Part shown: piece after piece, positions 1-64,000 of the stretch
Position numbering within the stretch: the stretch's first letter is position 1
Layout: the number at the start of each line of letters is the position of its first letter
Source of the DNA: Takifugu flavidus
Lineage: Eukaryota
Assembly: GCF_003711565.1 (NCBI RefSeq)
Contig: NC_079534.1
Coordinates: 9,717,991 to 9,781,990 of the forward strand
DNA length: 64,000 bases
Reading direction: 5' to 3'
Made by a program: the position numbers and the translations under genes
Notes under the pieces: model-generated
The model's database searches: none
What the model was told of the DNA's origin: nothing
What the model saw: only the letters and a program-made list of their open reading frames with translations

Positions 1-22
1 GAAAAGGAGGAGGCTAAGTAAG

Positions 23-1036
23 TTGTTGGTACTGTTGTTCTTTGGCGAATTAGTGCTTCAGCTCTTTGGATTCACTCTCTACTTCACTCTACTTTTTTTA
101 AGAGCCTTTGCTGTAACTGCAGAAAAAATACAGAAGGGAATCCGTGTTTTCAACAAACTGTTCTCCGAGCGTGCCGAGAGCCTCTGGCAGCACGTCATCG
201 ACCTCAACAGCATTGCGGATGGCTTGGACAAGTTCAGCAAAAACACAAAGATTGCTCAAATCACCGGTGGCTCAACCAGTGCCATTGGAGGTGTGGCCAC
301 TATTGCTGGACTTGCTTTGGCACCAGTCACCATGGGAACATCTTTGATTGTGACCGCAGTGGGATTAGGTGTTGCCACAGCAGGAGGGCTGACGTCAGCG
401 GGTGCTGGGATCACAAACCAGGTCAACAATTCTATGGACCGCAAGAAGGTGGAGAAGATCGTGCAGGATTATCAAGACAAAATAGCTGACCTCAACAAGT
501 GCCTGAAATTCATCAAGCAGGGTATTGAAAACCTGAAGAAATTTGATTTGGTTAAGATGAAACATCACGCTTACAACCGTGACTTTCCTGTGCTCAGCAG
601 TAGTTTTTATGAAGATGGTGCCATGGCAGGAAAGGCTATCCTCATCAATGCAAATGAGATCATGCGCGTTGTGCAGATCGCAAACGTGGCAGGTAGCACA
701 GCAGCTAGAGCAGTTCAGATTGCCAGTATGGCCACTGGTGTACTCACCGGGCTATTTGTGGGAATGGACATCTACTTTGTGGCCAAAGATTCCAAAGAAC
801 TCAAAAAAGGGGTAAAGTCGGAATTTGCCGCTAAAATCAGAGAGGTGGCTACACAGCTGCATGACGGTCTGGTAGAGCTCAACAGTATACGAGAGGAGCT
901 GCAGTCCAGCTCCCCGGAGAGCAAAGAGGTAGGAAGTGATGCATCTGACGAGAACAGAGAGGACGACCATTGTGATTCGGACAAAGATGAGATTGACCGC
1001 ATTAAAAAAGCTATTAAAAAGAATGTTGAAAACTGA
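23..1036 (+). CDS. Apolipoprotein L (APOL)-like protein, 3' terminal coding exon. The window is 5' truncated; the true exon start is probably at an acceptor near 122 or 133.
   Basis: Open frame with APOL-type Gly/Ala/Thr-rich membrane hairpin (ITGGSTSAIGGVATIAGLALAPVTMGTSLIVTAVGLGVATAGGLTSAG), an NSMDRKK..IQDYQD motif and a FVAKDSKELKKG motif. About 45 percent identical to the APOL-like exons at 32199-34159. Pyrimidine tract plus AG at 95-122. Stop at 1034-1036. Confidence 0.7.
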   Translation: MLVLLFFGELVLQLFGFTLYFTLLFLRAFAVTAEKIQKGIRVFNKLFSERAESLWQHVIDLNSIADGLDKFSKNTKIAQITGGSTSAIGGVATIAGLALAPVTMGTSLIVTAVGLGVATAGGLTSAGAGITNQVNNSMDRKKVEKIVQDYQDKIADLNKCLKFIKQGIENLKKFDLVKMKHHAYNRDFPVLSSSFYEDGAMAGKAILINANEIMRVVQIANVAGSTAARAVQIASMATGVLTGLFVGMDIYFVAKDSKELKKGVKSEFAAKIREVATQLHDGLVELNSIREELQSSSPESKEVGSDASDENREDDHCDSDKDEIDRIKKAIKKNVEN

Positions 1037-4000
1037 AAATATGTACGACAGAAAAATTGTAAATTTAGTGAAGCTTCATTCGAGCTCATAACTCCAGCAT
1101 CACTGTCTATAGTTAGTAGTTAGGATGGGGTTTGTAAAATTGAGAAACATAAAATAGTTTTATCCCCACAAATGAAACTTTATTTTAGGGGTGTAACTCT
1201 TGAATCTAGGTAGCATTCTTAAAGGAAGAGTTGGTTTTTTTTCACCAATCAAATAAAACGATTAAATATGATACTACTTTCAGTGTAATTAATATTTGTA
1301 ATTGCCTTTAAGGTAGCAGTAAGGTAACATGAAATTGAATAATTTTCAGATTTGTAATATGTTTAGTGAACTTAATATTAATTTGCCAGTCCTGATGTCA
1401 TTTATGTCTGAATGTCAATATTCAATGTTATCTTTATATGTGCAATAAGTCATAAAATTCCATGTACAGTAAAATGTCCTTTAGTATTTTTTTCAGTTAA
1501 GATAAGAATGAATAAATCCCTGGGCACAGTTGGCAAATGAGGAATCAAAATTAAAAAGGATGGCCACGGAGCACAAAAAACAGCTCAGTCCAGCGTGTAA
1601 CTGGCCATCATCTCTGTAACAGCGTTAAAGCACAGAAAAGAAACCATCAACCTTCTGCTGTTCCTTTGCTAGTAGAATTTTTACATGCCTGTCAGGATGG
1701 ATCCTTTTTTAATAATATGAGTAAAAACTGGAAACCTCCATTCCAAACTTCATCAAATTCAACAATTCAGGGCTTCCGTCCATGGAAAAATGCCAGTTTA
1801 TTAGCTCTCCAAGTTTAATAAATTTAAGTTCTCGAGACCTTAGAAAATAAATGTTTTCCTGCCATCTCCATTTTGTCTAAACATGAAAACAAAATTCCAT
1901 TCCATCCAAATACATCATGTACTGCTGGGAAAGCCAGGATCATCTTTATTTAGCAGGGTGAGTCAAAATATGCAGAACAAAAACAAATGTGTTCTACAGT
2001 TGAAGTAAATAAAGGCTTGCTTTTGGGAGGATTGTGAGATTATTTTGAGTCAAAGAAACTGGAAGATGTGTCATCTCTGCCTTCTTTCTTTGAACAACAT
2101 CCCAGGTGACCTCCCAAGTTTGAAGTTCATTGCTTTGCCTCAATATTTAACTTTTGTCTGTAAAAAAATAAAATAAAAAATCATGCAACCATAACAACTG
2201 ACTAAGCATTATGATGGGCCAGTATAAATCCTCACGTTTGTACTGAGTTCACTACTGATACATGATACACTGTGTATTTGCGTAATTGAACATAGTTTAA
2301 AGTTTAGAGGGGATCATAGACAGAATAGTTCAGATCACAGAGCCGATGTGTTCTTCTACTCTGTGCAGATGATGAGTCAGTGTCCCTCTTTGTTTCCGCC
2401 AAACGATCATTCCCACAGGTAGATCTGGTACAGGCCACGCCCCTTTCCCAGGTGAGTTTCACAAACAGCAGGAGAGAGAATCGTATCTTCTGAACGCAGA
2501 AACCAGGTAAGATATTCATCTCTTTTTGGATTTAAAAAATGTCATCACATGATCGACTGGATTTTAGTTCTTCATGAGTTCGGGTGATGAAATTGTAGCG
2601 TTAACGTTGGGTGGTGTCCAAAGGTTCGTGAATACACGATAATATATGATCGCGTGGGAAAGTAACAATCGGTCAGCAGTCAAGTCTTCCTTCTTTCGGG
2701 TTATCCATTTTTGCGTGTTGCCTAGTTCTTGTACTGTTTACCAAACTAAACTAAAAAATATAAGCTATTTCCCGAAATAACTTTGATTTAAATGTAAATC
2801 AATATCTAAAATACACACATAATATAATTGTACTTTTATTTATTAGTATAAAGTATGTTGTGGAATATATTGTTTTTTTAAAAAAAACACTGCTTTTAAA
2901 AAAAATTAATTACGATTATGTAACCAATGAGTTTTTAAAAAGATTTTAAAGTTACTGATATGATTTTGTGTAAGAACATTTAGCGGTGCAAACGGTCCCA
3001 AAACAGTCAAAGGTATGTGCTTTCCTGTTCAACCAGATATCTGTCATGAACCAGTTTCCAATCATACCGAACCTGCACCGTGTACTGCTTTTTTTCTTTA
3101 ATTATTTGAATAATTAATATTGCCTACTGGCTATTGAACAGCTAAGTGACATACAATTTAAAAGAAAAGGATTATGTTTATCATTACATCTAGTGTTTTT
3201 GTTTTATTACTACCTCCAAAAGTCCACGCTTGAATAATATCCGGAAGATCTTGTATTTTATTTTATAGAATCTTAATATAGTGAAGAGAATTGTCTTTAT
3301 TTTATTATCATGTGTTGTACCATATGTTTCTGTTTTCTGTTAGAAGCACTTTAGAAGTTAGGAATGGTAGAATGTTTAGTAAGTGGAATAAAGATAAGCA
3401 GTCAGTTGACCCTTCCTTGACATGAATGTTGTTTAGACAGTTGGAGGCAGGAGGAGACAGTCAGACGGAAAGTGTTAAACCCCCATCGTAAAACGTGACA
3501 GAATAGTTTACTGGTGTTGATAGGTTCCTCTGCAAGAAGGTGAACTTTGAAATGGCCATTTGGGAGACAACGGAGAACAAGGACTGTGTAAGCATCCAAT
3601 GGGACTGGAAGAAGAAGACGAGGTCATCCAAGAAGAAGGACTGGATTGGACTGAATTAACATCAATAATTTACATATGTGTTTCTATAAAAGACTGGGTC
3701 AAGGGATAGTTAGGTTGTCAGACTTCATGCCCTGGCAATGGACTCTGTTATTGTAGGGTTATGAACTGGCCCAGGGCTGTGTAATATTTGTATCTTGAAT
3801 TGGTTCTATTGTTAAATACATTTTGAAATTGGCATTATTCTTCTTGAAGTCTTCATTCAAAGAACACGCGGATTGGCAGTGACACATGAGCGGTATTGCA
3901 ATCCAACAATTGTGATGGTCATTTCCTTAGAAGAGCCGGGGGTTTATGGGATGCAAGATCAAGGAAAATCAGAACAAATGTCTGAATATTGTGATGCTGC

Positions 4001-4205
4001 ATATGTCAGTTACTGGAATCTCAAGGACTTTATAGAACAGTATAATTCTAAAAATGTATTTTGTCACTGTCCAGCACCACCTGGGTAAGGTGAAATACAA
4101 TTAATACTATGTAAAATATAATTAACCCAGGATATGTTTTTTTTTTCAGGAAACTCTTGGTCTTGTTAGTATTTCTCAAATTTCTATAATTCTATATCTT
4201 TCCAG

Positions 4206-4258
4206 CTAAAATGGAGGCATGTCAAGTGAAGCCACAAGTGAAAAAGAAAGGACAGCTG
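4206..4258 (+). CDS. Repeat-gene candidate first coding exon (ATG at 4211; MEACQVKPQVKKKGQL).
   Basis: tttccag acceptor at 4200-4205. ATG at 4211. GTGAGA donor at 4259. Confidence 0.35.
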
Positions 4259-4404
4259 GTGAGAATATTTACGTCTGACAAAAAGTTACACACACATACC
4301 ACAAATGGCCAGTCTAAAAAATGATGATGCAATTGCAATATTGTGGATAATATGAATGCAACACACTTTCTTTCTCACAGTGTTATGTCTTTTACTTTTC
4401 TCAG

Positions 4405-4431
4405 CCTAAACCGCCTCCAAAGCCTGTCAAG
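4405..4431 (+). CDS. Repeat-gene micro-exon (PKPPPKPVK).
   Basis: ttttctcag acceptor. GTACTA donor at 4432. 27 nt. Resembles the PKP core of later modules. Confidence 0.35.
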
Positions 4432-6344
4432 GTACTAAAATAAAAACACAACTGTATATTCTTGCAAGTACTCATTTGTTATAGTGATTGTCGACATCTT
4501 TAGAAGACTTAATTTTTAGATTTAAAAAAGCAATCCGGGCTCGATGCATGTTTGGAGCCTCTTCAACCTGCTGACACTGTACGTTCCCGCTGGAAAACAC
4601 TACAGATCCTCATCAGGATTAACAATTAACAGATACAGTTATAGTGGGAAGTGAGGTATTAGGTCTTTTTTCTTTTATCTAAACTCGCTATTGTGAGCAG
4701 TGCTGTTGATTTAACATTTGAAAATTGTGCTACTGTTAGAGAGCAGGAAGGTGGAGAGAGAATGGGAAAGACAGGAGTCTTAAACTGAGTGTAGTGTTGG
4801 GATCATGACAGGAAAAGCTATAGAGTTGAGAGACATGGTACAAAGGAGGAACATATGTATTCTGTGTTTGGGAATCCAGGTTCGAAGCTTAAGAGCAGTG
4901 CTCAAGAGGTTTTATCATGGTGTAGAAGGAAATGGAAAAAGCACGAGTCATCTTGATGAGGGAGTTTCTTAGGAATGCTCTGGAGTTGAAAACAGTGTCA
5001 GATTGAGTGATGAGTTTGAAGCCAGAAATTGAAGATGTCCAGTTTAATCAGTGGTTCTGCTCCACTGTGTGTGTCTGTATGTGTCAGCTGCATGTGTTTG
5101 TGTGTATGTGAGAGAGAGACAGTGAGACAGAATGTTAGCAGTCTAAGGTCCTGCTGAAGCTCTTCTGGAGCTCTCTATGACTGCTCCCTTGTTTTCTAAT
5201 CTAACTGCCTGAAGCCTGCTGATTGGAAAGGAGAAAGAAACACTATTTTCTGTCCATCTGCATGACCAACTTTGCAATTAAACATGAACAATATATATGT
5301 AATAAAACAAACAACATTTAAGGGAGCTCTCGGCCACTGTGTCCATGCTTACTGCCAGTACTAAAACTTGTTGTGTGGAAAAAAGTACATAAGGAGGCTC
5401 TGTGGTAAAGAAATACAGAACCACTGGAGAAGGCAGCTGAAGAGTCTGTTATTCAACTAAGGAGTGAAACTTTGGGGAGACATGGGAGGCGTTGAGGTGG
5501 AGATGAATGTTAGGGGTGATGTGTGATAAAGGAGCCGTATTTTAGAGACACAGACACCAAGGAGAAGACAGGTAGCAGAGCTGAAAGGGGCGGAGATGAA
5601 GATGTTGAGATGTTTGTGAGTTACAAAGGTGGAGAAGCTCAAGAATGAATATATCAGAAGCGCAGCACATATTAGATGTTTGGAGATAGTCAGCAAGGGC
5701 AGACTGAGATTGTTCGGACATGTCCAGAAGAGTAACAGTGAATATAGGAATAAGGATATTGTAATTGGAACTGCAGGTAGGAGGCCAAGAGGAAGATGAA
5801 GGTGGAGGTTTATGGATGTAGGGAAAAAGACATGAATTTAATTAGTGAGGCAAGAGCATGCACAAAAAGGGTTGAGATAGAAACAGCAAGTCAGCTGTCT
5901 GTGACTGCTGACTGTGGTGTTTTATATGTCAGCATCCCTTCTAACCTGTTATAAAGAAGAAAATGTTAAAAAAAATAATAGGAACAAATATCTTTTAACA
6001 ATAAAAAGTGTTTTGCAAATTTAAAGATTTAATGTGAGACATTACATTATTTTTTAATACTCTTACCTTTTTTTGCCACTTTACAGGTTATTGTAGTTTC
6101 AAAACAATGTAAGAGAAAAGTGTCATCATCTTAACGTCCAGTGGCTCAACCCAGACTTAGAGAAAATGGGCAAATCATTAAAATATCAATATTTCAACAC
6201 GTTTTCATTCAACTGTTTGATCAGTAATTGAGTACTCCATGTGTCATGTCCATGTGTTTGTTTCTGTAAGTAAAGGTTGTCCTAAAGCAGCAGAAGGTTT
6301 TTGTTTTCAGCAGTTCTGTTAGTTTCTTTATTGTTTCTATGCAG

Positions 6345-6404
6345 GAACTGAAGGCATCACCCAGATACAGCGAAAGCAGAAGTGTTGAGGCTGAGAATTC
6401 AAAG
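6345..6404 (+). CDS. Repeat-gene exon, acidic/Ser module (ELKASPRYSESRSVEAENSK).
   Basis: ctatgcag acceptor. GTACAT donor. 60 nt. Ends in the ENSK motif shared with later modules. Confidence 0.45.
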
Positions 6405-9138
6405 GTACATGCACACACATCTCTTCTTTTGTTTTCTCTTCCTATTTTTTAGGATTTGAGGTTGATCTTTCTTCCTGTTCCAAATCAAAACAGAGAAAAC
6501 ATTGCATTTAGAAGTTCCTGACTCAGTGCAGAACTTTTCTCACCACTCTTACATGTCTGCCATTTTCTCTTTTCTTATGTTGTGTTGTAGAATGCACTGT
6601 GTGATATACTGCTAATGGGAATGTTTCAGTTGGAGAAAATGATGTTGTTCACTATAATGGTTATACTTATACTGTATTTAAATGTCAAAACAGGCTTAGT
6701 ATTGAAATGCTATGGGAACTTTACTATAATATATAGGTGAGAAAAATCCACTAAGAGATGGATAAAACCGTGGACTCAGTGTTAATGACTTTAAAATATC
6801 TATAGAACTCTAAATGACTATATCTGTAAGATAGGTGTAAACAGTGCAAATAAAAGTGTAGTGTATAAATTCTTTAGTTTTACAATGTTCAGATATATTG
6901 TAAAAATAAAAAAATGGATACATTTCATTTTTGTCACTGAAGAACATCTGTGTACTCCATTATCAAAGTTATGTGAATGTGAATGCCTTGTCAAACTGGC
7001 TCCTGGCATGCCCCACTTCCACCAAAGAGTCTCCAGGGCTGGTTCAGAGCCAATCCCTGACTGAGCACAGTTTCTTTCTTTCTCCACCATCCAAACCAGT
7101 TTCATCCTAGTTCCAAACAGCTTCCAGGCAAGCGCCATTTTCAAGCTCGGCAAGACAGGGGCCAGAGCTAAGAACCATTAACGCAGTAGGCTACATGGGC
7201 AGGGATACAGATTAAATCCACACACGGCAAAAGCTATAAACTGCTATTAAAACTACAACCAGCAGGTTGCAAAACTCATACAGTCATTTGATCTTGTTTT
7301 GCACTGATGTAATGACATGGGTCTGACTTTGCTTTGCTTTGCTCCTGGCATATGGAAATGCAAAGCGGTTCTTTAGAGGCACCGGGCTGGAACCAGTTAT
7401 GCACTGGCTCAAGCACCAGCACCAAAACTAGCATCAGGTTCTTTTTGGTGGAAAAGAGGTAGCAGTAAACAGGTGTGCTGGCATGTGCTACACCTGCTAT
7501 GAGTGCCTTCTATTGTAACAGTCATTTCGATTGAAATTGACTGAGAGTCGCAGCTGATATGTAAGGTTTATTATAAGGTTAATTTCTCCAGGTTGCAGAA
7601 TGACAATGAGCAGCGACTTTATTCATTCAGGCTTTACAGCACTGTGAAAAGTGTCCTGAGACATATAATAGACAGCATAATTTCACACTAAAGTGTATAA
7701 CTCCTCGCACGTGTTATCAGTCTCCTCCCTGGCTACGCCCTCATAAATGTACAAATTACTATAAACAAGGCCTCTGCACAATCGAAACAATTGAAACGAG
7801 CCTTGGATCTCAAAAGCAAGAAGAGGAACTTTACCAACTGTGAGTTGGAGACAGTCGCCAATGATGTGAAGGCAGAAAAGATTAATCTTTTTTGGCAGGC
7901 TGTCCTCTGGAATTAATAATAAGCGGAAGTTTTATTCTGAATCAAATCAGTTTCCATTTGAGAATTTGACGCACAACAAACACTGGTGTGTGCAGTTGTA
8001 ATGCAGTTGTAGGTCAGGCAAAACGTAAGGCTGATCAAGTAATTTGAACACCTTATGTGCATGTTTGATGACTTAAGGACTTTAAAAATGGGGGCATGTT
8101 GGAGAGACTGTGAGCAGCAAAAACACGTCATTAACTTCAACCACTGATGAATAATGATGCTGACTACAGAATTATACGTATGCTCAACAGCTGTCAGAGG
8201 GATTCAATTGTTGGTGTGTAGGTACACATACATAAATACAAAATACGTTGTTGTTTGTATATACACGCATGCATCTATTGCTCTGGTGTTCAAGATACTT
8301 TTACAAGGACGGCAGCAATCATTTTTGTTGATGGCTAAGTCTGCTTCCACTCTTGATATAAGTAATAAAATAATAATTGGCACGTGACTGAGGTGTATTT
8401 AAATGTTTTGAAGCTGTGTAACAATTAAATTTTTGTGGGTTTCATCATCATAGCATTGTTAATATTTTCATTATTGCACTTTTCATAACAAAGTTTAATG
8501 TTCTGTGATCTGCTGATTTCACTGTCCATTCATAACACCTCCTCACTAAGATAAAAGTTATTGTCCCCTTTGCCAGAGTTGTTCCAAGAAATGTCTTGAA
8601 TCACTCTTGTGTAAAGATTTCTTGCTAGGAATTTTTAGGCTAAGTCAGGAGCACCCTGAGAGGCCTTTAAAAAATTTTGTTAATCTGGGCGCAGGTTTTT
8701 ACCTGTGAAGTATGTTTGGTATATGTGAAGGAAGGAAGTGGCTTTAGTGCTGTGCGGTCTAACATTTTACACAAGGGACTGATGACATTGGTGGAATATC
8801 AAGAACTTGGATGATTGTTCAAATCACTTTTTTGTGTTATCTCTACTATTTCTCTACTGGATAATCATCCATTTTTAAAGATTGTTGTATCTTCCTCAAG
8901 GCTGGCAGAGAGCCGAACAGAGACCGAAGATGTGGGAAATAGAAAGTGGGAAGGCAACGGCAAAAACCAATAATGAAAATAATGCAGAACCAAAAGAACT
9001 ATTTATTTATTTTTTATTTAGGACTCATGTAAATGAGTTGGATATCTGCAGAGTAATATTGGTTCACTATTTTGTTTTTAATGTTGTAAGTGGCGTGACT
9101 ATCATTGTTATAAGGTAATTGCCTTTTTCTTGTTTTAG

Positions 9139-9201
9139 GAGAAGCTGAGTGTAATGAGTGAGCTGTCCACCAGCAAAGACAGTTTGTCTGGACATAACCA
9201 G
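9139..9201 (+). CDS. Repeat-gene exon, Ser module (EKLSVMSELSTSKDSLSGHNQ).
   Basis: ttgttttag acceptor. GTGAGC donor. 63 nt. Duplicated at 10439-10501. Confidence 0.55.
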
Positions 9202-9383
9202 GTGAGCTGCTCACTGTAATAGTTAGTGTTGTCCATGAAGGCGTTCATTCACCTTAACCCTAACCCTTAGAAACCACTAAATTTGCTTGTTCCTACACCT
9301 GTGATGGTATTGTCTTTCATCACATCTCTTACTGAAGAAAATACAATCTTCTGAAACTGAGCAGGTATTTATATTTCTTCCAG

Positions 9384-9455
9384 GATAAAGTTGGCTTATT
9401 TGGTCGGATGTTTAGGAAGTCTCCAAAACCACCAGAAAACAATCAAACCAACGAG
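9384..9455 (+). CDS. Repeat-gene exon, basic module (DKVGLFGRMFRKSPKPPENNQTNE).
   Basis: ttcttccag acceptor. 72 nt. The donor here is GCATGT (GC), whereas the paralogous exon at 10905-10976 has GTATGT. Confidence 0.45.
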
Positions 9456-9523
9456 GCATGTATTGACAGCATTCTGTGTGCATTGTACATTTTTGTATGT
9501 TCCCTTTTCATTGTCTCTTTTAG

Positions 9524-9586
9524 GATCAATGTTCTCTCCATGATAATATGTCAGGCAGTACTGACAGCTTGTCGGAAAACTCAAAG
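9524..9586 (+). CDS. Repeat-gene exon, Ser module (DQCSLHDNMSGSTDSLSENSK).
   Basis: tctcttttag acceptor. GTGAGC donor. 63 nt. Confidence 0.55.
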
Positions 9587-10438
9587 GTGAGCTCAAGAGA
9601 AGGTGCTGCATTGTTATTGGTGTCAGTGTTCAGTTGTCACTTTGTACTTATACATAACACTAAAAAAACGAATCAATGCCTTAATCCGACACTAACTGGA
9701 CAATTGACGTGCATGTGAACTCATTACTCTAACTACTATTGGAGTTTGCCGTATCCTAAGACAGCCAGATAATGCGATAAGAAATAGATTTGCTCTAGTG
9801 TACACCTTAATCAGAGTTAAACTAGACAATGCATGTGCACATGCTCCACAACCCCTGCGCTGGAGCATGACCAAAACATAAAAGATATTCCGGTCGCAAG
9901 AGTAGGCAACAAGGGATAGCACACATCTTATCTGCACATAAAGTGACACATTTATTACATATGAGATGAACAAATCTGTATGAGTTTCCTGCTTTCTCTT
10001 TTTTGAAAAGCCAGTCTGTTGGCTGACCCCATTTTATTACATGACACTGTAGGTCCACAGGAAGGGGGCCATACTAACCCTTATTTCACTTAAGCTATTT
10101 TTGTACACTGATAATCATGTATCTTTAAGGATTGTTGTATCTCCCTCAAGCTTCACAGACAGCTGAGCCCAGATTCGAAGATGGGGGAAATGGAAAGTGA
10201 AGAGGTACCCGCAAACAACAAGAAGGAAAAATAATGCAGAATCAAAAATGTAGCACTCATGCCATTTTGATTTATGTATGCAATAATAACTGCTGTAACA
10301 ATCAGTCGCCTTTCCATTCAAGACTACCTTTTTAATTTAGCCAGTGAGATATCTGCAGAGTAATATTGCTTTAGTATTTTATTTTCAGTGATGTCAATAA
10401 GTAGAATGACAAGTTAATTTTCACTTTTCTTGTTTTAG

Positions 10439-10501
10439 GAGAAACTAAGTGTAAAAAGTGAGCTGTCCACCAGCAAAGACAGTTTGTCTGAACATAACCA
10501 G
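10439..10501 (+). CDS. Repeat-gene exon, Ser module (EKLSVKSELSTSKDSLSEHNQ).
   Basis: Paralogue of 9139-9201 with the same splice signals. Confidence 0.55.
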
Positions 10502-10904
10502 GTGAGTAGCTCAATGTTATAGTTAGTGTTGTCCATGAAGGCGTTCATTCATCCACCTCACAGTAATTCATCAAGAACTAGTGTAGAGGTAACTGAACTG
10601 TTGAAGAAAGTGGAAGACATTTCACCTCTGATCTGAGCGGGTTCTATAGTTCTTGGTGTGGGTTCTAGAGTAGCTTGGTGCTCCTACTGGATCAAACGGT
10701 TGAATGGCTGTCATTGGAGTCGTTTTATTCTAGGTTGTATAATGTATAGTTGTGTCATTGAAGGTCATCGGCTAGTCAAAGGCCCTTAGAAACCACTAAA
10801 TTTGCTTGTTTCTACACCTGTGATGGTATTGTCTTTCATCACATTTCTTTTACTGAAGAAAATAAAATCTTCTGAAACTGAGCAGGTATTTATATTTCTT
10901 CCAG

Positions 10905-10976
10905 GATAAAGTTGGCTTATTTGGACGGATGTTTAGGAAGTCTCCAAAACCACCAGAAAACAATCAAACCAATGAG
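10905..10976 (+). CDS. Repeat-gene exon, basic module (DKVGLFGRMFRKSPKPPENNQTNE).
   Basis: Paralogue of 9384-9455 with a canonical GTATGT donor. Confidence 0.55.
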
Positions 10977-11044
10977 GTATGTAATGGCAGCATTCTGTGT
11001 GCATTATACATTTTTGTATGTTCCTTTTTTACTGTCTCTTTTAG

Positions 11045-11107
11045 GATCAACGTTCTCTCCATGATAATATGTCGGGCAGTAGTGACAGCTTGTCAGAAAA
11101 CTCAAAG
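11045..11107 (+). CDS. Repeat-gene exon, Ser module (DQRSLHDNMSGSSDSLSENSK).
   Basis: Paralogue of 9524-9586. AG acceptor and GTGAGC donor. Confidence 0.55.
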
Positions 11108-11474
11108 GTGAGCTCAAGAGAATGTGCTGCATTGTTATTGTGTCTGCTGAAAAGATGCATAGTGCCACCTAAAATGTGCATGTTAACATGCAGACTGATC
11201 ATGGAAATGTGTATGTTGACAGGGAAAAGGACTATTTTTTGGTGGCTTGCTCCGAAAAACTCCTAAAGAGGGAATACCTGTACAGGTAAAGATTTATGCA
11301 CAATTCTAGCTATCTATTAGCTATTCCTAGCTTCTATCTGAGTAGCTAATATAAATTAACCTCTATTCAAGGTTAAAGCGTCACTGCAAACACATCAATA
11401 ATACAGTAATGACTGAGTGTTTTGACAGCAAAATCACTGAAATAAGAATACCAGAATAATATGTTACTAAGATA

Positions 11475-12957
11475 CCGTATTTTCCGCACTATAAGGTGCA
11501 TTTAAAACACTGAGATTTTCTCAAAAATCGACAGTGTGCCTTATAATATGGTGCGCCTTGTGTGTGGACTGAGTTCCAAAATCTGCTGTGTGCCTTTGGT
11601 GGGTGCACTATGGTAAATGCTCTGCACATCGATTAGCGGCACGCCTATGCGTAAGGACCCCGTAAAATTACACCGGTGAAGCAACACGCGTATGAGGCTC
11701 ACTTTTAACTGCAGGCCGTCGAATATGCGGCTGAAAATGGCAATCGAGCAGCTGCAAGACATTTTAATATGAATGAGTCCATGGTCAGGAAGTGGAGAAA
11801 TCAAGAAAGTGAAGTGCACCAAGTGAGGAAGACGAAGCTGAGTTTCCAAACAAAGCAAGGTGGCCCGAGCTGGAAAACCGAGTGGAACAGTGGGTTGTGG
11901 AACAGCGAACAACCGGAAGGGGCGTCGCTACTGTCACCATTTGACGAAAGGCCAAAACGATTGCTGAAGAAATGGACATTGAGCACATCCAAGGAGGACC
12001 GTCTTGGTGTTTTCGCTTTATGAGGAGGCGGCATTTCTCTATACGCGCGAGGACAACTGTGGCGCAACGGCTGCCCGCGGATTTCCAGGAGAGGGTGGCC
12101 ATCTTCCTCACCTACTGCCGCTCCAAGATAACCGGCAAAAACATCGTGCCCAGCCACATCACCAACATGGATGAGATCCCGCTGATTTTTGACATCCCTT
12201 TGACCCACACAGTGGAGAAAAAAGGGACCAGCATGGTGGTGATACGCAAGATGGGCCATGAGAAGTCGTCGTTCACCGTGGTTCTCGGCTGCCATGGAAA
12301 CGGACAGAAATTGCCATCAATGGTGATTTTCAAGAGAAAGACGTTGCCGAAAGAAGCGTTTCTTGCCAGAGTTGTGGTCAAGGCAAATTAAAAGGGCTGG
12401 ATGGACGAAAGAAAATGAAAAAGTGGCTGAGGGAAGTTATGTGGGAACCGGGCTTTTAAAGTCACGTTGCTTGCTGTGGGAGCGCTGGATGACGGAAGGC
12501 AAACACTCCTTCACAAAGACTATGAGGCAGCAGCGGGCAAGTTATGCCACCATATGCGGGTGGATTGTAGACGCATGGGCTATGATACCGTCTTCATGTA
12601 AGAGCTTGTAAGAGCTTTCACAAAAGCCGGTATCAACGTTGAAGCGGAACCGGTAGGTGAGTCTGATTCAGATGATGAAGAAGAGGAAGTCAGGATATTG
12701 GAAATTGAAATAGCGCAGCTGTTTAATTCAGATACAGAAGATGAAAACTTTGATGGTTTTGTGGTGGAAGAATGAATATTTTGTTCAATAAATGTGTCAA
12801 AACTCACTGTTTTACTTCTGTTTTCGTTTTTTACTGTATGTTTTAGCATGCGCCTAATAATACGGTGCGCCTTATGTATGGCTTAAGTGCAGAAATAAAC
12901 CCCATAATTGAGACTCCACCTTATAACCCGGTGCGCCTTATGGTGCGGAAAATAAGG
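11475..12957 (+). mobile_element. pogo/Tigger-like DNA transposon, copy 1. About 1.48 kb with TA target-site duplications (TSDs). The transposase is degraded (frameshifted HTH-CENPB plus DDE).
   Basis: Terminal inverted repeats (TIRs) ccgtattttccgcactataaggtgca and tgcgccttatggtgcggaaaataagg. Internal ORF fragments include AAENGNRAAARHFNMNESMVRKWR (CENP-B-type HTH), HITNMDEIPLIFD and MGHEKSSFTVVLGCHGNGQKLP (pogo DDE motifs). Lies in an intron of the repeat gene. Confidence 0.7.
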
Positions 12958-13357
12958 TAATCCCAACATAGGCTCAGCCTCTGACATCAGATCTTTGCGT
13001 GGAGATAGTTGCCAGGGGTTCGCAGCAAGCAGCTGGATTCTGGTTCAGAGGAAGGCAACACAAATGCCCAAAAAACAAACACATAGAAGATAATCCCAGA
13101 ATTTATTCATATGTAAAACCAAAATCAGACTGAGGATCAAAGTTCCAGCAGTGCCTTCTGACAGGCTGAAAGTGGTGCGAGAGGGTGTTGGGGGAAGAAG
13201 ACGGGGCTTTTGTAAGTTGCGAGACACTAAGCGTAGGTGTCTCGTAATGGAACAACACCGCCCATTACTGCAGTCCGCTGGAAAACAAAGAAAACACAAA
13301 GGACGCAAAACACCACAGATGGGACCATCACACCAGCCAATGGGGGACTATCATGAT

Positions 13358-13420
<63 letters not shown>
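13358..13420. repeat. (GATA)n microsatellite.
   Basis: About 16 perfect GATA units. Confidence 0.95.
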
Positions 13421-13429
13421 GCTGTTCTC

Positions 13430-14330
13430 TTACTCTTGCAAGAGGGGGAGAAATAGGACTGAGAGGGAGAACTTCTCTCTCCGTCTTTCTGTCAGTGTGG
13501 CTCTGAAAGAGACGGAGTCTAACGTGATGCCCAGACATTCTTTGCTGTGACGTGATCAGGCAACTCGGTGTGTAGTTTATTCTGAAATCCAGATGCGAAC
13601 CGGAATGATTTGCCAGCAATTCTTGGTACAGCTTGGAGTTTTGTGCTTCGAGAGTCTTGAGAGGGGTGATGGGGGTCATCCGAGGGGGAAGCTGAACAGA
13701 GACCATGACCTTGTGGTGCTGAAACCCGCCAATTCAGTGGGTGGAGTACCCCTTCTTCCTTTCAGAAGGATTAGAAGTTTTTTATATTTTTTTTAACAGC
13801 AAAGACAGTTTGGACCAGGGATGTCTCATCACTGGATCTTCCACACAAGCTGAGTGCGCAGGCGAGCTCTGGCAAAGACCTGGCGAGGCAGGTGCAGTGG
13901 ACAAGAAGCGGGTGTGTAGAGGAGGGAGAGGTTGAAAGCCTCTCCTTCCTGCTTCCTGAGGCCACTCATCTGTTTCAAGGTGTCACTGTTGGACCAGGTC
14001 AAACGTTGATGGTATTCCCCCCTGTCGATGAAGCTGGGCATATTCCACTGTAATGACCGTTCATCTGCCACAGCCAGACCCAGTGAGCCGCCGCAGTCCT
14101 GGACAGCTCCCCAGGATCTGTGGAGGATGATATCCGCAGTGGGGGGGTGATGGTGAGAAGCAATGGAAAGACTTCACCATCAGTCTGTTAGAGAGCGCTA
14201 GTTCCACCATGTTCACAACATCCAGCCCAAATGATTGACAGGCACCCTGTGACTCAGGGCTTTATCCCAGAAGCAATTAGCCTCTCTGAGGCAAGCTCGG
14301 ACCATGTCATTGCAGTGTTTTAACCAGAAA
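13430..14330 (-). mobile_element. Unclassified interspersed-repeat remnant with decayed ORFs.
   Basis: Minus-strand open frames (..ADERSLQWNMPSFIDRGEYHQRLTWSNSDTLKQMSGLRKQEG..) without splice structure, set in repeat-rich flanks. No confident family assignment. Confidence 0.25.
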
Positions 14331-14734
14331 ATTGATTGAGGAAAATTGACCAGATTCATACCTTTTTTTTCTTTTACTTGACTTCCTGCCAGCTTGATGT
14401 GATCACTTGCGGCTCACTCATAAAATACTGTACATCAGATGCTGAAACGAATTCTGCATGGTGTGCAAATGTCTAGTGCCCAGTGCTTCATGGAGCTTCG
14501 ACAGTGCAAGCCTGTCATGAGGCCATTGTGCAACAGGTTAAAGAGCAGCATTAACTTCTCTACTGTGCCCCGGTCATAAAGTTAGTCAAATCGGAGTCAA
14601 AGTTAGTCAAATTGTGTTGCAAGTTGACCATTAAGTGATGGCATGAACTGCTTAGTTACATCTTCAGTTGTAGAAAACAGCAGAAAAATGCTTTTTATGT
14701 CGCTGCATGTGATTTGCTTTTGTTTTTTTGGAAG

Positions 14735-14788
14735 GAATACGAAGATAATGAAATCAGCAGTGAATCTCTGACCAAAAACAGCATAAAG
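14735..14788 (+). CDS. Repeat-gene exon (EYEDNEISSESLTKNSIK).
   Basis: Pyrimidine tract plus AG. GTGACT donor. 54 nt. Carries the SESL..NS.K motif. Confidence 0.45.
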
Positions 14789-14862
14789 GTGACTTATATT
14801 TACAAAAAGGTGCAGCATTTTTCTATTTTCAGTGGGCACTCATTATCTGATATATGTTTCAG

Positions 14863-14931
14863 GAAAAAAGTATATTTGGGGGGATGTTGAAGAAGACTCC
14901 CAAACCTGCAGAAACTACTTCCTCTGATGAG
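14863..14931 (+). CDS. Repeat-gene exon, basic module (EKSIFGGMLKKTPKPAETTSSDE).
   Basis: tgtttcag acceptor. GTAATG donor. 69 nt. Confidence 0.55.
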
Positions 14932-15263
14932 GTAATGACATTATTTAGCACAATATGACTGTGTTTTATCATTGGTCATAGTCATATCTGAACTAAGCAA
15001 GGATAATTGGAATAAATTGGAAATGTAAAAGTGACATGTGACTGAAGTGCCAACTTTAGTTTGGGGTTCACAAAATGTCAGAGCAAGCATTAACAATTTT
15101 AAATTATAAATAATGTGAAAGGTTTCATATAGCAATTGTAAATCACTGATGACCTTTTTATGAAAAAATTCTGAAAACAAGCTTTTATCAAGCACTGACA
15201 ATTTAAAAGAGAATAAATTGGTATGTCCTGGTTTATTACAAAATAATAATAAAATACTTTCAG

Positions 15264-15341
15264 GAGCTGGTTCAGGAGGTGAAGACTGAAAATAAGTTAA
15301 CTGGTAGCAGTGAAACGCTGTCAAATGCCAATGTCTCAAAG
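15264..15341 (+). CDS. Repeat-gene exon (ELVQEVKTENKLTGSSETLSNANVSK).
   Basis: ctttcag acceptor. GTACAA donor. 78 nt. Confidence 0.55.
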
Positions 15342-16408
15342 GTACAACAAACTCACACACACATACACACACACACCTCTACACGCATAGACACACAAAC
15401 ACTCACAGGCATCACCTACATCAGGGGTGGCCACACTTTTTCAGCATGCGAGCTACTTTTCAAATGACCAAGTCAAGAAGATCTACCAACTATAAATTTG
15501 CAAAACATACATTTATTCATAAATATATTGAGAATTCTTTATATGATCCATATATGTTGGTGTACCTCACATAACTACATGAATCCATATTGCTCAATAC
15601 AAATCTGTGCAAAATGTTTTTTGTCAAAAAACATTTTTTCAGCATGCGAGCTACTTACAAAATGACCAAGTCAAAATGATCTGCCCACCCCAAAAATGCA
15701 AAACATCTAATTATTTTCAAATGTATTGAGGATTCTGTATGTACAATGTATGCTGATGTACCTTGCATAACCGAATGAGCCAATATTGCAAAACACACAT
15801 AACAATTAACTAATTGGCTTAAAATCAGAGGTAATTCGCTGAATAGCTTAGTGCCGTTGTTTGCGCTTGATTGGTCACCTGAATGTCAAATTCAGTTGTC
15901 ATCTAACTGGCTGCCCTGTATATCAGTCAAGTGACGGGATGAATGATAGGCTGATATTTTTTAATGTCATGCTGCGATCGACCAGTACTACCTCCGTGAT
16001 CAACCGGTAGATCGCAATCGACGTAAGGAGCACCCCTGACCTACATCCATTCCCATAACCCAATCCTGAAAGTGGTACACAGAGAACAAGAATTAGACTG
16101 GTCCACACTGGCCGTGGGTAGGGCTGAGATGGTTGGTGCAGAGAATCTGGGCTCTCAAGGGCACAAAAACCCTGTCTGCTCACTCCATCAGTTTTGCAAC
16201 ATTTGTATGAATGTTACCAGAGATTATAGATCTACAAATTTCTACTTCTATCAGTCTTATCAATAAATACAAATGAACTTCTTCCATTAGCAGGCTGATG
16301 GTTGCACCTTGCTGCACAGTCACTGTATCTATATTCAGGAGGACTGTCTTTGATTGTACATTGACATTTTACCCTATTATAAAATATTTGTCCTGTCTAT
16401 CTTGTCAG

Positions 16409-16483
16409 GAGAAAGGTGGAAGTTTGTTCAGCGGACTTTTGAAAAAGACTCCCAAACCATCTGAGAAAACATCAGATTTTGCT
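16409..16483 (+). CDS. Repeat-gene exon, basic module (EKGGSLFSGLLKKTPKPSEKTSDFA).
   Basis: cttgtcag acceptor. GTAATT donor. 75 nt. Confidence 0.5.
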
Positions 16484-16575
16484 GTAATTTCATGCTTATT
16501 TGCTATGCAGTGAGAGTTTTTTCATGTGTAATGTGTTATTCTCTTTTTCATGAGACTTTTCTCTTTGTATTTCAG

Positions 16576-16662
16576 AACAGAGAGGCCCTGAGAGAGCTCT
16601 CAGCAAGCAATGAGGACTTGACTGCAAGCGAAGATGACTTGTCAGAAAAAAGCAACACCAAG
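16576..16662 (+). CDS. Repeat-gene exon, acidic module (NREALRELSASNEDLTASEDDLSEKSNTK).
   Basis: tatttcag acceptor. GTGAGG donor. 87 nt. Confidence 0.55.
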
Positions 16663-16743
16663 GTGAGGGGCAGAATGCAGCAAAATCGGGACACAAATGT
16701 CTTCAGTTGCAGGATTCACGGACTTTTCTTGTTTTGTTTGTAG

Positions 16744-16811
16744 GATAAAAATTTTTTAGCAACATTTTTAAGAAACCACAGAAAAAAGCATTGGATTCTG
16801 CAGCAGGGAAG
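16744..16811 (+). pseudogene. Frameshifted copy of the DKNIFSNIFKKPQK module exon. It is 68 nt, whereas the paralogous exons are 69 nt.
   Basis: Identical to the exons at 26967-27035 and 27948-28016 except for a 1-nt deletion in the aaaaat(a)ttttt run, which introduces an in-frame stop. Splice sites are intact. Confidence 0.45.
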
Positions 16812-16891
16812 GTGACTGGCTAAAATTGAACTAATGTAGCTCTATTGAGTGATGTTGCAGTGATAGTTATTGTCTGTTTTGTTGGATTGAG

Positions 16892-16963
16892 GAGCTGGAG
16901 GTAAAGACTGAAAATGAGTTATCTGGTAGCAGTGAGAAGCTGTCGGATGCAAATGTCTCAGAG
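16892..16963 (+). CDS. Repeat-gene exon ([24 protein letters not shown]).
   Basis: AG acceptor. GTACAG donor. 72 nt. Confidence 0.5.
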
Positions 16964-18699
16964 GTACAGCAATCTTTCTCTCACACCCACACGTGGACAC
17001 ACAAACACTCACAAGCATACACACCTACATCCATTCCCATAACCCAATCCTGAAAGTGGTACAGAGAGACCAGGAATTAGACTGGTCCAAACTGGCCGTG
17101 GGTAGGGCTGAGATGGTTGGTGCAGAGAATCTGGGCTCTCAAGGCCACAAAAACCCTGTCTGCTCACTCCATCAGTTTTTCAGAACTTGTGTTGTGAACT
17201 GCAGATGCACACTGAACCCCAAAGGTAGTTACACACACATGACGGAATTAGGTGTAAGTATTTTAGTGAGATTTGTCAATGGAAATTCACAGTTCACAAA
17301 AGTATAAGTCAACAGGGAGTTTGCAGTAGGCTGGGCAAGACGGGCAGTCTTTTGAAGCAGAAGGCAGGTGAGAAGATTAACCAGAGATGAGTCGCAGGTG
17401 TGTAATTGGTACACAGGGATGATCCAGGAAGCAGCCCTGTCCATCCTGAAAATAGACACAGAGTGGAAAGGTTGACAAGAAACAGAAGGGAGGGGCAGAG
17501 GGAAAACACTTGGAAGGAGGGGACAGAGAACTGGTGGAAAACTGGGAACTTTTAAACTTTTAACTGGAAAAAGTTGAAGTTCGGGTGGATCTTCATGGAC
17601 TCAAATGGATGGCAGAGGGGTTTATACTTTTTTTGATGGGGACGGGACCAATAAAGCGGGAAGAAACTTTACAGGACTTGTTGGCCAACTGAATGTTATG
17701 GGTGGACAACCAGACCTACTGACGTGGTTGGTAGAATGGAGCTTGTTGACAGTTGTGGTTGGCTGAGCGGTGGAAGTTGGAGTTGTGCGTGTGCTCCAGA
17801 GCCAACCTTGTAGCTTGCCAAGCCTTCCAAACCCTCTCAATAAACTGCTTCATGGATGGAACCGCAATCTCTCACTCCTGGAAGGAGAGACAGGGAGGCT
17901 GGGTGGTGGGAAGTTTAGGCAGAGCAAGGACGTGTGCGGTCTTTGAGGGATCCAGGGAAAACTGGATCATGGTGTGCAAAGATAATCTCTTTGTGGACTG
18001 GATGTAAACAAGATTCTTGTGGTCCATCCAAGCCACATAGTGTTGCTCTGCACTTTCCAGCAGGTGTCACCACTCCTCCAATGCGAACTTAATAGCCCGT
18101 AGCTCACAGTTTCCCACATCATAATTACACTCCGTGGATGTGAACCTACAAGGGAAAAAAAGGCACATGGATGGAGATGTTTATCGGTACCAGAGTACTG
18201 GGACAACATGGTCCCAACATCCGAGGCCTGGGGTCAAGTTGCATGAGGACCAGTGATGTGGAGAACAGAATCTTTAGCTTCTCAAAGGCTTCATCTTCCT
18301 TAGGAGACTAGCAGAAACTCACTTCTGTCAAAGTGAGTCTCAGGAGAGGTGAACCCTACTGTAGGAGTTGGTAAAGAAAACAATACAACTCCTTCCAATT
18401 TGCCGGGATCGGCCACTCTACCACTGCTCTGATCTTCTCTGGGTCTGTCATCATCCTACCACTCTGGATAATTCAGTTAAGGAAGGGAACAAAGTTAGCA
18501 TGAAAATCTTAATTTCTCCACTTTAACAAATAATTTGCTTTCCAGTAATCTTGCTAAAACCTGTTGCACATGGCCTACATGTTCCTTCATGCTCTAAAAG
18601 AAAATCAGAGAGCGGTTCAGAAAATCTCACAGAACATCATTACTTAGCACCTGAAATACTGCCGGGGGAATGGTGAGTCCAAACGGCATGACCAGATAC

Positions 18700-19810
18700 T
18701 CACAGTGGCCTAATGGGGGTGTTGAATGCCGTTTTCCATTCATCGCCCTTCGTTTCATTTCGTTTTCTCCCGCTTATCAGAGTCCGGGTCGCGGGGGCAG
18801 CAGCTTCAGGAAGGATGCCCAGACAGCCCTCTCCCCGGCCACTTTCATCAGTTCCTCCGGGGGGACCCCCAGCCACTCCCAAGCCAGGCGAGAGATGTAA
18901 TGCTTCCCCCTAGTCCTGGGCCAGCCACAAGGCCTCCTCCCGGGGGGACATGTCTGGAACACCTCTAAAGGGAGGTGTCCAGAACTCATCCTGCCCAGAT
19001 GCCCAAGCCACCCCAACTGACTCCTCTCGATGTGGAGAAGCAGTGGTTCCACTCCGAGCTCCTCCCGGGTGTCTGAGCTTCTCACCCTATCTCTAAGGTT
19101 GAGCCTGGCCACCTTGCGGTGCAAACTCATTTTGGCTGCTTGTAACCGCGACCTCATTCTTTCGGTCATCACCCAACGTTGATGGCCATAGGTGAGGATT
19201 GGGACGTAGATCGACCGGTAAATTGAGAGCTCGGCCTTCCGGCTCAGCTCCTTCCTCATCATGACTGATCGGTTAAGCGCCGCATCACGTCTGACGCTGC
19301 TCCGATCCGCCTGTCGATCTCCCGTTCCACCCTACCCTCACTCGTAAACAAGGTCCCCAGATACTGGAACTCCTCCACCTGAGGCAGGACCTCTTCCCCG
19401 ACCCGGAGAAGTCACTCTACCTTTTTCCAAGCGAGGACCATGGACTCTGACTTGGAGGTGCTGATCCACATCGCTGCCGCTTCACACTCGGTCGTGAACC
19501 TCCCCAGCATGTGTTGGAGGTCCCTGCTCGATGGTGCCAGAAGAACTACGTTATCCGTAAAAAGCAGCGACGAGATCTCCCGCCCACTGAACTCGACACC
19601 CTCCACTCCCCGGCTGCGCCTAGAAATTCTGTCCATAACAGTTATGAACAGAACCGGTGACAAATGGCAGCCCTGGCGGAGTCCAACCCTCACTGGGAAC
19701 GCGTCCAACTTACAACCGGCTATCCGGACCAAGCTCCTCTTCCTTCGGTACAGGGACTTCTGCTCTGGAAATTGGATGGTCCACCTCCTGGTCTCCCGAC
19801 TCTGTTCCAC
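18700..19810 (-). mobile_element. L2/Rex-type non-LTR retrotransposon, RT and C-terminal domain (3' part of an element split by a later insertion).
   Basis: ORFs GLRQGCHLSPVLFITVMDRISRRSRGVEGVEFSGREISSLLFTDNVVLLA and ..YRSIYVPILTYGHQRWVMTERMRSRLQAAKMSLHRKVARLNLRDRVRSSDTREELGVEPLLLHIERSQLGWLGHL.. . Confidence 0.75.
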
Positions 19811-20754
19811 CTTGTACTGAGACCTGGCTTCAGGAGGATTATGTTAGCTTAAATGAATCTACTCCTCCTACCCATCTTAATTATCACATTCCTCGTGTTA
19901 CTGGTCGAGGAGGGGGAGTGGCAGCAATCTATCACTCCAAGTTATTAATTAATCCTAGACCAAAACATGACTCCAGTTCATTTGAAAGCCTGACTCTTGG
20001 CATCACCCATCTGAGGTGGAAGACAGAAAAGCCACTTTTGTTTGTAGTTGTATATCGGCCCCCTGCTGAGCCACATTCAGAGTTCCTTTCTGAGTTCTCT
20101 GATTTCTTATCTGATTTGGTCCTTAGAACGGACAAAGTCATTATTATTGGAGACTTTAATATCCATGTAGACGTTGTAAATGACAGCTTTAGAAATGGCT
20201 TCATTTCTTTACTTGAGTCAGTTGGTTTCCTCCAGCAGATAAACCAACCAACTCATAGCTTCAACCACACCTTAGATCTAGTTCTGACTTATGGTGTTGA
20301 GGTAGAACACGTGTCAGTGTTCCCTCAGAACCCACTCCTGTCAGATTAAGATTAAGATTAAGATGTACTTTATTCATCCCCGGTTGGGAAATTGAATTGT
20401 AGTAGCAACCTATACAAATATAAGTATAACAGAATAAATAAATACAGATAAGATTAGAACGTTATAAGCATATATACACAGCATATATTATAAGCATATA
20501 TATATATAATATATACATATTATAAGCATTATAAGCATATATACATAAATATAGAACAAAATAGAAATAAAATTACAACATAAACATTACCCAATTCCTC
20601 ATAAACATTACACAAGATCATTCTATGATCACTTTTACATTTATGATTAAGGATTCTTCTATCCTCAGAGCACAGTCTTACTATAGCAGATGTCTTTCAG
20701 ATAATGCTGTAGCTAAGTTTAAGGAAGCAATCCCTGTGCTAATCCCAGGACCAC

Positions 20755-21845
20755 TGGGCCAGATTCACGAAGCGTTCTTACGAACAAATTTGTTCTTAAG
20801 TCCCACTTACGAACAGTTGACGAAGATTGTGGCATTCACCAATTTCTTCTTATCCTGGATTTATTCGTAGGTAAGAACAAATCCTACGAACACTCAGGAG
20901 TACTCTTGCGCACATTTCAGTGCCGACATGTTGGCATGGTTGTGTTTTCTTCTCTTGTGCAGTTCAATAAAATTCAATATTACAATGATAATTCTGTCAT
21001 ATTTATTTATTTATTTGTTTATTTCCTATTTTTGGTGATTTACGGAGAATTTTAAAATTACGTAAATGTGCCAATGACTTAACATTAATCAACCAAATTG
21101 GAAACCATGCCAAAACTGTCTTTTTATTTGATTTTATCTTGATTTATTTTATTAGGGGATCAAGGATATGCCCTGGCTCCCTGGTTGTTGACACCACTGA
21201 CCAACCCTCAGACTCCACAGGAGTTTTATTCAATCAGATGCATGCGCGCAGTCGCTCCACCATTGAACGCACCATCGGCATGTTAAGGGGCGCTGGATGT
21301 GTTTGGACACAGAGCCACAACCCCGTGAGGATGTGCGTCCTGACGCAATGATGGGGCCAGACTGCAGGCACGCGGTTCACGTTCGAGCGCGATTAATTGC
21401 CCGTTTGTGAATAAAATGCATTATTGTCACAATCCGAGCACAGCTTTTACACGTTTATTTTTTTTTTACATTCTTCTTTTTTTTACATTCTCGTTGATTT
21501 CTTTAAGCGTGTTGGCTATAGTCATCAGGGTTGAGGCAATTTTATCAAGCGTGTTAGCCATCCTTTCTTTATTGTTCAACACGGCGTCAGAAATCAGGCG
21601 TGGAGAGGCAAGCTTTGGGCATTTCGCTTTGGGCATTTGGCTGCTTTTTGCTCTGTCTACAGGGTCCTGCTGCAGTTCCTTTTATGGGCATTAGTGGGCG
21701 GTGACTTATGCTAATCGTATGTTAATTAGACTCACCTGGCACGCGCTTTCAATTTACGAACAGATGGCATTCATCAATCTAAGAACACAGCTGCGAACAA
21801 TTCTGGGGCTTACGAACGCGTTGATGAATCCGACGTAGGGTTTTC
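20755..21845. mobile_element. Harbinger/PIF-like non-autonomous DNA transposon nested in the L2.
   Basis: Imperfect TIRs: attcacgaagcgttcttacgaac (left) and gcttacgaacgcgttgatgaat (right, reverse complement). Internal fragment ..IERTIGMLRGAGCVW.. resembles the Harbinger transposase C-terminus. Flanked by AT-rich microsatellites. Confidence 0.4.
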
Positions 21846-22786
21846 TTAGTTAGTGAAACTCCAGACTTGTCTTAAAGACATAAAGTCCTGGATGTCTTCA
21901 AATTTCCTCCTCCTTAACCCGGGAAAAACTGAGGTCATGGTGTTTGGTCCTGAACCTCTCAGGGATAGATTAGATCACATGATCACTCTAGATGGTATCT
22001 CATTAGCATTTAGTCTCTCTGTGAGGAATCTTGGAGTAACTTTTGATCAAAATCTCTCCTTCACCTCACACATTAAATTAGTCTCTCGAAGTGCCTTTTT
22101 TCACCTGAGAAACATCACAAAGATCAGGAAACTACTGACACGGCATGATGCTGAAAAGTTAGTCCATGCATTTGTTACTTCCAGGCTGGACTATTGTAAT
22201 TCTTTATTATCAGGGTGTCCAAACAACTCTTTAAGAAGCCTCCAGTTGATCCAAAATGCTGCAGCCAGAGTTCTGAAAGGTATTGACAAGAGATCACATA
22301 ACATAACTGGCATCTCTTCATTGGCTGCCCGTTAAATTTAGAATAATTTTTAAAACCCTTCTTTTGACCTACAAGGTCCTCAGAGGCCTAGCTCCATCCT
22401 ACCTGGAGGAGCTAGTGACACCTTACCAGCCCAATAGACCGCTCCGCTCTCAGAATGCTGGTCCACTTGTGGTTCCCAGAGTCTCTAGGAGTAGAATGGG
22501 GGCCGAGCATTGAGCTACCAGGCCCTCCTGCTATGGAACCAGCTCCCTGTCCAGGTACGGGAGGCTGACTCCATCTCTACTTTTAAGATCAGACTTAAAA
22601 CCTACCTCTTTAAAAAAGCTTATTGTTACTAATTCTGCAGTTCCAGTTACTATCATAGACAGACAAACTGTCATACTTAGGGGGTCGTCTAATCATTAGT
22701 TTAACATCTTAGCTATGCTGTTATAGGCCAAGGCTGCCGGGGTCCAGAAACATGATCACCTGACAGGCCTCTGTCACCCCGGTCAT

Positions 22787-22890
22787 GGTTTCCTCTCCTC
22801 TCCTCTCCTCTCCTCTCTCCTCTCCTCTCCTCTCCTCTCCTCTCCTCTCCTCTTCCTCTTCCTCTTCCTCTTCCTCTTCCTCCTCCTCTT
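22787..22890. repeat. (CCTCT/CTCTT)n microsatellite.
   Basis: Seen directly in sequence. Confidence 0.9.
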
Positions 22891-22927
22891 CAAGTAGACT
22901 AGTTATGTTGATTCTTGTGTAGTTTTT

Positions 22928-22930
<3 letters not shown>

Positions 22931-22966
<36 letters not shown>
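22931..22966. repeat. Poly-C homopolymer, 36 nt.
   Basis: Seen directly in sequence. Confidence 0.95.
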
Positions 22967-23087
22967 TTCTGTATTCATTTACAGGTATCTCCGCCTTCGG
23001 AGCTGTGTGATGACCTCCGGCCCCGCTGACCCACTCGGCTGGCGGCTTGCATAAATAGTGTATTTTTGTATGTGTTTCTGTCCTCTG

Positions 23088-23172
23088 TGCCTCTCCTCTC
23101 CTCTCCTCTCCTCTCCTCTCCTCTCCTCTCCTCTCCTCTCTCCTCTCCTCTCTCCTCTCCTCTCCTCTCCAT
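23088..23172. repeat. (CTCCT)n microsatellite.
   Basis: Seen directly in sequence. Confidence 0.9.
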
Positions 23173-23399
23173 TCCATCCTCTACCTCTCCTCCCCCCTCT
23201 CCTCTCTCTCTACCCAGCCGGCCATCAGCAGGAGGGTCCCCCTACATGAGCCTGGTCCTGCTCTAGGTTTCTTCCTGTTAAAGGGGAGTTTTTCCTTGCC
23301 ACTGTTGCTTGTTGGGGGTTAGGCCCCAGTAATCTGGAAAGCGCCTTGAAACAATTTGGATTGTATAAGACGCTATATAAATAAAGATTGATTTGATTT

Positions 23400-23660
23400 G
23401 TTGATACATGTTGGTAGGATTGAAGAGCTCCTGGAATTATTCCTTCCACCGCCGGATACTTGCCCCAGGAGATATCAGCTGCTCCCCACCCACACCTAGT
23501 GCAGTGTGAGTGAGTTGCCGCCTGCCGCCCCTAAGGCGCAGGACAGTTTGCCAGAATCTTCTCAGTGCCGACCGAAAGTCTTCCTCCATAGTCTCACCAA
23601 ACTCCTCCCACGCCCGAGTTTTTGCCTCTGCGACTGCCGAGGCCGCTTCGCCAGCCTGTA
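23400..23660 (-). mobile_element. Upstream (pre-RT) part of the same minus-strand LINE, separated from 18700-19810 by the plus-strand L2 insertion.
   Basis: Minus-strand translation EAKTRAWEEFGETMEEDFRSALRRFWQTVLRLRGGRQ..IRRWKE.FQELFNPTNMY, typical of the ORF2 region preceding the RT in teleost L2-like LINEs. Confidence 0.55.
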
Positions 23661-25824
23661 CCGATCAGCTACATTCTTCGCCCTTACAGATCCTAATCAA
23701 GTGGTAGGTATTTCGGAGACCCAACTTGGTAAAAATCTTTTCTTCCTAGAGAGGCTCCAAAGTAGAGGATTTTAATGGTAATAGGTACCGGTTTTTGACT
23801 GTTATGCTGTTCAGACGCTGTAGTCTATACATGGAGGAAGGGTTCAGTTCTTCTTTTCCACAAAAAAGAAACCTGCTTCGAGAGGTGAGGGGGACAGTCG
23901 GATAATCTCTGCAGCGAGGGACTCCACGATGTACTTCTTTATTGCCTCCCTCTCAGTGTGCAAACAGTGGAATAGCCAACTGGGGAGAAGAGAAGCACCT
24001 GTCAACTTTTTTGCACAGTCATAGGGTTGATGCAGAGGCAAGAAGAAAGCCTTCTCCTTGCTGAAAACCTCAAACAAGTCATGGTACTATTTAGGCACAT
24101 TGGAGAGATTGGGAGGTGCCTGGGGCAACTGAACCCCCACCAAGAGTCAATGGGGATTTTAGACATAATGAATGACAATGGGAACTCCAACTTGCCACTT
24201 TTCCCCGTACCCAGTCAATTTAAGGATTGTGGTGGTGTAACCAAGGGTAACTCAGTACCAAAGGCGTTTTTGGGTGCTGAAATGACGAGGAATGATAGTT
24301 GTGCAGAATGGTTTCCGGACATGATGAGAGTGACTGGGACAGTCCTGCGGTTGATCTGGGTGAAGGGATATGGTGACGGTGAAGGGATACGGTAAAGGAT
24401 TCATGGAGCAGCCTGCCTGTGCACCCAATTCCTCATCCAACAAACTGTCCTGGTCCCCTGAATCAACCAAGGCTTGGAGATGGAGAACTGGACTTCCAAC
24501 ACATAATGATGTGGACAAGAGAAGTTGTTCCAAGGGGAGGCGAACCCTGGCCTGCCAGTACCCCACTGGTACATACATACATCCACCAGAAATTAAATGC
24601 TCGGAACGGCTACAGTATAAATACTCACAGCTCGGATCTTGACCTCGACCGGGCTGGACGACATACTGACATGCAGGATGCTAGCTCCTGGCGTCTTGCT
24701 CTCAGGCAATTCTCCATGAAAATAGCCAGAGCGACGAGAGAATTTAGATCCAGGGATTTGACCTGGAGAGTGATTTCATTGCGCAGCTGATCACTTGGCC
24801 CCTGCAGGTAAAACTCCCCTGAAGCGCTGCCTCGTTCCACCCAGTATCCACAGCTAGGGTCCAAAAATCCACAGAGTAATCAGCCAAAGAGCACTCTTCT
24901 CTGGCAGAGAATCAGCAAGCATGTGGAGGCATCTCCAGAGTGATCTGGGTGACCAAAAATTGCCTTCTGGCTTTGTTACAGCTCGACGTAAAGCTTCGCT
25001 TCAAGGCGGTTGTGGGAACTGCCTAGGCCAGTGCCTTGCCTCATAGCAGGCCAAGTTAGGAAGATAGGAAACCTTTAAAAAGTCATTAGGAAAAGAATGT
25101 GCCTTCTGTTGGAAAACTAACTAGCATTGAAGCAGGAAATCATCACTGCCTTAGCCACATTAGTACTGTGGTTGATGAGGGTCTGTAACAGTTGTCCTTG
25201 TTGACCAAGTAAGGTTTCCTAAGAGGAGGAGGCACGTTGTGTTTCTGCGGGGTCCATACTGGCCAAATTGTTCTGTAACGAACTGTAGGCACAAACCAAA
25301 CCCCAAAGGCAGATACACACAGCTGAATGAGGTGTAAATTTTTGACTGAGATATGGCAATGGAAATCCACAGTTCGCAAAAATGGAATAAGTCAACAGGG
25401 CGTTTGCAGCAAGCTGGGCGAGACAGGCAGGATCAGGCGACAAAGTTGGAGTACTGCAAATGATGTACAGACTCTAGAATTTCAGAACAAGATTAACCAA
25501 GCAAACCAGTCAAAAAGAGTTTTTAGCCAAGATTTTACCAGAGGGTTGAACAAGGAATTGTTAATGATGTAAGTGTGAACCAGTCTTTGAAAGTGGAAGG
25601 CAGGTGAGATGATTAGGGAGAACACCTAACAATTTGTATGAATTTGTCCAGGGACTATACTGTAGATCTATACAATTTTATACTTCTATCACAGTCTTAT
25701 ACACAAAGACAAATGAACTTCTTCCATTAGCAGGCAGATGGTTGCACCTTGTTGCACATTCACTGTATTTTTTATTCAGATGAACTGTATGTGATTTTAT
25801 ATCACTTTTCAATTTGTAATTAAG

Positions 25825-25899
25825 AACAGAGAGCTCTCAGCAAGCAATGATGACTTGACAGCAAGTGATGATGACTTGTCAGAAAAAAGCAACACCAAG
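25825..25899 (+). CDS. Repeat-gene exon, acidic module (NRELSASNDDLTASDDDLSEKSNTK).
   Basis: AG acceptor. GTGAGA donor. 75 nt. This is the first exon after the gypsy insertion. Confidence 0.5.
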
Positions 25900-25986
25900 G
25901 TGAGAGGTAGAATGAAAATCAAAATACAAAATCGAGATACAAATGTCATCAGTTGCAGGATTCACTGACTATTTTTTTGTTTGTAG

Positions 25987-26055
25987 GATAAAAATATTTT
26001 TAGCAACATTTTTAAGAAGCCACAGAAACAAACACTGGATGCTGCAGCAGGGAAG
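25987..26055 (+). CDS. Repeat-gene exon, basic module (DKNIFSNIFKKPQKQTLDAAAGK).
   Basis: tttgtag acceptor. GTGACT donor. 69 nt. Confidence 0.55.
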
Positions 26056-26139
26056 GTGACTAGCTAAATTTGAGCTAATGTAGCTCTATTGAGTGATGTT
26101 GCACACAATGTTAGTTATTGTCTTTTTTGCTGGATTGAG

Positions 26140-26211
26140 GAGCTGGAGGTGAAGTCTGAAAATGAGTTGTCTGGTAGCAATGAGAAGCTGTCGGATGCAA
26201 CTGTCTCAAAG
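26140..26211 (+). CDS. Repeat-gene exon (ELEVKSENELSGSNEKLSDATVSK).
   Basis: AG acceptor. GTACAG donor. 72 nt. First exon of tandem unit 1. Confidence 0.55.
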
Positions 26212-26632
26212 GTACAGCAATCTTTCTCTCACACCCACACACAAACACTCACAAGCATGCACACCTACATCCATTCCCATAACCCAATCCTGAAAGTGGT
26301 ACAGAGAGACCAGGAATTAGACTGGTCCACACTGGCCGTGGGTAGGGCTGAGATGGTTGGTGCAGAGAATCTGGGTTCTCAAGGCCACAAAAGCCCTGTC
26401 TGCTCACTCCATCAGTTTTGCAACATTTGTATGAATGTGACCAGAGATTATAGAGCTACAATTTTCTACTTCTATCAGTCTTATCAATAAATACAAATGA
26501 ACTTCTTCCATTAGCAGGCTGATGGTTGCACCTTGCTGCACAGTGACTGTATGTATATTCAGGAGGACTGTCTTTGATTGTACATTGACATTTTATCCTG
26601 TTATAAAATATTTGTTTTGTCTGTCTTGTCAG

Positions 26633-26707
26633 GAGAAAGGTGGAAGCTTGTTCAGCGGTCTTTTGAAAAAGACTCCCAAACCATCTGAGAAAACATCAGA
26701 TTTTGCT
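26633..26707 (+). CDS. Repeat-gene exon, basic module (EKGGSLFSGLLKKTPKPSEKTSDFA).
   Basis: cttgtcag acceptor. GTATTT donor. 75 nt. Confidence 0.5.
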
Positions 26708-26798
26708 GTATTTCATGCTTATTTGCTATGCAGTGAGCGTTTTTTCATGTGTAATGTGCCATTCTCTTTTTCATGAGACTTTTCTCTTTGTATTTCAG

Positions 26799-26885
26799 AA
26801 CAGAGAGGCCCTGAGAGAGCTCTCAGCAAGCAATGAGGACTTGACTGCAAGCGATGATGACTTGTCAGAAAAAAGCAACACCAAG
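26799..26885 (+). CDS. Repeat-gene exon, acidic module (NREALRELSASNEDLTASDDDLSEKSNTK).
   Basis: tatttcag acceptor. GTGAGG donor. 87 nt. Confidence 0.55.
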
Positions 26886-26966
26886 GTGAGGGGCAGAATG
26901 CAGCAAAATCGGGACACAAATGTCTTCAGTTGCAGGATTCACGGACTTTTTTTGTTTTGTTTGTAG

Positions 26967-27035
26967 GATAAAAATATTTTTAGCAACATTTTTAAGAAAC
27001 CACAGAAAAAAGCATTGGATGCTGCAGCAGGGAAG
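26967..27035 (+). CDS. Repeat-gene exon, basic module (DKNIFSNIFKKPQKKALDAAAGK).
   Basis: tttgtag acceptor. GTGACT donor. 69 nt. Confidence 0.55.
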
Positions 27036-27119
27036 GTGACTGGCTAAATTTGAGCTAATGTAGCTCTATTGAGTGATGTTGCACACAATGTTAGTTATTG
27101 TCTTTTTTGCTGGATTGAG

Positions 27120-27191
27120 GAGCTGGAGGTGAAGTCTGAAAATGAGTTGTCTGGTAGCAATGAGAAGCTGTCGGATGCAACTGTCTCAAAG
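27120..27191 (+). CDS. Repeat-gene exon (ELEVKSENELSGSNEKLSDATVSK).
   Basis: Identical to 26140-26211. First exon of tandem unit 2. Confidence 0.55.
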
Positions 27192-27612
27192 GTACAGCAA
27201 TCTTTCTCTCACACCCACACACAAACACTCACAAGCATACACACCTACATCCATTCTCATAACCCAATCCTGAAAGTGGTACAAAGAGACCAAGAATTAG
27301 ACTGGTCCAAACTGGCCGTGGGTAGGGCTGAGATGGTTGGTGCAGAGAATCTGGGTTCTCAAGGCCACAAAAACCCTGTCTGCTCACTCCATCAGTTTTG
27401 CAACATTTGTATGAATGTGACCAGAGATTATAGAGCTACAATTTTCTACTTCTATCAGTCTTATCAATAAATACAAATGAACTTCTTCCATTAGCAGGCT
27501 GATGGTTGCACCTTGCTGCACAGTGACTGTATGTATATTCAGGAGGACTGTCTTTGATTGTACATTGACATTTTATCCTGTTATAAAATATTTGTTTTGT
27601 CTGTCTTGTCAG

Positions 27613-27687
27613 GAGAAAGGTGGAAGTTTGTTCAGCGGTCTTTTGAAAAAGACTCCCAAACCATCTGAGAAAACATCAGATTTTGCT
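27613..27687 (+). CDS. Repeat-gene exon, basic module (EKGGSLFSGLLKKTPKPSEKTSDFA).
   Basis: Paralogue of 26633-26707. Donor is GTAATT. Confidence 0.5.
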
Positions 27688-27779
27688 GTAATTTCATGCT
27701 TATTTGCTATGCAGTGAGCGTTTTTTCATGTGTAATGTGCCATTCTCTTTTTCATGAGACTTTTCTCTTTGTATTTCAG

Positions 27780-27866
27780 AACAGAGAGGCCCTGAGAGAG
27801 CTCTCAGCAAGCAATGAGGACTTGACTGCAAGCGATGATGACTTGTCAGAAAAAAGCAACACCAAG
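27780..27866 (+). CDS. Repeat-gene exon, acidic module (NREALRELSASNEDLTASDDDLSEKSNTK).
   Basis: Identical to 26799-26885. Confidence 0.55.
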
Positions 27867-27947
27867 GTGAGGGGCAGAATGCAGCAAAATCGGGACACAA
27901 ATGTCTTCAGTTGCAGGATTCACGGACTTTTCTTGTTTTGTTTGTAG

Positions 27948-28016
27948 GATAAAAATATTTTTAGCAACATTTTTAAGAAACCACAGAAAAAAGCATTGGA
28001 TTCTGCAGCAGGGAAG
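27948..28016 (+). CDS. Repeat-gene exon, basic module (DKNIFSNIFKKPQKKALDSAAGK).
   Basis: Paralogue of 26967-27035. Confidence 0.55.
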
Positions 28017-28096
28017 GTGACTGGCTAAATTTGAACTAATGTAGCTCTATTGAGTGATGTTGCAGTGATAGTTATTGTCTGTTTTGTTGGACTGAG

Positions 28097-28168
28097 GAGC
28101 TGGAAGTGAAGACTGAAAATGAGTTATCTTGTAGCAGTGAGAAGCTGTGGGATGCAAATGTCTCAAAG
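28097..28168 (+). CDS. Repeat-gene exon ([24 protein letters not shown]).
   Basis: AG acceptor. GTACAA donor. 72 nt. Followed by a (CT)n(CA)n microsatellite. Confidence 0.5.
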
Positions 28169-28181
28169 GTACAACAATCTT

Positions 28182-28182
<1 letters not shown>

Positions 28183-28262
<80 letters not shown>
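28183..28262. repeat. (CT)n(CA)n compound microsatellite.
   Basis: About 9 CT units followed by about 31 CA units. Confidence 0.95.
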
Positions 28263-28266
<4 letters not shown>

Positions 28267-28775
28267 TTGACACGTGGACACACAAACACTCACAGGCATA
28301 CACACCAACATCCATTCCAACAACCCAAACTGGCAAGAGATAAATAGAGAAAAGGAATTAGACTGGTCCAAACTGGCCCTGGGTAGGGCTGAGATGGTCG
28401 GTGCAGGGAATGTGGGCTCTCAAAGCCACAAAAACCCTGTCCATCAGTTTTGCAACATTTGTATGAATGTGACCAGAGATTATAGATCTATACGATTTTC
28501 TACTTCTATCACAGTTTTATCAAAAAAGACAAATGAACTTCTTCCATTAGCAGGCAGATGGTTGCATCTTCTTGCACATTCACTGTATCTGCATTCAGGA
28601 GAATTATCTTTGATTGTAAATCAAGTTTGTTCAGTGGACTCTTGAAAAAGACTTCCAAACTATCTGAAGAGACATCAAATTCTACTGTAATTTGGTCTTC
28701 TTTTGCTGTGCAGTGTATTTTATTTTATGGTGTTTATATAAAAAGAGCAGCCTACACATATTTTTTCTTCTTCAG

Positions 28776-28847
28776 GAGAGAGAGGGACAGAGAGTGCTCT
28801 CAGCAAGCAATGATGACCTGATGGCCAGCGATGAAAACACCACCAAG
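28776..28847 (+). CDS. Repeat-gene exon, diverged acidic module (EREGQRVLSASNDDLMASDENTTK).
   Basis: cttcttcag acceptor. GTGAGG donor. 72 nt. Confidence 0.45.
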
Positions 28848-28911
28848 GTGAGGAGCAGAATGCTGCAAATTTAGGATACAAATGTCTCCAGTTGGGACAT
28901 TCACTGACTTT

Positions 28912-28980
28912 TTTCCTGCAGCATAAAAATATTTTTAGCAACATGTTTAAGACGCCACAGAAACAAGTATGGGATGCTGC
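28912..28980 (+). CDS. Repeat-gene exon, basic module (HKNIFSNMFKTPQKQVWDAAAGK).
   Basis: cctgcag acceptor. GTGACT donor. 69 nt. Confidence 0.5.
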
Positions 28981-29069
28981 CGCAGGAAAGGTGACTGGCT
29001 AAATTTGAACTAGTATAGTTGTAATAAGTGATTATCTTAATAATGGTAAATGTGTTTTGTTGGATTGAG

Positions 29070-29141
29070 GAGCTGGAGGTGAAGACTGCAAATGAATTAT
29101 CTGGTAGCAATGAGAAGCTGTCAGATGCCAATGCTCCAAAG
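29070..29141 (+). CDS. Repeat-gene exon (ELEVKTANELSGSNEKLSDANAPK).
   Basis: AG acceptor. GTACAA donor. 72 nt. Confidence 0.5.
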
Positions 29142-29537
29142 GTACAACAATCATTTTTATTAAGCACACCTGGGTTTACACACAAGAGACAGACACACAC
29201 ATCAATACCTTCATTCCTGCAACACTTTCCGTCATGTAGAAAAGAAAAAAGTCTGGCCCAGACAGGCCCTGGATATGGGCTCAGAGGGTCAGTCCAGAGG
29301 ATGTGGGCTGTCAAGGTCACAAAAACTCCCGAGCGTGGACCTTGCAGCCCAGATGTTACTTTGCATGAGAGAAACCTTGCTGACAAAGTGTAGATCAAGG
29401 AGTTACTTTATTGTACACTTTTATAGGTTCACAAGATGGGAACACATTTAACTATACATTTAACTTTTGTTTTTAATCATTTCAAACAATTTCAAATATT
29501 TTTCTTATATTTTAAAATGATAAAAATGCATTTTAAG

Positions 29538-29603
29538 GAAAAAAGAGGCGGCCTTGCTGGCATCTTCATAAGATCATCCAGTATTGACAACCTGTTGGAA
29601 GAG
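29538..29603 (+). CDS. Repeat-gene exon (EKRGGLAGIFIRSSSIDNLLEE).
   Basis: ttttaag acceptor. GTTAGT donor. 66 nt. Confidence 0.4.
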
Positions 29604-30040
29604 GTTAGTGTACACAAAGATTACCACATTGACATATTTCCAAAAGCTTTTATAGTTTTGTTTCACATGAACAGTCAATGTTATTCAATAGTTAATGTTA
29701 GGTCAAATGAGATTTGTAATGGCAAGATACAGTTAATTTAAATATCAATACATATAAAACTAGAAACAAAGTAGAGAGTGCAGACCTCTGCCAAGATGGC
29801 CATTTGCCCAATTTGTAATGGCTTTTTAATGAAATCTTCAGGAAATTTTGATAATGGGCCAAGGAATAGCTCATTAAGCTCATTTTGCTGACGTTCTGGA
29901 TTCCACTGTTATATAACCTTGTATTAATACTGCCTATATACCTATGCTAACTATACTAAGAGTGTAAGGAAATGACTTGCTTGGCGGAGTTCTGTGCTCT
30001 AAATATTGTTTTTTCATTAACTGTTTCTTTCTGTTTTCAG

Positions 30041-30109
30041 GAGAAAAGTGTTTTTAGTGGTATGTTTAAGAAGTCTCATAAACCATCAAAGGAGGCAACA
30101 TCAGATGAG
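30041..30109 (+). CDS. Repeat-gene exon, basic module (EKSVFSGMFKKSHKPSKEATSDE).
   Basis: ctgttttcag acceptor. GTGTCA donor. 69 nt. Confidence 0.55.
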
Positions 30110-30216
30110 GTGTCATAATTGCTCATTCATATAAAACTTGAACATTTCCCCTTTTATTTATTCATTTATTGGTTTATTCAAATTTTCATTCATTTTATTG
30201 ATTGTTGCCTGTTTAG

Positions 30217-30288
30217 GAATCAAACACAGGCAAGGAGAAGAGCATGTCTGCCAGTTGTGAAAGTTTGTCAGAAGCAACAGTGTTAAAG
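30217..30288 (+). CDS. Repeat-gene exon (ESNTGKEKSMSASCESLSEATVLK).
   Basis: gtttag acceptor. GTACTG donor. 72 nt. Confidence 0.5.
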
Positions 30289-30375
30289 GTACTGATTGTG
30301 ATTTAACTTCAGTTTTCATCGCTGATATGCTATGAATTATTCACTACAAATGAATAATTTTGTTTTTTTTGTCAG

Positions 30376-30447
30376 GAGAAGACTGTAGGGCTTGTAGGTT
30401 ATTTTAAAAAGTCTCCTAAACCAGCTCCTCGCACAATAGTTACTAAG
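30376..30447 (+). CDS. Repeat-gene exon, basic module (EKTVGLVGYFKKSPKPAPRTIVTK).
   Basis: ttttttttgtcag acceptor. GTGATC donor. 72 nt. Confidence 0.55.
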
Positions 30448-30531
30448 GTGATCAAAGAAACACATTTGATTTGCCCTTGTGTGTAATTTTAATCATCTGT
30501 AAAAGCTCTTTTATAGTGGTGCAAAATTCCT

Positions 30532-30591
30532 TGCTTTCCAGGATCCTCTCAGTGAGATGGAGGTCCACTCCAGCTCTGACAGCCTTACAGA
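30532..30591 (+). CDS. Repeat-gene exon (DPLSEMEVHSSSDSLTETAE).
   Basis: ctttccag acceptor. GTGATG donor. 60 nt. Confidence 0.45.
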
Positions 30592-30599
30592 AACTGCAG

Positions 30600-31060
30600 A
30601 GGTGATGAAATTCAGAGTTGTGTGAGAGTAGAGCTGGAGTCAGCCTCCCGTTCCTGGACAGGGAGCTGGTTCCATAGCAGGGGGGCCTGATAGCTAAATG
30701 CGCGGCCCCCCATTTTACCTTTAGAGACTGTGGGAACCACCCAGTATTGGAGCGGTCTATTGCATCACTAAGGCATCACTAGCTCCTCCAGGTAGGATGG
30801 AGCTAGGCCTCTGAGGACCTTGCAGGTCAGAAGAAGGGTTTTAAAAATTATTCTAAATTTAATTGGCAGCCAATGAAGAGACGCCAGTACAGGAGTTATG
30901 TGATCTCTTTAGTCAATACCTGTCAGAACTCTAGCTGCAGCATTTTGGATCAACTGGAGGCTTCTTTAAGAGTTGTTTGGACACCCTGATCATAAAGAAT
31001 TACAATAGTCCAGCCTGGAAGTAAAAAATGCATGGACTTGCTTTTCAGCACGTCGAGTGT
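30600..31060 (-). mobile_element. L2-type LINE 3' fragment (minus strand) in an intron of the repeat gene.
   Basis: Reverse complement matches the 3' ORF and tail of the L2 at 22140-22560 (..LQLIQNAAARVL.., ..PLVVPRVS..LWNQLPV..). Confidence 0.7.
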
Positions 31061-31124
31061 TTGTGTTGTGGTTTATGGTCGCTTGTCATTCTCAGTTTTA
31101 TTAAAAGTCCATCTTTGTTTGCAG

Positions 31125-31196
31125 GAAAGTGTTAATTTAGAGAGACTGGAACAAGGCCGGCTGAGTAGGAGTAGAACAATCAAGAAGAAAAAGCGA
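31125..31196 (+). CDS. Linker exon (ESVNLERLEQGRLSRSRTIKKKKR).
   Basis: tttgtttgcag acceptor. GTGAGT donor. 72 nt. Contains a basic KKKKR patch. Confidence 0.45.
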
Positions 31197-31298
31197 GTGA
31201 GTTGTTTTTCTTTACATTGGAAGGGAAATAAAACAGTAATATATTTCTGTTGTAACTTGCTTGGTCTCACTAATCTGTATTTGCTTACCTTTTTTCAG

Positions 31299-31352
31299 GT
31301 TGTTTCATTCCGACTAAAAAAAACTCTTTATAGGGTACCCAAGGCTGACCAG
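31299..31352 (+). CDS. Linker exon (VVSFRLKKTLYRVPKADQ).
   Basis: ttttttcag acceptor. GTAGGC donor. 54 nt. Confidence 0.4.
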
Positions 31353-31554
31353 GTAGGCCTTTTTTGTTTATTCCCATTTATGCACCTCTTCTTATGTAGC
31401 TTTAGTATTATGCTAAATATTTATTTTTGTTAATCCAATGAAATTATCAATTGAATTGTTTAACATTTAAACACAGAGTGTAAAGTAAATTCATGTTTCT
31501 TTTACTTGTTGCACTGTTTTAGGTGAGATTTGCTTCTGTTTTTCCTCTCCTCAG

Positions 31555-31626
31555 ATTTCAGAAAAGATACCTCTTATTGAAGAGGCTGTTGAGCTGCAGG
31601 AACTGACCCAAGCAACATCTAAAACA
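31555..31626 (+). CDS. Linker exon (ISEKIPLIEEAVELQELTQATSKT).
   Basis: cctctcctcag acceptor. GTGAGT donor. 72 nt. Confidence 0.45.
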
Positions 31627-31714
31627 GTGAGTATACTTTAAAGTGGAAGCTAAAAAGAAGAAGACACAGGAGAATATTAAACAGATGTAAAGATTGTGTT
31701 ACTGTGTACTTGAG

Positions 31715-31789
31715 GAGAGTACAGTGGAGGTCCAGCCTATTGAAATGGCATCCTATCCATCTGAGGACAATCCAATGGAATCTGAGGAG
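31715..31789 (+). CDS. Linker exon (ESTVEVQPIEMASYPSEDNPMESEE).
   Basis: AG acceptor. GTATGT donor. 75 nt. Confidence 0.4.
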
Positions 31790-31883
31790 GTATGTTTTAT
31801 GCTGCTGTTTATTTGGAACACTAGCCAAATGTGATTGCACTTCTAAAAACAATCTTTTTGCTGACCAAATCCTCTGCTTTTAG

Positions 31884-31923
31884 GAAGGTGATGAGTTGAT
31901 GCAGTGGTGGAACACAGTCAAAG
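31884..31923 (+). CDS. Exon (EGDELMQWWNTVK), 40 nt, ends in phase 1.
   Basis: ctgcttttag acceptor. GTTTGT donor. Its phase is compatible with the next exon. Confidence 0.5.
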
Positions 31924-32022
31924 GTTTGTATGTGTGTTTATTTAAATATTAACCTGGATTGTTTTTACTCTTTATATCTTAAGTGCCACACAGTGGTTTG
32001 ATTGTTTTCTATTGACATCCAG

Positions 32023-32071
32023 GTTGGGCAGAATGGAATGAGACCAATAATTTTCCTGACAATGAGGAAAT
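32023..32071 (+). CDS. Exon (GWAEWNETNNFPDNEE), 49 nt, ends in phase 2.
   Basis: catccag acceptor. GTAAGT donor. Its last two nucleotides (at) plus the g at 32199 form an ATG/Met codon, in frame with the APOL exon. Confidence 0.5.
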
Positions 32072-32198
32072 GTAAGTATATTTGTTTTTATTTTATTTTA
32101 TTTCAAGTTATTTTATTTTGTTTTACTTTTAGCTCTATTATTTCAAAGATTGCGACAAATATTTGTACGTTTTGGCTATGATTTTCCCAACTGTGTAG

Positions 32199-32613
32199 GG
32201 CTTTGGAGCAGGCCGCAGATCGTGTTTACATGGCAGCCTGTCTATTTGTCCGCCTGTTTAACCAGCGTGGAGCATCTCTGCAACATCGTATCCTGGAGCT
32301 TTTGGCCCTGGCAGATGCAGCAGATCAATTTCATAAGAAAACTGTTACAGCTGCTGTGGGTGGAGGTGTTGCTAGTGTTGCAGGCAGTATTGCAACAATT
32401 ACAGGCCTCATTCTGGCGCCTTTTACGTTTGGGGCGTCTATTATAGTCACCGCAGTAGGGATCAGTGTTGCGACTGCGGGCAGCATCACTTCAGCAACAG
32501 CCAACATTACGGATGCTGTTCACTCTAATATGGACCGCAAGAAGTTGGAAAAAATGATCCAGGACTACCAGGATGAGATCAACGTCATCCGAGAGTGTTT
32601 GGAGTTTGTGCAG
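32199..32613 (+). CDS. APOL-like exon encoding a Gly/Ala-rich membrane hairpin (ALEQAADRVYMAACLFVRLFNQRGASLQHRILELLALADAADQFHKKTVTAAVGGGVASVAGSIATITGLILAPFTFGASIIVTAVGISVATAGSITSATANITDAVHSNMDRKKLEKMIQDYQDEINVIRECLEFVQ).
   Basis: ctgtgtag acceptor at 32191-32198. Donor cag|GTAGGA at 32614. Homologous to residues about 45-165 of the APOL-like ORF at 23-1036. Confidence 0.7.
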
Positions 32614-32743
32614 GTAGGAGTTGGTTAATTATCCTCAAGTTACATCAAGTAAAGGCATATAATGTATATATACATGTACATTCACATGTATAATTTTATG
32701 TAATGAGTGTGTGTTCAGATATAATCTTTTGTGCCTCTTGCAG

Positions 32744-34159
32744 GCAGGAATGGACACCTTACAGGAATGGGATTTTGATAAATACTCCCAAAGTGCTGCC
32801 AAAAAAGCTCTGAACCACAACATCAAGCATGTGATGAAGGAGGGTGGCCGTGCTGGAAAAGCTTTGATGATAAACACAGATAAACTCATAAGCACTGTGC
32901 AGATTTTAGGCACTGCTGGAGGAGCAGCAAAGGCTGTGCAGGCCATTAGTGTCACAACAGGGGTCATGTCCGCGTTATTCCTGGCTCTGGATGTTTTCTT
33001 TCTTGCCAAGGACTCCCATGAACTCCGCAAGGGTGCCAAAACCAAGTTTGCCAACAAAATAAGGGATGTTTGTAAAGAGCTTCAAGATGGCCTTCTGGAA
33101 TTGAACAAAGTGAAAACACAGCTGCAGAAAACAATGGATGGCATTGAGGTGGAGGAGTATGAAGAGATCCATGAGGTAGAGGTGGAAGTTGATGATGATT
33201 TAGCATCTGACCCAAAGAAGCTGGCTGAATTGGAACAAGAGTTGGATCTCCTGGAGGAAAAACTGAACAAGAAGACAGAGGAAGATGAGAAAAAGTATAA
33301 TGAGATGAAAAAAGATAAGGGAAACACTGCTAAGGGCACAAAAACTGGAGAGGACAAAGACAAAGTGGACGACCAAGATGGAAATAAGGAAACTTTGAAG
33401 ACAAAACACAATAAAGAAAAAAAGCTTGACTCAAAATTTGAAATTACAGATGAGAAAAATGAGCAGAAAATTGAAAAGGTCAATTTGGCAAAAGTCGAAG
33501 TTGTAAAAGACAAATCTCCGAGAGAAAGCAAAACAGACAAAGAGACAGAGAACTCTGTTACTGCTGAAAAAAAAAAACAGGGGAGCAGGAATGACACAAA
33601 CAAAGAAAAGGAGAAAATTAAGACCAAAGAACATGATAAATATGCACAGTATGAGTCAAAACAAGAACAACATGGAAGAGCACATTTAAAGAGAGAAAGT
33701 GAAAGGAGTAAGAGCAGAAGAGATGCAGAAAGAGAAAGCCATACAAAGAAAGAAGTGGATCATGGGAGAAAGGTAGAGAGACGAGCAATGGACGGAAGAG
33801 CTGAAATGTCAAAGAAAAGTGAAGAGACGGAGAACAGTGGGACACAGAGGGAAGATGACTTTAGAAAAAAGTCACATCTGAGTCAAATGAGACGAGATCA
33901 CCCTGACCACGAATCAACAAACCATAGAGAGGAGTATAAGAGACATCACACAAGGACAGCAGTGGCACGTGAAGAGTCAATGGAGGCCAGAGTGAGAGGT
34001 GGGAATGGGAGTATCAGGAAGCATTCTGGAAGCACACAGGATAAAGAGAAGGTGGAGCAGAGGAAGAGCAGAGATGGTGAGAGAGACAAAGAGGGAAGAC
34101 GCAGTCACAGAGGATCTCGAGGACGATCCAGCATCCTAGAAGACGGCCTATATATTTAA
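32744..34159 (+). CDS. APOL-like terminal exon. It starts AGMDTLQEWDFDKYSQSAAKK, contains FLAKDSHELRKGAKTKFANKIRDV, and is followed by a charged K/E/R/D-rich low-complexity tail of about 330 aa. Stop at 34157-34159.
   Basis: cctcttgcag acceptor at 32743. In frame with the previous exon across a 130-nt intron. Homologous to the C-terminal half of the ORF at 23-1036, then extends beyond it with the charged tail. Confidence 0.65.
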   Translation, partial: AGMDTLQEWDFDKYSQSAAKKALNHNIKHVMKEGGRAGKALMINTDKLISTVQILGTAGGAAKAVQAISVTTGVMSALFLALDVFFLAKDSHELRKGAKTKFANKIRDVCKELQDGLLELNKVKTQLQKTMDGIEVEEYEEIHEVEVEVDDDLASDPKKLAELEQELDLLEEKLNKKTEEDEKKYNEMKKDKGNTAKGTKTGEDKDKVDDQDGNKETLKTKHNKEKKLDSKFEITDEKNEQKIEKVNLAKVEVVKDKSPRESKTDKETENSVTAEKKKQGSRNDTNKEKEKIKTKEHDKYAQYESKQEQHGRAHLKRESERSKSRRDAERESHTKKEVDHGRKVERRAMDGRAEMSKKSEETENSGTQREDDFRKKSHLSQMRRDHPDHESTNHREEYKRHHTRTAVAREESMEARVRGGNGSIRKHSGSTQDKEKVEQRKSRDGERDKEGRRSHRGSRGRSSILEDGLYI

Positions 34160-35274
34160 GTGTAAACATCAAAACCTACTGTAATTATTCAGATATTTAC
34201 CTTTTTAAAAGGGATGGTTCACTTAAAAAGCGTACAAAAATGGTGGAATACACATTTAACAAGCAATCAACAACTGAAAAAAAGAATTCTTGAGTTTGGA
34301 TGATAAAGTGTTGAAATAATGCCGAAAATTCTGCAACTATGTCATACGTGTGGTCGCCTGTAGTATTCTATACTCTCATGACCAGAGGAGGATTTTTATC
34401 TTTTTTTTCCCCTGCCACCAACTAATGAAGAGAGCCTGGATGTTCAGATATGGTAACATCAATCCTAACATATCCTGCAGTTACCGTGCTTGACATAACA
34501 AGATGGAAATGTCTGTTGAACTATTGTCTGTTGAGTAAATATTTTCAAAGGTTTAATTAGTAATTGAAAATTAACCGTGCTATTTAGCAAGCAGGAAGGT
34601 ATGCAAGTCCCTGCCTGTTGAAGCAACAAGTTTCTGTAATTTTAATCCTATACACGCCTTTTTTTAGGGCAGGCAATACATTCAATCTTGTTTTGTTTCT
34701 TTCATGGCTTGTATTACTTTGATTTTATTAGCCATGGACATTGGTCCACCAATCTGTAAAGACTGTTTGTTAGATACCATCCCTCCTGTGGAAGATTTGC
34801 TGCATATCTATATAAACATTGTGAGAAGCTTTTGTTTTCAGTAGTGGTAAAAATTCATCTTCAGTTTTCCCTTTGCTCTCTTTCTAATCTACAGTTCTTA
34901 TTCCTCTTACAGGCACATTATTCTGCAAATGTGTTTTGTGTTTATTCATAAATGTGTCTGCACTCTTGGTATTGGACCTGGATACGCAGTTAAAAACAGT
35001 TATTGTTAATATAGTATTAATGAACATAAAGGAAGGGTGTGTGTTTTTGTGCACTGGTGTGTGCTTGTATAATGAGGGCTGACAGTGCTTAAGGTGGTGT
35101 AAACAAAGGTTCAAATGGAACATGTTTAATTAAAACCATTAAAAGCACCTTTGAAAACATTAAAAACCACACTGAGGCTCTCACACTCACTGTACGTGTG
35201 AAACGCCATCTCTCGCACAGAGCAGAACGGGCACTGGTCCGACGCAGCAGGATTCATCCTAAAGATAAAATTGT

Positions 35275-36850
35275 TCAAAGCAACGGCCCCATGCAAGATC
35301 TTCTGCTGTTAGACAGTCCTCTCCTGTTCAGAACCTTCACGCGGTTCTGGTGCAGGGTCTTCTTCTTCACTGCATGCAGGAAGAATGCCTTTGTTGGCCT
35401 AAGGAGAGGACCATCCAGATCCCTGAGATGGGCAGCCAGCTTGATCTCCGGAAAGGGATCGTCGCCATCTGGTTCGGTCCCCCGGCCGTAGTCCATGAGA
35501 AGAGGCCTCTCCCTTGCGCTGAACCTGTTCCTCCACCGTTGCAGCACATCCTCGACTGCCTGAACAGAGTGTATGCCTAATACAGAGCCCATGGCCTCTG
35601 AGCCCATTAGGTCTGGATCTGCCACAGCCACTATGTGCTCCAGAAGCACAGTCCGGGTCCGACAGAGTGCTGCCATCAGCCTGTCTCCGTGCACTACGGG
35701 TTACCTTAGCAACCAGAAAAGAGAGTCAGAGCTTTTCCTTGTTTCAAATTTAAAAAGGGCCCATGCCTTAACAACACTTTCATAAAATAGAGGTAGCCCC
35801 AGACACACCTGGCCACATATCTCCACGTTAGATCTGCCGGCCCTGTTAAAAACCTCTGAACAAACTGAATTCTAAAAGTGGCGGTTCTGCTGGCCAGGTG
35901 GATGAGACCCTGCCCTCCTTCCTCTCGAGGCAGGTACAGCACCCCCTGCTGGACCATTCCAGATAGATACCATTCCAGAAGAAGTTTAGAACTCTTGTCT
36001 GTACTTGAGCCAACAACCCCGAGGGGGGTTCCAGGCAATTAAGCTGGTGCCACAGCACAGAGGCCACCAGGTTATTGAGGACAAGAGTTCTACCTGTGTA
36101 CGACGTGCGGGGGAGATTGTTGAATTTTGCCTTCAGTTTTTTCCAATTGTACCAAGCCAATTCCTTTATAGTCTTGCCTCAGCCATCCTCTCGCCAGACC
36201 AGATTTTGGGGAAACACCGGTAGACCACTGTTCCACCTGCCAACGGCCAGGGCTTCGCTTTTCTACCAATTAACCTTTGCCGCAGACAGGCGATTGAATA
36301 AAACAGTTAAATTAACTAAAACATCCACATCCTTTTGACTACACACCATTACTATCATCTGCATAGACATATAAAATAATTTTTTTTGCTAAAAGAAGGT
36401 AAAATCAGGCCATCAATGTTTGCACGAATCCTAGAGAGGAGGAGTTCAAGGGAGAGAGCATGGAGCATTTCAGACAGGGCGCAGCTTTGCCGGACACCTC
36501 TATGCACCCTGAAGGAAGCACACAGACTGCCGTGTCACTTGCATTGTCACTGTACAGGACACGGATCATGGCTATGAAATCAGGGCTGAACCCATACCTC
36601 TCATCCTTGGACAGAATTTTGTAATCCAAGCACAGCAGAGACACTGGGCACCAATTTTTGATGTCCTGCAAATCACCCTTTTTTGGGCAGAAGAGTGACC
36701 ACTGCTCTCCGACAGGACAATGGCAGGAAACCCATGGCCAGGCTTTCGTTGAACACCTCCAGCATGTTGTGGGTCACAATGTACCAGAGGGCTCTGTAAA
36801 ACTCTATGGTGAGCCCATCGACACCTGGAGCCCTCCAACCTTGTGACAGG
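35275..36850 (-). mobile_element. Non-LTR retrotransposon (LINE) RT fragment.
   Basis: Minus-strand ORFs ..GFPAIVLSESSGHSSAQ..DIKNWCPVSLLCLDYKILSK.. (RT N-terminus) and ..LVLNNLVASVLWHQL..FFWNGIYLEW.. / ..YLPREEGGQGLIHLASRTATFRIQFVQRFL.. (RT C-terminal region). Confidence 0.7.
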
Positions 36851-36879
36851 TTATGTACCCCAGTCCAACAAGGTGGCAG

Positions 36880-37700
36880 TAATTAAACCGTTGCTTAAAA
36901 AAACCATCACTGGATCCTGATGTGCTAGCAAATTATAGGCCTATATCCAACCTTCCTTTTATCTCAGAATGTCTTCTCACACAAATACGTCGATCCAAAC
37001 AAGCTTAGCATTTTCTTAGCAAATGCTCAAATCTCTCGAAACTTGTTCTTATCCAGCTGTCGGTAAAAGTTGGCGAGAGAAAGCTGCTGGTGCCGACTGC
37101 GGCTCTCTGCATCACACTGTACCTCAATGAGCTCCAGCTGCAAGTGGTCTGGAACATCATCTGTGTCCATGGAGAAAGGTGAAGAAAAAAAGTGATCTCC
37201 TTCTTAATAGCTGCAAAATCCTGAAAGCATTGTCTGAACTCTTCAGCCAGATGAAATATCTGATGTGTACCTCCTCGTTTGTGCACTGACATTGCTCTGA
37301 GGGAATCTGGCCATGATTTCTTGCAGCGCTGAAGTTTGCAGTATTGGGTTGGGTCTGGTGGGTAAATGAGGAACAGCATTTAGTGTGTAAGCTACTTCAT
37401 ATGCTGGTAACAGTACTGTTGCCCAATGTATTAAGTCTATGTGCGGGTTAAACGTTATTGATTTTATGAGAGAGGCTTTGGGCCGGATGAAATTTGAACA
37501 CGGGCCACATTTAGCCCCCGGACCGGACTTTGGGCAACTCTGTCCTAGACAGACAAATTATCATACTTAGAGGGTCGTCTAATTATTAGGTTAATATTTT
37601 AGTTATGCTGCTATGGGCCCGAGGCTGCTGGGGTCCAGAAACATGATGACCTGAAAGACCTCTGTCACCCTGCCGGGTCATGGCTGCTCTCTGTTTCTTG
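36880..37700 (+). mobile_element. Internally deleted L2-like LINE remnant (copied again at about 38581-39330).
   Basis: Plus-strand ..VIKPLLKK..DPDVLANYRPISNLPFIS.. RT-start motif at 36890-37000. L2 3' tail at 37560-37690 (ctatgggcccgaggctgctggggtccagaaacatgatgacctgaaagacctctgtcaccc), matching the tail at 22700-22790. Confidence 0.55.
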
Positions 37701-40210
37701 TGTAATTTCTCTCTCCATTGCACACTCCCTTTTCTTGCCCGCCTCTACGAGTTCCTGCCCTGTGCCCGAAAACAGTGAGTGGATTACTCTGTTCTGCCCA
37801 CGGTTCTTTTCCAACCCAAAAATAAGCTAGAGGGAGCGTCCATATCAGTGATGTTTTGAATCCGGGACCAACCAGTGCACCCTGTACTTGACCGTCCAGC
37901 AGGCTGGCTAAGGCCATTTCTTTGGACTTGAGGACTTCAATGTGTCCTTGCTCTCCTGTGGAACTGCTAATTGCCTTTAGTTCCACTATCTCAGTTTCCG
38001 GGTCTTTAATTGATCTATACTGCTCACAAAAATTAAAGGAGCACTTTAAAGAAACACATTAGATACATCAGATCTCAATATGAAGTTGGATATCTATACA
38101 AATAACGGCAGGGCATTGTCTTAGGAACAAAAGGATGCCAAGTCTTTTAATGGAAATAAAAGTTTTCAGCCTACAGAGGGCTCAATTGTGTAGACACCAT
38201 AACATCAGAGTGAAATGAAGATGTGGCAGGCTAGTCCATTTTTTCCAAAACTTAATTTCTGCAACTCAAAATGCTTTTCAGTATCTTGTGTGGCCCCCAC
38301 GAGCTTGTATGCATGCTTGACAACGTCGTGGCATGCTCCTAATGAGACGACGGATGGTGTCTTGTGGCATCTCCTCCCAGATCTGTGTAAGGGCATCCCT
38401 GAGCTGTTGTACAGTCTGAGGAGCAACCTGGCGGCACCTAATGGACCGAAACATAATGTCCCAGATATGTTCTATTGGGTTTAAGTCAGGGGATCGTGAA
38501 GGCCATTTAATTGTTTCAATTCCTTCATCCTCCAGGTACTGCCTGCATACTCTTGCCACGTGAGGCCGGGCATTGTCCAACCTTCCTTTTATCTCAGAAT
38601 GTCTTCTCACACAAATACGTCGATCCAAACAAGCTTAGCATTTTCTTAGCAAATGCTCAAATCTCTCGAAACTTGTTCTTATCCAGCTGTCGGTAAAAGT
38701 TGGCGAGAGAAAGCTGCTGGTGCCGACTGCGGCTCTCTGCATCACACTGTACCTCAATGAGCTCCAGCTGCAAGTGGTCTGGAACATCATCTGTGTCCAT
38801 GGAGAAAGGTGAAGAAAAAAAGTGATCTCCTTCTTAATAGCTGCAAAATCCTGAAAGCATTGTCTGAACTCTTCAGCCAGATGAAATATCTGATGTGTAC
38901 CTCCTCGTTTGTGCACTGACATTGCTCTGAGGGAATCTGGCCATGATTTCTTGCAGCGCTGAAGTTTGCAGTATTGGGTTGGGTCTGGTGGGTAAATGAG
39001 GAACAGCATTTAGTGTGTAAGCTACTTCATATGCTGGTAACAGTACTGTTGCCCAATGTATTAAGTCTATGTGCGGGTTAAACGTTATTGATTTTATGAG
39101 AGAGGCTTTGGGCCGGATGAAATTTGAACACGGGCCACATTTAGCCCCCGGACCGGACTTTGGGCAACTCTGTCCTAGACAGACAAATTATCATACTTAG
39201 AGGGTCGTCTAATTATTAGGTTAATATTTTAGTTATGCTGCTATGGGCCCGAGGCTGCTGGGGTCCAGAAACATGATGACCTGAAAGACCTCTGTCACCC
39301 TGCCGGGTCATGGCTGCTCTCTGTTTCTTGTGTAATTTCTCTCTCCACTGCACACTCCCTTTTCTTGCCCGCCTCTACGAGTTCCTGCCCTGTGCCCGAA
39401 AACAGTGAGTGGATTACTCTGTTCTGCCCACGGTTCTTTTCCAACCCAAAAATAAGCTAGAGGGAGCGTCCATATCAGTGATGTTTTGAATCCGGGACCA
39501 ACCAGTGCACCCTGTACTTGACCGTCCAGCAGGCTGGCTAAGGCCATTTCTTTGGACTTGAGGACTTCAATGTGTCCTTGCTCTCCTGTGGAACTGCTAA
39601 TTGCCTTTAGTTCCACTATCTCAGTTTCCGGGTCTTTAATTGATCTATACTGCTCACAAAAATTAAAGGAGCACTTTAAAGAAACACATTAGATACATCA
39701 GATCTCAATATGAAGTTGGATATCTATACAAATAACGGCAGGGCATTGTCTTAGGAACAAAAGGATGCCAAGTCTTTTAATGGAAATAAAAGTTTTCAGC
39801 CTACAGAGGGCTCAATTGTGTAGACACCATAACATCAGAGTGAAATGAAGATGTGGCAGGCTAGTCCATTTTTTCCAAAACTTAATTTCTGCAACTCAAA
39901 ATGCTTTTCAGTATCTTGTGTGGCCCCCACGAGCTTGTATGCATGCTTGACAACGTCGCGGCATGCTCCTAATGAGACGACGGATGGTGTCTTGTGGCAT
40001 CTCCTCCCAGATCTGTGTAAGGGCATCCCTGAGCTGTTGTACAGTCTGAGGAGCAACCTGGCGGCACCTAATGGACCGAAACATAATGTCCCAGAGATGT
40101 TCTATTGGGTTTAAGTCAGGGGATCGTGAAGGCCATTTAATTGTTTCAATTCCTTCATCCTCCAGGTACTGCCTGCATACTCTTGCCACGTGAGGCCGGG
40201 CATTGTCATG
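36951..40210. repeat. Tandem duplication of a 1630-bp unit (36951-38580 and 38581-40210). The unit comprises an L2-like remnant plus the 3' 590 bp of a Tc1-like element.
   Basis: Identical ORF triplets occur in both units (37005-37379 = 38635-39009; 37678-37986 = 39308-39616; 38205-38426 = 39835-40056). The junction ggcattgtc|caaccttcc at 38580/38581 falls inside the Tc1 transposase coding sequence. Confidence 0.85.
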
Positions 40211-41100
40211 CATTAGGAGGAAACCAGGACCTACTGCACCAGCGTAGGGTCTGACAATGGGTTCAAGGATTTCATCTCGATACCTTATTGCAGTCAGAGC
40301 ACCATTTCCTAGGCAATAGAGGTCTGTGCGTCCCTCCATGGATATGCCTCCCCAGACCATCACTGACCCACCACCAAACCTGTCATGTTGAACGACGTTG
40401 CAGGCAGCATAACGTTCTCCTTGTCTTCTCCAGACTCTTTCACATCTATCACAGGTGCTCAGGGTGAACCTGCTCTCGTCTGTGAAAAGTACAGGGCGCC
40501 AGTGGCGGACTTGCCAATTCTGGTGTTCTTGAGCAAATGCCAGTCGAGCTCCACGGTGCTGGGCAGTGAGCATAGGGCCCACTACAGGACATCGGGCCCT
40601 CAGGCCACCTTCATGAGGTCTGTTCCTGATTGTTTGGGTAGAGACATTCACACCAGTGGCCCTCTGGAGGTCATTCTGTAGGGCACGAGCAGTGCTCAGC
40701 CTGTTCCGCCTTGCACAAAGGAGCAGGTATCGGTCCTGCTGAGGGGTTGAGGACCTTCTACGGCCCTGTCCAGCTCTCCGAGAATAACCACCAGTCTCCT
40801 GAAATCTCCTCCATGTTCTGGAGATTGTGCTGGGAGACACATTAAACCTTCTTGCTGCAGCACGTGTGGATGTGCCATCCTGGAGAAGTTGGACAACCTG
40901 TGCAACTTCTGTAGGGTTAAGGAATTGCCTCATACTGCCAGTAGAGATAATTACGCAAGCCAAAATCAGCACAAGTGGAAAACCAGCCAAAAAGATCAAG
41001 AGGGAGAAACCTGAAATGACCTCCACATGTAAAACTAGTACTCACTCTTGGGTAAGATTTTCTTAATAGTGACTTCACTTAAAACCAAAGAATTATCCAT
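39620..41100 (-). mobile_element. Tc1/mariner-superfamily (Tc1-like, DD34E-type) DNA transposon with an apparently intact transposase. Element ends are not resolved.
   Basis: See transposase CDS. A truncated 3' copy (37990-38580) lies in the first duplication unit. Confidence 0.7.
39908..40933 (-). CDS. Tc1-like transposase, 341 aa, uninterrupted.
   Basis: [20 protein letters not shown]..(HTH).. FTDESRF .. LMHDNARPH .. [16 protein letters not shown]. The D..D..E spacing of about 34-35 residues is Tc1-like. The ORF track extends it to 41026 through a leader region. Confidence 0.75.
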
Positions 41101-41225
41101 AAAACCAACTGGCATAATTTTACAACCCCTAAAAACACCGAAGTGGTGTTTGAAGCAATAACATCTGTCGAGCCTGGCCAAAGAGATTCTATATTCACTC
41201 TTCTGACCGGCAACTATTTAATTTT

Positions 41226-41417
41226 TTAACTTTTTTGTAACTTAACCTTTTCTAAAAAGCTCTGCCTCTCTGTGCCGTTGGTGGGTACATAAATATTAAT
41301 AAAAACCAAGGTGTGTTTCTGGAGGCACACCTTCACCAGCAGACACCTTGCCCTCACCACATGCTCCACCTCCAGGGACGATGGAGTCCCGAGAAAAGAG
41401 GAAGCCCACTCCACCAC
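41226..41417 (-). mobile_element. LINE endonuclease-domain fragment.
   Basis: ..CLLVKVCLQKHTLVFINIYVPTNGTERQSFLEKV.., an APE-domain N-terminal motif. Confidence 0.4.
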
Positions 41418-41859
41418 TGAGGGAGGTGTTGTGGCTCAGCATCACTTGTCCCTTACACGCTTTCTCCTAGTCCACTTCATTGCCACTGTGGACCTCTCGT
41501 AAAAACATCAATAAGCTCTCTCGATTCTGTGTTGAACACTAGTGCCCATTTCGCCACATCGCTGGCTCCGTTCACATTTAACGTTCCCACTCTAAAGACA
41601 CTCATGATGAAAATCAAAGACAGTAAAACAAACAAAAGGAAACACAATAAGCAGTCTCATTGTTTATAAGTTGAGCTGTTTTCTCGCTTTACCCTCGTGT
41701 TTCTTGTGTCTAAAAATCTCTGGGTTGGTGAGATCTGATGCCGCTCTGTGTTTGATTAAGTGGCTCGTCGATTGAATAAAAAGGAGCTTGTCAGGGAAAT
41801 ATTTCTCCAGATCAAGGCCTTTCATGTACTTGGTTTGTTGGAGAAAACATTTATACATT

Positions 41860-41992
41860 TTTGCGCTTGTTGCGCCGCTTCACGGGAGCAAGCCACCACT
41901 ATCGGTCTTTTCCGCTCACACTCCTCCCACCGGAAGAAGAAGAAGTCTACTTCCGCGTTGTTCGCTTTGATCGTGTTTGGCACATTTTGATC
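41860..41992 (+). promoter_or_regulatory. ttll12: Putative ttll12 promoter and 5' UTR region.
   Basis: Lies immediately upstream of the first ATG. Contains ETS-like ttccgc and cttccg motifs (CGCTTCACGGGAGC..TTTTCCGCTCACACTCCTCCCACCGGAAGAAG). No TATA box is evident. Confidence 0.3.
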
Positions 41993-42130
41993 ATGCTTTC
42001 TGTCAACACAATGAATGGAGAGGGTGACAACGAGTTCATGGGGTTTTTGTCCCTTCACGCTGGACCTCTGCACGCAGCAGGAGTACCGCAGATCTATTGG
42101 AAGACTTTGCATCATAAACTCAACAACGAG
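41993..42130 (+). CDS. ttll12: ttll12 exon 1 (MLSVNTMNGEGDNEFMGFLSLHAGPLHAAGVPQIYWKTLHHKLNNE). An alternative start is ATG 42011.
   Basis: First in-frame ATG after the promoter-like region. Donor gag|GTCTAT. Continues into exon 2 as IYDAGEVFGIM, matching the TTLL12 N-terminus. Confidence 0.6.
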
Positions 42131-42775
42131 GTCTATTTTCTTCCAAACCTTTTCACAGTACCAACAGCGTCTTCAACTTTTGGCTGTAATAACATTTTGT
42201 CTGAATTAGAGAAAAATAAGAATTTTATTATTTGACAGAAATCTTACTGACAGTTCGCATGGATTACCACACATACCACTTTTTCTATTGCGGTAAAGTG
42301 AGCTGCCCCTTATTTTTCTCTGGTTAAATAAGCCGCTCTGCTTTTTTCAGTGCGCGCATAATCGCGGGAGTACGGTAACATAGCTGGCAGACTAGAGTAA
42401 TAATTTTTTTAAAGTTTCACATCTCACAAAAAAGTATGAATCTTGAAATGAATGAGTGAAGTTGAACAAGCGCCTTGAAACAATTTTGATTGTATAAGAC
42501 GCTATATAAATAAAGATTGATTGATTTATTGATTGAAGAAAAACATTCCAGTTGACACTGAAAACTACCTTGCACAAGTAGATGTGTTTCATCTAGCTGG
42601 TATTAACTGGTTACAGCAAGTATGGTTTGTCTCCTGTTGCAAGTGCTGGCTGACTGGATTCTGATTGCATGAATGTTTTAAATGAATGTTTTCTGTAAAT
42701 AACATTGATTTCTCTGTTATCAACTCAAGTATTTTTCTGCCTGATACTGGGCTCACATTATTTATTATGTTATAG

Positions 42776-42930
42776 ATCTATGATGCTGGGGAAGTTTTTG
42801 GAATCATGAATGTGACACAAGAAAAAGACAGTGAGGATGATGAGGAAAAGAAGGCCAATACTGTAGCAGTGATCTGCAGTAAAGTGGTTGTGACACGGGA
42901 CAGTGGGTTGCAAGCCTCTGATACATCAAG
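42776..42930 (+). CDS. ttll12: ttll12 exon 2.
   Basis: IYDAGEVFGIMNVTQEKDSEDDEEKKANTVAVICSKVVVTRDSGLQASDTS. ttatag acceptor. GTGAGC donor. Confidence 0.85.
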
Positions 42931-43167
42931 GTGAGCCACAAAGATCCAATTAATTTAATAAAAGGGAAATTAATTGGATTTAATAAAAGGGAAATAAATT
43001 GAGTAGTTTTAGAACTACTAAAATGTATTTATCCCGGTGGGGCTTTGAGGAAGTAATAAATATTCATAAATAAGCCGCATTGCTTTATAAGGTGTAGGGG
43101 TCAAAGCATGGGAAAAAAGTAGAGGCTTAAAGTGCGGAATATACAGTATCTGAATAAGAGCCAAGTA

Positions 43168-44213
43168 CCGTATTTTCACGACCATAAGGCGCACTGTATT
43201 AAAAGGTGCTGTCTCAGTTATGGGTGCTATTTCTGTATTTAAAACATACATAAGGCGCACCGTATTATTAGGCGCATGCTGAAACATACAGTAAAAAATG
43301 ACAACGGAAGTAAAACAGTGAGTTTCGACACATTTATTGAACAAAATATCCTTTCTTCCGCCACAAAACCATCAAAGTTTTCATCTTCTGTATCTGAATC
43401 AAACAGCTACACTATTTCAATGTCCAACTTTCCGAATTCCTCTTCTTAATCATCTGAATCAGACTCACCGACCAGTTCCGGTTCAGCGTTGATGCCGGCT
43501 TTTGTGAAAGCTCTTACAATACACGAAGACGGTATCATAGCCCATGCATCTACAATCCACCCGCATATGGTGGCATAACTTGCCCGCTGCTGCCTCATAG
43601 TCTTTGTGAAGGAGTGTTTGCCTTCCGTCATCCAGCGCTCTGTCCATTTCCCTGCCAGCCGAGAACCACGGTGAACGACAACTTCTCGTGCCTCGTTGTG
43701 CGTATCGCCACCGTGCTGGTCCCTTTTTCTCCACTTTGTGGGTCAAAGGGATGTTAAAAGTCAGAGGGATCTCATCCATGTTGGTGATGTGGCTGGGCGC
43801 GGTTATCTTGTCGCGGCAGTAGGTGCGGAAGATGGCCACCCTCTCCTGGTAATCCGCTGGCAGCCGCGGTGCAACAGTTGTACTTGCGCGTATGGAGAGA
43901 TGCCGCCGCCTTATAAAGCGTAAACACTAAGATTGCTCGATTGCCATTTTCAGTCGCATATTCGATGGCCTGCAGTTTAAAGTAAGCCTCATTCATACGC
44001 GTCTCGCTTGACCGGCGCCATTTTAGGGGGTCCTTACACGTAGGTGTGCCACTAATCGATTGGCGGAGCGTTTACCGTAGTGCAACCACCAAAGGCGCGC
44101 AGCAGTTTTTGGAACTCAGTCCACACACAAGGCGCACCATATTATAAGGCGCACCGTCGATTTTTGAGAAAATCTCAGTGTTTTAGGTGCACCTTATAGT
44201 CATGAAAATACGG
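43168..44213 (-). mobile_element. pogo/Tigger-like DNA transposon, copy 2. Inverted relative to copy 1 and internally deleted (about 1.05 kb), with TA TSDs. Lies in ttll12 intron 2.
   Basis: TIRs ccgtattttcacgaccataaggcgcac and gtgcaccttatagtcatgaaaatacgg. Minus-strand fragments KHSFTKTMRQQRASYATICGWIVDAWAMIP and HITNMDEIPLTFNIPLTHKVEKKG match copy 1. Confidence 0.7.
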
Positions 44214-44929
44214 TACTACACCTATAGAGCTTTAGCATGACCTGCATTTGTTAGGTACAGTTATTTTAAAGAAAATATGTAATACGCTCGTAAGTGTGAA
44301 CACTAACCTGGCAAGACAACATTGCTGAAGAAAAAGTTTGTTCAAGTGATGCATCACAAAATTTGGATAGACCTGTGAAATACTGAGAGAACATACAGTA
44401 GTCTGTTCTAAACTCCTGAGACTCCATAATTAACATCAAGTCTGACACTGCACATGACTACCCAAACACCATAGCAACAGTTTAGTGTGGAGGTAGGAAG
44501 GACACGACAAGAAACCGTTAATTGCTTTCAGAGAAACAAACTATAGCTGCCAGTATGCACCAGCCAATTATCTGACTGGAATTCAATGGCAAATCTATTA
44601 GCAACAAGTAGATAGAAGAGGAGGTTTTTTGAAGTCATCGTTACCATCAACGGCTTTTGTACCAAGTATGAAATACACTTCTGAATTTATTTGTTTTGTT
44701 TGTACAAAGTTGTGGGTGTTACCAATATCTGGCAAAAAGATTATTTAAGTACGTCTTAGAATTATATTGATTGATGAAGACTGGTACTTGTTTTACCTGC
44801 TATATATGTATTAGTAGAACATAAAGGAAACAATGACCACAGATTAGTTGCCCTGTTACGCTTATTTTTGATAAGAGTGTTGTGCTTCATTGAGTTTAAT
44901 GTTCAGTGTTTGTCCGGTGTGGAATGCAG

Positions 44930-45128
44930 CATTTTCCTGGTTGATCATGCATGGACATACCGCGTTGACCATGCTCGACAACAGTTGGAACAGGTACCTG
45001 GCCTGCTGGCAAGAATGGCAGCCCTCATGGAGGTGGACTTCCATGGGGAAGTCCCAGATGTTGGCACAGTGGAGTTGGTGATGGAGCGCATGTGGAAGTA
45101 CAACCAGACCTATCACCTTAATCAAGGG
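44930..45128 (+). CDS. ttll12: ttll12 exon 3.
   Basis: (S)IFLVDHAWTYRVDHARQQLEQVPGLLARMAALMEVDFHGEVPDVGTVELVMERMWKYNQTYHLNQG. tgcag acceptor. GTTTGT donor. Confidence 0.85.
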
Positions 45129-45224
45129 GTTTGTTTGACTTGATTGAATACTCATTCCTGATTTTAATCACTATTAAATTCACATTTAACTGACTTTCTG
45201 AAATATGTGTGCATTTGTGTTTAG

Positions 45225-45384
45225 TCTGCAGAGGAGAAGGTTCCTGTGTGGTACATCATGGATGAGTTTGGTTGCAAAGTGCAGCACTCAGACCACCCAA
45301 GTTGTGCCATGGTGCCTTTCTTCTATATTCAGGGTCAGCTGGCGTACTCCTTACTCTGGCCTTTGCAGGACCTGCAGAAAGGAG
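45225..45384 (+). CDS. ttll12: ttll12 exon 4.
   Basis: SAEEKVPVWYIMDEFGCKVQHSDHPSCAMVPFFYIQGQLAYSLLWPLQDLQKG. tttag acceptor. GTGAAT donor. Confidence 0.85.
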
Positions 45385-46445
45385 GTGAATACTGGATGCA
45401 CACACAGCAACGATGTTATCTACAATTCAAATCCATGTAAAGGATAGAAAGGCATTGAAAAGCTGTAGCACAAGACCACATTGTCATAATTCAGATATAA
45501 CTGTTGTCATGATAACAAAATTGTGATACTGCAATAATACAATTACACTGAAATTTTCATACAGATTCAAAAACAATGTCATCACTAAAGCTTTAAGCAC
45601 CTGGAAAACGAATGGTGTATTAAAATTTGTACAGAATTTGATGCCTTTCTTAGTTTTTTAAATGGTTATTTTAGACATTAATTTGCACTTCCATTGTGAA
45701 TTTCTCTCTCTTGGGGTTTTGTCTGTTTTCATATTGCAGCAATTTTCTTTCACATTTGTTCTGTCGTTTTGTATGTTTTTGCTTTGTTACTGTGATTGCA
45801 ATTGTGATTTTTTCCTTTTGCAGCGTTTTTCTGTTGCATTTGTCACAGCAGATGGCTGTTCGCAGTGACTGGCTGTTTGCAATGGCTGGCTGTTTGCATT
45901 TTCCCCGGTTGGCCTTGTGATTACAAATTATAAAACTCTTAAATGTAATTCTTCATTTATTTCCATTATTTCTTTTAATATCAAAGTGGGTCATACATTT
46001 TTTTCTTTTGTTTTTTTCATATTTTTTCATACCTGGTCACATATTTTCTACTGAATTTAATTTTTTTCCTGTAACTTTAATTCACTGGCTTTGACATGAT
46101 TCTATTAGTAGAATAAATAAAACATATATATTTTTCTCAGACCCAAATTCTTAAAGTAAGAAAAGTTAGATAATACTTAGAATTCTTATAGAGAGCTTTT
46201 AGATAATTGGCTTTTTTTACTGGCTATCCAAGAGTGACTTTTAAAGACAAAAAGACAACAACAAAAGACAAGTCGGAAGGTAATTAGCCGCCACACTCCA
46301 GCCAGTAAACCTAAATAGATCTTCTAAAGACATAATTATATGTGTCTTAGTCATGCACACTCCAATAGATGAAAGTAAGGAAGGAAATAAAGATTAGAGG
46401 GATATGCTAATCAAATTTATGTTTTTTCCCCTGTAATTTCCACAG

Positions 46446-46579
46446 ATGAAGTAACTCGAGATTATACATATGGAGAAACAAACCCTCTTGTGAAACGATG
46501 TCGTCTTTTACCGTGGATACCTGGCGATCTTGAGGAAGTCAATATTGTAACCACTGAACCCCCCGACGCATACTATGAG
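46446..46579 (+). CDS. ttll12: ttll12 exon 5.
   Basis: DEVTRDYTYGETNPLVKRCRLLPWIPGDLEEVNIVTTEPPDAYYE. ccacag acceptor. GTGAAA donor. Confidence 0.85.
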
Positions 46580-47409
46580 GTGAAACCAAACCCATTTTTC
46601 TGGGCTTAATAGAATAAAATAGAATACAGTAGAACACACTGATAGAAATGATGTGTGTTCATATGGAAAATGCAACATGAAATTAGGTTACAGTAAATTT
46701 TCTTAAAGGGAAGCAGAATTTCCACTTGAAGTTTTCAGCCAACATGAGCAACAAAAAATAGTCAAGTATGGTCAGAACATGGTCACATTTATTGTTCCTT
46801 ATCAAAAATCTATGTAAAATTAAATATTTACATCATACAACATGTATTTGCACATTTCACCAGAAAATGCAAAGTTATTATTTTTGTTATGTTGGGTTTA
46901 CATGACACTGTCTGTTTTGGAATAATGGAAGAACTGAAAACGATGTAGTTGCCATGCAGGGCCACTATGTGGTACTGTGGGATTTGTGTTGTGCGTTTTC
47001 TGAAACTATCGTTTTCCCCATTTCCATGGAAACGCTTAACACTCCAACCAGTTTTCAAAAAGCAGAGAGCCAAAACATGACAGAAGTTGTAAATGGGGCC
47101 CAACAGCAGCTGTTTTGTTGGGAGCAGATCATATCTCTGCCATTGGAGGGTAGTGTCTTGTCTACTTACGGCCTTCTTTGCCTGTCAGTAAATAAACTGA
47201 AATGCAATTCACGGTTATATGAATGACAGTTTGGACATATTTGTAGTAGGTAGTGGAATGAGCTTGATCTCATTAGGTTAAAAATGTTCATTATGTCAGT
47301 GTGGTGCATTATTTCATGATATTTCAGGTAGAAAGGTAGAAAGGAACCATGAGATGATTGGGTTAGTTCCACAAAAATTATTTTTTCAATCCTGTTTCTT
47401 CCAATTCCA

Positions 47410-47486
47410 GAGTGTAATATCAGAGAACAAGGAGCAACTCCCTGTGGAAATCAAACCCTCCACTGTGCCTCAGAACAAAATCTTAA
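47410..47486 (+). CDS. ttll12: ttll12 exon 6.
   Basis: SVISENKEQLPVEIKPSTVPQNKIL(K). tccag acceptor. GTAGGT donor. Confidence 0.8.
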
Positions 47487-47699
47487 AGTAGGTGTCTTAC
47501 TTTAACAGTTATTTACTTTTGATTTTACCAATGAAGACCTTTGTTATTAAGACAAAGTATTTGCTTTGGTAAGCATGTAAGGCAGAATTGAGGTTTCATT
47601 TTAAATGTTATCCAAAAATAAATGTGTTTTCATTCGTAATTGTTTGTTTGATTTAATATATCAGTGGGACAGTGTGCAAGAGCATTAATCATTTACTAG

Positions 47700-48810
47700 A
47701 AAGGAGGAGACGCTTGCACCACATTTAGCTGTAACTGCTAAGTTCCATCTTGAACCATCGTCTCACTCCTAACCCTGCACTATTAGCATCCAGTCCGATA
47801 CCCTTTTTCTTGTGACAGTGTGTCCTTATTGGGAAACGGGAGGACCAGGCACCCAGTAACTTTTGAATCCTCCTCCCATGTCAGCGTGGTCAGATCAGTC
47901 TTCTAGCTCGCCAAAGTCACCCCGACTAGATCCCTGAGCTCCATCAGCCTGTGCAGCTTTTAAAACAGACTGTTTCATCTTTTTTCCACTTTCTTCCTTC
48001 CAATTTGTGTTTTGGTCTTGCATCTGCTCCTGAACAAAGGATGTCACCTTTGTGGGAGTTCCCCATTCCTCCACAATGATGGAGAACCAATTTTCTTTGT
48101 GTGTATGAGGGGAAATATCGTAATAAAATGGTACGCCATCTTTAAAATGGTGACTTACAGCCAGATAAGCATCCATGGTCACGATGGATGGACATGATAG
48201 TGCCCATATCCAAGGTCAGGCACCCAGCAGTGGCCTGCTAGACAGGGGTTTTGGCCTTTCTTGTGTCTTCTAGTTTTTTTAAATTGTGCTTTATTTTAGA
48301 AACAGCTTGATAGTTAACTGACTATTTTGCTCCTTGGAACAGTCAAGCAGCAGAATTTCATGTCATATGTGACATACAGTAGCAGTGCTTTGATAGGACC
48401 CACACTTCCTCCTGTCTTCTTTTAACTTTGACTAGTTTCTACTTTCTCTGCAACCTAAGAGGAGCACAAGTTCCCTCCCACTACGTGTATACTGTATACA
48501 TGGTACAGGGGCACCATGAAGAGATTCATCAGCAACTACATCATTACCTGGTGTGGAGGCAGCACCACCTGCTGGAAGACACTGCAGCACATAGTAAATG
48601 CAGCCTGCAAACTCCTTGGTGCCCCTCTGCCCTCCCTCATGGACATTTACTCCACCCGCAGAGCCATCAGTATTGCTAAGGACACCTTCCATCTCTCACA
48701 CACCTCCTGTCTGGCAGCCCGGACCACCAGACTCTTGAACAGCTTCCTACATCTTGCTGTCAGGAGCATCAACTTAGTTTACAGGTTTTTTTTTTACAGC
48801 AGCTGAAATG
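47700..48810. mobile_element. Unclassified teleost interspersed repeat with ORF fragments, in a ttll12 intron.
   Basis: Plus-strand ORF ..FISNYIITWCGGSTTCWKTLQHIVNAACKLLGAPLPSLMDIYSTRRAISIAKDTFHLSH..RLLNSF.. is a motif widespread in fish repeat-derived ORFs. Family not assigned. Confidence 0.3.
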
Positions 48811-49550
48811 GATTATTTAACAGTTGTTTCTCTTTAAACGTTAGTGAAGCATTAAACAGTGTCCGGAAGGGCTTGGCTGAGAGTAGAGACCTGTGCTGTG
48901 AGTTTTTGGCAATTCACAAAGTAACCTGCAAATCCCACGATCTGAAAAGACTCAATGTTTTGACTCCCCCAGTCCACAGAAATCCTTGACAACACATCCC
49001 CTACATATGTGTGAGGGTGCAGTCATGTGACCCAGACAGGTTTCTCTGCTGCATGAGAACAATTCTGGCTTATTTCCTGTTCATCCTCTATACCTCACAC
49101 TTCATATGCAAGTCAGCAACTTGCCACCATCAGCCAGTTGGTTGCCAGGCATTGTTCACAAATCAAAACCTGTAGACCCTCTGAACGAATAGAAGCTTGG
49201 GAGTGGGAGTGGGATTGGGACACAGATAAGCACCCTTATCCTATGGAATTGGGATACTAAAGCAATCCACCATTAGATTTTATAAAATAAAAATATGATA
49301 GTAGTTATATATACTATAGTTTTATAAATACAATTTAAGTAAAGATACAATTCCATATTATGCACCAATATCTTTTAACCATGATCTAGTCCTCTACTGT
49401 ATTTCTGTCTACAGAAAATGTCTGTTTTGACAAGACTAATTTATTGTCACACAGTGTTTTAATGTAATATTAATAATAATGTTAATAATACTTTTATAAA
49501 GTCAACTGTCTACAACATTTCAGTGTCGTCCTTGTCTGCCTTTCTTAAAG

Positions 49551-49667
49551 GGTTTACTCTGAAATGTTGCAAGTAACAAACAACCTGACTCACCCAGGAT
49601 TCCAGATTACAGAGGAAGAGGAAGAGGCTGATATCTTGTGGAAATACAATCATATCAAAGACTACAG
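49551..49667 (+). CDS. ttll12: ttll12 exon 7.
   Basis: (K)VYSEMLQVTNNLTHPGFQITEEEEEADILWKYNHIKDY(R). cttaaag acceptor. GTCAGT donor. Confidence 0.85.
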
Positions 49668-49849
49668 GTCAGTGATGGCAACATGGAAGACCCCTTTGCA
49701 CCATGGTTATTTGAGTTCTTTAAGATAAGAACTGTGAGCCATTTAAGTTACAGGAAAACCTCTAAACTCACTCACTCTATCTCAATCTTTCTCTCTCACT
49801 ATCTATCGGCCTCTATATCTGTATACATCTGTACCTCTCTATCTATCAC

Positions 49850-50005
49850 TGTCTGTCTGTCTGTCTATCTATCTGCCTGCCTGTCCACCCGCCTGTCTGT
49901 CTAATTGTCTGTCTGTCTATATGTTTGTCTCTCTGTCTCACTATGTCTCTGTCTCTCTCATCCATCCATCCATCCATCCATCCATCCATCCATCCATCCA
50001 CCCAT
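49850..50005. repeat. (TCTG/TCTA)n and (CATC)n microsatellites.
   Basis: Seen directly in sequence. Confidence 0.9.
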
Positions 50006-50030
50006 CGATAATTATGTATTTCTCTAACAG

Positions 50031-50225
50031 GACACTAAGTGAGAAAAAGCCTCACGTGATGCTGAACCAATTTCCATGTGAAAGCCTCGTCACTGTGAAG
50101 GATTGCTTGGCTGCAGTTGCCCGCAGAGTTGCAGGGGGGCCGTCACCAGCTTGGCTACCAGAAACGTTCAACCTGCAAATAGAGCTGCCACAGTTCATCA
50201 AAAATTATCAACAGAGACAAAAATG
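50031..50225 (+). CDS. ttll12: ttll12 exon 8.
   Basis: [64 protein letters not shown]. ctaacag acceptor. GTTGGA donor. Confidence 0.85.
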
Positions 50226-50764
50226 GTTGGACTATTTTAGTTATTGAAAACTCATGTTGCATCTTAGAGGTCCCATATTATTCAAGATTTTTACAAGAAA
50301 TAATCTTTCTATCCAGCCCCCATAAAACATTTTTTTTACATTTGTGCAAGAAGATTCCTCTCAGAGTAGGGATAAAGCATGCCCCTGAAATAGCCAGGGG
50401 GTTTGGCATCTGAAGCTTCAGTGCAAATGAGCGGCTGCTTTTGGTGTGCCCTCCTGAAGGCCACATCTCCCGGCACCATGGCAGCAGTCAGAGGCGGTGC
50501 AGCCCTCATTTGAATACTTAGCACGTTACCACTGTGGTACTGTGGCTTGCGCACTCTCATGAAACACACAAAACTAGTGCCTCACTCAAGAGGCCTATGA
50601 GGAGATCTCTACAGACACAATTAAATAATAATTGATTAGTTGTGAAATTCATGAGACAGTGCATTTTACTTAATATTGGACCTTTAAAAGGTTTTATGCT
50701 TTGTAGTTAATCAGTTATTCATGATGATTAGTTAACTGGCTCAGTCTTTCTTTGTATGTTTCAG

Positions 50765-50876
50765 TGGAGAAGATAACCACTGGATCTGTAAGCCCTGGAA
50801 TCTGGCCCGTGGACTGGATACACACATTACCAACAACCTGGATTACATTATCAGACAAAGAGAAAGTATACCAAAG
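50765..50876 (+). CDS. ttll12: ttll12 exon 9.
   Basis: (C)GEDNHWICKPWNLARGLDTHITNNLDYIIRQRESIPK. tttcag acceptor. GTCATA donor. Confidence 0.85.
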
Positions 50877-51717
50877 GTCATAACCAATACAGTATTATCA
50901 TAATTTTGTTTTTTTGAAAATTACCTTTTACAACCACTTAAATGTCGCATTTCCGTAGGTATTCACACCCTTTATGATTACACTTGAATTTAAAGTGTAT
51001 TTAAAAATAATTAATTAATAAGGGCATTTCCACTGTAGGAACCCCCTGGGGGACAATTTACAGGAACTTTTACAGGCCCTAACCAAGTCCCTGCTCCAGG
51101 ACAGATACTTAGATCACCAGGGAAAATACTCCCGGGTGGGGCTTGAAGTTTACTTTGCGTTGTTGGGAGCTCTCTCAAATTCTTCAAAGCACCTTTTCCT
51201 CTTGTGTATAGCGTCCACCGGCATGTTCACAAACACAAACCAGAAATGCTACAACCACCTCAGCTCCTTCCATGTTTACCTTCTTCCTTGTTTTCTTTAA
51301 GATTTTGGCTTTTGGCGGGCTGCCCGGGTGACATCACAGTCGCAACTGTCACAAAATGACATTGATTTGCCAAATGAAATGTAAAATGTACTTAACATGA
51401 ATGAGAGAACTTTGAACCAAAGCAAAAGTCCTGTCCTGTTTGTCCTCAGTACAGGTAAGACAGGCTGTGACATTTCCCAGTGGCTGGAAACTATAACAGT
51501 GTTTTTTTGGGGTTCCATTGGCTAAAGGTTACAATCTTTAAAATTCAAAGAAATTAACCCATAAAATATATCAATCTTTGTACTGAAGGTATATGGATTG
51601 AAATAAATCTCATTTTATTCACATTCTAATTTAGCCTCATGTATCTAGAAAGCAGAGTTTCAGTATTGGCAGGTTATTTTATGTTCCCTCTAACTAGTCG
51701 TGCAATTTCTTTTGTAG

Positions 51718-51869
51718 GTGGTTTGTAAATATATTGAAAATCCAGTGCTGTTCAACCGAGAAGAGGTAGGAATGGTGAAGTTTGACATACGCTACATGCT
51801 CATGTTGCGATCTGTGGAGCCCCTGCGTCTCTACGCCTACAACATCTTCTGGTTGCGCTTCGCTAACAG
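51718..51869 (+). CDS. ttll12: ttll12 exon 10.
   Basis: VVCKYIENPVLFNREEVGMVKFDIRYMLMLRSVEPLRLYAYNIFWLRFAN(R). tttgtag acceptor. GTGCAT donor. Confidence 0.85.
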
Positions 51870-53175
51870 GTGCATTAAATACAAATTCAAATAGATTTCA
51901 AAAGGTATAACATGTTTGAGTCATGTTTGGATAAGATAATTGGCCAAAGTTATAATCAAAGATTTACGATGATGTATTACAGGTTAGTAAAATGTGATAC
52001 CAATCTGATGGGTACCCGAATCAAGGAAGCAGCAAATGCGAAAGCAGCAATCTACATACATTTATGTGCTGCCTTTATTAAAAATATATCCTTTACTATT
52101 ATGGTTTGAATAGAACCAGTGCTGGAGCCAGCATGGTCTTATTTTCAAGTGAGAAAGAAGTACCAAACAAGGATTTTTCCTTTATATTCCCTTAACACTC
52201 TTTTTCAGCTGTGTCCTCAGCTCATGACAGACAATGTTCTTTCCAAAAGCATCAGCTGTGTGCACAATGGACATCCTGTGTCGATAATAATAGGTGTTGC
52301 ATGGCTTTTAATATGATTTTAGGACATGGCCATTTTCTTTTATCTTAGGTATTGTAAACCACAACAAAAGAGAAGACAATAGAAGATATAACGGTAGCAC
52401 TAAATTTGATTGTTTGGTTGAAAATCATATCTAGTCAGTGTTTACTAAACCATGCAGCTAAATTAACCATTTTTATGTGTATGCTTTGTCAGGCCTTTAT
52501 TGCAGTTAGTAGCACCTTTTTTATTGATATGATTTAATGAATATACCATTTTAATAATTTGTAAGAAATGGTGTTAAATAAGTAAAAATTCTGATCCCAA
52601 ATGATCAAGAAATGACATATTTATTTTTTTCTCTACACACCACCATAATGTATTTGAAATTATGAAGTAAAGATGTGGCTGAAGTGTTCAGGTAATTTAA
52701 GTATCTGCCCAATAGCACTTAAATGCTAATTCATGACATCACAAAAAACAGAATAACAAAAACAAAGAAGTTTACAGTGTAATTTTCATAAAGGCTTGAT
52801 GAACACAATTCTAATGTGGACCTAAACCTGCCAGGTAAAATTATCACACTACACTACATCCTCTTTGAGGTTTTACTGGTGGCATTTACTGGCAGAAAAG
52901 GATAAAATAAGAGAAAGAATCTTTACTATGCTACCCTTAAAACCTTGCTCTGGTCAGTTTTTAGTCCTCTAGAGTTTTCATATTAAAAAAGAGCAGTTCC
53001 CTTAAACTCATTTAAGATAGATTTAATCGCATTAGCTTGGCAAATCTGAAAGAATAGTATGAAAAAATAGAGGCAAAAAGTAAATTGGTTTGTAAATGTA
53101 TTACTGTAATAATATATTTAACAAAAGCACATTCCTTCATTGCTCTAATGCAATATTTTGATATGTCCAACCCAG

Positions 53176-53257
53176 ACCTTTCTTTTTGGACCATTTTGAT
53201 GATTACCAGAAACACTTCACTGTAATGAATTATGCTGAAGGTGTGGAGCTCAAGCAG
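53176..53257 (+). CDS. ttll12: ttll12 exon 11.
   Basis: PFFLDHFDDYQKHFTVMNYAEGVELKQ. cccag acceptor. GTATTT donor. Confidence 0.85.
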
Positions 53258-53584
53258 GTATTTTTTAAATGTTTTTTTCATGTTACTATAGTATTATTGA
53301 TTTGTAAAAGTATATATGACCAATACAGCATAAATTCGATTAACTTGTTCATGGAATGTTGTTTCCAATTTGGGAACAATAAAACACATTTATCCATCCA
53401 TCTATCTCATTTCAGAAAGGCCTTTTTTGATAACAAAAACCTATTTTCTTCTTTTTTGCCTGTGTTGGTTTGTATTTTACCTGTGAAGTTGATACCAATA
53501 CTGTATGTACGTTATAATTTACAACATGTTGGGCTAGTTCAGTTTGAGTGATGTTGTGATGTTGGACGTTTGCTATATTTCTAG

Positions 53585-53653
53585 GTGCACTTCAATGACT
53601 TCATCCCTATGTTTGAGAAGCAGTACCCTCAGATCACATGGAAAGAGATCGAA
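53585..53653 (+). CDS. ttll12: ttll12 exon 12.
   Basis: VHFNDFIPMFEKQYPQITWKEIE. tttctag acceptor. GTAAGT donor. Confidence 0.85.
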
Positions 53654-53991
53654 GTAAGTGCTCACTTTTTTGAAGATGTTATCAACTGCAGGAATCTGAC
53701 TGGAAATGAGGGCTTGAATGTGATCACAAACATATGATAATTTTATGTTTAACATGTCCTTAGCTTAGGTAAAATAATTTTACTGACTGAATGTAAAGAA
53801 GAAGAGAGCCCGATAGATATACGTACATTCCGTGTCAAAGAAGTGTAGTCTACAGCATTCTAACTTTTAAACTAACTTATAGGACACTTGTATCAGAATG
53901 CTTTCAATGGGTGTTTTCTCTGTACATCTTTCACATTATATATGTTTCCCTGTTGTCAGCTACATTTACTGTCTTTGTTTAAATTTCATAG

Positions 53992-54130
53992 GCAGAGCTT
54001 TTCAAAGCTTTCAAAGAACTCTTCATGGCAGTTACATGCCGACCGCCTCCTTATGGCATTTGTCCCTACCCATCATCTCGAGCAATCTACGCTGTGGATC
54101 TCATGCTAAAATGGAGTACTGGACAAAATG
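53992..54130 (+). CDS. ttll12: ttll12 exon 13.
   Basis: AELFKAFKELFMAVTCRPPPYGICPYPSSRAIYAVDLMLKWSTGQN(G). tttcatag acceptor. GTAAGT donor. Confidence 0.85.
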
Positions 54131-54577
54131 GTAAGTGTCTCTTCACCATGATTTGAACCATTAGGGATTAAAATGCACAAACCATTAGGAATGACCAATG
54201 GCTACTCATTTGAAACAAAATAAAATCCAGAAACTCTTTGAATGTGTCTATTTTTTACATACATACCAGCACTCACTAAACAGGTGTACCTTCACTCAGT
54301 GATGAGTGAAAATTGAATTGTAAAAATTTTGTGAAAACTGAAATATTACATTGACATAATTATTCAGACCCTTTTGACAGGAACTGCAGCATCCACTCTA
54401 AGTTAGCATGATGCCATATCAGCTTTTAGAGATGTTTGGGTTTGAGTCAGGGGTCTGAGTCAAACCTCCCCCCAAAAAAAACTTGGGGTAATGCCATCAG
54501 AACCAAAGAACTGAGAAGGAAAACTGTACCCTGGATCATAGGAGGAAACATTAATCTGAACAAACTGGAATCTACCG

Positions 54578-56095
54578 TATTTTCCGGACTATAAGCCGCT
54601 ACTTTTTTCCTATACTGTACTTTAAACACTGCGACTTATTCTACGGTGCGGCTTATTTATGTATTTTTTCTATCGGCCGCTTTTCTGCTCGAGCAGAAAA
54701 GTTACTGCCGCGTCATAGGCACTGTTTGAAAAGAAAAGTAGTGATGGGCAAATGATACCGAGGCTTCGGAGCTTGTGTCACTCTTCCCGAAGCGGAGTGA
54801 TTCGAAACACTGTGTCGGAGCTTGTATCAAAACACCAGTGTCAGGTGACCATCGCTGTTTCGCTTCGCGCTTCACTGCTTCAAAATGTTTCGAAGCCTCT
54901 CAATGGCTCAGCCTTTCAGTGTGTGTCATTGGCTCATGGCGTTTCAATGCATTCTGAGACAGATTTGAGTGGTTTGATGGCATATCAGCTATATAAGATG
55001 CATTAATATGCCTCAAAATTGTTGGGTTGTGAGGAGATAGAGATTTGGAGAGTGAGAGTTAGAGTATTTTGGCAAGTTTCATGGCGAGTACCACCAATAA
55101 GCGACGTTCTAGAGTTTGTGAGGACAAATAACTTTTCTGCTTCTGTGAAAAATCATTCCAAATCAAACATATGACAAATGACACACCATTATCTTTAAAG
55201 GTTTTCCTTAAAAACACTTCACACACACAAAAAAATGTTTCTGAATTCAAACACCATGATGATTTGCAAAGTAGGAAGGATTTCGAATCCTGTTAGGGAC
55301 TTTTAGTAGTTTTTAAATAAATCTCAAAGTGTTCAATGAACCCTTAACCAACACTGAACCCTTAATATAATTTGCTTTTATTTTTTGGGTTAATCTTGAA
55401 TGTGTTTTAGAGTAAGAGGGAGAGCATCTGCATATTTTATTGTAAAGACGATATAATTATTATTTGGTATGAATGAACAAAACCCCTGGATGAGCACACA
55501 ATGAACTTTTATTAGTGTCATGGGATTGAAAGAGTGCTAGCGCTTCAGTCGTGCTCTTTGGAGGTTGCTATGGCTTCAGTTGTCCACCAGATGTCACCGT
55601 CACTGAAGTCTCGAAGCGTTGAATCTTTTTCGACACAATTGTTAGGAAAGCCTCAGTGCTTCATGAGGCTTCACTTTCCCACCCCTAAAGAAAAGCAAAG
55701 GTAGTGTAGCGTGTTGGGGAGGGTCAGTGTGGGAATTTCCCAGCATGCTTTGTGGCAGTGTGTCTGTGGGTTCAGGTTGGTGTTAACCCTGTTTTTGTTC
55801 ATTGTAAATGTTATCTTTTCCAACTTTCAATGTTAGTGTTCTATTTATTGAGTTCTGGTTGTTGATGTATTTAATTACTGTTTTAATTACTATTTGCACC
55901 TGCACACCATAAGCCAGGTTATCTGTGTGATTGAAGACCTCCCTTCGTTGCTGTGTGTTGTTCATCGTTTAATAAAAATGGCCCTTCCTGCAGTCCAACA
56001 GCAGAATAAGCTGGTAGAAGTCTGCGTCTGATGTCTTCCACGACCTATGTTTCATTGTGGCTGATTATGTGGCTTATAGTCTGGAAAATGCATGA
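54578..56095. mobile_element. Non-autonomous element (MITE-like, about 1.5 kb) with TIRs related to the pogo-like family. Lies in ttll12 intron 13.
   Basis: Left end accgtattttccggactataagccgc. Right end (reverse complement) catgcattttccagactataagccac. No transposase ORF. Confidence 0.45.
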
Positions 56096-57507
56096 TAAAT
56101 ATCATGTGAACCAGCCTAGTGTTATCCCTTTGATTCCAATGAATTACTAAAGAAATAAAGCCTGTTTGGTAGTCAGATCCTCACTGAGGAGGGTGACTCA
56201 GAAGACTTTGGGTAACTTTGTTCCCAAGCAGCTCTTACAAGGCTTGTGGACTAGGTGGTCCCCTTTCAGGGCTGCCTCTATCGCAAGTATCACAACTGGT
56301 GAACACTTTTTGTAGTAGCCAAGCAGCCATTTCCTGTTTACGGAATTTCCCCCCATTTTTCTTCACAAACATCTTCAGATACTGTGAAATTCCTGGGCTG
56401 CCTTGCACAGACTGCTCTCTTGAAGTTTATTCAGAATTTAAAATGATATTTAGGTCAAGAAGCTTTGAGGGCCACAACAAAACCTTCAGCTTGGAGGATC
56501 ATTATCCATTTTATGAGCATCCTCTTTTCTGCTTGATTTTTCCTTATTTTTATTCCTCTTGTCCTGTCCAACAGTGAGGCAGCAGAATTGGCATCTGAAT
56601 GCCTCTTGGTATCTGTCAGTTTTTTTCTGCCCGGATGGGCCTGACGAACCATCCTGAACCATGAATACTAAGAATTTATTTTATAAATGAATCTTGAACC
56701 CGAGTGCTGGGGAACCTATGAACCAATGGACAATTACAACAACTACTATACAAGCAATAGACAGAAGAGAAAAGAGAGAAAGGAATAAACAAAAAAGAAA
56801 CCCCCCAGAAAAAGAAAACATTTCCCAACACAGCAATACAAGAAACAGAACTGAAAACAATCAACTTGATTTTTACCGGTAGTATTATATTTTCTTTTCA
56901 GAAATTGTTTGAATTGAATTCTTGGTACATCCTTTCTTCCCTCTGTGTAGAAATGTTCCCCTACCGCTCATTTCAACACAAAGTGTTTTATTTTAAATTC
57001 ATCAGCCCTCAGGACATGTTTACAAAGGGCATCGGCTTCTTCTAATGTCCTTTTTCCAAATTTCTGATGTTGTACTTTGTGCTGAGAAGGCAGTTTTTCT
57101 TTTGATGATTCTGGTCCTTAAGTCCTCTATTGGGCTGAGCTGCAGCACAGTGGTGCTTCAAGGGAAAAGTCCCTTAGAAAGGGCAGTTCTTGAACCATTC
57201 ATTGTCTGACTTCTCATTAGCCATCTAGCTTGGAAGGCCTTATAAACACCCAGCTTAAAGGTTCATAGTCACACAAACTGATGGGTCCTATAGTTGGAAA
57301 TAGATAAATACAGGGTCATCACTCATCTGATGTGGTAGTTTTTTAATATAACTCTTGTAATTGTTAAATAGATTTTCACAGCTACTTTTTTGGAATTGGG
57401 GCTTGTGTACATTTATATATTTTAGCACTTTTTTTTACGTCTTGTAACTTGTATCTCTATAATCTTCATAATTTCATTTATTTCTGTCCATTCTAATCAT
57501 TTATCAG

Positions 57508-57659
57508 GTGAGGATGTCATGCAACCTCAGATCCTGGAGTTGAACTTCAGTCCAGACTGTGAACGGGCCTGCCAGTACCACCCCTCTTTCTACAATCACA
57601 TCTTCCAAACATTGTTCCTGGATCAGCCTGAAAACTGTCCTGTTACTCAGATTGTGTAA
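57508..57659 (+). CDS. ttll12: ttll12 terminal exon 14 (stop at 57657-57659).
   Basis: (G)[49 protein letters not shown]. ttatcag acceptor. Confidence 0.85.
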
Positions 57660-58228
57660 TGGATGACATTTTCTAATTATTAGGATTTGTTCCCTTTTGC
57701 TTAAGGAATAAGGTATATTTTGATGTTCCCTTATTATTTTACAAACACATGCAGGAACATTTTTTTTAAAATAAGGTTAGAAAGAGCCATAAGTCTGTAA
57801 AAAAAAAAAATTGGCTCCAACAAAGTGTAAAACCCAATGTGACTTGCAGTACCAATTAAAGGTTCGATTCCCTTGCAAGTTTTTCCTTTTTTTTGATCCC
57901 ATAAATCAGGCACAGCAGGCATTTGAGCTTTTATTATTACATGTCCTATAGCCAATACCATGTCTAATTAGGATGCAGTTTCATTCATAACGACATCTGC
58001 ACTGCAGTACCATGAAGAAATGTCACAGATGACAAAATTATAACCTGTTTTATAAAGTAGAATACCTAAAATGTTCTTTAACAACACGAAAAATAAACGG
58101 CTGACAGTTGACTTGCAAATGTCTGTATTGTGGATTTAATTCTGCTGTCAACTACAGTATCAACTTTGTCACAACAGCTTATACTAGCAGGTCTGTTTGA
58201 TCCAGTGGTCCTATGGCTGCTTTGGGCT

Positions 58229-58357
58229 TCACTTTTCTCCTGCAGATAATCTTCTCTCGAGTCGGTCCAGCTTGGCCAAATTTTCCTTCAGAAGTTTAGA
58301 ACTGGGATTCAGAAGCAGAGCTCGTTGGTAGTACATCCTGGCTGCAGCGTAGTCTCC
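58229..58357 (-). CDS. tmtc1: Terminal coding exon of a TMTC-family TPR protein (tmtc1-like). GDYAAARMYYQRALLLNPSSKLLKENLAKLDRLERRLSAGEK*.
   Basis: Minus-strand ctgtttgcag acceptor. Stop codon at 58229-58231. TPR-like consensus. Confidence 0.65.
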   Translation of the reverse strand, partial: GDYAAARMYYQRALLLNPSSKLLKENLAKLDRLERRLSAGEK

Positions 58358-58609
58358 CTGCAAACAGTAAGTTCTATTATAAAGGTTGTTACACATTCTT
58401 GCTCATTGAGGGGTCAACTGTAAATCAATTGTGAAAATAAATAATGCATCGATTGTAAAAGTGAATTTCTATCAAACTGCACCGGGCTACAACTGGGCTA
58501 CATTACAGAATAAGGTAGATTTAAATATGAGTGAATATTGGTTGACAGAGGAATACACAACTGAATATCTTTTATTATGTTGATGTTTGGCAAGTTTGAC
58601 TGTTGTTAC

Positions 58610-58687
58610 TTTAATGTGCTGAATTCCTCCCATGTTCATCCAGGCCTGAGACTGGTCAGGTTTGAGCTCCACTGCCAGTTTGTAGCT
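58610..58687 (-). CDS. tmtc1: tmtc1-like exon (SYKLAVELKPDQSQAWMNMGGIQHIK).
   Basis: Minus-strand acceptor ..catactag. Donor GTAACA. 78 nt. In phase with its neighbours. Confidence 0.65.
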
Positions 58688-59539
58688 CTAGTATGAGAAA
58701 ACCAAAACAGACCTTAATTAACTTTATTAGAATGCAGTGTTTTTGAAAAGCTAATGAAAATTAGCTGTCACCAGTTACAACAGGCATCTCTCCTCTTGTA
58801 CATTCTGGAAATACTCACTCACTCCAGAGCCATAGTGACCTTCAACCCCAATGACTCCCAGATTAAGATTCACATCTCCAGCAAAAGCAGAGCTACATTT
58901 GTTATACGAACTGGACTAAACATGACACCAATTTCACACTAAAATTTGCACATCAATGTAGGATTTTCCAACTCATTATTATACCTTTACGTGCTCCAGA
59001 ACACTGTGAGGGAAACATGGACCTCAGCATTTTTGCATCATACATTTTTGTCCCGTTTGCAAAGTAAACAAGCTCAGTGGAAATCAAACAATATCTTAAA
59101 GAAGTGAAGGCGGAGGGAATTTGGTGAATCTGGTAAGATTATAACAGACAACAAATAACTTATTTTGTTGAATTCATTGCTCCAGTTATTGGCCACTAAG
59201 CGAAGGAGTAATTCGTGCAGAATTTGTCTAAAAGCTTTGTTTGAAAACCTCACTGAGACAAAAGGTTATGTGTCCTTGCTCAAAGAGGCTCTCAGGAACT
59301 TCCCAAATCATTCTTGACCAAAGAATCCTCACTAAGAATTTTTAGGCCAAGATAGGAAGGAGATTCTCTGAGAGAATTGTTGTGAATAGGGGTCCAGAAA
59401 TTTTATAATGTTAATAGCACACATGTATAATAAATCACCTAAAATTATCAATCTTTTTTGGGGGGTCATATCCTAGAATACTCATATTATAGAATAATCT
59501 ACTGAAAATTCAGAAGAAGAGAAAGAAAGAGAAAGAGAC

Positions 59540-59662
59540 CTTGAATGCTTGATCCAGCAGGTTCAATTCTCTGAGCTGGTTTCCTTTTGAGAAATACAAC
59601 TCTGCTCTCACTGTCAGATCACCCAGATTCTGCTGGAGGGCCCTGTCCAAAGCACCCAAAGC
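59540..59662 (-). CDS. tmtc1: tmtc1-like exon (ALGALDRALQQNLGDLTVRAELYFSKGNQLRELNLLDQAFK).
   Basis: Minus-strand ctctgtgccag acceptor. GTCTCT donor. 123 nt. Confidence 0.6.
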
Positions 59663-59977
59663 CTGGCACAGAGGTATAATCAGAGCATATTAACACAGAA
59701 GGATCGGTCCGAACAGAACAAGGGAAGTTGTCACAAAATTAGTCAACTGCCTAGTTTGTCCCAAAGCTCAAATAAAGGGCATTTTCTGTGAAGTATTAGC
59801 TCTATACACAGATAAAAACCTATTAACAACAGTTTGTGGTGTAACTGCCAAGGAAGGACGTACTTCTGCTGTCTGTACTTTAAGATTAATATTAAATGTG
59901 TTTGGAAAATGGAATAAGCATGCACATGAACCAACAAAGATTCTATTTACACACCTCTGTATAATTGCCACGCTTAC

Positions 59978-60092
59978 TGTAGATGGCAGAAAGGAGTCGG
60001 TAACATTCAATGCAGCTGATTTCTTTGGATATGATTTCCAGCGTTAGCTTCTCTGCTTCATTGGTATGATCAGCCACAGCTAAAACCTGAGC
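59978..60092 (-). CDS. tmtc1: tmtc1-like exon (AQVLAVADHTNEAEKLTLEIISKEISCIECYRLLSAIY), ends in phase 1.
   Basis: Minus-strand cattgcag acceptor. GTAAGC donor. 115 nt. Confidence 0.6.
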
Positions 60093-60857
60093 CTGCAATG
60101 AAAAAAGTATGTATTTAAATGGATATATAACTAGGTGTAAAAGTATTTAGACAATGATAGCTTTTTGCCATTTAGCCTCAAAGTGCAGCTGTTGAAATAT
60201 GAGACTTTTCAAAAACTATTTATTGCAGATGGGAAGGAATCCGGTTATGTAATAGGTAAATGGAAAATTTTCAATAAATGCCCAATACTCCATAAGAATT
60301 CACCACCCTAATTCCATATTGGCAAGAATTGTTGTAATTTTCTGATAGAGAAAACTCACTCGTGGTCCAGAGTTGAGAGAATAAAAAACTTTTTAATGTG
60401 CACATAGTCCCTCACACAAATACAATCTCATGGAGCAGTCGTTGTGTCAAGACGGGCCCTGTCTTCTGAGGTAAACACTGTTGTGCTCTTGGTCAGATCA
60501 AATGTTCTATAGCAACAGGGTCTGTACCCATGACTTGCAAGGTTGCTTAAGAAATCCTTGATCACTGGATTCTGATGTGTTAGCAAATTAAAGGCCCATA
60601 TCTAACTTTCCTTTACTTTTTTAAAGTGAAAAAGTGAGGAAAAGGTCTGTTTTTTTATTTTCCGGTATTATCTATTGTTGAGAGCTATCAGCTGAAGATA
60701 TCGATGCAAGTGAGTCTGCAATTCAGTCTTGTTGAAATCACCACAACCCCAGTGTTGTGATGAATAAAAGAATTTTCTTAAATGTATCTTGCGAAACCCC
60801 CACTTTACTAGGCAAACAAAGGCAGTTGAAGTGACGTGTTGGTGTGCACATGCTCAC

Positions 60858-61002
60858 AAAAGCCAGCCATATGTCTGTGTTGTCTGGTTGCAGGGTGGTG
60901 GCCTCTCTGTACACCTGTAGGGCTTCCTCATAACGGCCCGTGTTGTAATACAGAGCTCCAAGTGGAGTCAGGATATCCACATTCTTGGTCACCTGCAGGG
61001 CC
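60858..61002 (-). CDS. tmtc1: tmtc1-like TPR exon ((R)ALQVTKNVDILTPLGALYYNTGRYEEALQVYREATTLQPDNTDIWLAF).
   Basis: Minus-strand gcttgtag acceptor. GTGAGC donor. 145 nt. Confidence 0.65.
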
Positions 61003-61639
61003 CTACAAGCACAGACAGAACCTGATGACGATTTTCTTTAGCATGAATTAGCTGTTGTATGAAAGTGACACAAGCATAGAAAATAATTTAAAAAACATAA
61101 GAGTTCATCAGGCATCAGCATTCATGACTACCACATGTAAAACGTTATTCCAAGGTTTGATCCTGACCCACTCATCAAACAGTACGGATCAGCTTTACTC
61201 CACTACGTTCGGAAAAGTTATTTAAAGGCATATAGTTAAAACAAATAGAGGATGTTATTTCCTACCTCCTGACTGACTCTAGTTCATTTTTACAGCATAT
61301 TCTGTTTGCATGTAAAGTAAACATAGATCTACTTTCGCTCCATAATACTTAGATTTCTTTCTGCCACCCATTTCATTAACATTCTACTGAACCGGGGAGT
61401 TTTGAGAAGATTTAGTCATGTCGTATGACAAAAACTTGATAATTAGTCCTAGATTTTTGTGAAAATGCATTAAAAACACACAAAAAACTGTGCAACACAG
61501 TTGAGTGACAGAGGTTCATTACAAAGGCGGTCAAACTGATCTAAAAATTTTGATATACCACTTAAAATGTTCATTTGTTTACTGATTTCTGTTTTTAATT
61601 GGAAATTAATGAATAGAAAACTGAACTGTATTTGTTCCT

Positions 61640-61897
61640 TATATATATATATCTATATCTAGATATAGATATAGATATCGCCCTCCTGGGCGGTGCCTCC
61701 TTCCTTCAGACTCAGGTCCTCTACCAGAGGCCTGGGAGTCTGAGGGTCCTGCGCAGAACCCTTCTTATATATATATATATACGGTATATGAACTTTGTTC
61801 CTGTGAAAAATGAATGATGCTTCCTCCCCATACTCTATTGCTGGGATTCCATAGGGTTCTTTTTATATATACTGTATATATACAGTATATATATATA

Positions 61898-61932
<35 letters not shown>

Positions 61933-61935
61933 TCT
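61640..61935. repeat. (AT)n / (TATAGA)n microsatellite blocks.
   Basis: Seen directly in sequence. Confidence 0.85.
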
Positions 61936-62104
61936 TTGGGCCCTCTCATGGCTCCCTCTCATTCCCCCCTCCAAGAATACAAGTAAAAGAGAAAGAGGGA
62001 AATCAGGATTTAATCAGTCTAAACTACTGGTATGCCTATTATATTTAGAATATAGTAGCATTAAATAGTGGTACCAACCCAACCCTACATGATGATTTAC
62101 TCAC

Positions 62105-62240
62105 CTCTTGTACCAAAATTCTGCATCTTGGTTTTTGTTATTTAGCCTTAGGAGACGGCCTAGGTTTACCATGGCAATGTAGTGAGTTGGTTTCAGTCTG
62201 ATAGCCTGCTGGTAGTGATCAACCGCCATCTCGTCCTCTC
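62105..62240 (-). CDS. tmtc1: tmtc1-like TPR exon ((G)EDEMAVDHYQQAIRLKPTHYIAMVNLGRLLRLNNKNQDAEFWYK(R)).
   Basis: Minus-strand ctttcttccag acceptor. GTGAGT donor. 136 nt. Confidence 0.65.
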
Positions 62241-63736
62241 CTGGAAGAAAGGATGTTAGGAAATGACCTGAATGCACGAAGAAGCAAGAAACACAGCAGA
62301 GCTGAGATTTATGCTTGGTGAATCAACACATTACTGACCATGTCGAGACTCTTCATATATCAGATTCTAACATGAAGACTCAGAATTTTGTTATTTTATT
62401 GAACCATTTTCATAAAGGCTCATTGTATTTTGTGACTTCTGAGAAATAAATGTTAAAGACTTATTTTCCTATAAAACACCAGTGTAATTTATTCGATTAA
62501 TTGCTAATAACAAATAAAAATAAAGAAATAAATCTGTATCGCAATACTTTATTGCTCAGACTTCTGCTGGAGAGGATACCTTTACAGACCTAAAGCAAAT
62601 TTAATTGAAGGCCCCTGCAAAGACTCCTTTTCACCAGATCATAGTGTCTTGTTACATAGAGAAGCATCAGGATTAAGTGATTGAACTTTGTTCCTGTGAA
62701 AAATGAATGATGCTTCCTCCCCATACTCTATTGCTGGGATTCCATAGGGTTCTTTTTTTTAACATCTTTGCATCACTAAGGAAATATTATTTGACAAAAT
62801 GTCATTTTTATATCTAAACTGATGATTCTCGGCTGTATGAAGTCAGAAGATACCCAGCTGTCAAATGTCAGGCTTGTCTTAAAAACACTAATCACGTTGA
62901 CCTAATAAAGCCACTCTAAAAAACCATAGTTAAACTGTATTTGGCTCCAAACCCTAGACAGACCAGCAAACGTTACTTTGAAAGTAAAGTTCATGTCGTA
63001 TATTTAGCAATTTTCAAGGATCACTTTTATTGAAGATTAGGACTATCTTGTCACAAAAGGATGGTTGGAACAGGATTGACTACAGTAATCCACTGGTCTA
63101 AATAATTGATTGAAAAACTAAATAAACATCAATTAAAATAAATATGAATTAACAAGAGATCATACTTTAAACCTACTGGATTCGCTTCCTTTAGTGCCCA
63201 TAAATTGAGAAAACACACTTAAATACTAATCTTCATATATAATGCCATTAGAGTCCAAACCCACTGATGATCTCACCAAAGTATCCCAGCAATCTGCCCC
63301 GCTCTCAGTGTGTTGGTGTGTTACTCATGATTCCTCAGATCTTTACTTCCTGTCTAGCAGTTTAGTTTAACCAAATGAGTTCCTGATAAGAAAATGTTCT
63401 TCCATTTCATTTGTTCCTACAAACATGTTAAAAAAGACTGATGAGTGAGTGTAAGAGGTGTGCAGCTTGTCTGCTGTAACAGAGCAAGATGTCTTCTCAG
63501 TAGACTGGACTAAAGTCCTTTCATGAGTAGATGACTTCCCGCAATCCATCAATTAATTTGTAAAAAACTTAAAATGAAAACAAAAAATCTAAATGACTTA
63601 AGCAAAAACAAAAACAACAATTAACAATAAAAGCATATAAATAACTACAATAAAATGCAACATATCAAACTGGATTAATCAAAGCAAAAATCATGCATGA
63701 GGTCTATCAAAAAATGATCTACTGAAATTGTCTGAC

Positions 63737-63839
63737 CTGTATCCACAAGGAAGACCCCGTAGTTATTATGGAGGTCAGAGTTTTCAGGACACCTTCCTAT
63801 TCCTTTCAGATAGATTTCTTTGGCTTCGGCAAAACGTTT
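63737..63839 (-). CDS. tmtc1: tmtc1-like TPR exon (KRFAEAKEIYLKGIGRCPENSDLHNNYGVFLVDT(G)).
   Basis: Minus-strand tttttacag acceptor. GTCAGA donor. 103 nt. Confidence 0.65.
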
Positions 63840-63942
63840 CTGTAAAAATGAGACAGTATAACACAATTACACCGTGGAGGATCTGCACCAAACGTTCTTT
63901 AACAGCACAAGGTTCAGAATTAGGAATTTCTGGGGGTTTCAC

Positions 63943-64000
63943 CTGCTCAGCATAGAGAGATGCCAGGCTGGAGTAGGCATCCGCAAAATATGGTCCAAAA
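63943..64000 (-). CDS. tmtc1: tmtc1-like TPR exon, truncated by the window end (..FGPYFADAYSSLASLYAEQ).
   Basis: Minus-strand GTGAAA donor at 63941-63942. The reading frame runs open to the window edge. Confidence 0.55.

Follow-up and report, generated by a model that had tools for sequence, protein, structure and literature searches.

A mini-exon array joined to an ApoL domain in the predicted apold1a orthologue of Takifugu flavidus

The window analysed here is a stretch of 64,000 nt from Takifugu flavidus, and all coordinates below are positions within it, on the plus strand unless stated otherwise. It harbours what our analysis identifies as a single real gene that spans about 30 kb, has 43 coding exons and encodes a predicted product of 1503 aa. 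Joining the 43 exon segments (3886-3892, 4206-4258, and so on to 32744-34159; span 3886..34159) yields an open frame of 4512 nt, whose translation is 100% identical, residue for residue, to the RefSeq protein XP_056913620.1 (P0138, 1503 aa), named 'titin homolog isoform X5'. The proposal of an earlier note on this DNA, that one gene joins the mini-exons to an ApoL domain, is thus matched exactly by a public model, itself a prediction. The gene start, which that note put at 4206, does have a conserved Met close by (the MEAC Met at 4211), but the coding sequence of isoform X5 begins one exon earlier, at the ATG at 3886. The predicted product comprises four parts, namely a short Lys/Pro-rich N-terminus (MEAC..KKK..PKPPPKP), the mini-exon array, the ApoL domain and a Lys/Glu/Arg tail. 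The gene is laid out as follows (exons 16-30 are given further below).

3886..3892, plus strand: exon 1, coding part (ATGAGCG before gt; Met-Ser plus one base), used in RefSeq isoform X5
4206..4258, plus strand: exon 2, 53 nt, (A)KMEACQVKPQVKKKGQL, with the conserved MEAC start Met at 4211
4405..4431, plus strand: exon 3, 27 nt, PKPPPKPVK, first of the run of 37 phase 0-0 exons
6345..6404, plus strand: exon 4, 60 nt, ELKASPRYSESRSVEAENSK
9139..11285, plus strand: exons 5-8 (9139-9201, 9384-9455 with a GC donor, 9524-9586, 10151-10204) and 9-12 (10439-10501, 10905-10976, 11045-11107, 11223-11285)
14735..15341, plus strand: exons 13-15 (14735-14788; 14863-14931, EKSIFGGMLKKTPKP...; 15264-15341)
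17180..25824, plus strand: large intron with transposon debris throughout
29538..30601, plus strand: exons 31-35 (29538-29603, 30041-30109, 30217-30288, 30376-30447, 30542-30601)
31125..31789, plus strand: non-repeat linker exons 36-39 (31125-31196, ..RTIKKKKR; 31299-31352, VVSFRLKKTL..; 31555-31626; 31715-31789, ESTVEVQPIEMASYPSEDNPMESEE, with a conserved internal Met at 31745)
31884..31923, plus strand: exon 40, 40 nt, EGDELMQWWNTVK-G, entered in phase 0
32023..32071, plus strand: exon 41, 49 nt, WAEWNETNNFPDNEE-M, entered in phase 1 and ending with the AT of a split Met codon
32199..32613, plus strand: exon 42, 415 nt, carrying the hydrophobic hairpin within the first half of the ApoL domain
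32744..34159, plus strand: exon 43, 1416 nt, remaining half of the ApoL domain (second hydrophobic segment, KDSHELRKGAKTKF), tail, EDGLYI and stop codon

Exons 3-39 (4405..31789) form an unbroken run of 37 phase-0/phase-0 exons, each a multiple of 3 nt and each with an AG acceptor, as had been claimed for the small exons; the claim needs amending for the donors, which are GT in all but one case (GC at 9455), and for the sizes, which range from 87 nt down to 27 nt. The 40- and 49-nt exons indeed join the exon at 32199 in frame, with the predicted Met codon split AT/G across the junction. Since every array exon is symmetric, any subset could be removed by splicing without breaking the frame. Such cassette splicing is partly shown by isoforms of other fishes: Osmerus apold1a X1-X7 and the isoforms of Solea differ by insertions of 45, 140 and 179 aa within the module array. 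Exons 5-12 hold two copies of the unit EKLSV.SELSTSKDSLS / DKVGLFGRMFRKSPKP / DQ.SLHDNMSGS.DSLSENSK, and exons 31-35 follow an order (KKGGLAGIF.RSSS.DNLL / EKSxFSGMFKK / ...SLSE / EKTGGLxGFFKKSPKPAPRS / DPLS...SDSLTE) that is conserved in other percomorph orthologues. The intron at 17180..25824 contains fragments of LINE reverse-transcriptase and endonuclease ORFs on both strands, together with CT-rich and poly-C simple repeats.

The array, about 740 aa encoded by the 37 phase-0 mini-exons, reads as a repeat of about 45 aa built from two alternating exon types. One is basic-hydrophobic (KEKGGxFSGMFKKSPKP), with a net charge of up to about +5, and the other Ser-rich and acidic (..ELSxSxDSLSEN; -1 to -6), so that the charge per exon alternates with the module type. 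The two module families recognised in the earlier note are borne out by regular expressions, which match 14 + 14 times between 9.1 and 30.3 kb, all on the plus strand, with 0 matches on the minus strand; 50 mononucleotide shuffles gave on average 0.22 and 0.04 matches, and the modules are not a product of chance. About 14 pairs of a basic and a Ser/acidic module are detectable, with positions F7, K16, S37 and L41 of the pair invariant or nearly so. The array consists of 16% Ser, 13% Lys, 12% Glu and 3.8% proline, carries a net charge of -14, and contains 37 S/T-x-x-D/E sites, a modest excess over shuffled sequences (26.9 +/- 4.2). A Pfam search of the full protein found ApoL alone, and no Pfam family covers the repeat.

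Part of the array has evidently expanded in the Takifugu lineage as a four-exon unit (EKGGS/NREAL/DKNIF/ELEVK), about 985 bp long, was duplicated in tandem. Four to five such units can be recognised, with 95-97% identity extending over introns as well as exons, a pattern that supports the unequal crossing-over proposed in the earlier note and is the one expected of it.

16039..17179, plus strand: unit A (about 985 bp), with exons 16 (16409-16483, EKGGSLFSGLLKKTPKP) and 17 (16576-16662, NREALRELSASNEDLTASEDDLSEKSNTK), a 68-nt pseudo-exon (16744-16811) frameshifted by a 1-nt deletion, and an intact exon (16892-16963, ELEVK...) unused in isoform X5
25825..26262, plus strand: unit B, partial, with an intact 75-nt exon (25825-25899, weak acceptor) absent from X5, and exons 18 (25987-26055, DKNIFSNIFKKPQK) and 19 (26140-26211, ELEVKSENELSGSNEKLSDATVSK)
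26263..27243, plus strand: unit C, exons 20-23 (26633-26707, 26799-26885, 26967-27035, 27123-27191), with a NAGNAG acceptor at 27120/27123
27243..28227, plus strand: unit D, exons 24-27 (27613-27687, 27780-27866, 27948-28016, 28097-28168)
28278..29156, plus strand: unit E, older, 76-85% identical to C and D, with a decayed basic exon lacking an AG acceptor (28621-28692) and exons 28-30 (28776-28847, 28922-28990, 29070-29141)

Array copies also decay, as the two pseudo-exons in units A and E illustrate. Between units, exons are no more similar than introns (0.970 vs 0.969; 0.835 vs 0.828), and the extra copies thus need not each be functional.

The comparison with the Pfam ApoL profile that had been named as a check on the exons at 32199-34159 returned a clear match. 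Exons 42 and 43 match PF05461 singly (1.7e-22 and 7.2e-9), their spliced product does so at 4.4e-33 with 115 bits (cutoff 25.9), covering positions 49-297 of the 298-position profile, and the full protein reaches 113.5 bits. The hairpin in exon 42 (VTAAVGGG...ITSAT) is rich in Gly, Ala, Ser, Thr, Ile and Val and contains no acidic residue. Exon 43 continues with a second hydrophobic segment (fragment positions 218-243), an acidic/leucine-rich helix, the K/E/R-rich tail, the conserved EDGLYI and the stop codon. The tail reported earlier is present (17% K, 15% E, 10% R), but its length past the ApoL domain is about 294 aa rather than about 330; the DGL.I C-terminus in which it ends (here DGLYI) occurs in 29 fetched relatives. 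AlphaFold models of the ApoL domain are of low confidence (mean pLDDT 48 and 51).

By sequence comparison, the locus is identified as the T. flavidus orthologue of teleost apold1a (si:rp71-1g18.13), proteins of that name being 65-90% identical to it in the ApoL part. Teleost models of full length begin with ME[AQS]C...KPEVKKKPKPPKPPPKP, contain ApoL and end in ...DGL[YDN]I; they are known from eels to percomorphs, fused examples being those of Solea (1627 aa), Sardina ('apold1a X2', 1703 aa), Osmerus (1533 aa), Oncorhynchus (1463 aa) and Dunckerocampus (1467 aa). Such apold1a-type models, for instance Sardina pilchardus XP_062386586.1, Osmerus eperlanus XP_062338498.1 and Solea senegalensis XP_043885659.1, share the ME.C start, module array, linker exons, ApoL domain, charged tail and DGL.I end, but differ in the number and kind of modules (4-14 detectable pairs in full-length orthologues), and they are predictions under uninformative names. 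A 45-position profile of the module pair, searched against 1.84 billion proteins, retrieved 100 cluster representatives, most of the long ones also containing the ApoL domain. Thirty are named, and 27 of these come from teleosts (Gymnothorax, Albula, Anguilla, Aldrovandia, Sardina, Alosa, Osmerus, Oncorhynchus, Neoarius and percomorphs); the other three are invertebrate and match the profile over 11 or 28 positions only. The module repeat looks teleost-restricted. The earlier note did not recognise the architecture, and our literature search, too, found no paper mentioning these gene models or discussing the layout of array and ApoL; however, the layout already stands in public databases as predicted models, so that it is new to the searchable literature but no new discovery. 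It is common to teleost fishes. The T. flavidus gene bears the misleading database label 'titin homolog', and on the array repeat, too, no paper was found.

A second teleost paralogue with array and ApoL, the 'MDRYDNLDLDLECDGGG...' family (e.g. Synchiropus XP_053740240.1), has the same 45-aa module pair before ApoL, and its last exon lies at 23..1036, immediately upstream of the apold1a-type gene. It differs in its N-terminus, in an ApoL domain about 42% identical, in an unsplit last exon and in the lack of the long K/E/R tail, its C-terminus reading ..IKKAIKKNVEN. An analogous array, of GVMQKVNPFKS / SSSESL modules, occurs in an apold1b-type protein (P0113).

Mammalian APOLD1 (VERGE) is an endothelial early-response protein associated with Weibel-Palade bodies and cell junctions (PMC9973481, PMC11726835). 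Human APOLD1 likewise has flanking helices and a hydrophobic helix hairpin of ApoL type that lacks acidic residues, and is 32% identical to the fish domain over 118 aa (E = 1e-17). However, it is only about 250-280 aa long, lacks both the N-terminal array and the long charged tail, and aligns to the hairpin half only, leaving the second half of the fish domain unaligned. Among the best 120 of 137 matches to a human APOLD1 query, the named ones are all amniote proteins and the rest Logan contigs. A putative orthology with mammalian APOLD1 is implied by the database gene name; the proteins are only distantly similar. A significant profile match is common to the fish protein and APOL1-6 (PF05461), which include the pore-forming, trypanolytic APOL1, but the fish protein has no signal peptide, and calling it 'pore-forming' would be an assumption; a review argues against pore activity of APOLD1 and considers APOLD1-type hairpins unlikely to form pores (PMC11726835).

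The array itself invites comparison by analogy. Like the titin PEVK region and the 54-bp collagen exons, it combines one module per exon, uniform phase, growth by tandem duplication and cassette splicing; these are unrelated in sequence and protein context, and the fish array alternates two exon types beside a membrane-hairpin domain. The basic modules resemble the MARCKS effector domain, with its short Phe/Leu/Met clusters with Lys/Arg near phosphorylatable Ser, an analogy implying no homology. Lipid binding by the FSGMFKKSPKP motif is a pure conjecture.

From composition we infer a possible mode of action (topology, disorder, lipid binding, phosphorylation). The ApoL hairpin would serve as a membrane anchor, leaving N-terminal array and C-terminal tail alike on the cytosolic side, as proposed because the signal peptide is lacking. 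The array would be a disordered, multivalent arm whose basic-hydrophobic motifs bind anionic membrane or partner surfaces, phosphorylation of the interleaved Ser/acidic motifs would tune this binding, and cassette splicing together with changes in copy number would set the valency; none of this implies pore formation. An apold1a orthologue with mini-exon array, ApoL hairpin and charged tail, acting in this way, is the best explanation overall and in our view a probable one.

A different reading would split the locus into two transcription units: an array gene ending after the ESTVEV exon, through intron retention or polyadenylation, and a separate ApoL gene with an internal promoter, starting at the Met at 31745 (MASYPSEDNP...), the fused model being a read-through artefact of prediction. 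We consider this very improbable, even though it would account for models comprising only the array (Syngnathoides P0122, 729 aa; Cottoperca P0123; Hippocampus zosterae P0127/P0128, whose read-through, ...ESEE + VCVRRHH, ends in the intron that follows the ESTVEV exon; the old T. flavidus P0121) or only ApoL (P0003 and P0009, beginning in or just before the linker exons) and would fit the teleost-wide conservation of the Met in EMA[AS]YP. P0121, however, ends only because it took in the frameshifted pseudo-exon and transposon ORFs, and linker exons (VVSFRVKK, IPLIEE.VE.QEL, ESTVEVQP.EMA.YP) are common to both sorts of model, an overlap that favours one locus. Among the fetched proteins, at least 14, belonging to several orders, are fused and full-length; in a cyprinid RNA-seq contig (L001, 3094 nt), a single uninterrupted ORF of 679 aa, flanked by a UTR at either end, encodes N-terminal modules as well as ApoL, and another transcript contig (L003) leads from the linker exons into ApoL; phase 0 is kept throughout the 37 array and linker exons as far as the ApoL exons; and the 94-nt intron after 31789 contains no poly(A) signal. 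The splitting of the locus into partial models in some species makes alternative promoters or terminators possible, and the long isoform may well be accompanied by short ones, but two units as an exclusive explanation are unlikely.

The array might also be mostly evolutionary noise: a few ancestral modules would be functional, and the recent Takifugu copies neutral passengers without any function of their own, which the spliceosome may skip or a disordered tail may tolerate. This is a doubtful alternative, though one to be taken seriously given the equal exon and intron identities, the two decayed copies, the two intact copies left out of isoform X5 and the varying number of module pairs among orthologues. 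Yet equal identities are also expected of very young duplicates or gene conversion, so that the identity test has little power; all 8 exons of units C and D retain open frames, AG/GT sites and lengths divisible by 3; and conservation of the module consensus reaches from elopomorphs to percomorphs and extends to at least two lineages of ApoL paralogues. We give scarcely any credence to a third possibility, in which the array works as an elastic entropic spring of the PEVK kind and so provides a mechanical tether instead of the binding scaffold favoured here. Titin PEVK is indeed encoded by many symmetric small exons, each for one charged low-complexity module, a gene architecture the fish array may be likened to, and K, E and S abound in the array; but its proline content is low, Pfam finds no titin domain, the conserved F7, K16, S37 and L41 resemble short linear motifs rather than mere composition, and the RefSeq name 'titin homolog', which would seem to favour a spring, is an automated best-hit label.

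The window has the character of teleost genomic DNA (~40% GC, with microsatellites and transposon ORFs), and translation of its plus strand from 9 to 31 kb shows two types of motif recurring over dozens of short open stretches, which a crude splice-site scan delimited as AG...GT-bounded segments with lengths in multiples of three. Regular expressions for the basic and the acidic motif gave 14 matches each, all on the plus strand between 9.1 and 30.3 kb, as against none on the minus strand and means of 0.22 (basic) and 0.04 (acidic) in 50 shuffles. Every residue of a T. flavidus protein predicted in RefSeq, the 1503-aa 'titin homolog isoform X5' (XP_056913620.1, here P0138), maps exactly to the window, save for the first two, which come from 7 nt of coding sequence closing an upstream exon (ATGAGCG/gt, 3886–3892). 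The coding sequence comprises 43 exons (4512 nt), and its translation is identical to P0138. Exons 3–39, i.e. 37 in a row, are all of phase 0-0, 27–87 nt long and a multiple of three, each contributing one module, and exons 40 (31884–31923, 40 nt) and 41 (32023–32071, 49 nt) are in frame with the exon at 32199, a Met codon being split at the junction (AT/G). The array of mini-exons with clean boundaries and the in-frame junction with the ApoL exon, both proposed in the earlier note, are thus borne out by an exon reconstruction that reproduces P0138.

The exon at 9384–9455 uses a GC donor. Twin exons (donors 9455/9456 vs 10976/10977) encode the identical peptide DKVGLFGRMFRKSPKPPENNQTNE, the first copy having GC (GCATGT) and the second GT (GTATGT), and RefSeq uses both. 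A NAGNAG tandem acceptor is present at 27120–27123 (gag/GAG/CTG), where isoform X5 takes the downstream AG, so that its exon codes for one Glu fewer than the sister exons at 26140 and 28097.

Whether the array and the ApoL domain belong to one gene is a question on which annotations differ by species. Array-only models occur in Syngnathoides, Cottoperca, Hippocampus and the old T. flavidus annotation, and ApoL-only models are represented by the fetched proteins P0003 and P0009; the two kinds of model overlap, sharing the same linker exons. A query with the array alone retrieved the older GenBank model of T. flavidus, D4764_15G0009390 (P0121), the exons of which occur letter for letter in the window, and, from other fishes, both array-only and array-plus-ApoL proteins. 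P0121 ends early because it has taken in pogo-like transposon ORFs and a frameshifted pseudo-exon (16744–16811, 68 nt); one feature wrongly treated as coding in it is the following:

11972–12391, plus strand: intronic pogo/Tigger-like transposase ORF fragment

Full-length models that begin with ME.C and end in DGL.I, with the array and the ApoL domain between, come from Solea, Sardina, Osmerus, Dunckerocampus and others, and an Oncorhynchus model likewise combines array and ApoL, with different termini. In a cyprinid RNA-seq contig of 3094 nt, a single unbroken ORF of 679 aa, flanked by further sequence at either end, contains N-terminal modules and ApoL, and a second transcript contig connects the linker exons with ApoL; the Logan contig L002 begins with adapter sequence at an internal Met and is uninformative on the 5' end. 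The interpretation of the locus as a single gene is therefore supported by the RefSeq model, the fused orthologue models and the cyprinid contig, and these predicted models and non-Takifugu transcript contigs lead us to accept the fused transcript as genuine, in one isoform at the least. Shorter ones may exist beside it, produced by early termination or by an internal start. The Met at 31745 (exon 39, EMASYPSEDNP) is kept as EMA[AS]YP across teleosts, several database models have their start at it or slightly upstream, and this ATG may serve as the alternative start of an ApoL-only isoform. The predicted RefSeq isoforms of Osmerus and Solea are distinguished by blocks of 45, 140 and 179 aa within the module array, the outcome to be expected when symmetric exons are spliced as cassettes, and the T. 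flavidus model carries the label 'isoform X5'.

The assignment of the 3' part to the ApoL family held when checked against the Pfam family HMM. The spliced product matches PF05461 with 115.4 bits (gathering cutoff 25.9) over profile positions 49–297 of 298, i.e. almost the whole profile, which makes the gene one of this family; the full 1503-aa protein scores 113.5 bits, and the ORFs 32203–32628 and 32711–34159 match Pfam ApoL with E-values of 1.7e-22 and 7.2e-9. About 890 aa precede the domain and about 294 aa follow it. A query of linker plus ApoL found 438 relatives, the best being teleost proteins named 'apolipoprotein L domain containing 1a', 'apold1a' or 'si:rp71-1g18.13', with 65–90% identity there; orthologue names vary among sources (apold1a, apolipoprotein L1, L3, L6). 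The titin identity implied by the RefSeq product name is not borne out, as a Pfam scan of the full-length protein returns ApoL only and no Ig, fibronectin-III or kinase domain.

Kyte-Doolittle windows of at least 1.4 cover VTAAVGGGVASVAGSIATITGLILAPFTFGASIIVTAVGISVATAGSITSAT and a second segment, AVQAISVTTGVMSALFLALDVFFLAK, outlining a long hydrophobic hairpin rich in Gly, Ser, Thr, Ala, Ile and Val with membrane-spanning potential. AlphaFold2 models of the ApoL domain, from alignments of 26 and 131 sequences, reached mean pLDDT values of 48 and 51 (hairpin ~25), which is too poor for fold comparison or structural confirmation of the hairpin. In the otherwise poor model, the helix following the domain, KKLAELEQELDLLEEKL, has a pLDDT of ~75 and may be a further interaction site. 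The C-terminal DGLYI (34142–34156) takes the form DGL[YDNH]I in 29 of the relatives retrieved, though the K/E/R tail evolves fast, and may represent a docking or interaction motif. A phmmer search of PDB sequences with the hairpin region (32262–32573) gave weak matches (E ~4e-4) to the Bacillus Nhe component L1 (6tao; NheB) and Vibrio MakE (6w08), both of them ClyA-type alpha-pore-forming toxins, and the region matches Pfam SseC weakly (E = 0.004); these likenesses may stem from a remote relationship or from the shared composition of hydrophobic hairpins.

The two exon types of the array differ in charge, from 0 to +5 (most +2 to +4) in the basic-hydrophobic exons and from -1 to -6 in the Ser/acidic ones, and the array as a whole (16% Ser, 13% Lys, 12% Glu) has a net charge of -14. 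S/T-x-x-D/E sites are in modest excess (37 vs 26.9 +/- 4.2 in shuffles). No Pfam model matches the array or its array-only orthologues, and the name 'FAM21/CAPZIP' given by UniRef to the relative P0162 was not reproduced by a Pfam scan. Takifugu and Solea each show about 14 detectable module pairs, other full-length orthologues 4–11, and the modules nearest the ApoL domain (29538–31789) stand in the same order in other percomorph orthologues.

From 27 aligned module pairs we built a 45-position profile (consensus KEKGGxFSGMFKKSPKx(about 10)LxxxxELSxSxDSLSEN), which matched 100 proteins, P0138 included, among 1.84 billion cluster representatives. Thirty of these were named, 27 being from teleosts and three from invertebrates. 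The teleosts comprise elopomorphs (Gymnothorax, Albula, Anguilla, Aldrovandia), clupeiforms, osmeriforms, salmonids, a catfish and percomorphs. The invertebrate matches (P0175, P0176, P0192) were set aside as unrelated short motifs covering only positions 9–19 (two nematode proteins) or 9–36 (a cestode protein). The same 45-aa module pair precedes the ApoL domain in a second paralogue family of other fishes, with the start MDRYDNLDLDLECDGGG, and this family is also represented in the window:

23–1036, plus strand: last exon of a second ApoL gene, of the MDRYDNLDLDLECDGGG family (Pfam ApoL 3e-37), ending in DEIDRIKKAIKKNVEN before the stop

The two array-plus-ApoL genes are, by this exon, head-to-tail neighbours. 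In P0113, a protein of apold1b type, an analogous array is built from different sequence (GVMQKVNPFKS / SSSESL).

Orthology of the gene to APOLD1 is a matter of database naming only. The human APOLD1 bait, to which a database protein is 100% identical, aligned in a one-way BLASTP with the main gene at 32% identity over 118 aa of the hairpin (E = 1e-17), the remainder, including the second half of the domain, staying unaligned; it is slightly closer to the upstream paralogue (39% over 122 aa of the hairpin). Among the best 120 of its 137 matches, all named proteins are amniote APOLD1, mostly of ~200–310 aa, and the others are unnamed Logan contigs. The hairpin region of the main gene, like that of APOLD1, lacks acidic residues. 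APOLD1 is a compact protein of ~250–310 aa with a short N-terminus, which the T. flavidus product of 1503 aa does not fit. The window offers no informative neighbour genes for APOLD1 synteny, as it holds, beside the main gene, only the second ApoL paralogue upstream and transposons (Tc1/mariner, LINE), with transposon-rich sequence downstream. APOLD1 has been located to endothelial cell contacts and Weibel-Palade bodies and is described as a modulator of autophagy-dependent secretion there (PMC9973481), and according to a review its acid-free hairpin inserts at neutral pH and pore formation by APOLD1-type proteins is unlikely (PMC11726835). One published reconstruction, which did not treat fish genes, dated APOLD1 to the amniote ancestor ~300 Myr ago (PMC8557400); the fish genes labelled apold1a/b bear on this dating and add an unexpected architecture.

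Since the protein has no signal peptide and two very polar flanks, the hairpin is probably a membrane anchor that leaves both the N-terminal array and the C-terminal tail in the cytosol. The array itself appears to form a disordered multivalent arm, in which the Phe/Leu/Met and Lys motifs could bind anionic membranes or partners and the interleaved Ser/acidic motifs could act as phospho-switches. We regard it as possible, if somewhat doubtful, that the 45-aa module pair is an undescribed, teleost-restricted repeat family that was put before ApoL hairpins ahead of the apold1a/apold1b and tandem-paralogue splits, turning a small hairpin protein into a large multivalent cytosolic scaffold with a valency tunable by splicing and copy number. 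If so, fish ApoL-domain proteins would differ mechanistically from mammalian APOLD1 and APOLs, and their array would evolve by rapid exon birth and death.

Self-comparison of the DNA also supported the earlier suggestion that the array expanded in tandem by unequal crossing-over, as it revealed repeated exon-plus-intron units of 981–986 bp, each with four exons encoding EKGGSLFSGLLKKTPKP, NREALRELSASNEDLTASDDDLSEKSNTK, DKNIFSNIFKKPQKK and ELEVKSENELSGSNEKLSDATVSK. The features concerned are:

16039–17179, 26263–27243 and 27243–28227: tandem copies of the unit, 95–97% identity
28278–29156: older copy, 76–85% identity
From 25828: partial copy
9041–9624 and 10348–11144: two copies of a second, different unit
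16963–25825: ~8.9-kb intron splitting the tandem array, with LINE fragments and simple repeats

Between unit copies, exon identity hardly differs from intron identity (0.970 vs 0.969; 0.835 vs 0.828), which fits recent unequal crossing-over or gene conversion, the comparison having no power at such an age to detect selection on individual copies. Two exon copies have decayed, one by a 1-nt deletion (the 68-nt pseudo-exon at 16744–16811) and one by loss of its acceptor, and isoform X5 omits two intact exons (16892–16963, 25825–25899). The locus is a clean, datable, textbook-like case of exon-array growth by unequal crossing-over, with both the birth of near-identical four-exon units and the death of pseudo-exons visible. 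The ~8.9-kb intron harbours ORF fragments of LINE reverse transcriptase and endonuclease on both strands (18777–22335), CT-rich repeats (22791–23210) and a poly-C run (22931–22966). Exon 27 is followed after 30 nt by a perfect (CA)32 repeat (28199–28263), and a (GATA)16 repeat (13358–13420) lies within the 11.3–14.7 kb intron; either could be a polymorphic marker or a misalignment substrate within the array.

The gene itself is no discovery, as the RefSeq prediction of it is exact. The earlier note did not recognise the architecture from described APOL proteins. We found no paper on apold1a, apold1b or the module array in the literature searched, where the clone name rp71-1g18.13 occurs in two papers. 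The novelty was overstated, because the gene had already been predicted and its layout is common to teleosts. What is still of interest is an unstudied and unnamed repeat family joined to ApoL hairpin proteins, present in databases and absent from the literature searched, its members scattered by automatic annotation over labels that include 'titin homolog', 'nucleolar protein dao-5-like', 'claspin-like' and 'futsch'. Within the vertebrate ApoL-domain genes, an entire clade has a large, conserved, modular N-terminal array without a Pfam family. As a zebrafish orthologue, si:rp71-1g18.13, exists, genetic experiments could address the function of array and hairpin directly.

No host gene is evident between 34 and 64 kb, where the following feature was recognized:

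39908–41026, minus strand: Tc1/mariner-type transposase ORF, 372 aa, with a partial second copy at 38278–38628

An identical 124-aa ORF occurs twice on the minus strand (37005–37379 and 38635–39009), which points to a duplicated transposon block (37005–41026).

What the first reader, a model, noticed from the sequence alone, without database searches (positions are those of the whole stretch)
26089..28047. Near-perfect 979-bp tandem duplication of a three-exon unit (a very recent exon-array expansion)
Units 26089-27068 and 27069-28047 are almost identical across exons and introns alike. More diverged copies of the same unit lie at 15.2-17.0 kb and 28.0-29.2 kb. An older two-copy unit of about 1.3-1.5 kb lies at 8.9-11.1 kb. 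This indicates ongoing unequal-crossover expansion, so the array is probably copy-number polymorphic and hard to assemble. The copy number in this window could be an assembly collapse.
Basis: seen in the sequence. Interest (0 to 1): 0.6.

Follow-up and report, generated by a model that had tools for sequence, protein, structure and literature searches.

The report
Recent four-exon duplication in pufferfish apold1a
A 980-base block carrying four tiny in-frame exons has recently been copied head-to-tail inside the repetitive front half of a pufferfish apolipoprotein-L-domain gene; it is real, but an ordinary example of how such exon arrays grow.

Summary
The duplication is real. 26089-27068 and 27069-28049 are 98.9% identical (10 mismatches, 1 indel), in exons (99.3%) and introns (98.8%) alike. 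The period, 980 bp, matches that of older neighbouring units.

The unit holds four exons, not three: 72, 75, 87 and 69 nt, all phase 0 with AG/GT sites, 101 codons in total.

The window is Takifugu flavidus. RefSeq model XP_056913620.1 ("titin homolog isoform X5") maps 100% onto it and uses all eight duplicated exons. Orthologues are named apold1a: a roughly 850-aa N-terminal array of mini-exons, alternately acidic/serine-rich ("ELSASxDSLSE") and basic ("EKGGxFSGxFKKxPKP"), followed by an ApoL domain (PF05461).

The four-exon block is single-copy in Poeciliopsis and about five-fold in Takifugu, with three decayed exons. Anableps, Scomber and Cololabis carry their own exact module duplicates, so expansion recurs across teleosts.

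A second, non-identical Takifugu gene model also contains two copies, which argues against an assembly artefact. Copy-number polymorphism could not be tested.

Best reading: in-register unequal crossover, or slippage, within a pre-existing array. Later gene conversion may have blurred its age. This is a new member of a known kind and of modest interest.

The parts
26089..27068 (+). Tandem copy 1 (unit c), 980 bp. The phase of the boundary is arbitrary to about +/-50 bp.
27069..28049 (+). Tandem copy 2 (unit d), 981 bp, 98.9% identical to copy 1
26140..26211 (+). Exon E1c, 72 nt, phase 0, ELEVKSENELSGSNEKLSDATVSK (acidic/Ser). Its acceptor is a GAG|GAG (NAGNAG) pair.
26633..26707 (+). Exon E2c, 75 nt, phase 0, EKGGSLFSGLLKKTPKPSEKTSDFA (basic). 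Donor is GTATTT.
26799..26885 (+). Exon E3c, 87 nt, phase 0, NREALRELSASNEDLTASDDDLSEKSNTK (acidic/Ser)
26967..27035 (+). Exon E4c, 69 nt, phase 0, DKNIFSNIFKKPQKKALDAAAGK (basic)
27120..27191 (+). Exon E1d. The RefSeq model uses the downstream AG, so its exon starts at 27123.
27613..27687 (+). Exon E2d. It has one synonymous difference from E2c, and its donor is GTAATT because of the 1-bp indel.
27780..27866 (+). Exon E3d, identical to E3c
27948..28016 (+). Exon E4d, with one Ala>Ser difference from E4c
15264..16844 (+). Older unit a: E1a 15264-15341, E2a 16409-16483, E3a 16576-16662, E4a 16744-16811. E4a has a 1-bp deletion and is frameshifted. The stretch 16039-16844 is 96.5% identical to unit c.
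16845..17179 (+). 5' part of unit b (E1b 16892-16963 plus the start of its intron), 92% identical to unit c
17180..25627 (.). 8.4-kb transposon-rich insertion that splits the E1-E2 intron of unit b. It includes a reverse-transcriptase fragment at 19415-19843 on the minus strand.
25628..26088 (+). 3' part of unit b. E2 is deleted, E3b is 25825-25899 (12 nt shorter) and E4b is 25987-26055.
28050..29031 (+). Older unit e, about 85% identical to unit c. E1e is 28097-28168. The E2e remnant at 28618-28692 has lost its acceptor. E3e is 28776-28847 and E4e is 28922-28990. A (CA)32 run lies at 28199-28263 in its first intron.
29070..29141 (+). E1f, the last E1-type exon of the array
8856..11144 (+). 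Older two-copy block at the 5' end of the array. Each copy has three mini-exons (acidic, basic, acidic): 9139/9384/9524 and 10439/10905/11045.
4205..4258 (+). Exon containing the conserved N-terminus MEACQVKPQVKKKGQL
32199..34159 (+). The last two exons (32199-32613 and 32744-34159). They encode the ApoL domain (PF05461) and a K/E/R-rich tail with the stop codon.

Best explanation
SHOWN. The window is Takifugu flavidus. Positions 4.2-34.2 kb on the + strand hold one gene, which orthologues name apold1a and T. flavidus RefSeq calls 'titin homolog'. Its product has two parts. The first is an N-terminal region of about 850 aa, built from some 37 mini-exons of 27-87 nt, all phase 0. These alternate between an acidic serine-rich type (consensus ELSAS-x-D-S-LSEN) and a basic type (consensus EKGG-[IL]-FSG-[ML]-FKK-[ST]-PKP). 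The second is an ApoL domain with a charged tail. Inside the array a four-exon block (acidic, basic, acidic, basic; 303 coding nt in 980 bp) is present about five times. Its two youngest copies are the reported tandem pair.

INFERRED MECHANISM (about 0.8). The two homologous chromosomes or sister chromatids paired one unit out of register within the already periodic array. A crossover followed, or alternatively replication slippage or template switching. The exchange point lay near 27020-27070, in E4 or the E4-E1 intron. Such an exchange duplicates exactly one period, whatever its phase. Because every exon is phase 0 and all splice sites were copied, the result is an in-frame gain of 101 residues.

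INFERRED EFFECT (about 0.4). The extra block raises the number of acidic/basic motif pairs in a disordered N-terminal arm ahead of the membrane-active ApoL domain. The basic, aromatic 'FSGxFKK' motif resembles MARCKS-type basic-hydrophobic lipid-binding segments. The acidic exons contain S-x-x-[DE] sites. This resemblance was not tested.
For: The tandem pair and the older periodicity are shown.

Four exons per unit have AG/GT sites and lengths divisible by 3. RefSeq protein P0129 = XP_056913620.1 maps by exact matches over 1501 of 1503 residues and uses all eight duplicated exons.

The ApoL domain scores 80.9 and 35.7 bits against a cut-off of 25.9. The best homologues are apold1a proteins at 60-70% identity over 94-100% of the query.

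In Poeciliopsis locus L001 the same four motifs are four separate phase-0 exons in single copy, followed by the same 'GIFKRSSSFDNLLDE' exon.

A conceptual 41-exon splice gives one open 1490-aa frame.

Two E3 copies followed by E3e occur in a second Takifugu model. That model differs from the window at three or more nucleotides, so it comes from another genome.

Independent exact module repeats occur in Anableps (71 aa, period 88), Scomber (43 aa, period 43) and Cololabis (35 aa, period 107).

The motif consensus comes from 13 orthologues. No fold is predicted: pLDDT 56, pTM 0.15. There is no Pfam or PDB match for the unit.
Against: No reads, transcripts or population data could be reached, so neither exon inclusion nor copy number is verified directly.

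Exon and intron identity between units are equal: 84.9 vs 84.8% for c/e and 92.1 vs 91.9% for c/b. The duplicated exons therefore show no extra constraint. Three exons of older units are already dead.

Six of the 10 mismatches fall within 135 bp (P about 0.03). Unit a, 10 kb away, is 96-98% identical to units c and d. Both facts point to gene conversion, which makes the age uncertain.

The functional reading of the motifs rests on resemblance alone.
Confidence: 0.8

Rival explanations
1. The two units are not young. An older duplication has been kept nearly identical by repeated gene conversion or unequal exchange among array members (concerted evolution).
For: Identities are mosaic. Unit a (16.0-17.2 kb), separated by an 8.4-kb transposon block, is 96-98% identical to units c and d, while the adjacent units b and e are only 81-95%. 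Mismatches between c and d are clustered, with 6 of 10 in 135 bp (P about 0.03), and are a mixture of c-specific and d-specific states. The pair appears to be shared by two Takifugu genomes.
Against: The high-identity block is almost exactly one period long and has fairly sharp edges. That is what a single exchange predicts. Conversion tracts would usually be shorter and patchier.
Confidence: 0.15
2. The second copy is an assembly artefact, for example two haplotypes of one unit laid down in tandem. Alternatively the true array is longer and has been collapsed.
For: Identity near 99% is in the range of heterozygosity. A second near-perfect tandem duplication (1631 bp, 3 mismatches) lies only 9 kb away in the same assembly. 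No reads were available.
Against: A non-identical Takifugu gene model has the same two-copy exon order. The period equals that of the older diverged units, and the junction is in register. There are no Ns or gaps. The RefSeq annotation accepts both copies.
Confidence: 0.05
3. The 980-bp unit is a satellite or transposable element that merely contains exon-like open frames.
For: The introns of the unit contain a conserved ~170-bp segment repeated in every unit. The surrounding introns are rich in transposons.
Against: Within the window the unit occurs only in this array and always on the + strand. Its four open frames are orthologous to four annotated single-copy exons in Poeciliopsis and to motifs in more than 12 orthologues. 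No Rfam or transposon protein match falls in the unit.
Confidence: 0.01

Closest known systems
LPA kringle IV type 2 coding repeat in human apolipoprotein(a) (from my own knowledge)
   Same: It is a head-to-tail array of a multi-exon unit inside a gene, with near-identical copies in exons and introns alike. Repeats are added in frame, and the array grows by unequal exchange.
   Different: The LPA unit is 5.5 kb with two exons that encode a folded kringle domain. It has up to 40 or more copies and proven population copy-number variation. Here the unit is 0.98 kb with four mini-exons that encode unstructured motifs. Only two young copies exist among about five, and no population data are available.
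Tandem exon duplication as a general route to repeat proteins and cassette exons (Kondrashov & Koonin 2001; Letunic, Copley & Bork 2002; from my own knowledge)
   Same: Symmetric phase-0 exons are duplicated together with their splice sites. The length variation among RefSeq isoforms of orthologues (Osmerus X1-X7, 1290-1533 aa) fits cassette use of such exons.
   Different: Most described cases are single exons. Here a four-exon block is the unit, and it was amplified on top of an older two-exon periodicity.
Nopp140 / treacle / dao-5 type alternating acidic-serine and basic repeats
   Same: The composition alternates between acidic serine-rich and lysine/proline-rich stretches, often with one repeat per exon. 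NCBI names two orthologues 'nucleolar protein dao-5-like'.
   Different: There is no sequence-family match. The protein ends in an ApoL domain. The basic motif has a conserved hydrophobic core (FSGxF) that Nopp140 repeats lack.
ApoL family and APOLD1
   Same: The C-terminal half is a bona fide ApoL domain. Orthologues are named apold1a.
   Different: Mammalian APOLD1 is described as a short, highly conserved protein on human chromosome 12 (PMC8557400), with no such N-terminal array. This gene lies next to TTLL12 and another ApoL gene.

Membership tests
Tandem (in-register) multi-exon duplication within a coding array | Two adjacent head-to-tail copies of equal length, with high identity in exons and introns | tested here: met
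   The copies are 980 and 981 bp and 98.9% identical. Exons are 99.3% and introns 98.8% identical.
Tandem (in-register) multi-exon duplication within a coding array | All duplicated exons are symmetric in phase, keep their splice sites, and preserve the reading frame | tested here: met
   The eight exons are 72, 75, 87 and 69 nt (twice), all with AG...GT sites. The spliced model is open for 1490 aa.
Tandem (in-register) multi-exon duplication within a coding array | The duplicated exons are included in mRNA | not testable with these tools
   RefSeq model XP_056913620.1 includes all eight, but its transcript support cannot be inspected. No Logan or other transcript contig was found.
Copy-number-polymorphic coding repeat (VNTR-like) | Different unit numbers among individuals | not testable with these tools
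   No reads or population assemblies are available. One other Takifugu model shows the same two-copy order.
ApoL family (Pfam PF05461) | The domain scores above the curated threshold | tested here: met
   Scores are 80.9 bits (32182-32625) and 35.7 bits (32663-34156) against a cut-off of 25.9.
Teleost apold1a orthologue group | Best full-length similarity to apold1a proteins, the shared MEAC..KPEVKKK..PKPPPKP start, and the motif array followed by ApoL | tested here: met
   Identity is 60-70% over 94-100% of the 3' half. The N-termini and arrays are the same in Pungitius, Osmerus and Sardina apold1a. The exon structure matches Poeciliopsis.
Orthologue of mammalian APOLD1 | Reciprocal best match and conserved synteny with APOLD1 | not tested
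   Only the source names are available. The neighbours here are TTLL12 and an ApoL gene, which does not obviously fit the human chromosome 12 location.
Titin (the RefSeq name is 'titin homolog') | Ig/FN3 domains, a kinase domain or PEVK-type repeats | tested here: not met
   Pfam finds nothing in the unit and only ApoL in the 3' exons. The name reflects repetitiveness only.
Nopp140 / dao-5 / treacle | Family-specific domains or significant sequence similarity | tested here: not met
   There is no Pfam hit for the repeat unit at E<=0.01 and no PDB relative.
Transposable element or satellite | Dispersed copies, transposon proteins or terminal repeats | tested here: not met
   All copies lie colinear within 15.2-29.2 kb on one strand. 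Only this 64-kb window could be searched.

The most novel reading that the evidence does not exclude
The N-terminal mini-exon array of teleost apold1a is a fast-evolving module whose copy number is itself under selection. Lineages would repeatedly add or lose acidic/basic motif pairs to tune how strongly a membrane-active ApoL domain is tethered to, or held off from, membranes or partner proteins. The Takifugu pair would then be one snapshot of an adaptive, possibly polymorphic, dosage-of-motif system, not neutral repeat turnover.
Probability: 0.1. Interest if true: 0.5.

Novelty: new member of a known kind. Interest (0 to 1): 0.27.

Why it matters
On its own it matters little. It is a clean, datable example of an in-frame multi-exon tandem duplication in a gene that public annotation names inconsistently ('titin homolog', 'dao-5-like', 'claspin-like', 'myb-like protein X', 'futsch').

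Its practical value is for annotation. It explains why gene models at this locus are split, truncated or contaminated with transposon ORFs, as in TWW73545.1. It also shows that these names all refer to one family: apold1a with a modular N-terminal array.

The broader point is that the array has expanded independently in several teleost lineages. That would make apold1a a convenient natural series for asking what the 'ELSASxDSLSE / GGxFSGxFKKxPKP' module does, since no paper found here addresses it.

Tried and rejected
- TRF found nothing at this period because its limit is 500 bp.
- Rfam found no family at gathering score in the whole window and only sub-threshold noise in 25.5-29.5 kb, so there is no evidence for an intronic RNA gene that might explain the conserved intron segment.
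- Pfam and PDB sequence searches of the unit found nothing.
- AlphaFold without an alignment gave no confident fold. This is only weak support for disorder.
- The word-indexed protein search with the unit returned only three hits and missed the locus's own RefSeq protein. The exhaustive HMMER search with the Poeciliopsis N-terminal protein recovered it.
- Exact-product look-ups for P0001, P0129 and two copy-specific ORFs (26522-26776, 27502-27717) found no contigs. I therefore obtained no independent read-level or cross-species DNA for Takifugu.
- blastp of each protein against itself did not report off-diagonal repeats, so I replaced it with a direct diagonal scan.
- My first regex counts of motifs per orthologue were unreliable and are not used.
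- Literature searches for apold1a and rp71-1g18.13 returned no papers.
- The exon-versus-intron divergence test for purifying selection showed no difference, so I do not claim selective maintenance.
Full report
OBSERVATION

BLASTN of 26089-27068 against the window finds 27069-28049 at 98.88% identity over 981 columns, with 10 mismatches and one 1-bp gap. The repeat finder independently reports families spaced 980-981 bp apart. Comparing each position x with x+980 gives 98-100% identity from about 26040 to about 27050. Identity drops to 88-94% on both sides, where older units continue the same periodicity. The young block is therefore one period long, and its junction lies near 27020-27070. TRF did not report the pair only because its maximum period is 500. 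The window contains no Ns.

The ten mismatches are at 26259, 26277, 26304, 26313, 26330, 26393, 26647, 26951, 27021 and 27054. The indel is at 26709/27690. Two mismatches are exonic: one synonymous Ser codon in E2 and one Ala>Ser change in E4. Exon identity is 301/303 and intron identity is 669/677.

These are 16039-17179 (92-96.5%), 15275-15396 (80%), 28050-29156 (76-88%) and a two-copy block at 8856-11144 (78-94%). A partial unit lies directly upstream at 25628-26088.

WHAT THE UNIT ENCODES

Translation and splice-site inspection show four exons per unit, not three. All are phase 0 and flanked by AG and GT.

- E1, 72 nt: ELEVKSENELSGSNEKLSDATVSK
- E2, 75 nt: EKGGSLFSGLLKKTPKPSEKTSDFA
- E3, 87 nt: NREALRELSASNEDLTASDDDLSEKSNTK
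- E4, 69 nt: DKNIFSNIFKKPQKKALDAAAGK

The net charges are -3, +2, -4 and +4. The unit is thus itself a doublet of an older two-exon module, one acidic and serine-rich, one basic.

WHICH GENE

Downstream open frames at 32182-32625 and 32663-34156 match Pfam ApoL (PF05461) at 80.9 and 35.7 bits against a cut-off of 25.9. A search with the 3' half of the gene returns teleost proteins at 60-70% identity over 94-100% of the query. Many of them are named apold1a or si:rp71-1g18.13.

An exhaustive HMMER search with the N-terminal Poeciliopsis protein P0003 recovered P0129. This is RefSeq XP_056913620.1, 'titin homolog isoform X5' of Takifugu flavidus. It maps onto the window by exact matches over 1501 of 1503 residues, from 4205 to 34156. 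It uses all eight exons of the tandem pair. For E1d it uses the second AG of a GAG|GAG acceptor, so that exon starts at 27123.

The window is therefore T. flavidus, and the exon array is already in a public gene model. My own 41-exon splice gives a single open 1490-aa frame with an 854-aa N-terminal region. That region is 15% Ser, 18% Asp+Glu and 16% Lys+Arg.

Flanking genes are another ApoL gene (2-1033, +), TTLL12 (44.8-57.7 kb, +) and a TPR-repeat gene on the minus strand (60.7-64 kb).

STRUCTURE OF THE ARRAY

Read 5' to 3', the four-exon block occurs about five times.

- Unit a: E1 15264, E2 16409, E3 16576, E4 16744.
- Unit b: E1 16892, then an 8.4-kb transposon-rich insertion at 17180-25627 in its first intron. 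E2 is deleted. E3 is at 25825 (12 nt shorter) and E4 at 25987.
- Units c and d: the young pair.
- Unit e: E1 28097, an E2 remnant whose acceptor is deleted, a shortened E3 at 28776, and E4 at 28922.
- A lone E1f at 29070.

E4a carries a 1-bp deletion, ATATTTTT to ATTTTTT. The RefSeq model skips it, and also skips E1b, E3b and E2e.

Identities are layered and mosaic. Units c and d are 98.9% identical. Unit a is 96-98% identical to c and d, although it lies 10 kb away. Unit b is 91-95% identical and unit e about 81-85%. In every comparison exons and introns are equally diverged. I therefore see no sign that the duplicated exons are more constrained than their introns.

COMPARISON WITH OTHER FISHES

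In Poeciliopsis prolifica (locus L001) the RefSeq models place each motif in its own phase-0 mini-exon of 39-81 nt. The block DAVSDSDISASTENLSDNKQ / EKTGGLFSRLLKKTPKGEKTETP / DREAQRDPSASCEDLAENNK / EKNIFSNKFKKTLKPAAEGAKAETQ is present once. It is followed by the same 'GIFKRSSSFDNLLDE' exon that follows the Takifugu array. This block is the clear counterpart of E1-E4. The amplification is therefore specific to the pufferfish lineage.

Full-length orthologues of 1100-1700 aa exist in Sardina, Osmerus, Solea, Scomber, Cololabis, Pungitius and others. All have the MEAC..KPEVKKK..PKPPPKP start, an array of 620-1000 aa and then ApoL. Thirteen of them give two consensus motifs: 'ELSAS[NS]D[SN]LSEN..K' and 'KEKGG[IL]FSG[ML]FKK[ST]PKP'.

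Several carry their own exact internal repeats. Anableps has 71 identical residues at period 88, Scomber has 43 at period 43, and Cololabis has 35 at period 107. Module duplication has thus happened independently and recently in several lineages.

Osmerus and Pholidichthys have isoform series that differ by tens to hundreds of residues. This is compatible with cassette use of the mini-exons.

REAL OR ARTEFACT

No reads are available. One indirect check is P0002 (UniParc UPI0000363156), which is a Takifugu gene model. It differs from the window by a stop/Gln codon at 25024-25026 and by 'ISEEM' versus 'ISEKI' at 31555-31569, so it comes from another genome. From the age of the identifier I infer that this is the old T. 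rubripes assembly, but I could not verify that.

P0002 contains an E1 of the c/d type. This is followed by two consecutive 'NREALRELSASNEDLTASDDDLSEKSNTK' exons and then the unit-e E3. Only E3c and E3d have that sequence in the window: E3a has SEDDL, and E3b lacks EALR. The same two-copy order therefore exists elsewhere. This argues against a false duplication. It also suggests that the event predates the split of the two genomes.

MECHANISM

An exchange between array members paired one period out of register duplicates exactly one period, whatever the phase. That fits the one-period length of the young block and its junction in a stretch where neighbouring units are 90-94% alike. Replication slippage or template switching would give the same product.

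Six of the ten mismatches fall within 135 bp (simulation P about 0.03), and unit a is very similar to the distant units c and d. These facts show that gene conversion also acts in the array. '1% divergence' should therefore not be read as a clean clock.

FUNCTION

The unit has no Pfam or PDB relative. A single-sequence AlphaFold model has pLDDT 56 and pTM 0.15, which is consistent with disorder but only weakly. The basic exons have a conserved hydrophobic/aromatic core flanked by Lys and Pro. The acidic ones carry S-x-x-[DE] sites. By resemblance only, this suggests alternating lipid- or partner-binding and phospho-regulated segments ahead of a membrane-active ApoL domain, so a duplication would raise valency.

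No paper on apold1a was found. The APOL literature describes mammalian APOLD1 as a short conserved protein on chromosome 12 (PMC8557400). Orthology of the fish gene to it is not established here.

VERDICT

The interpretation as a recent unequal-exchange expansion is well supported. Polymorphism and assembly accuracy remain untested.

The phenomenon is a textbook kind, and the exons are already in RefSeq. The mildly new elements are two. First, the many oddly named fish proteins are one apold1a family with a modular mini-exon array. Second, that array expands recurrently across lineages.

Noticed in passing
window 36946-38576 and 38576-40206: A second near-perfect tandem duplication, 1631 bp with 3 mismatches. 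Its edges are sharp and the flanks show no older periodicity. It lies in transposon-rich intergenic DNA and includes the 3' end of a Tc1-like transposase gene (39911-41041, minus strand; HTH_Tnp_Tc3_2 + DDE_3). Two such duplications within 12 kb may be worth checking against reads.
   Followed up: partly
window 11473-12959 (+) and 43166-44215 (-): Two copies of a pogo/Tc5-like transposon in inverted orientation, 85-90% identical. The first lies in an apold1a intron. Its ORF (12089-12322) was spliced into the GenBank gene model TWW73545.1 as if it were coding exon sequence.
   Followed up: partly
window 16744-16811: Exon E4a has a 1-bp deletion in an A/T run (68 nt instead of 69). The GenBank model reads through it into a wrong frame and terminates. 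The RefSeq model skips it. It could be a true pseudo-exon or a homopolymer error of the long-read assembly.
   Followed up: partly
window 26138-26142, 27118-27122 and the other E1 exons: All E1-type exons have a tandem GAG|GAG (NAGNAG) acceptor. The RefSeq model uses the upstream AG for E1c and the downstream AG for E1d, so the two otherwise identical exons differ by one Glu codon.
   Followed up: no
window 9455/9456 versus 10976/10977: The basic exon of the older 5' pair has a GC donor in copy 1 (GAG|gcatgt) and a GT donor in copy 2 (GAG|gtatgt). The RefSeq model uses both.
   Followed up: no
window 2-1033 (+): A separate ApoL-domain gene (129 bits to PF05461), encoded as one long open frame that runs off the left end of the window. 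The locus therefore holds at least two ApoL-family genes in tandem, upstream of TTLL12.
   Followed up: partly
window 17180-25627: An 8.4-kb block of nested transposon fragments inside one intron of the array. It includes a reverse transcriptase at 19415-19843 (minus strand), a poly-C run of 36 at 22931-22966, and (TCCTC)n at 22791-22889 and 23090-23210. Direct repeats at its edges (17215-17347 and 25299-25430) are 82% identical.
   Followed up: no
window 28199-28263: A perfect (CA)32 microsatellite in the first intron of unit e. It sits exactly where the other units have a short CA-rich stretch, so the microsatellite grew within one unit after the units diverged.
   Followed up: no
locus L001 18786-19043 (Poeciliopsis prolifica): RefSeq splits the orthologous gene into two models, 'nucleolar protein dao-5-like' (321 aa) and an ApoL protein (653 aa), only 150 bp apart. 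The first ends by reading through the donor of the 'FDNLLDE' exon. Xiphophorus and Anableps models join the two parts, so the split is probably an annotation error.
   Followed up: partly
window 44778-57656 (+) and 60741-63999 (-): There are TTLL12 exons (SET_TTL and TTL domains) and, on the other strand, TPR-repeat exons of a neighbouring gene. Human TTLL12 lies on chromosome 22 with APOL1-6, whereas APOLD1 is on chromosome 12. The name apold1a may therefore not reflect orthology.
   Followed up: no
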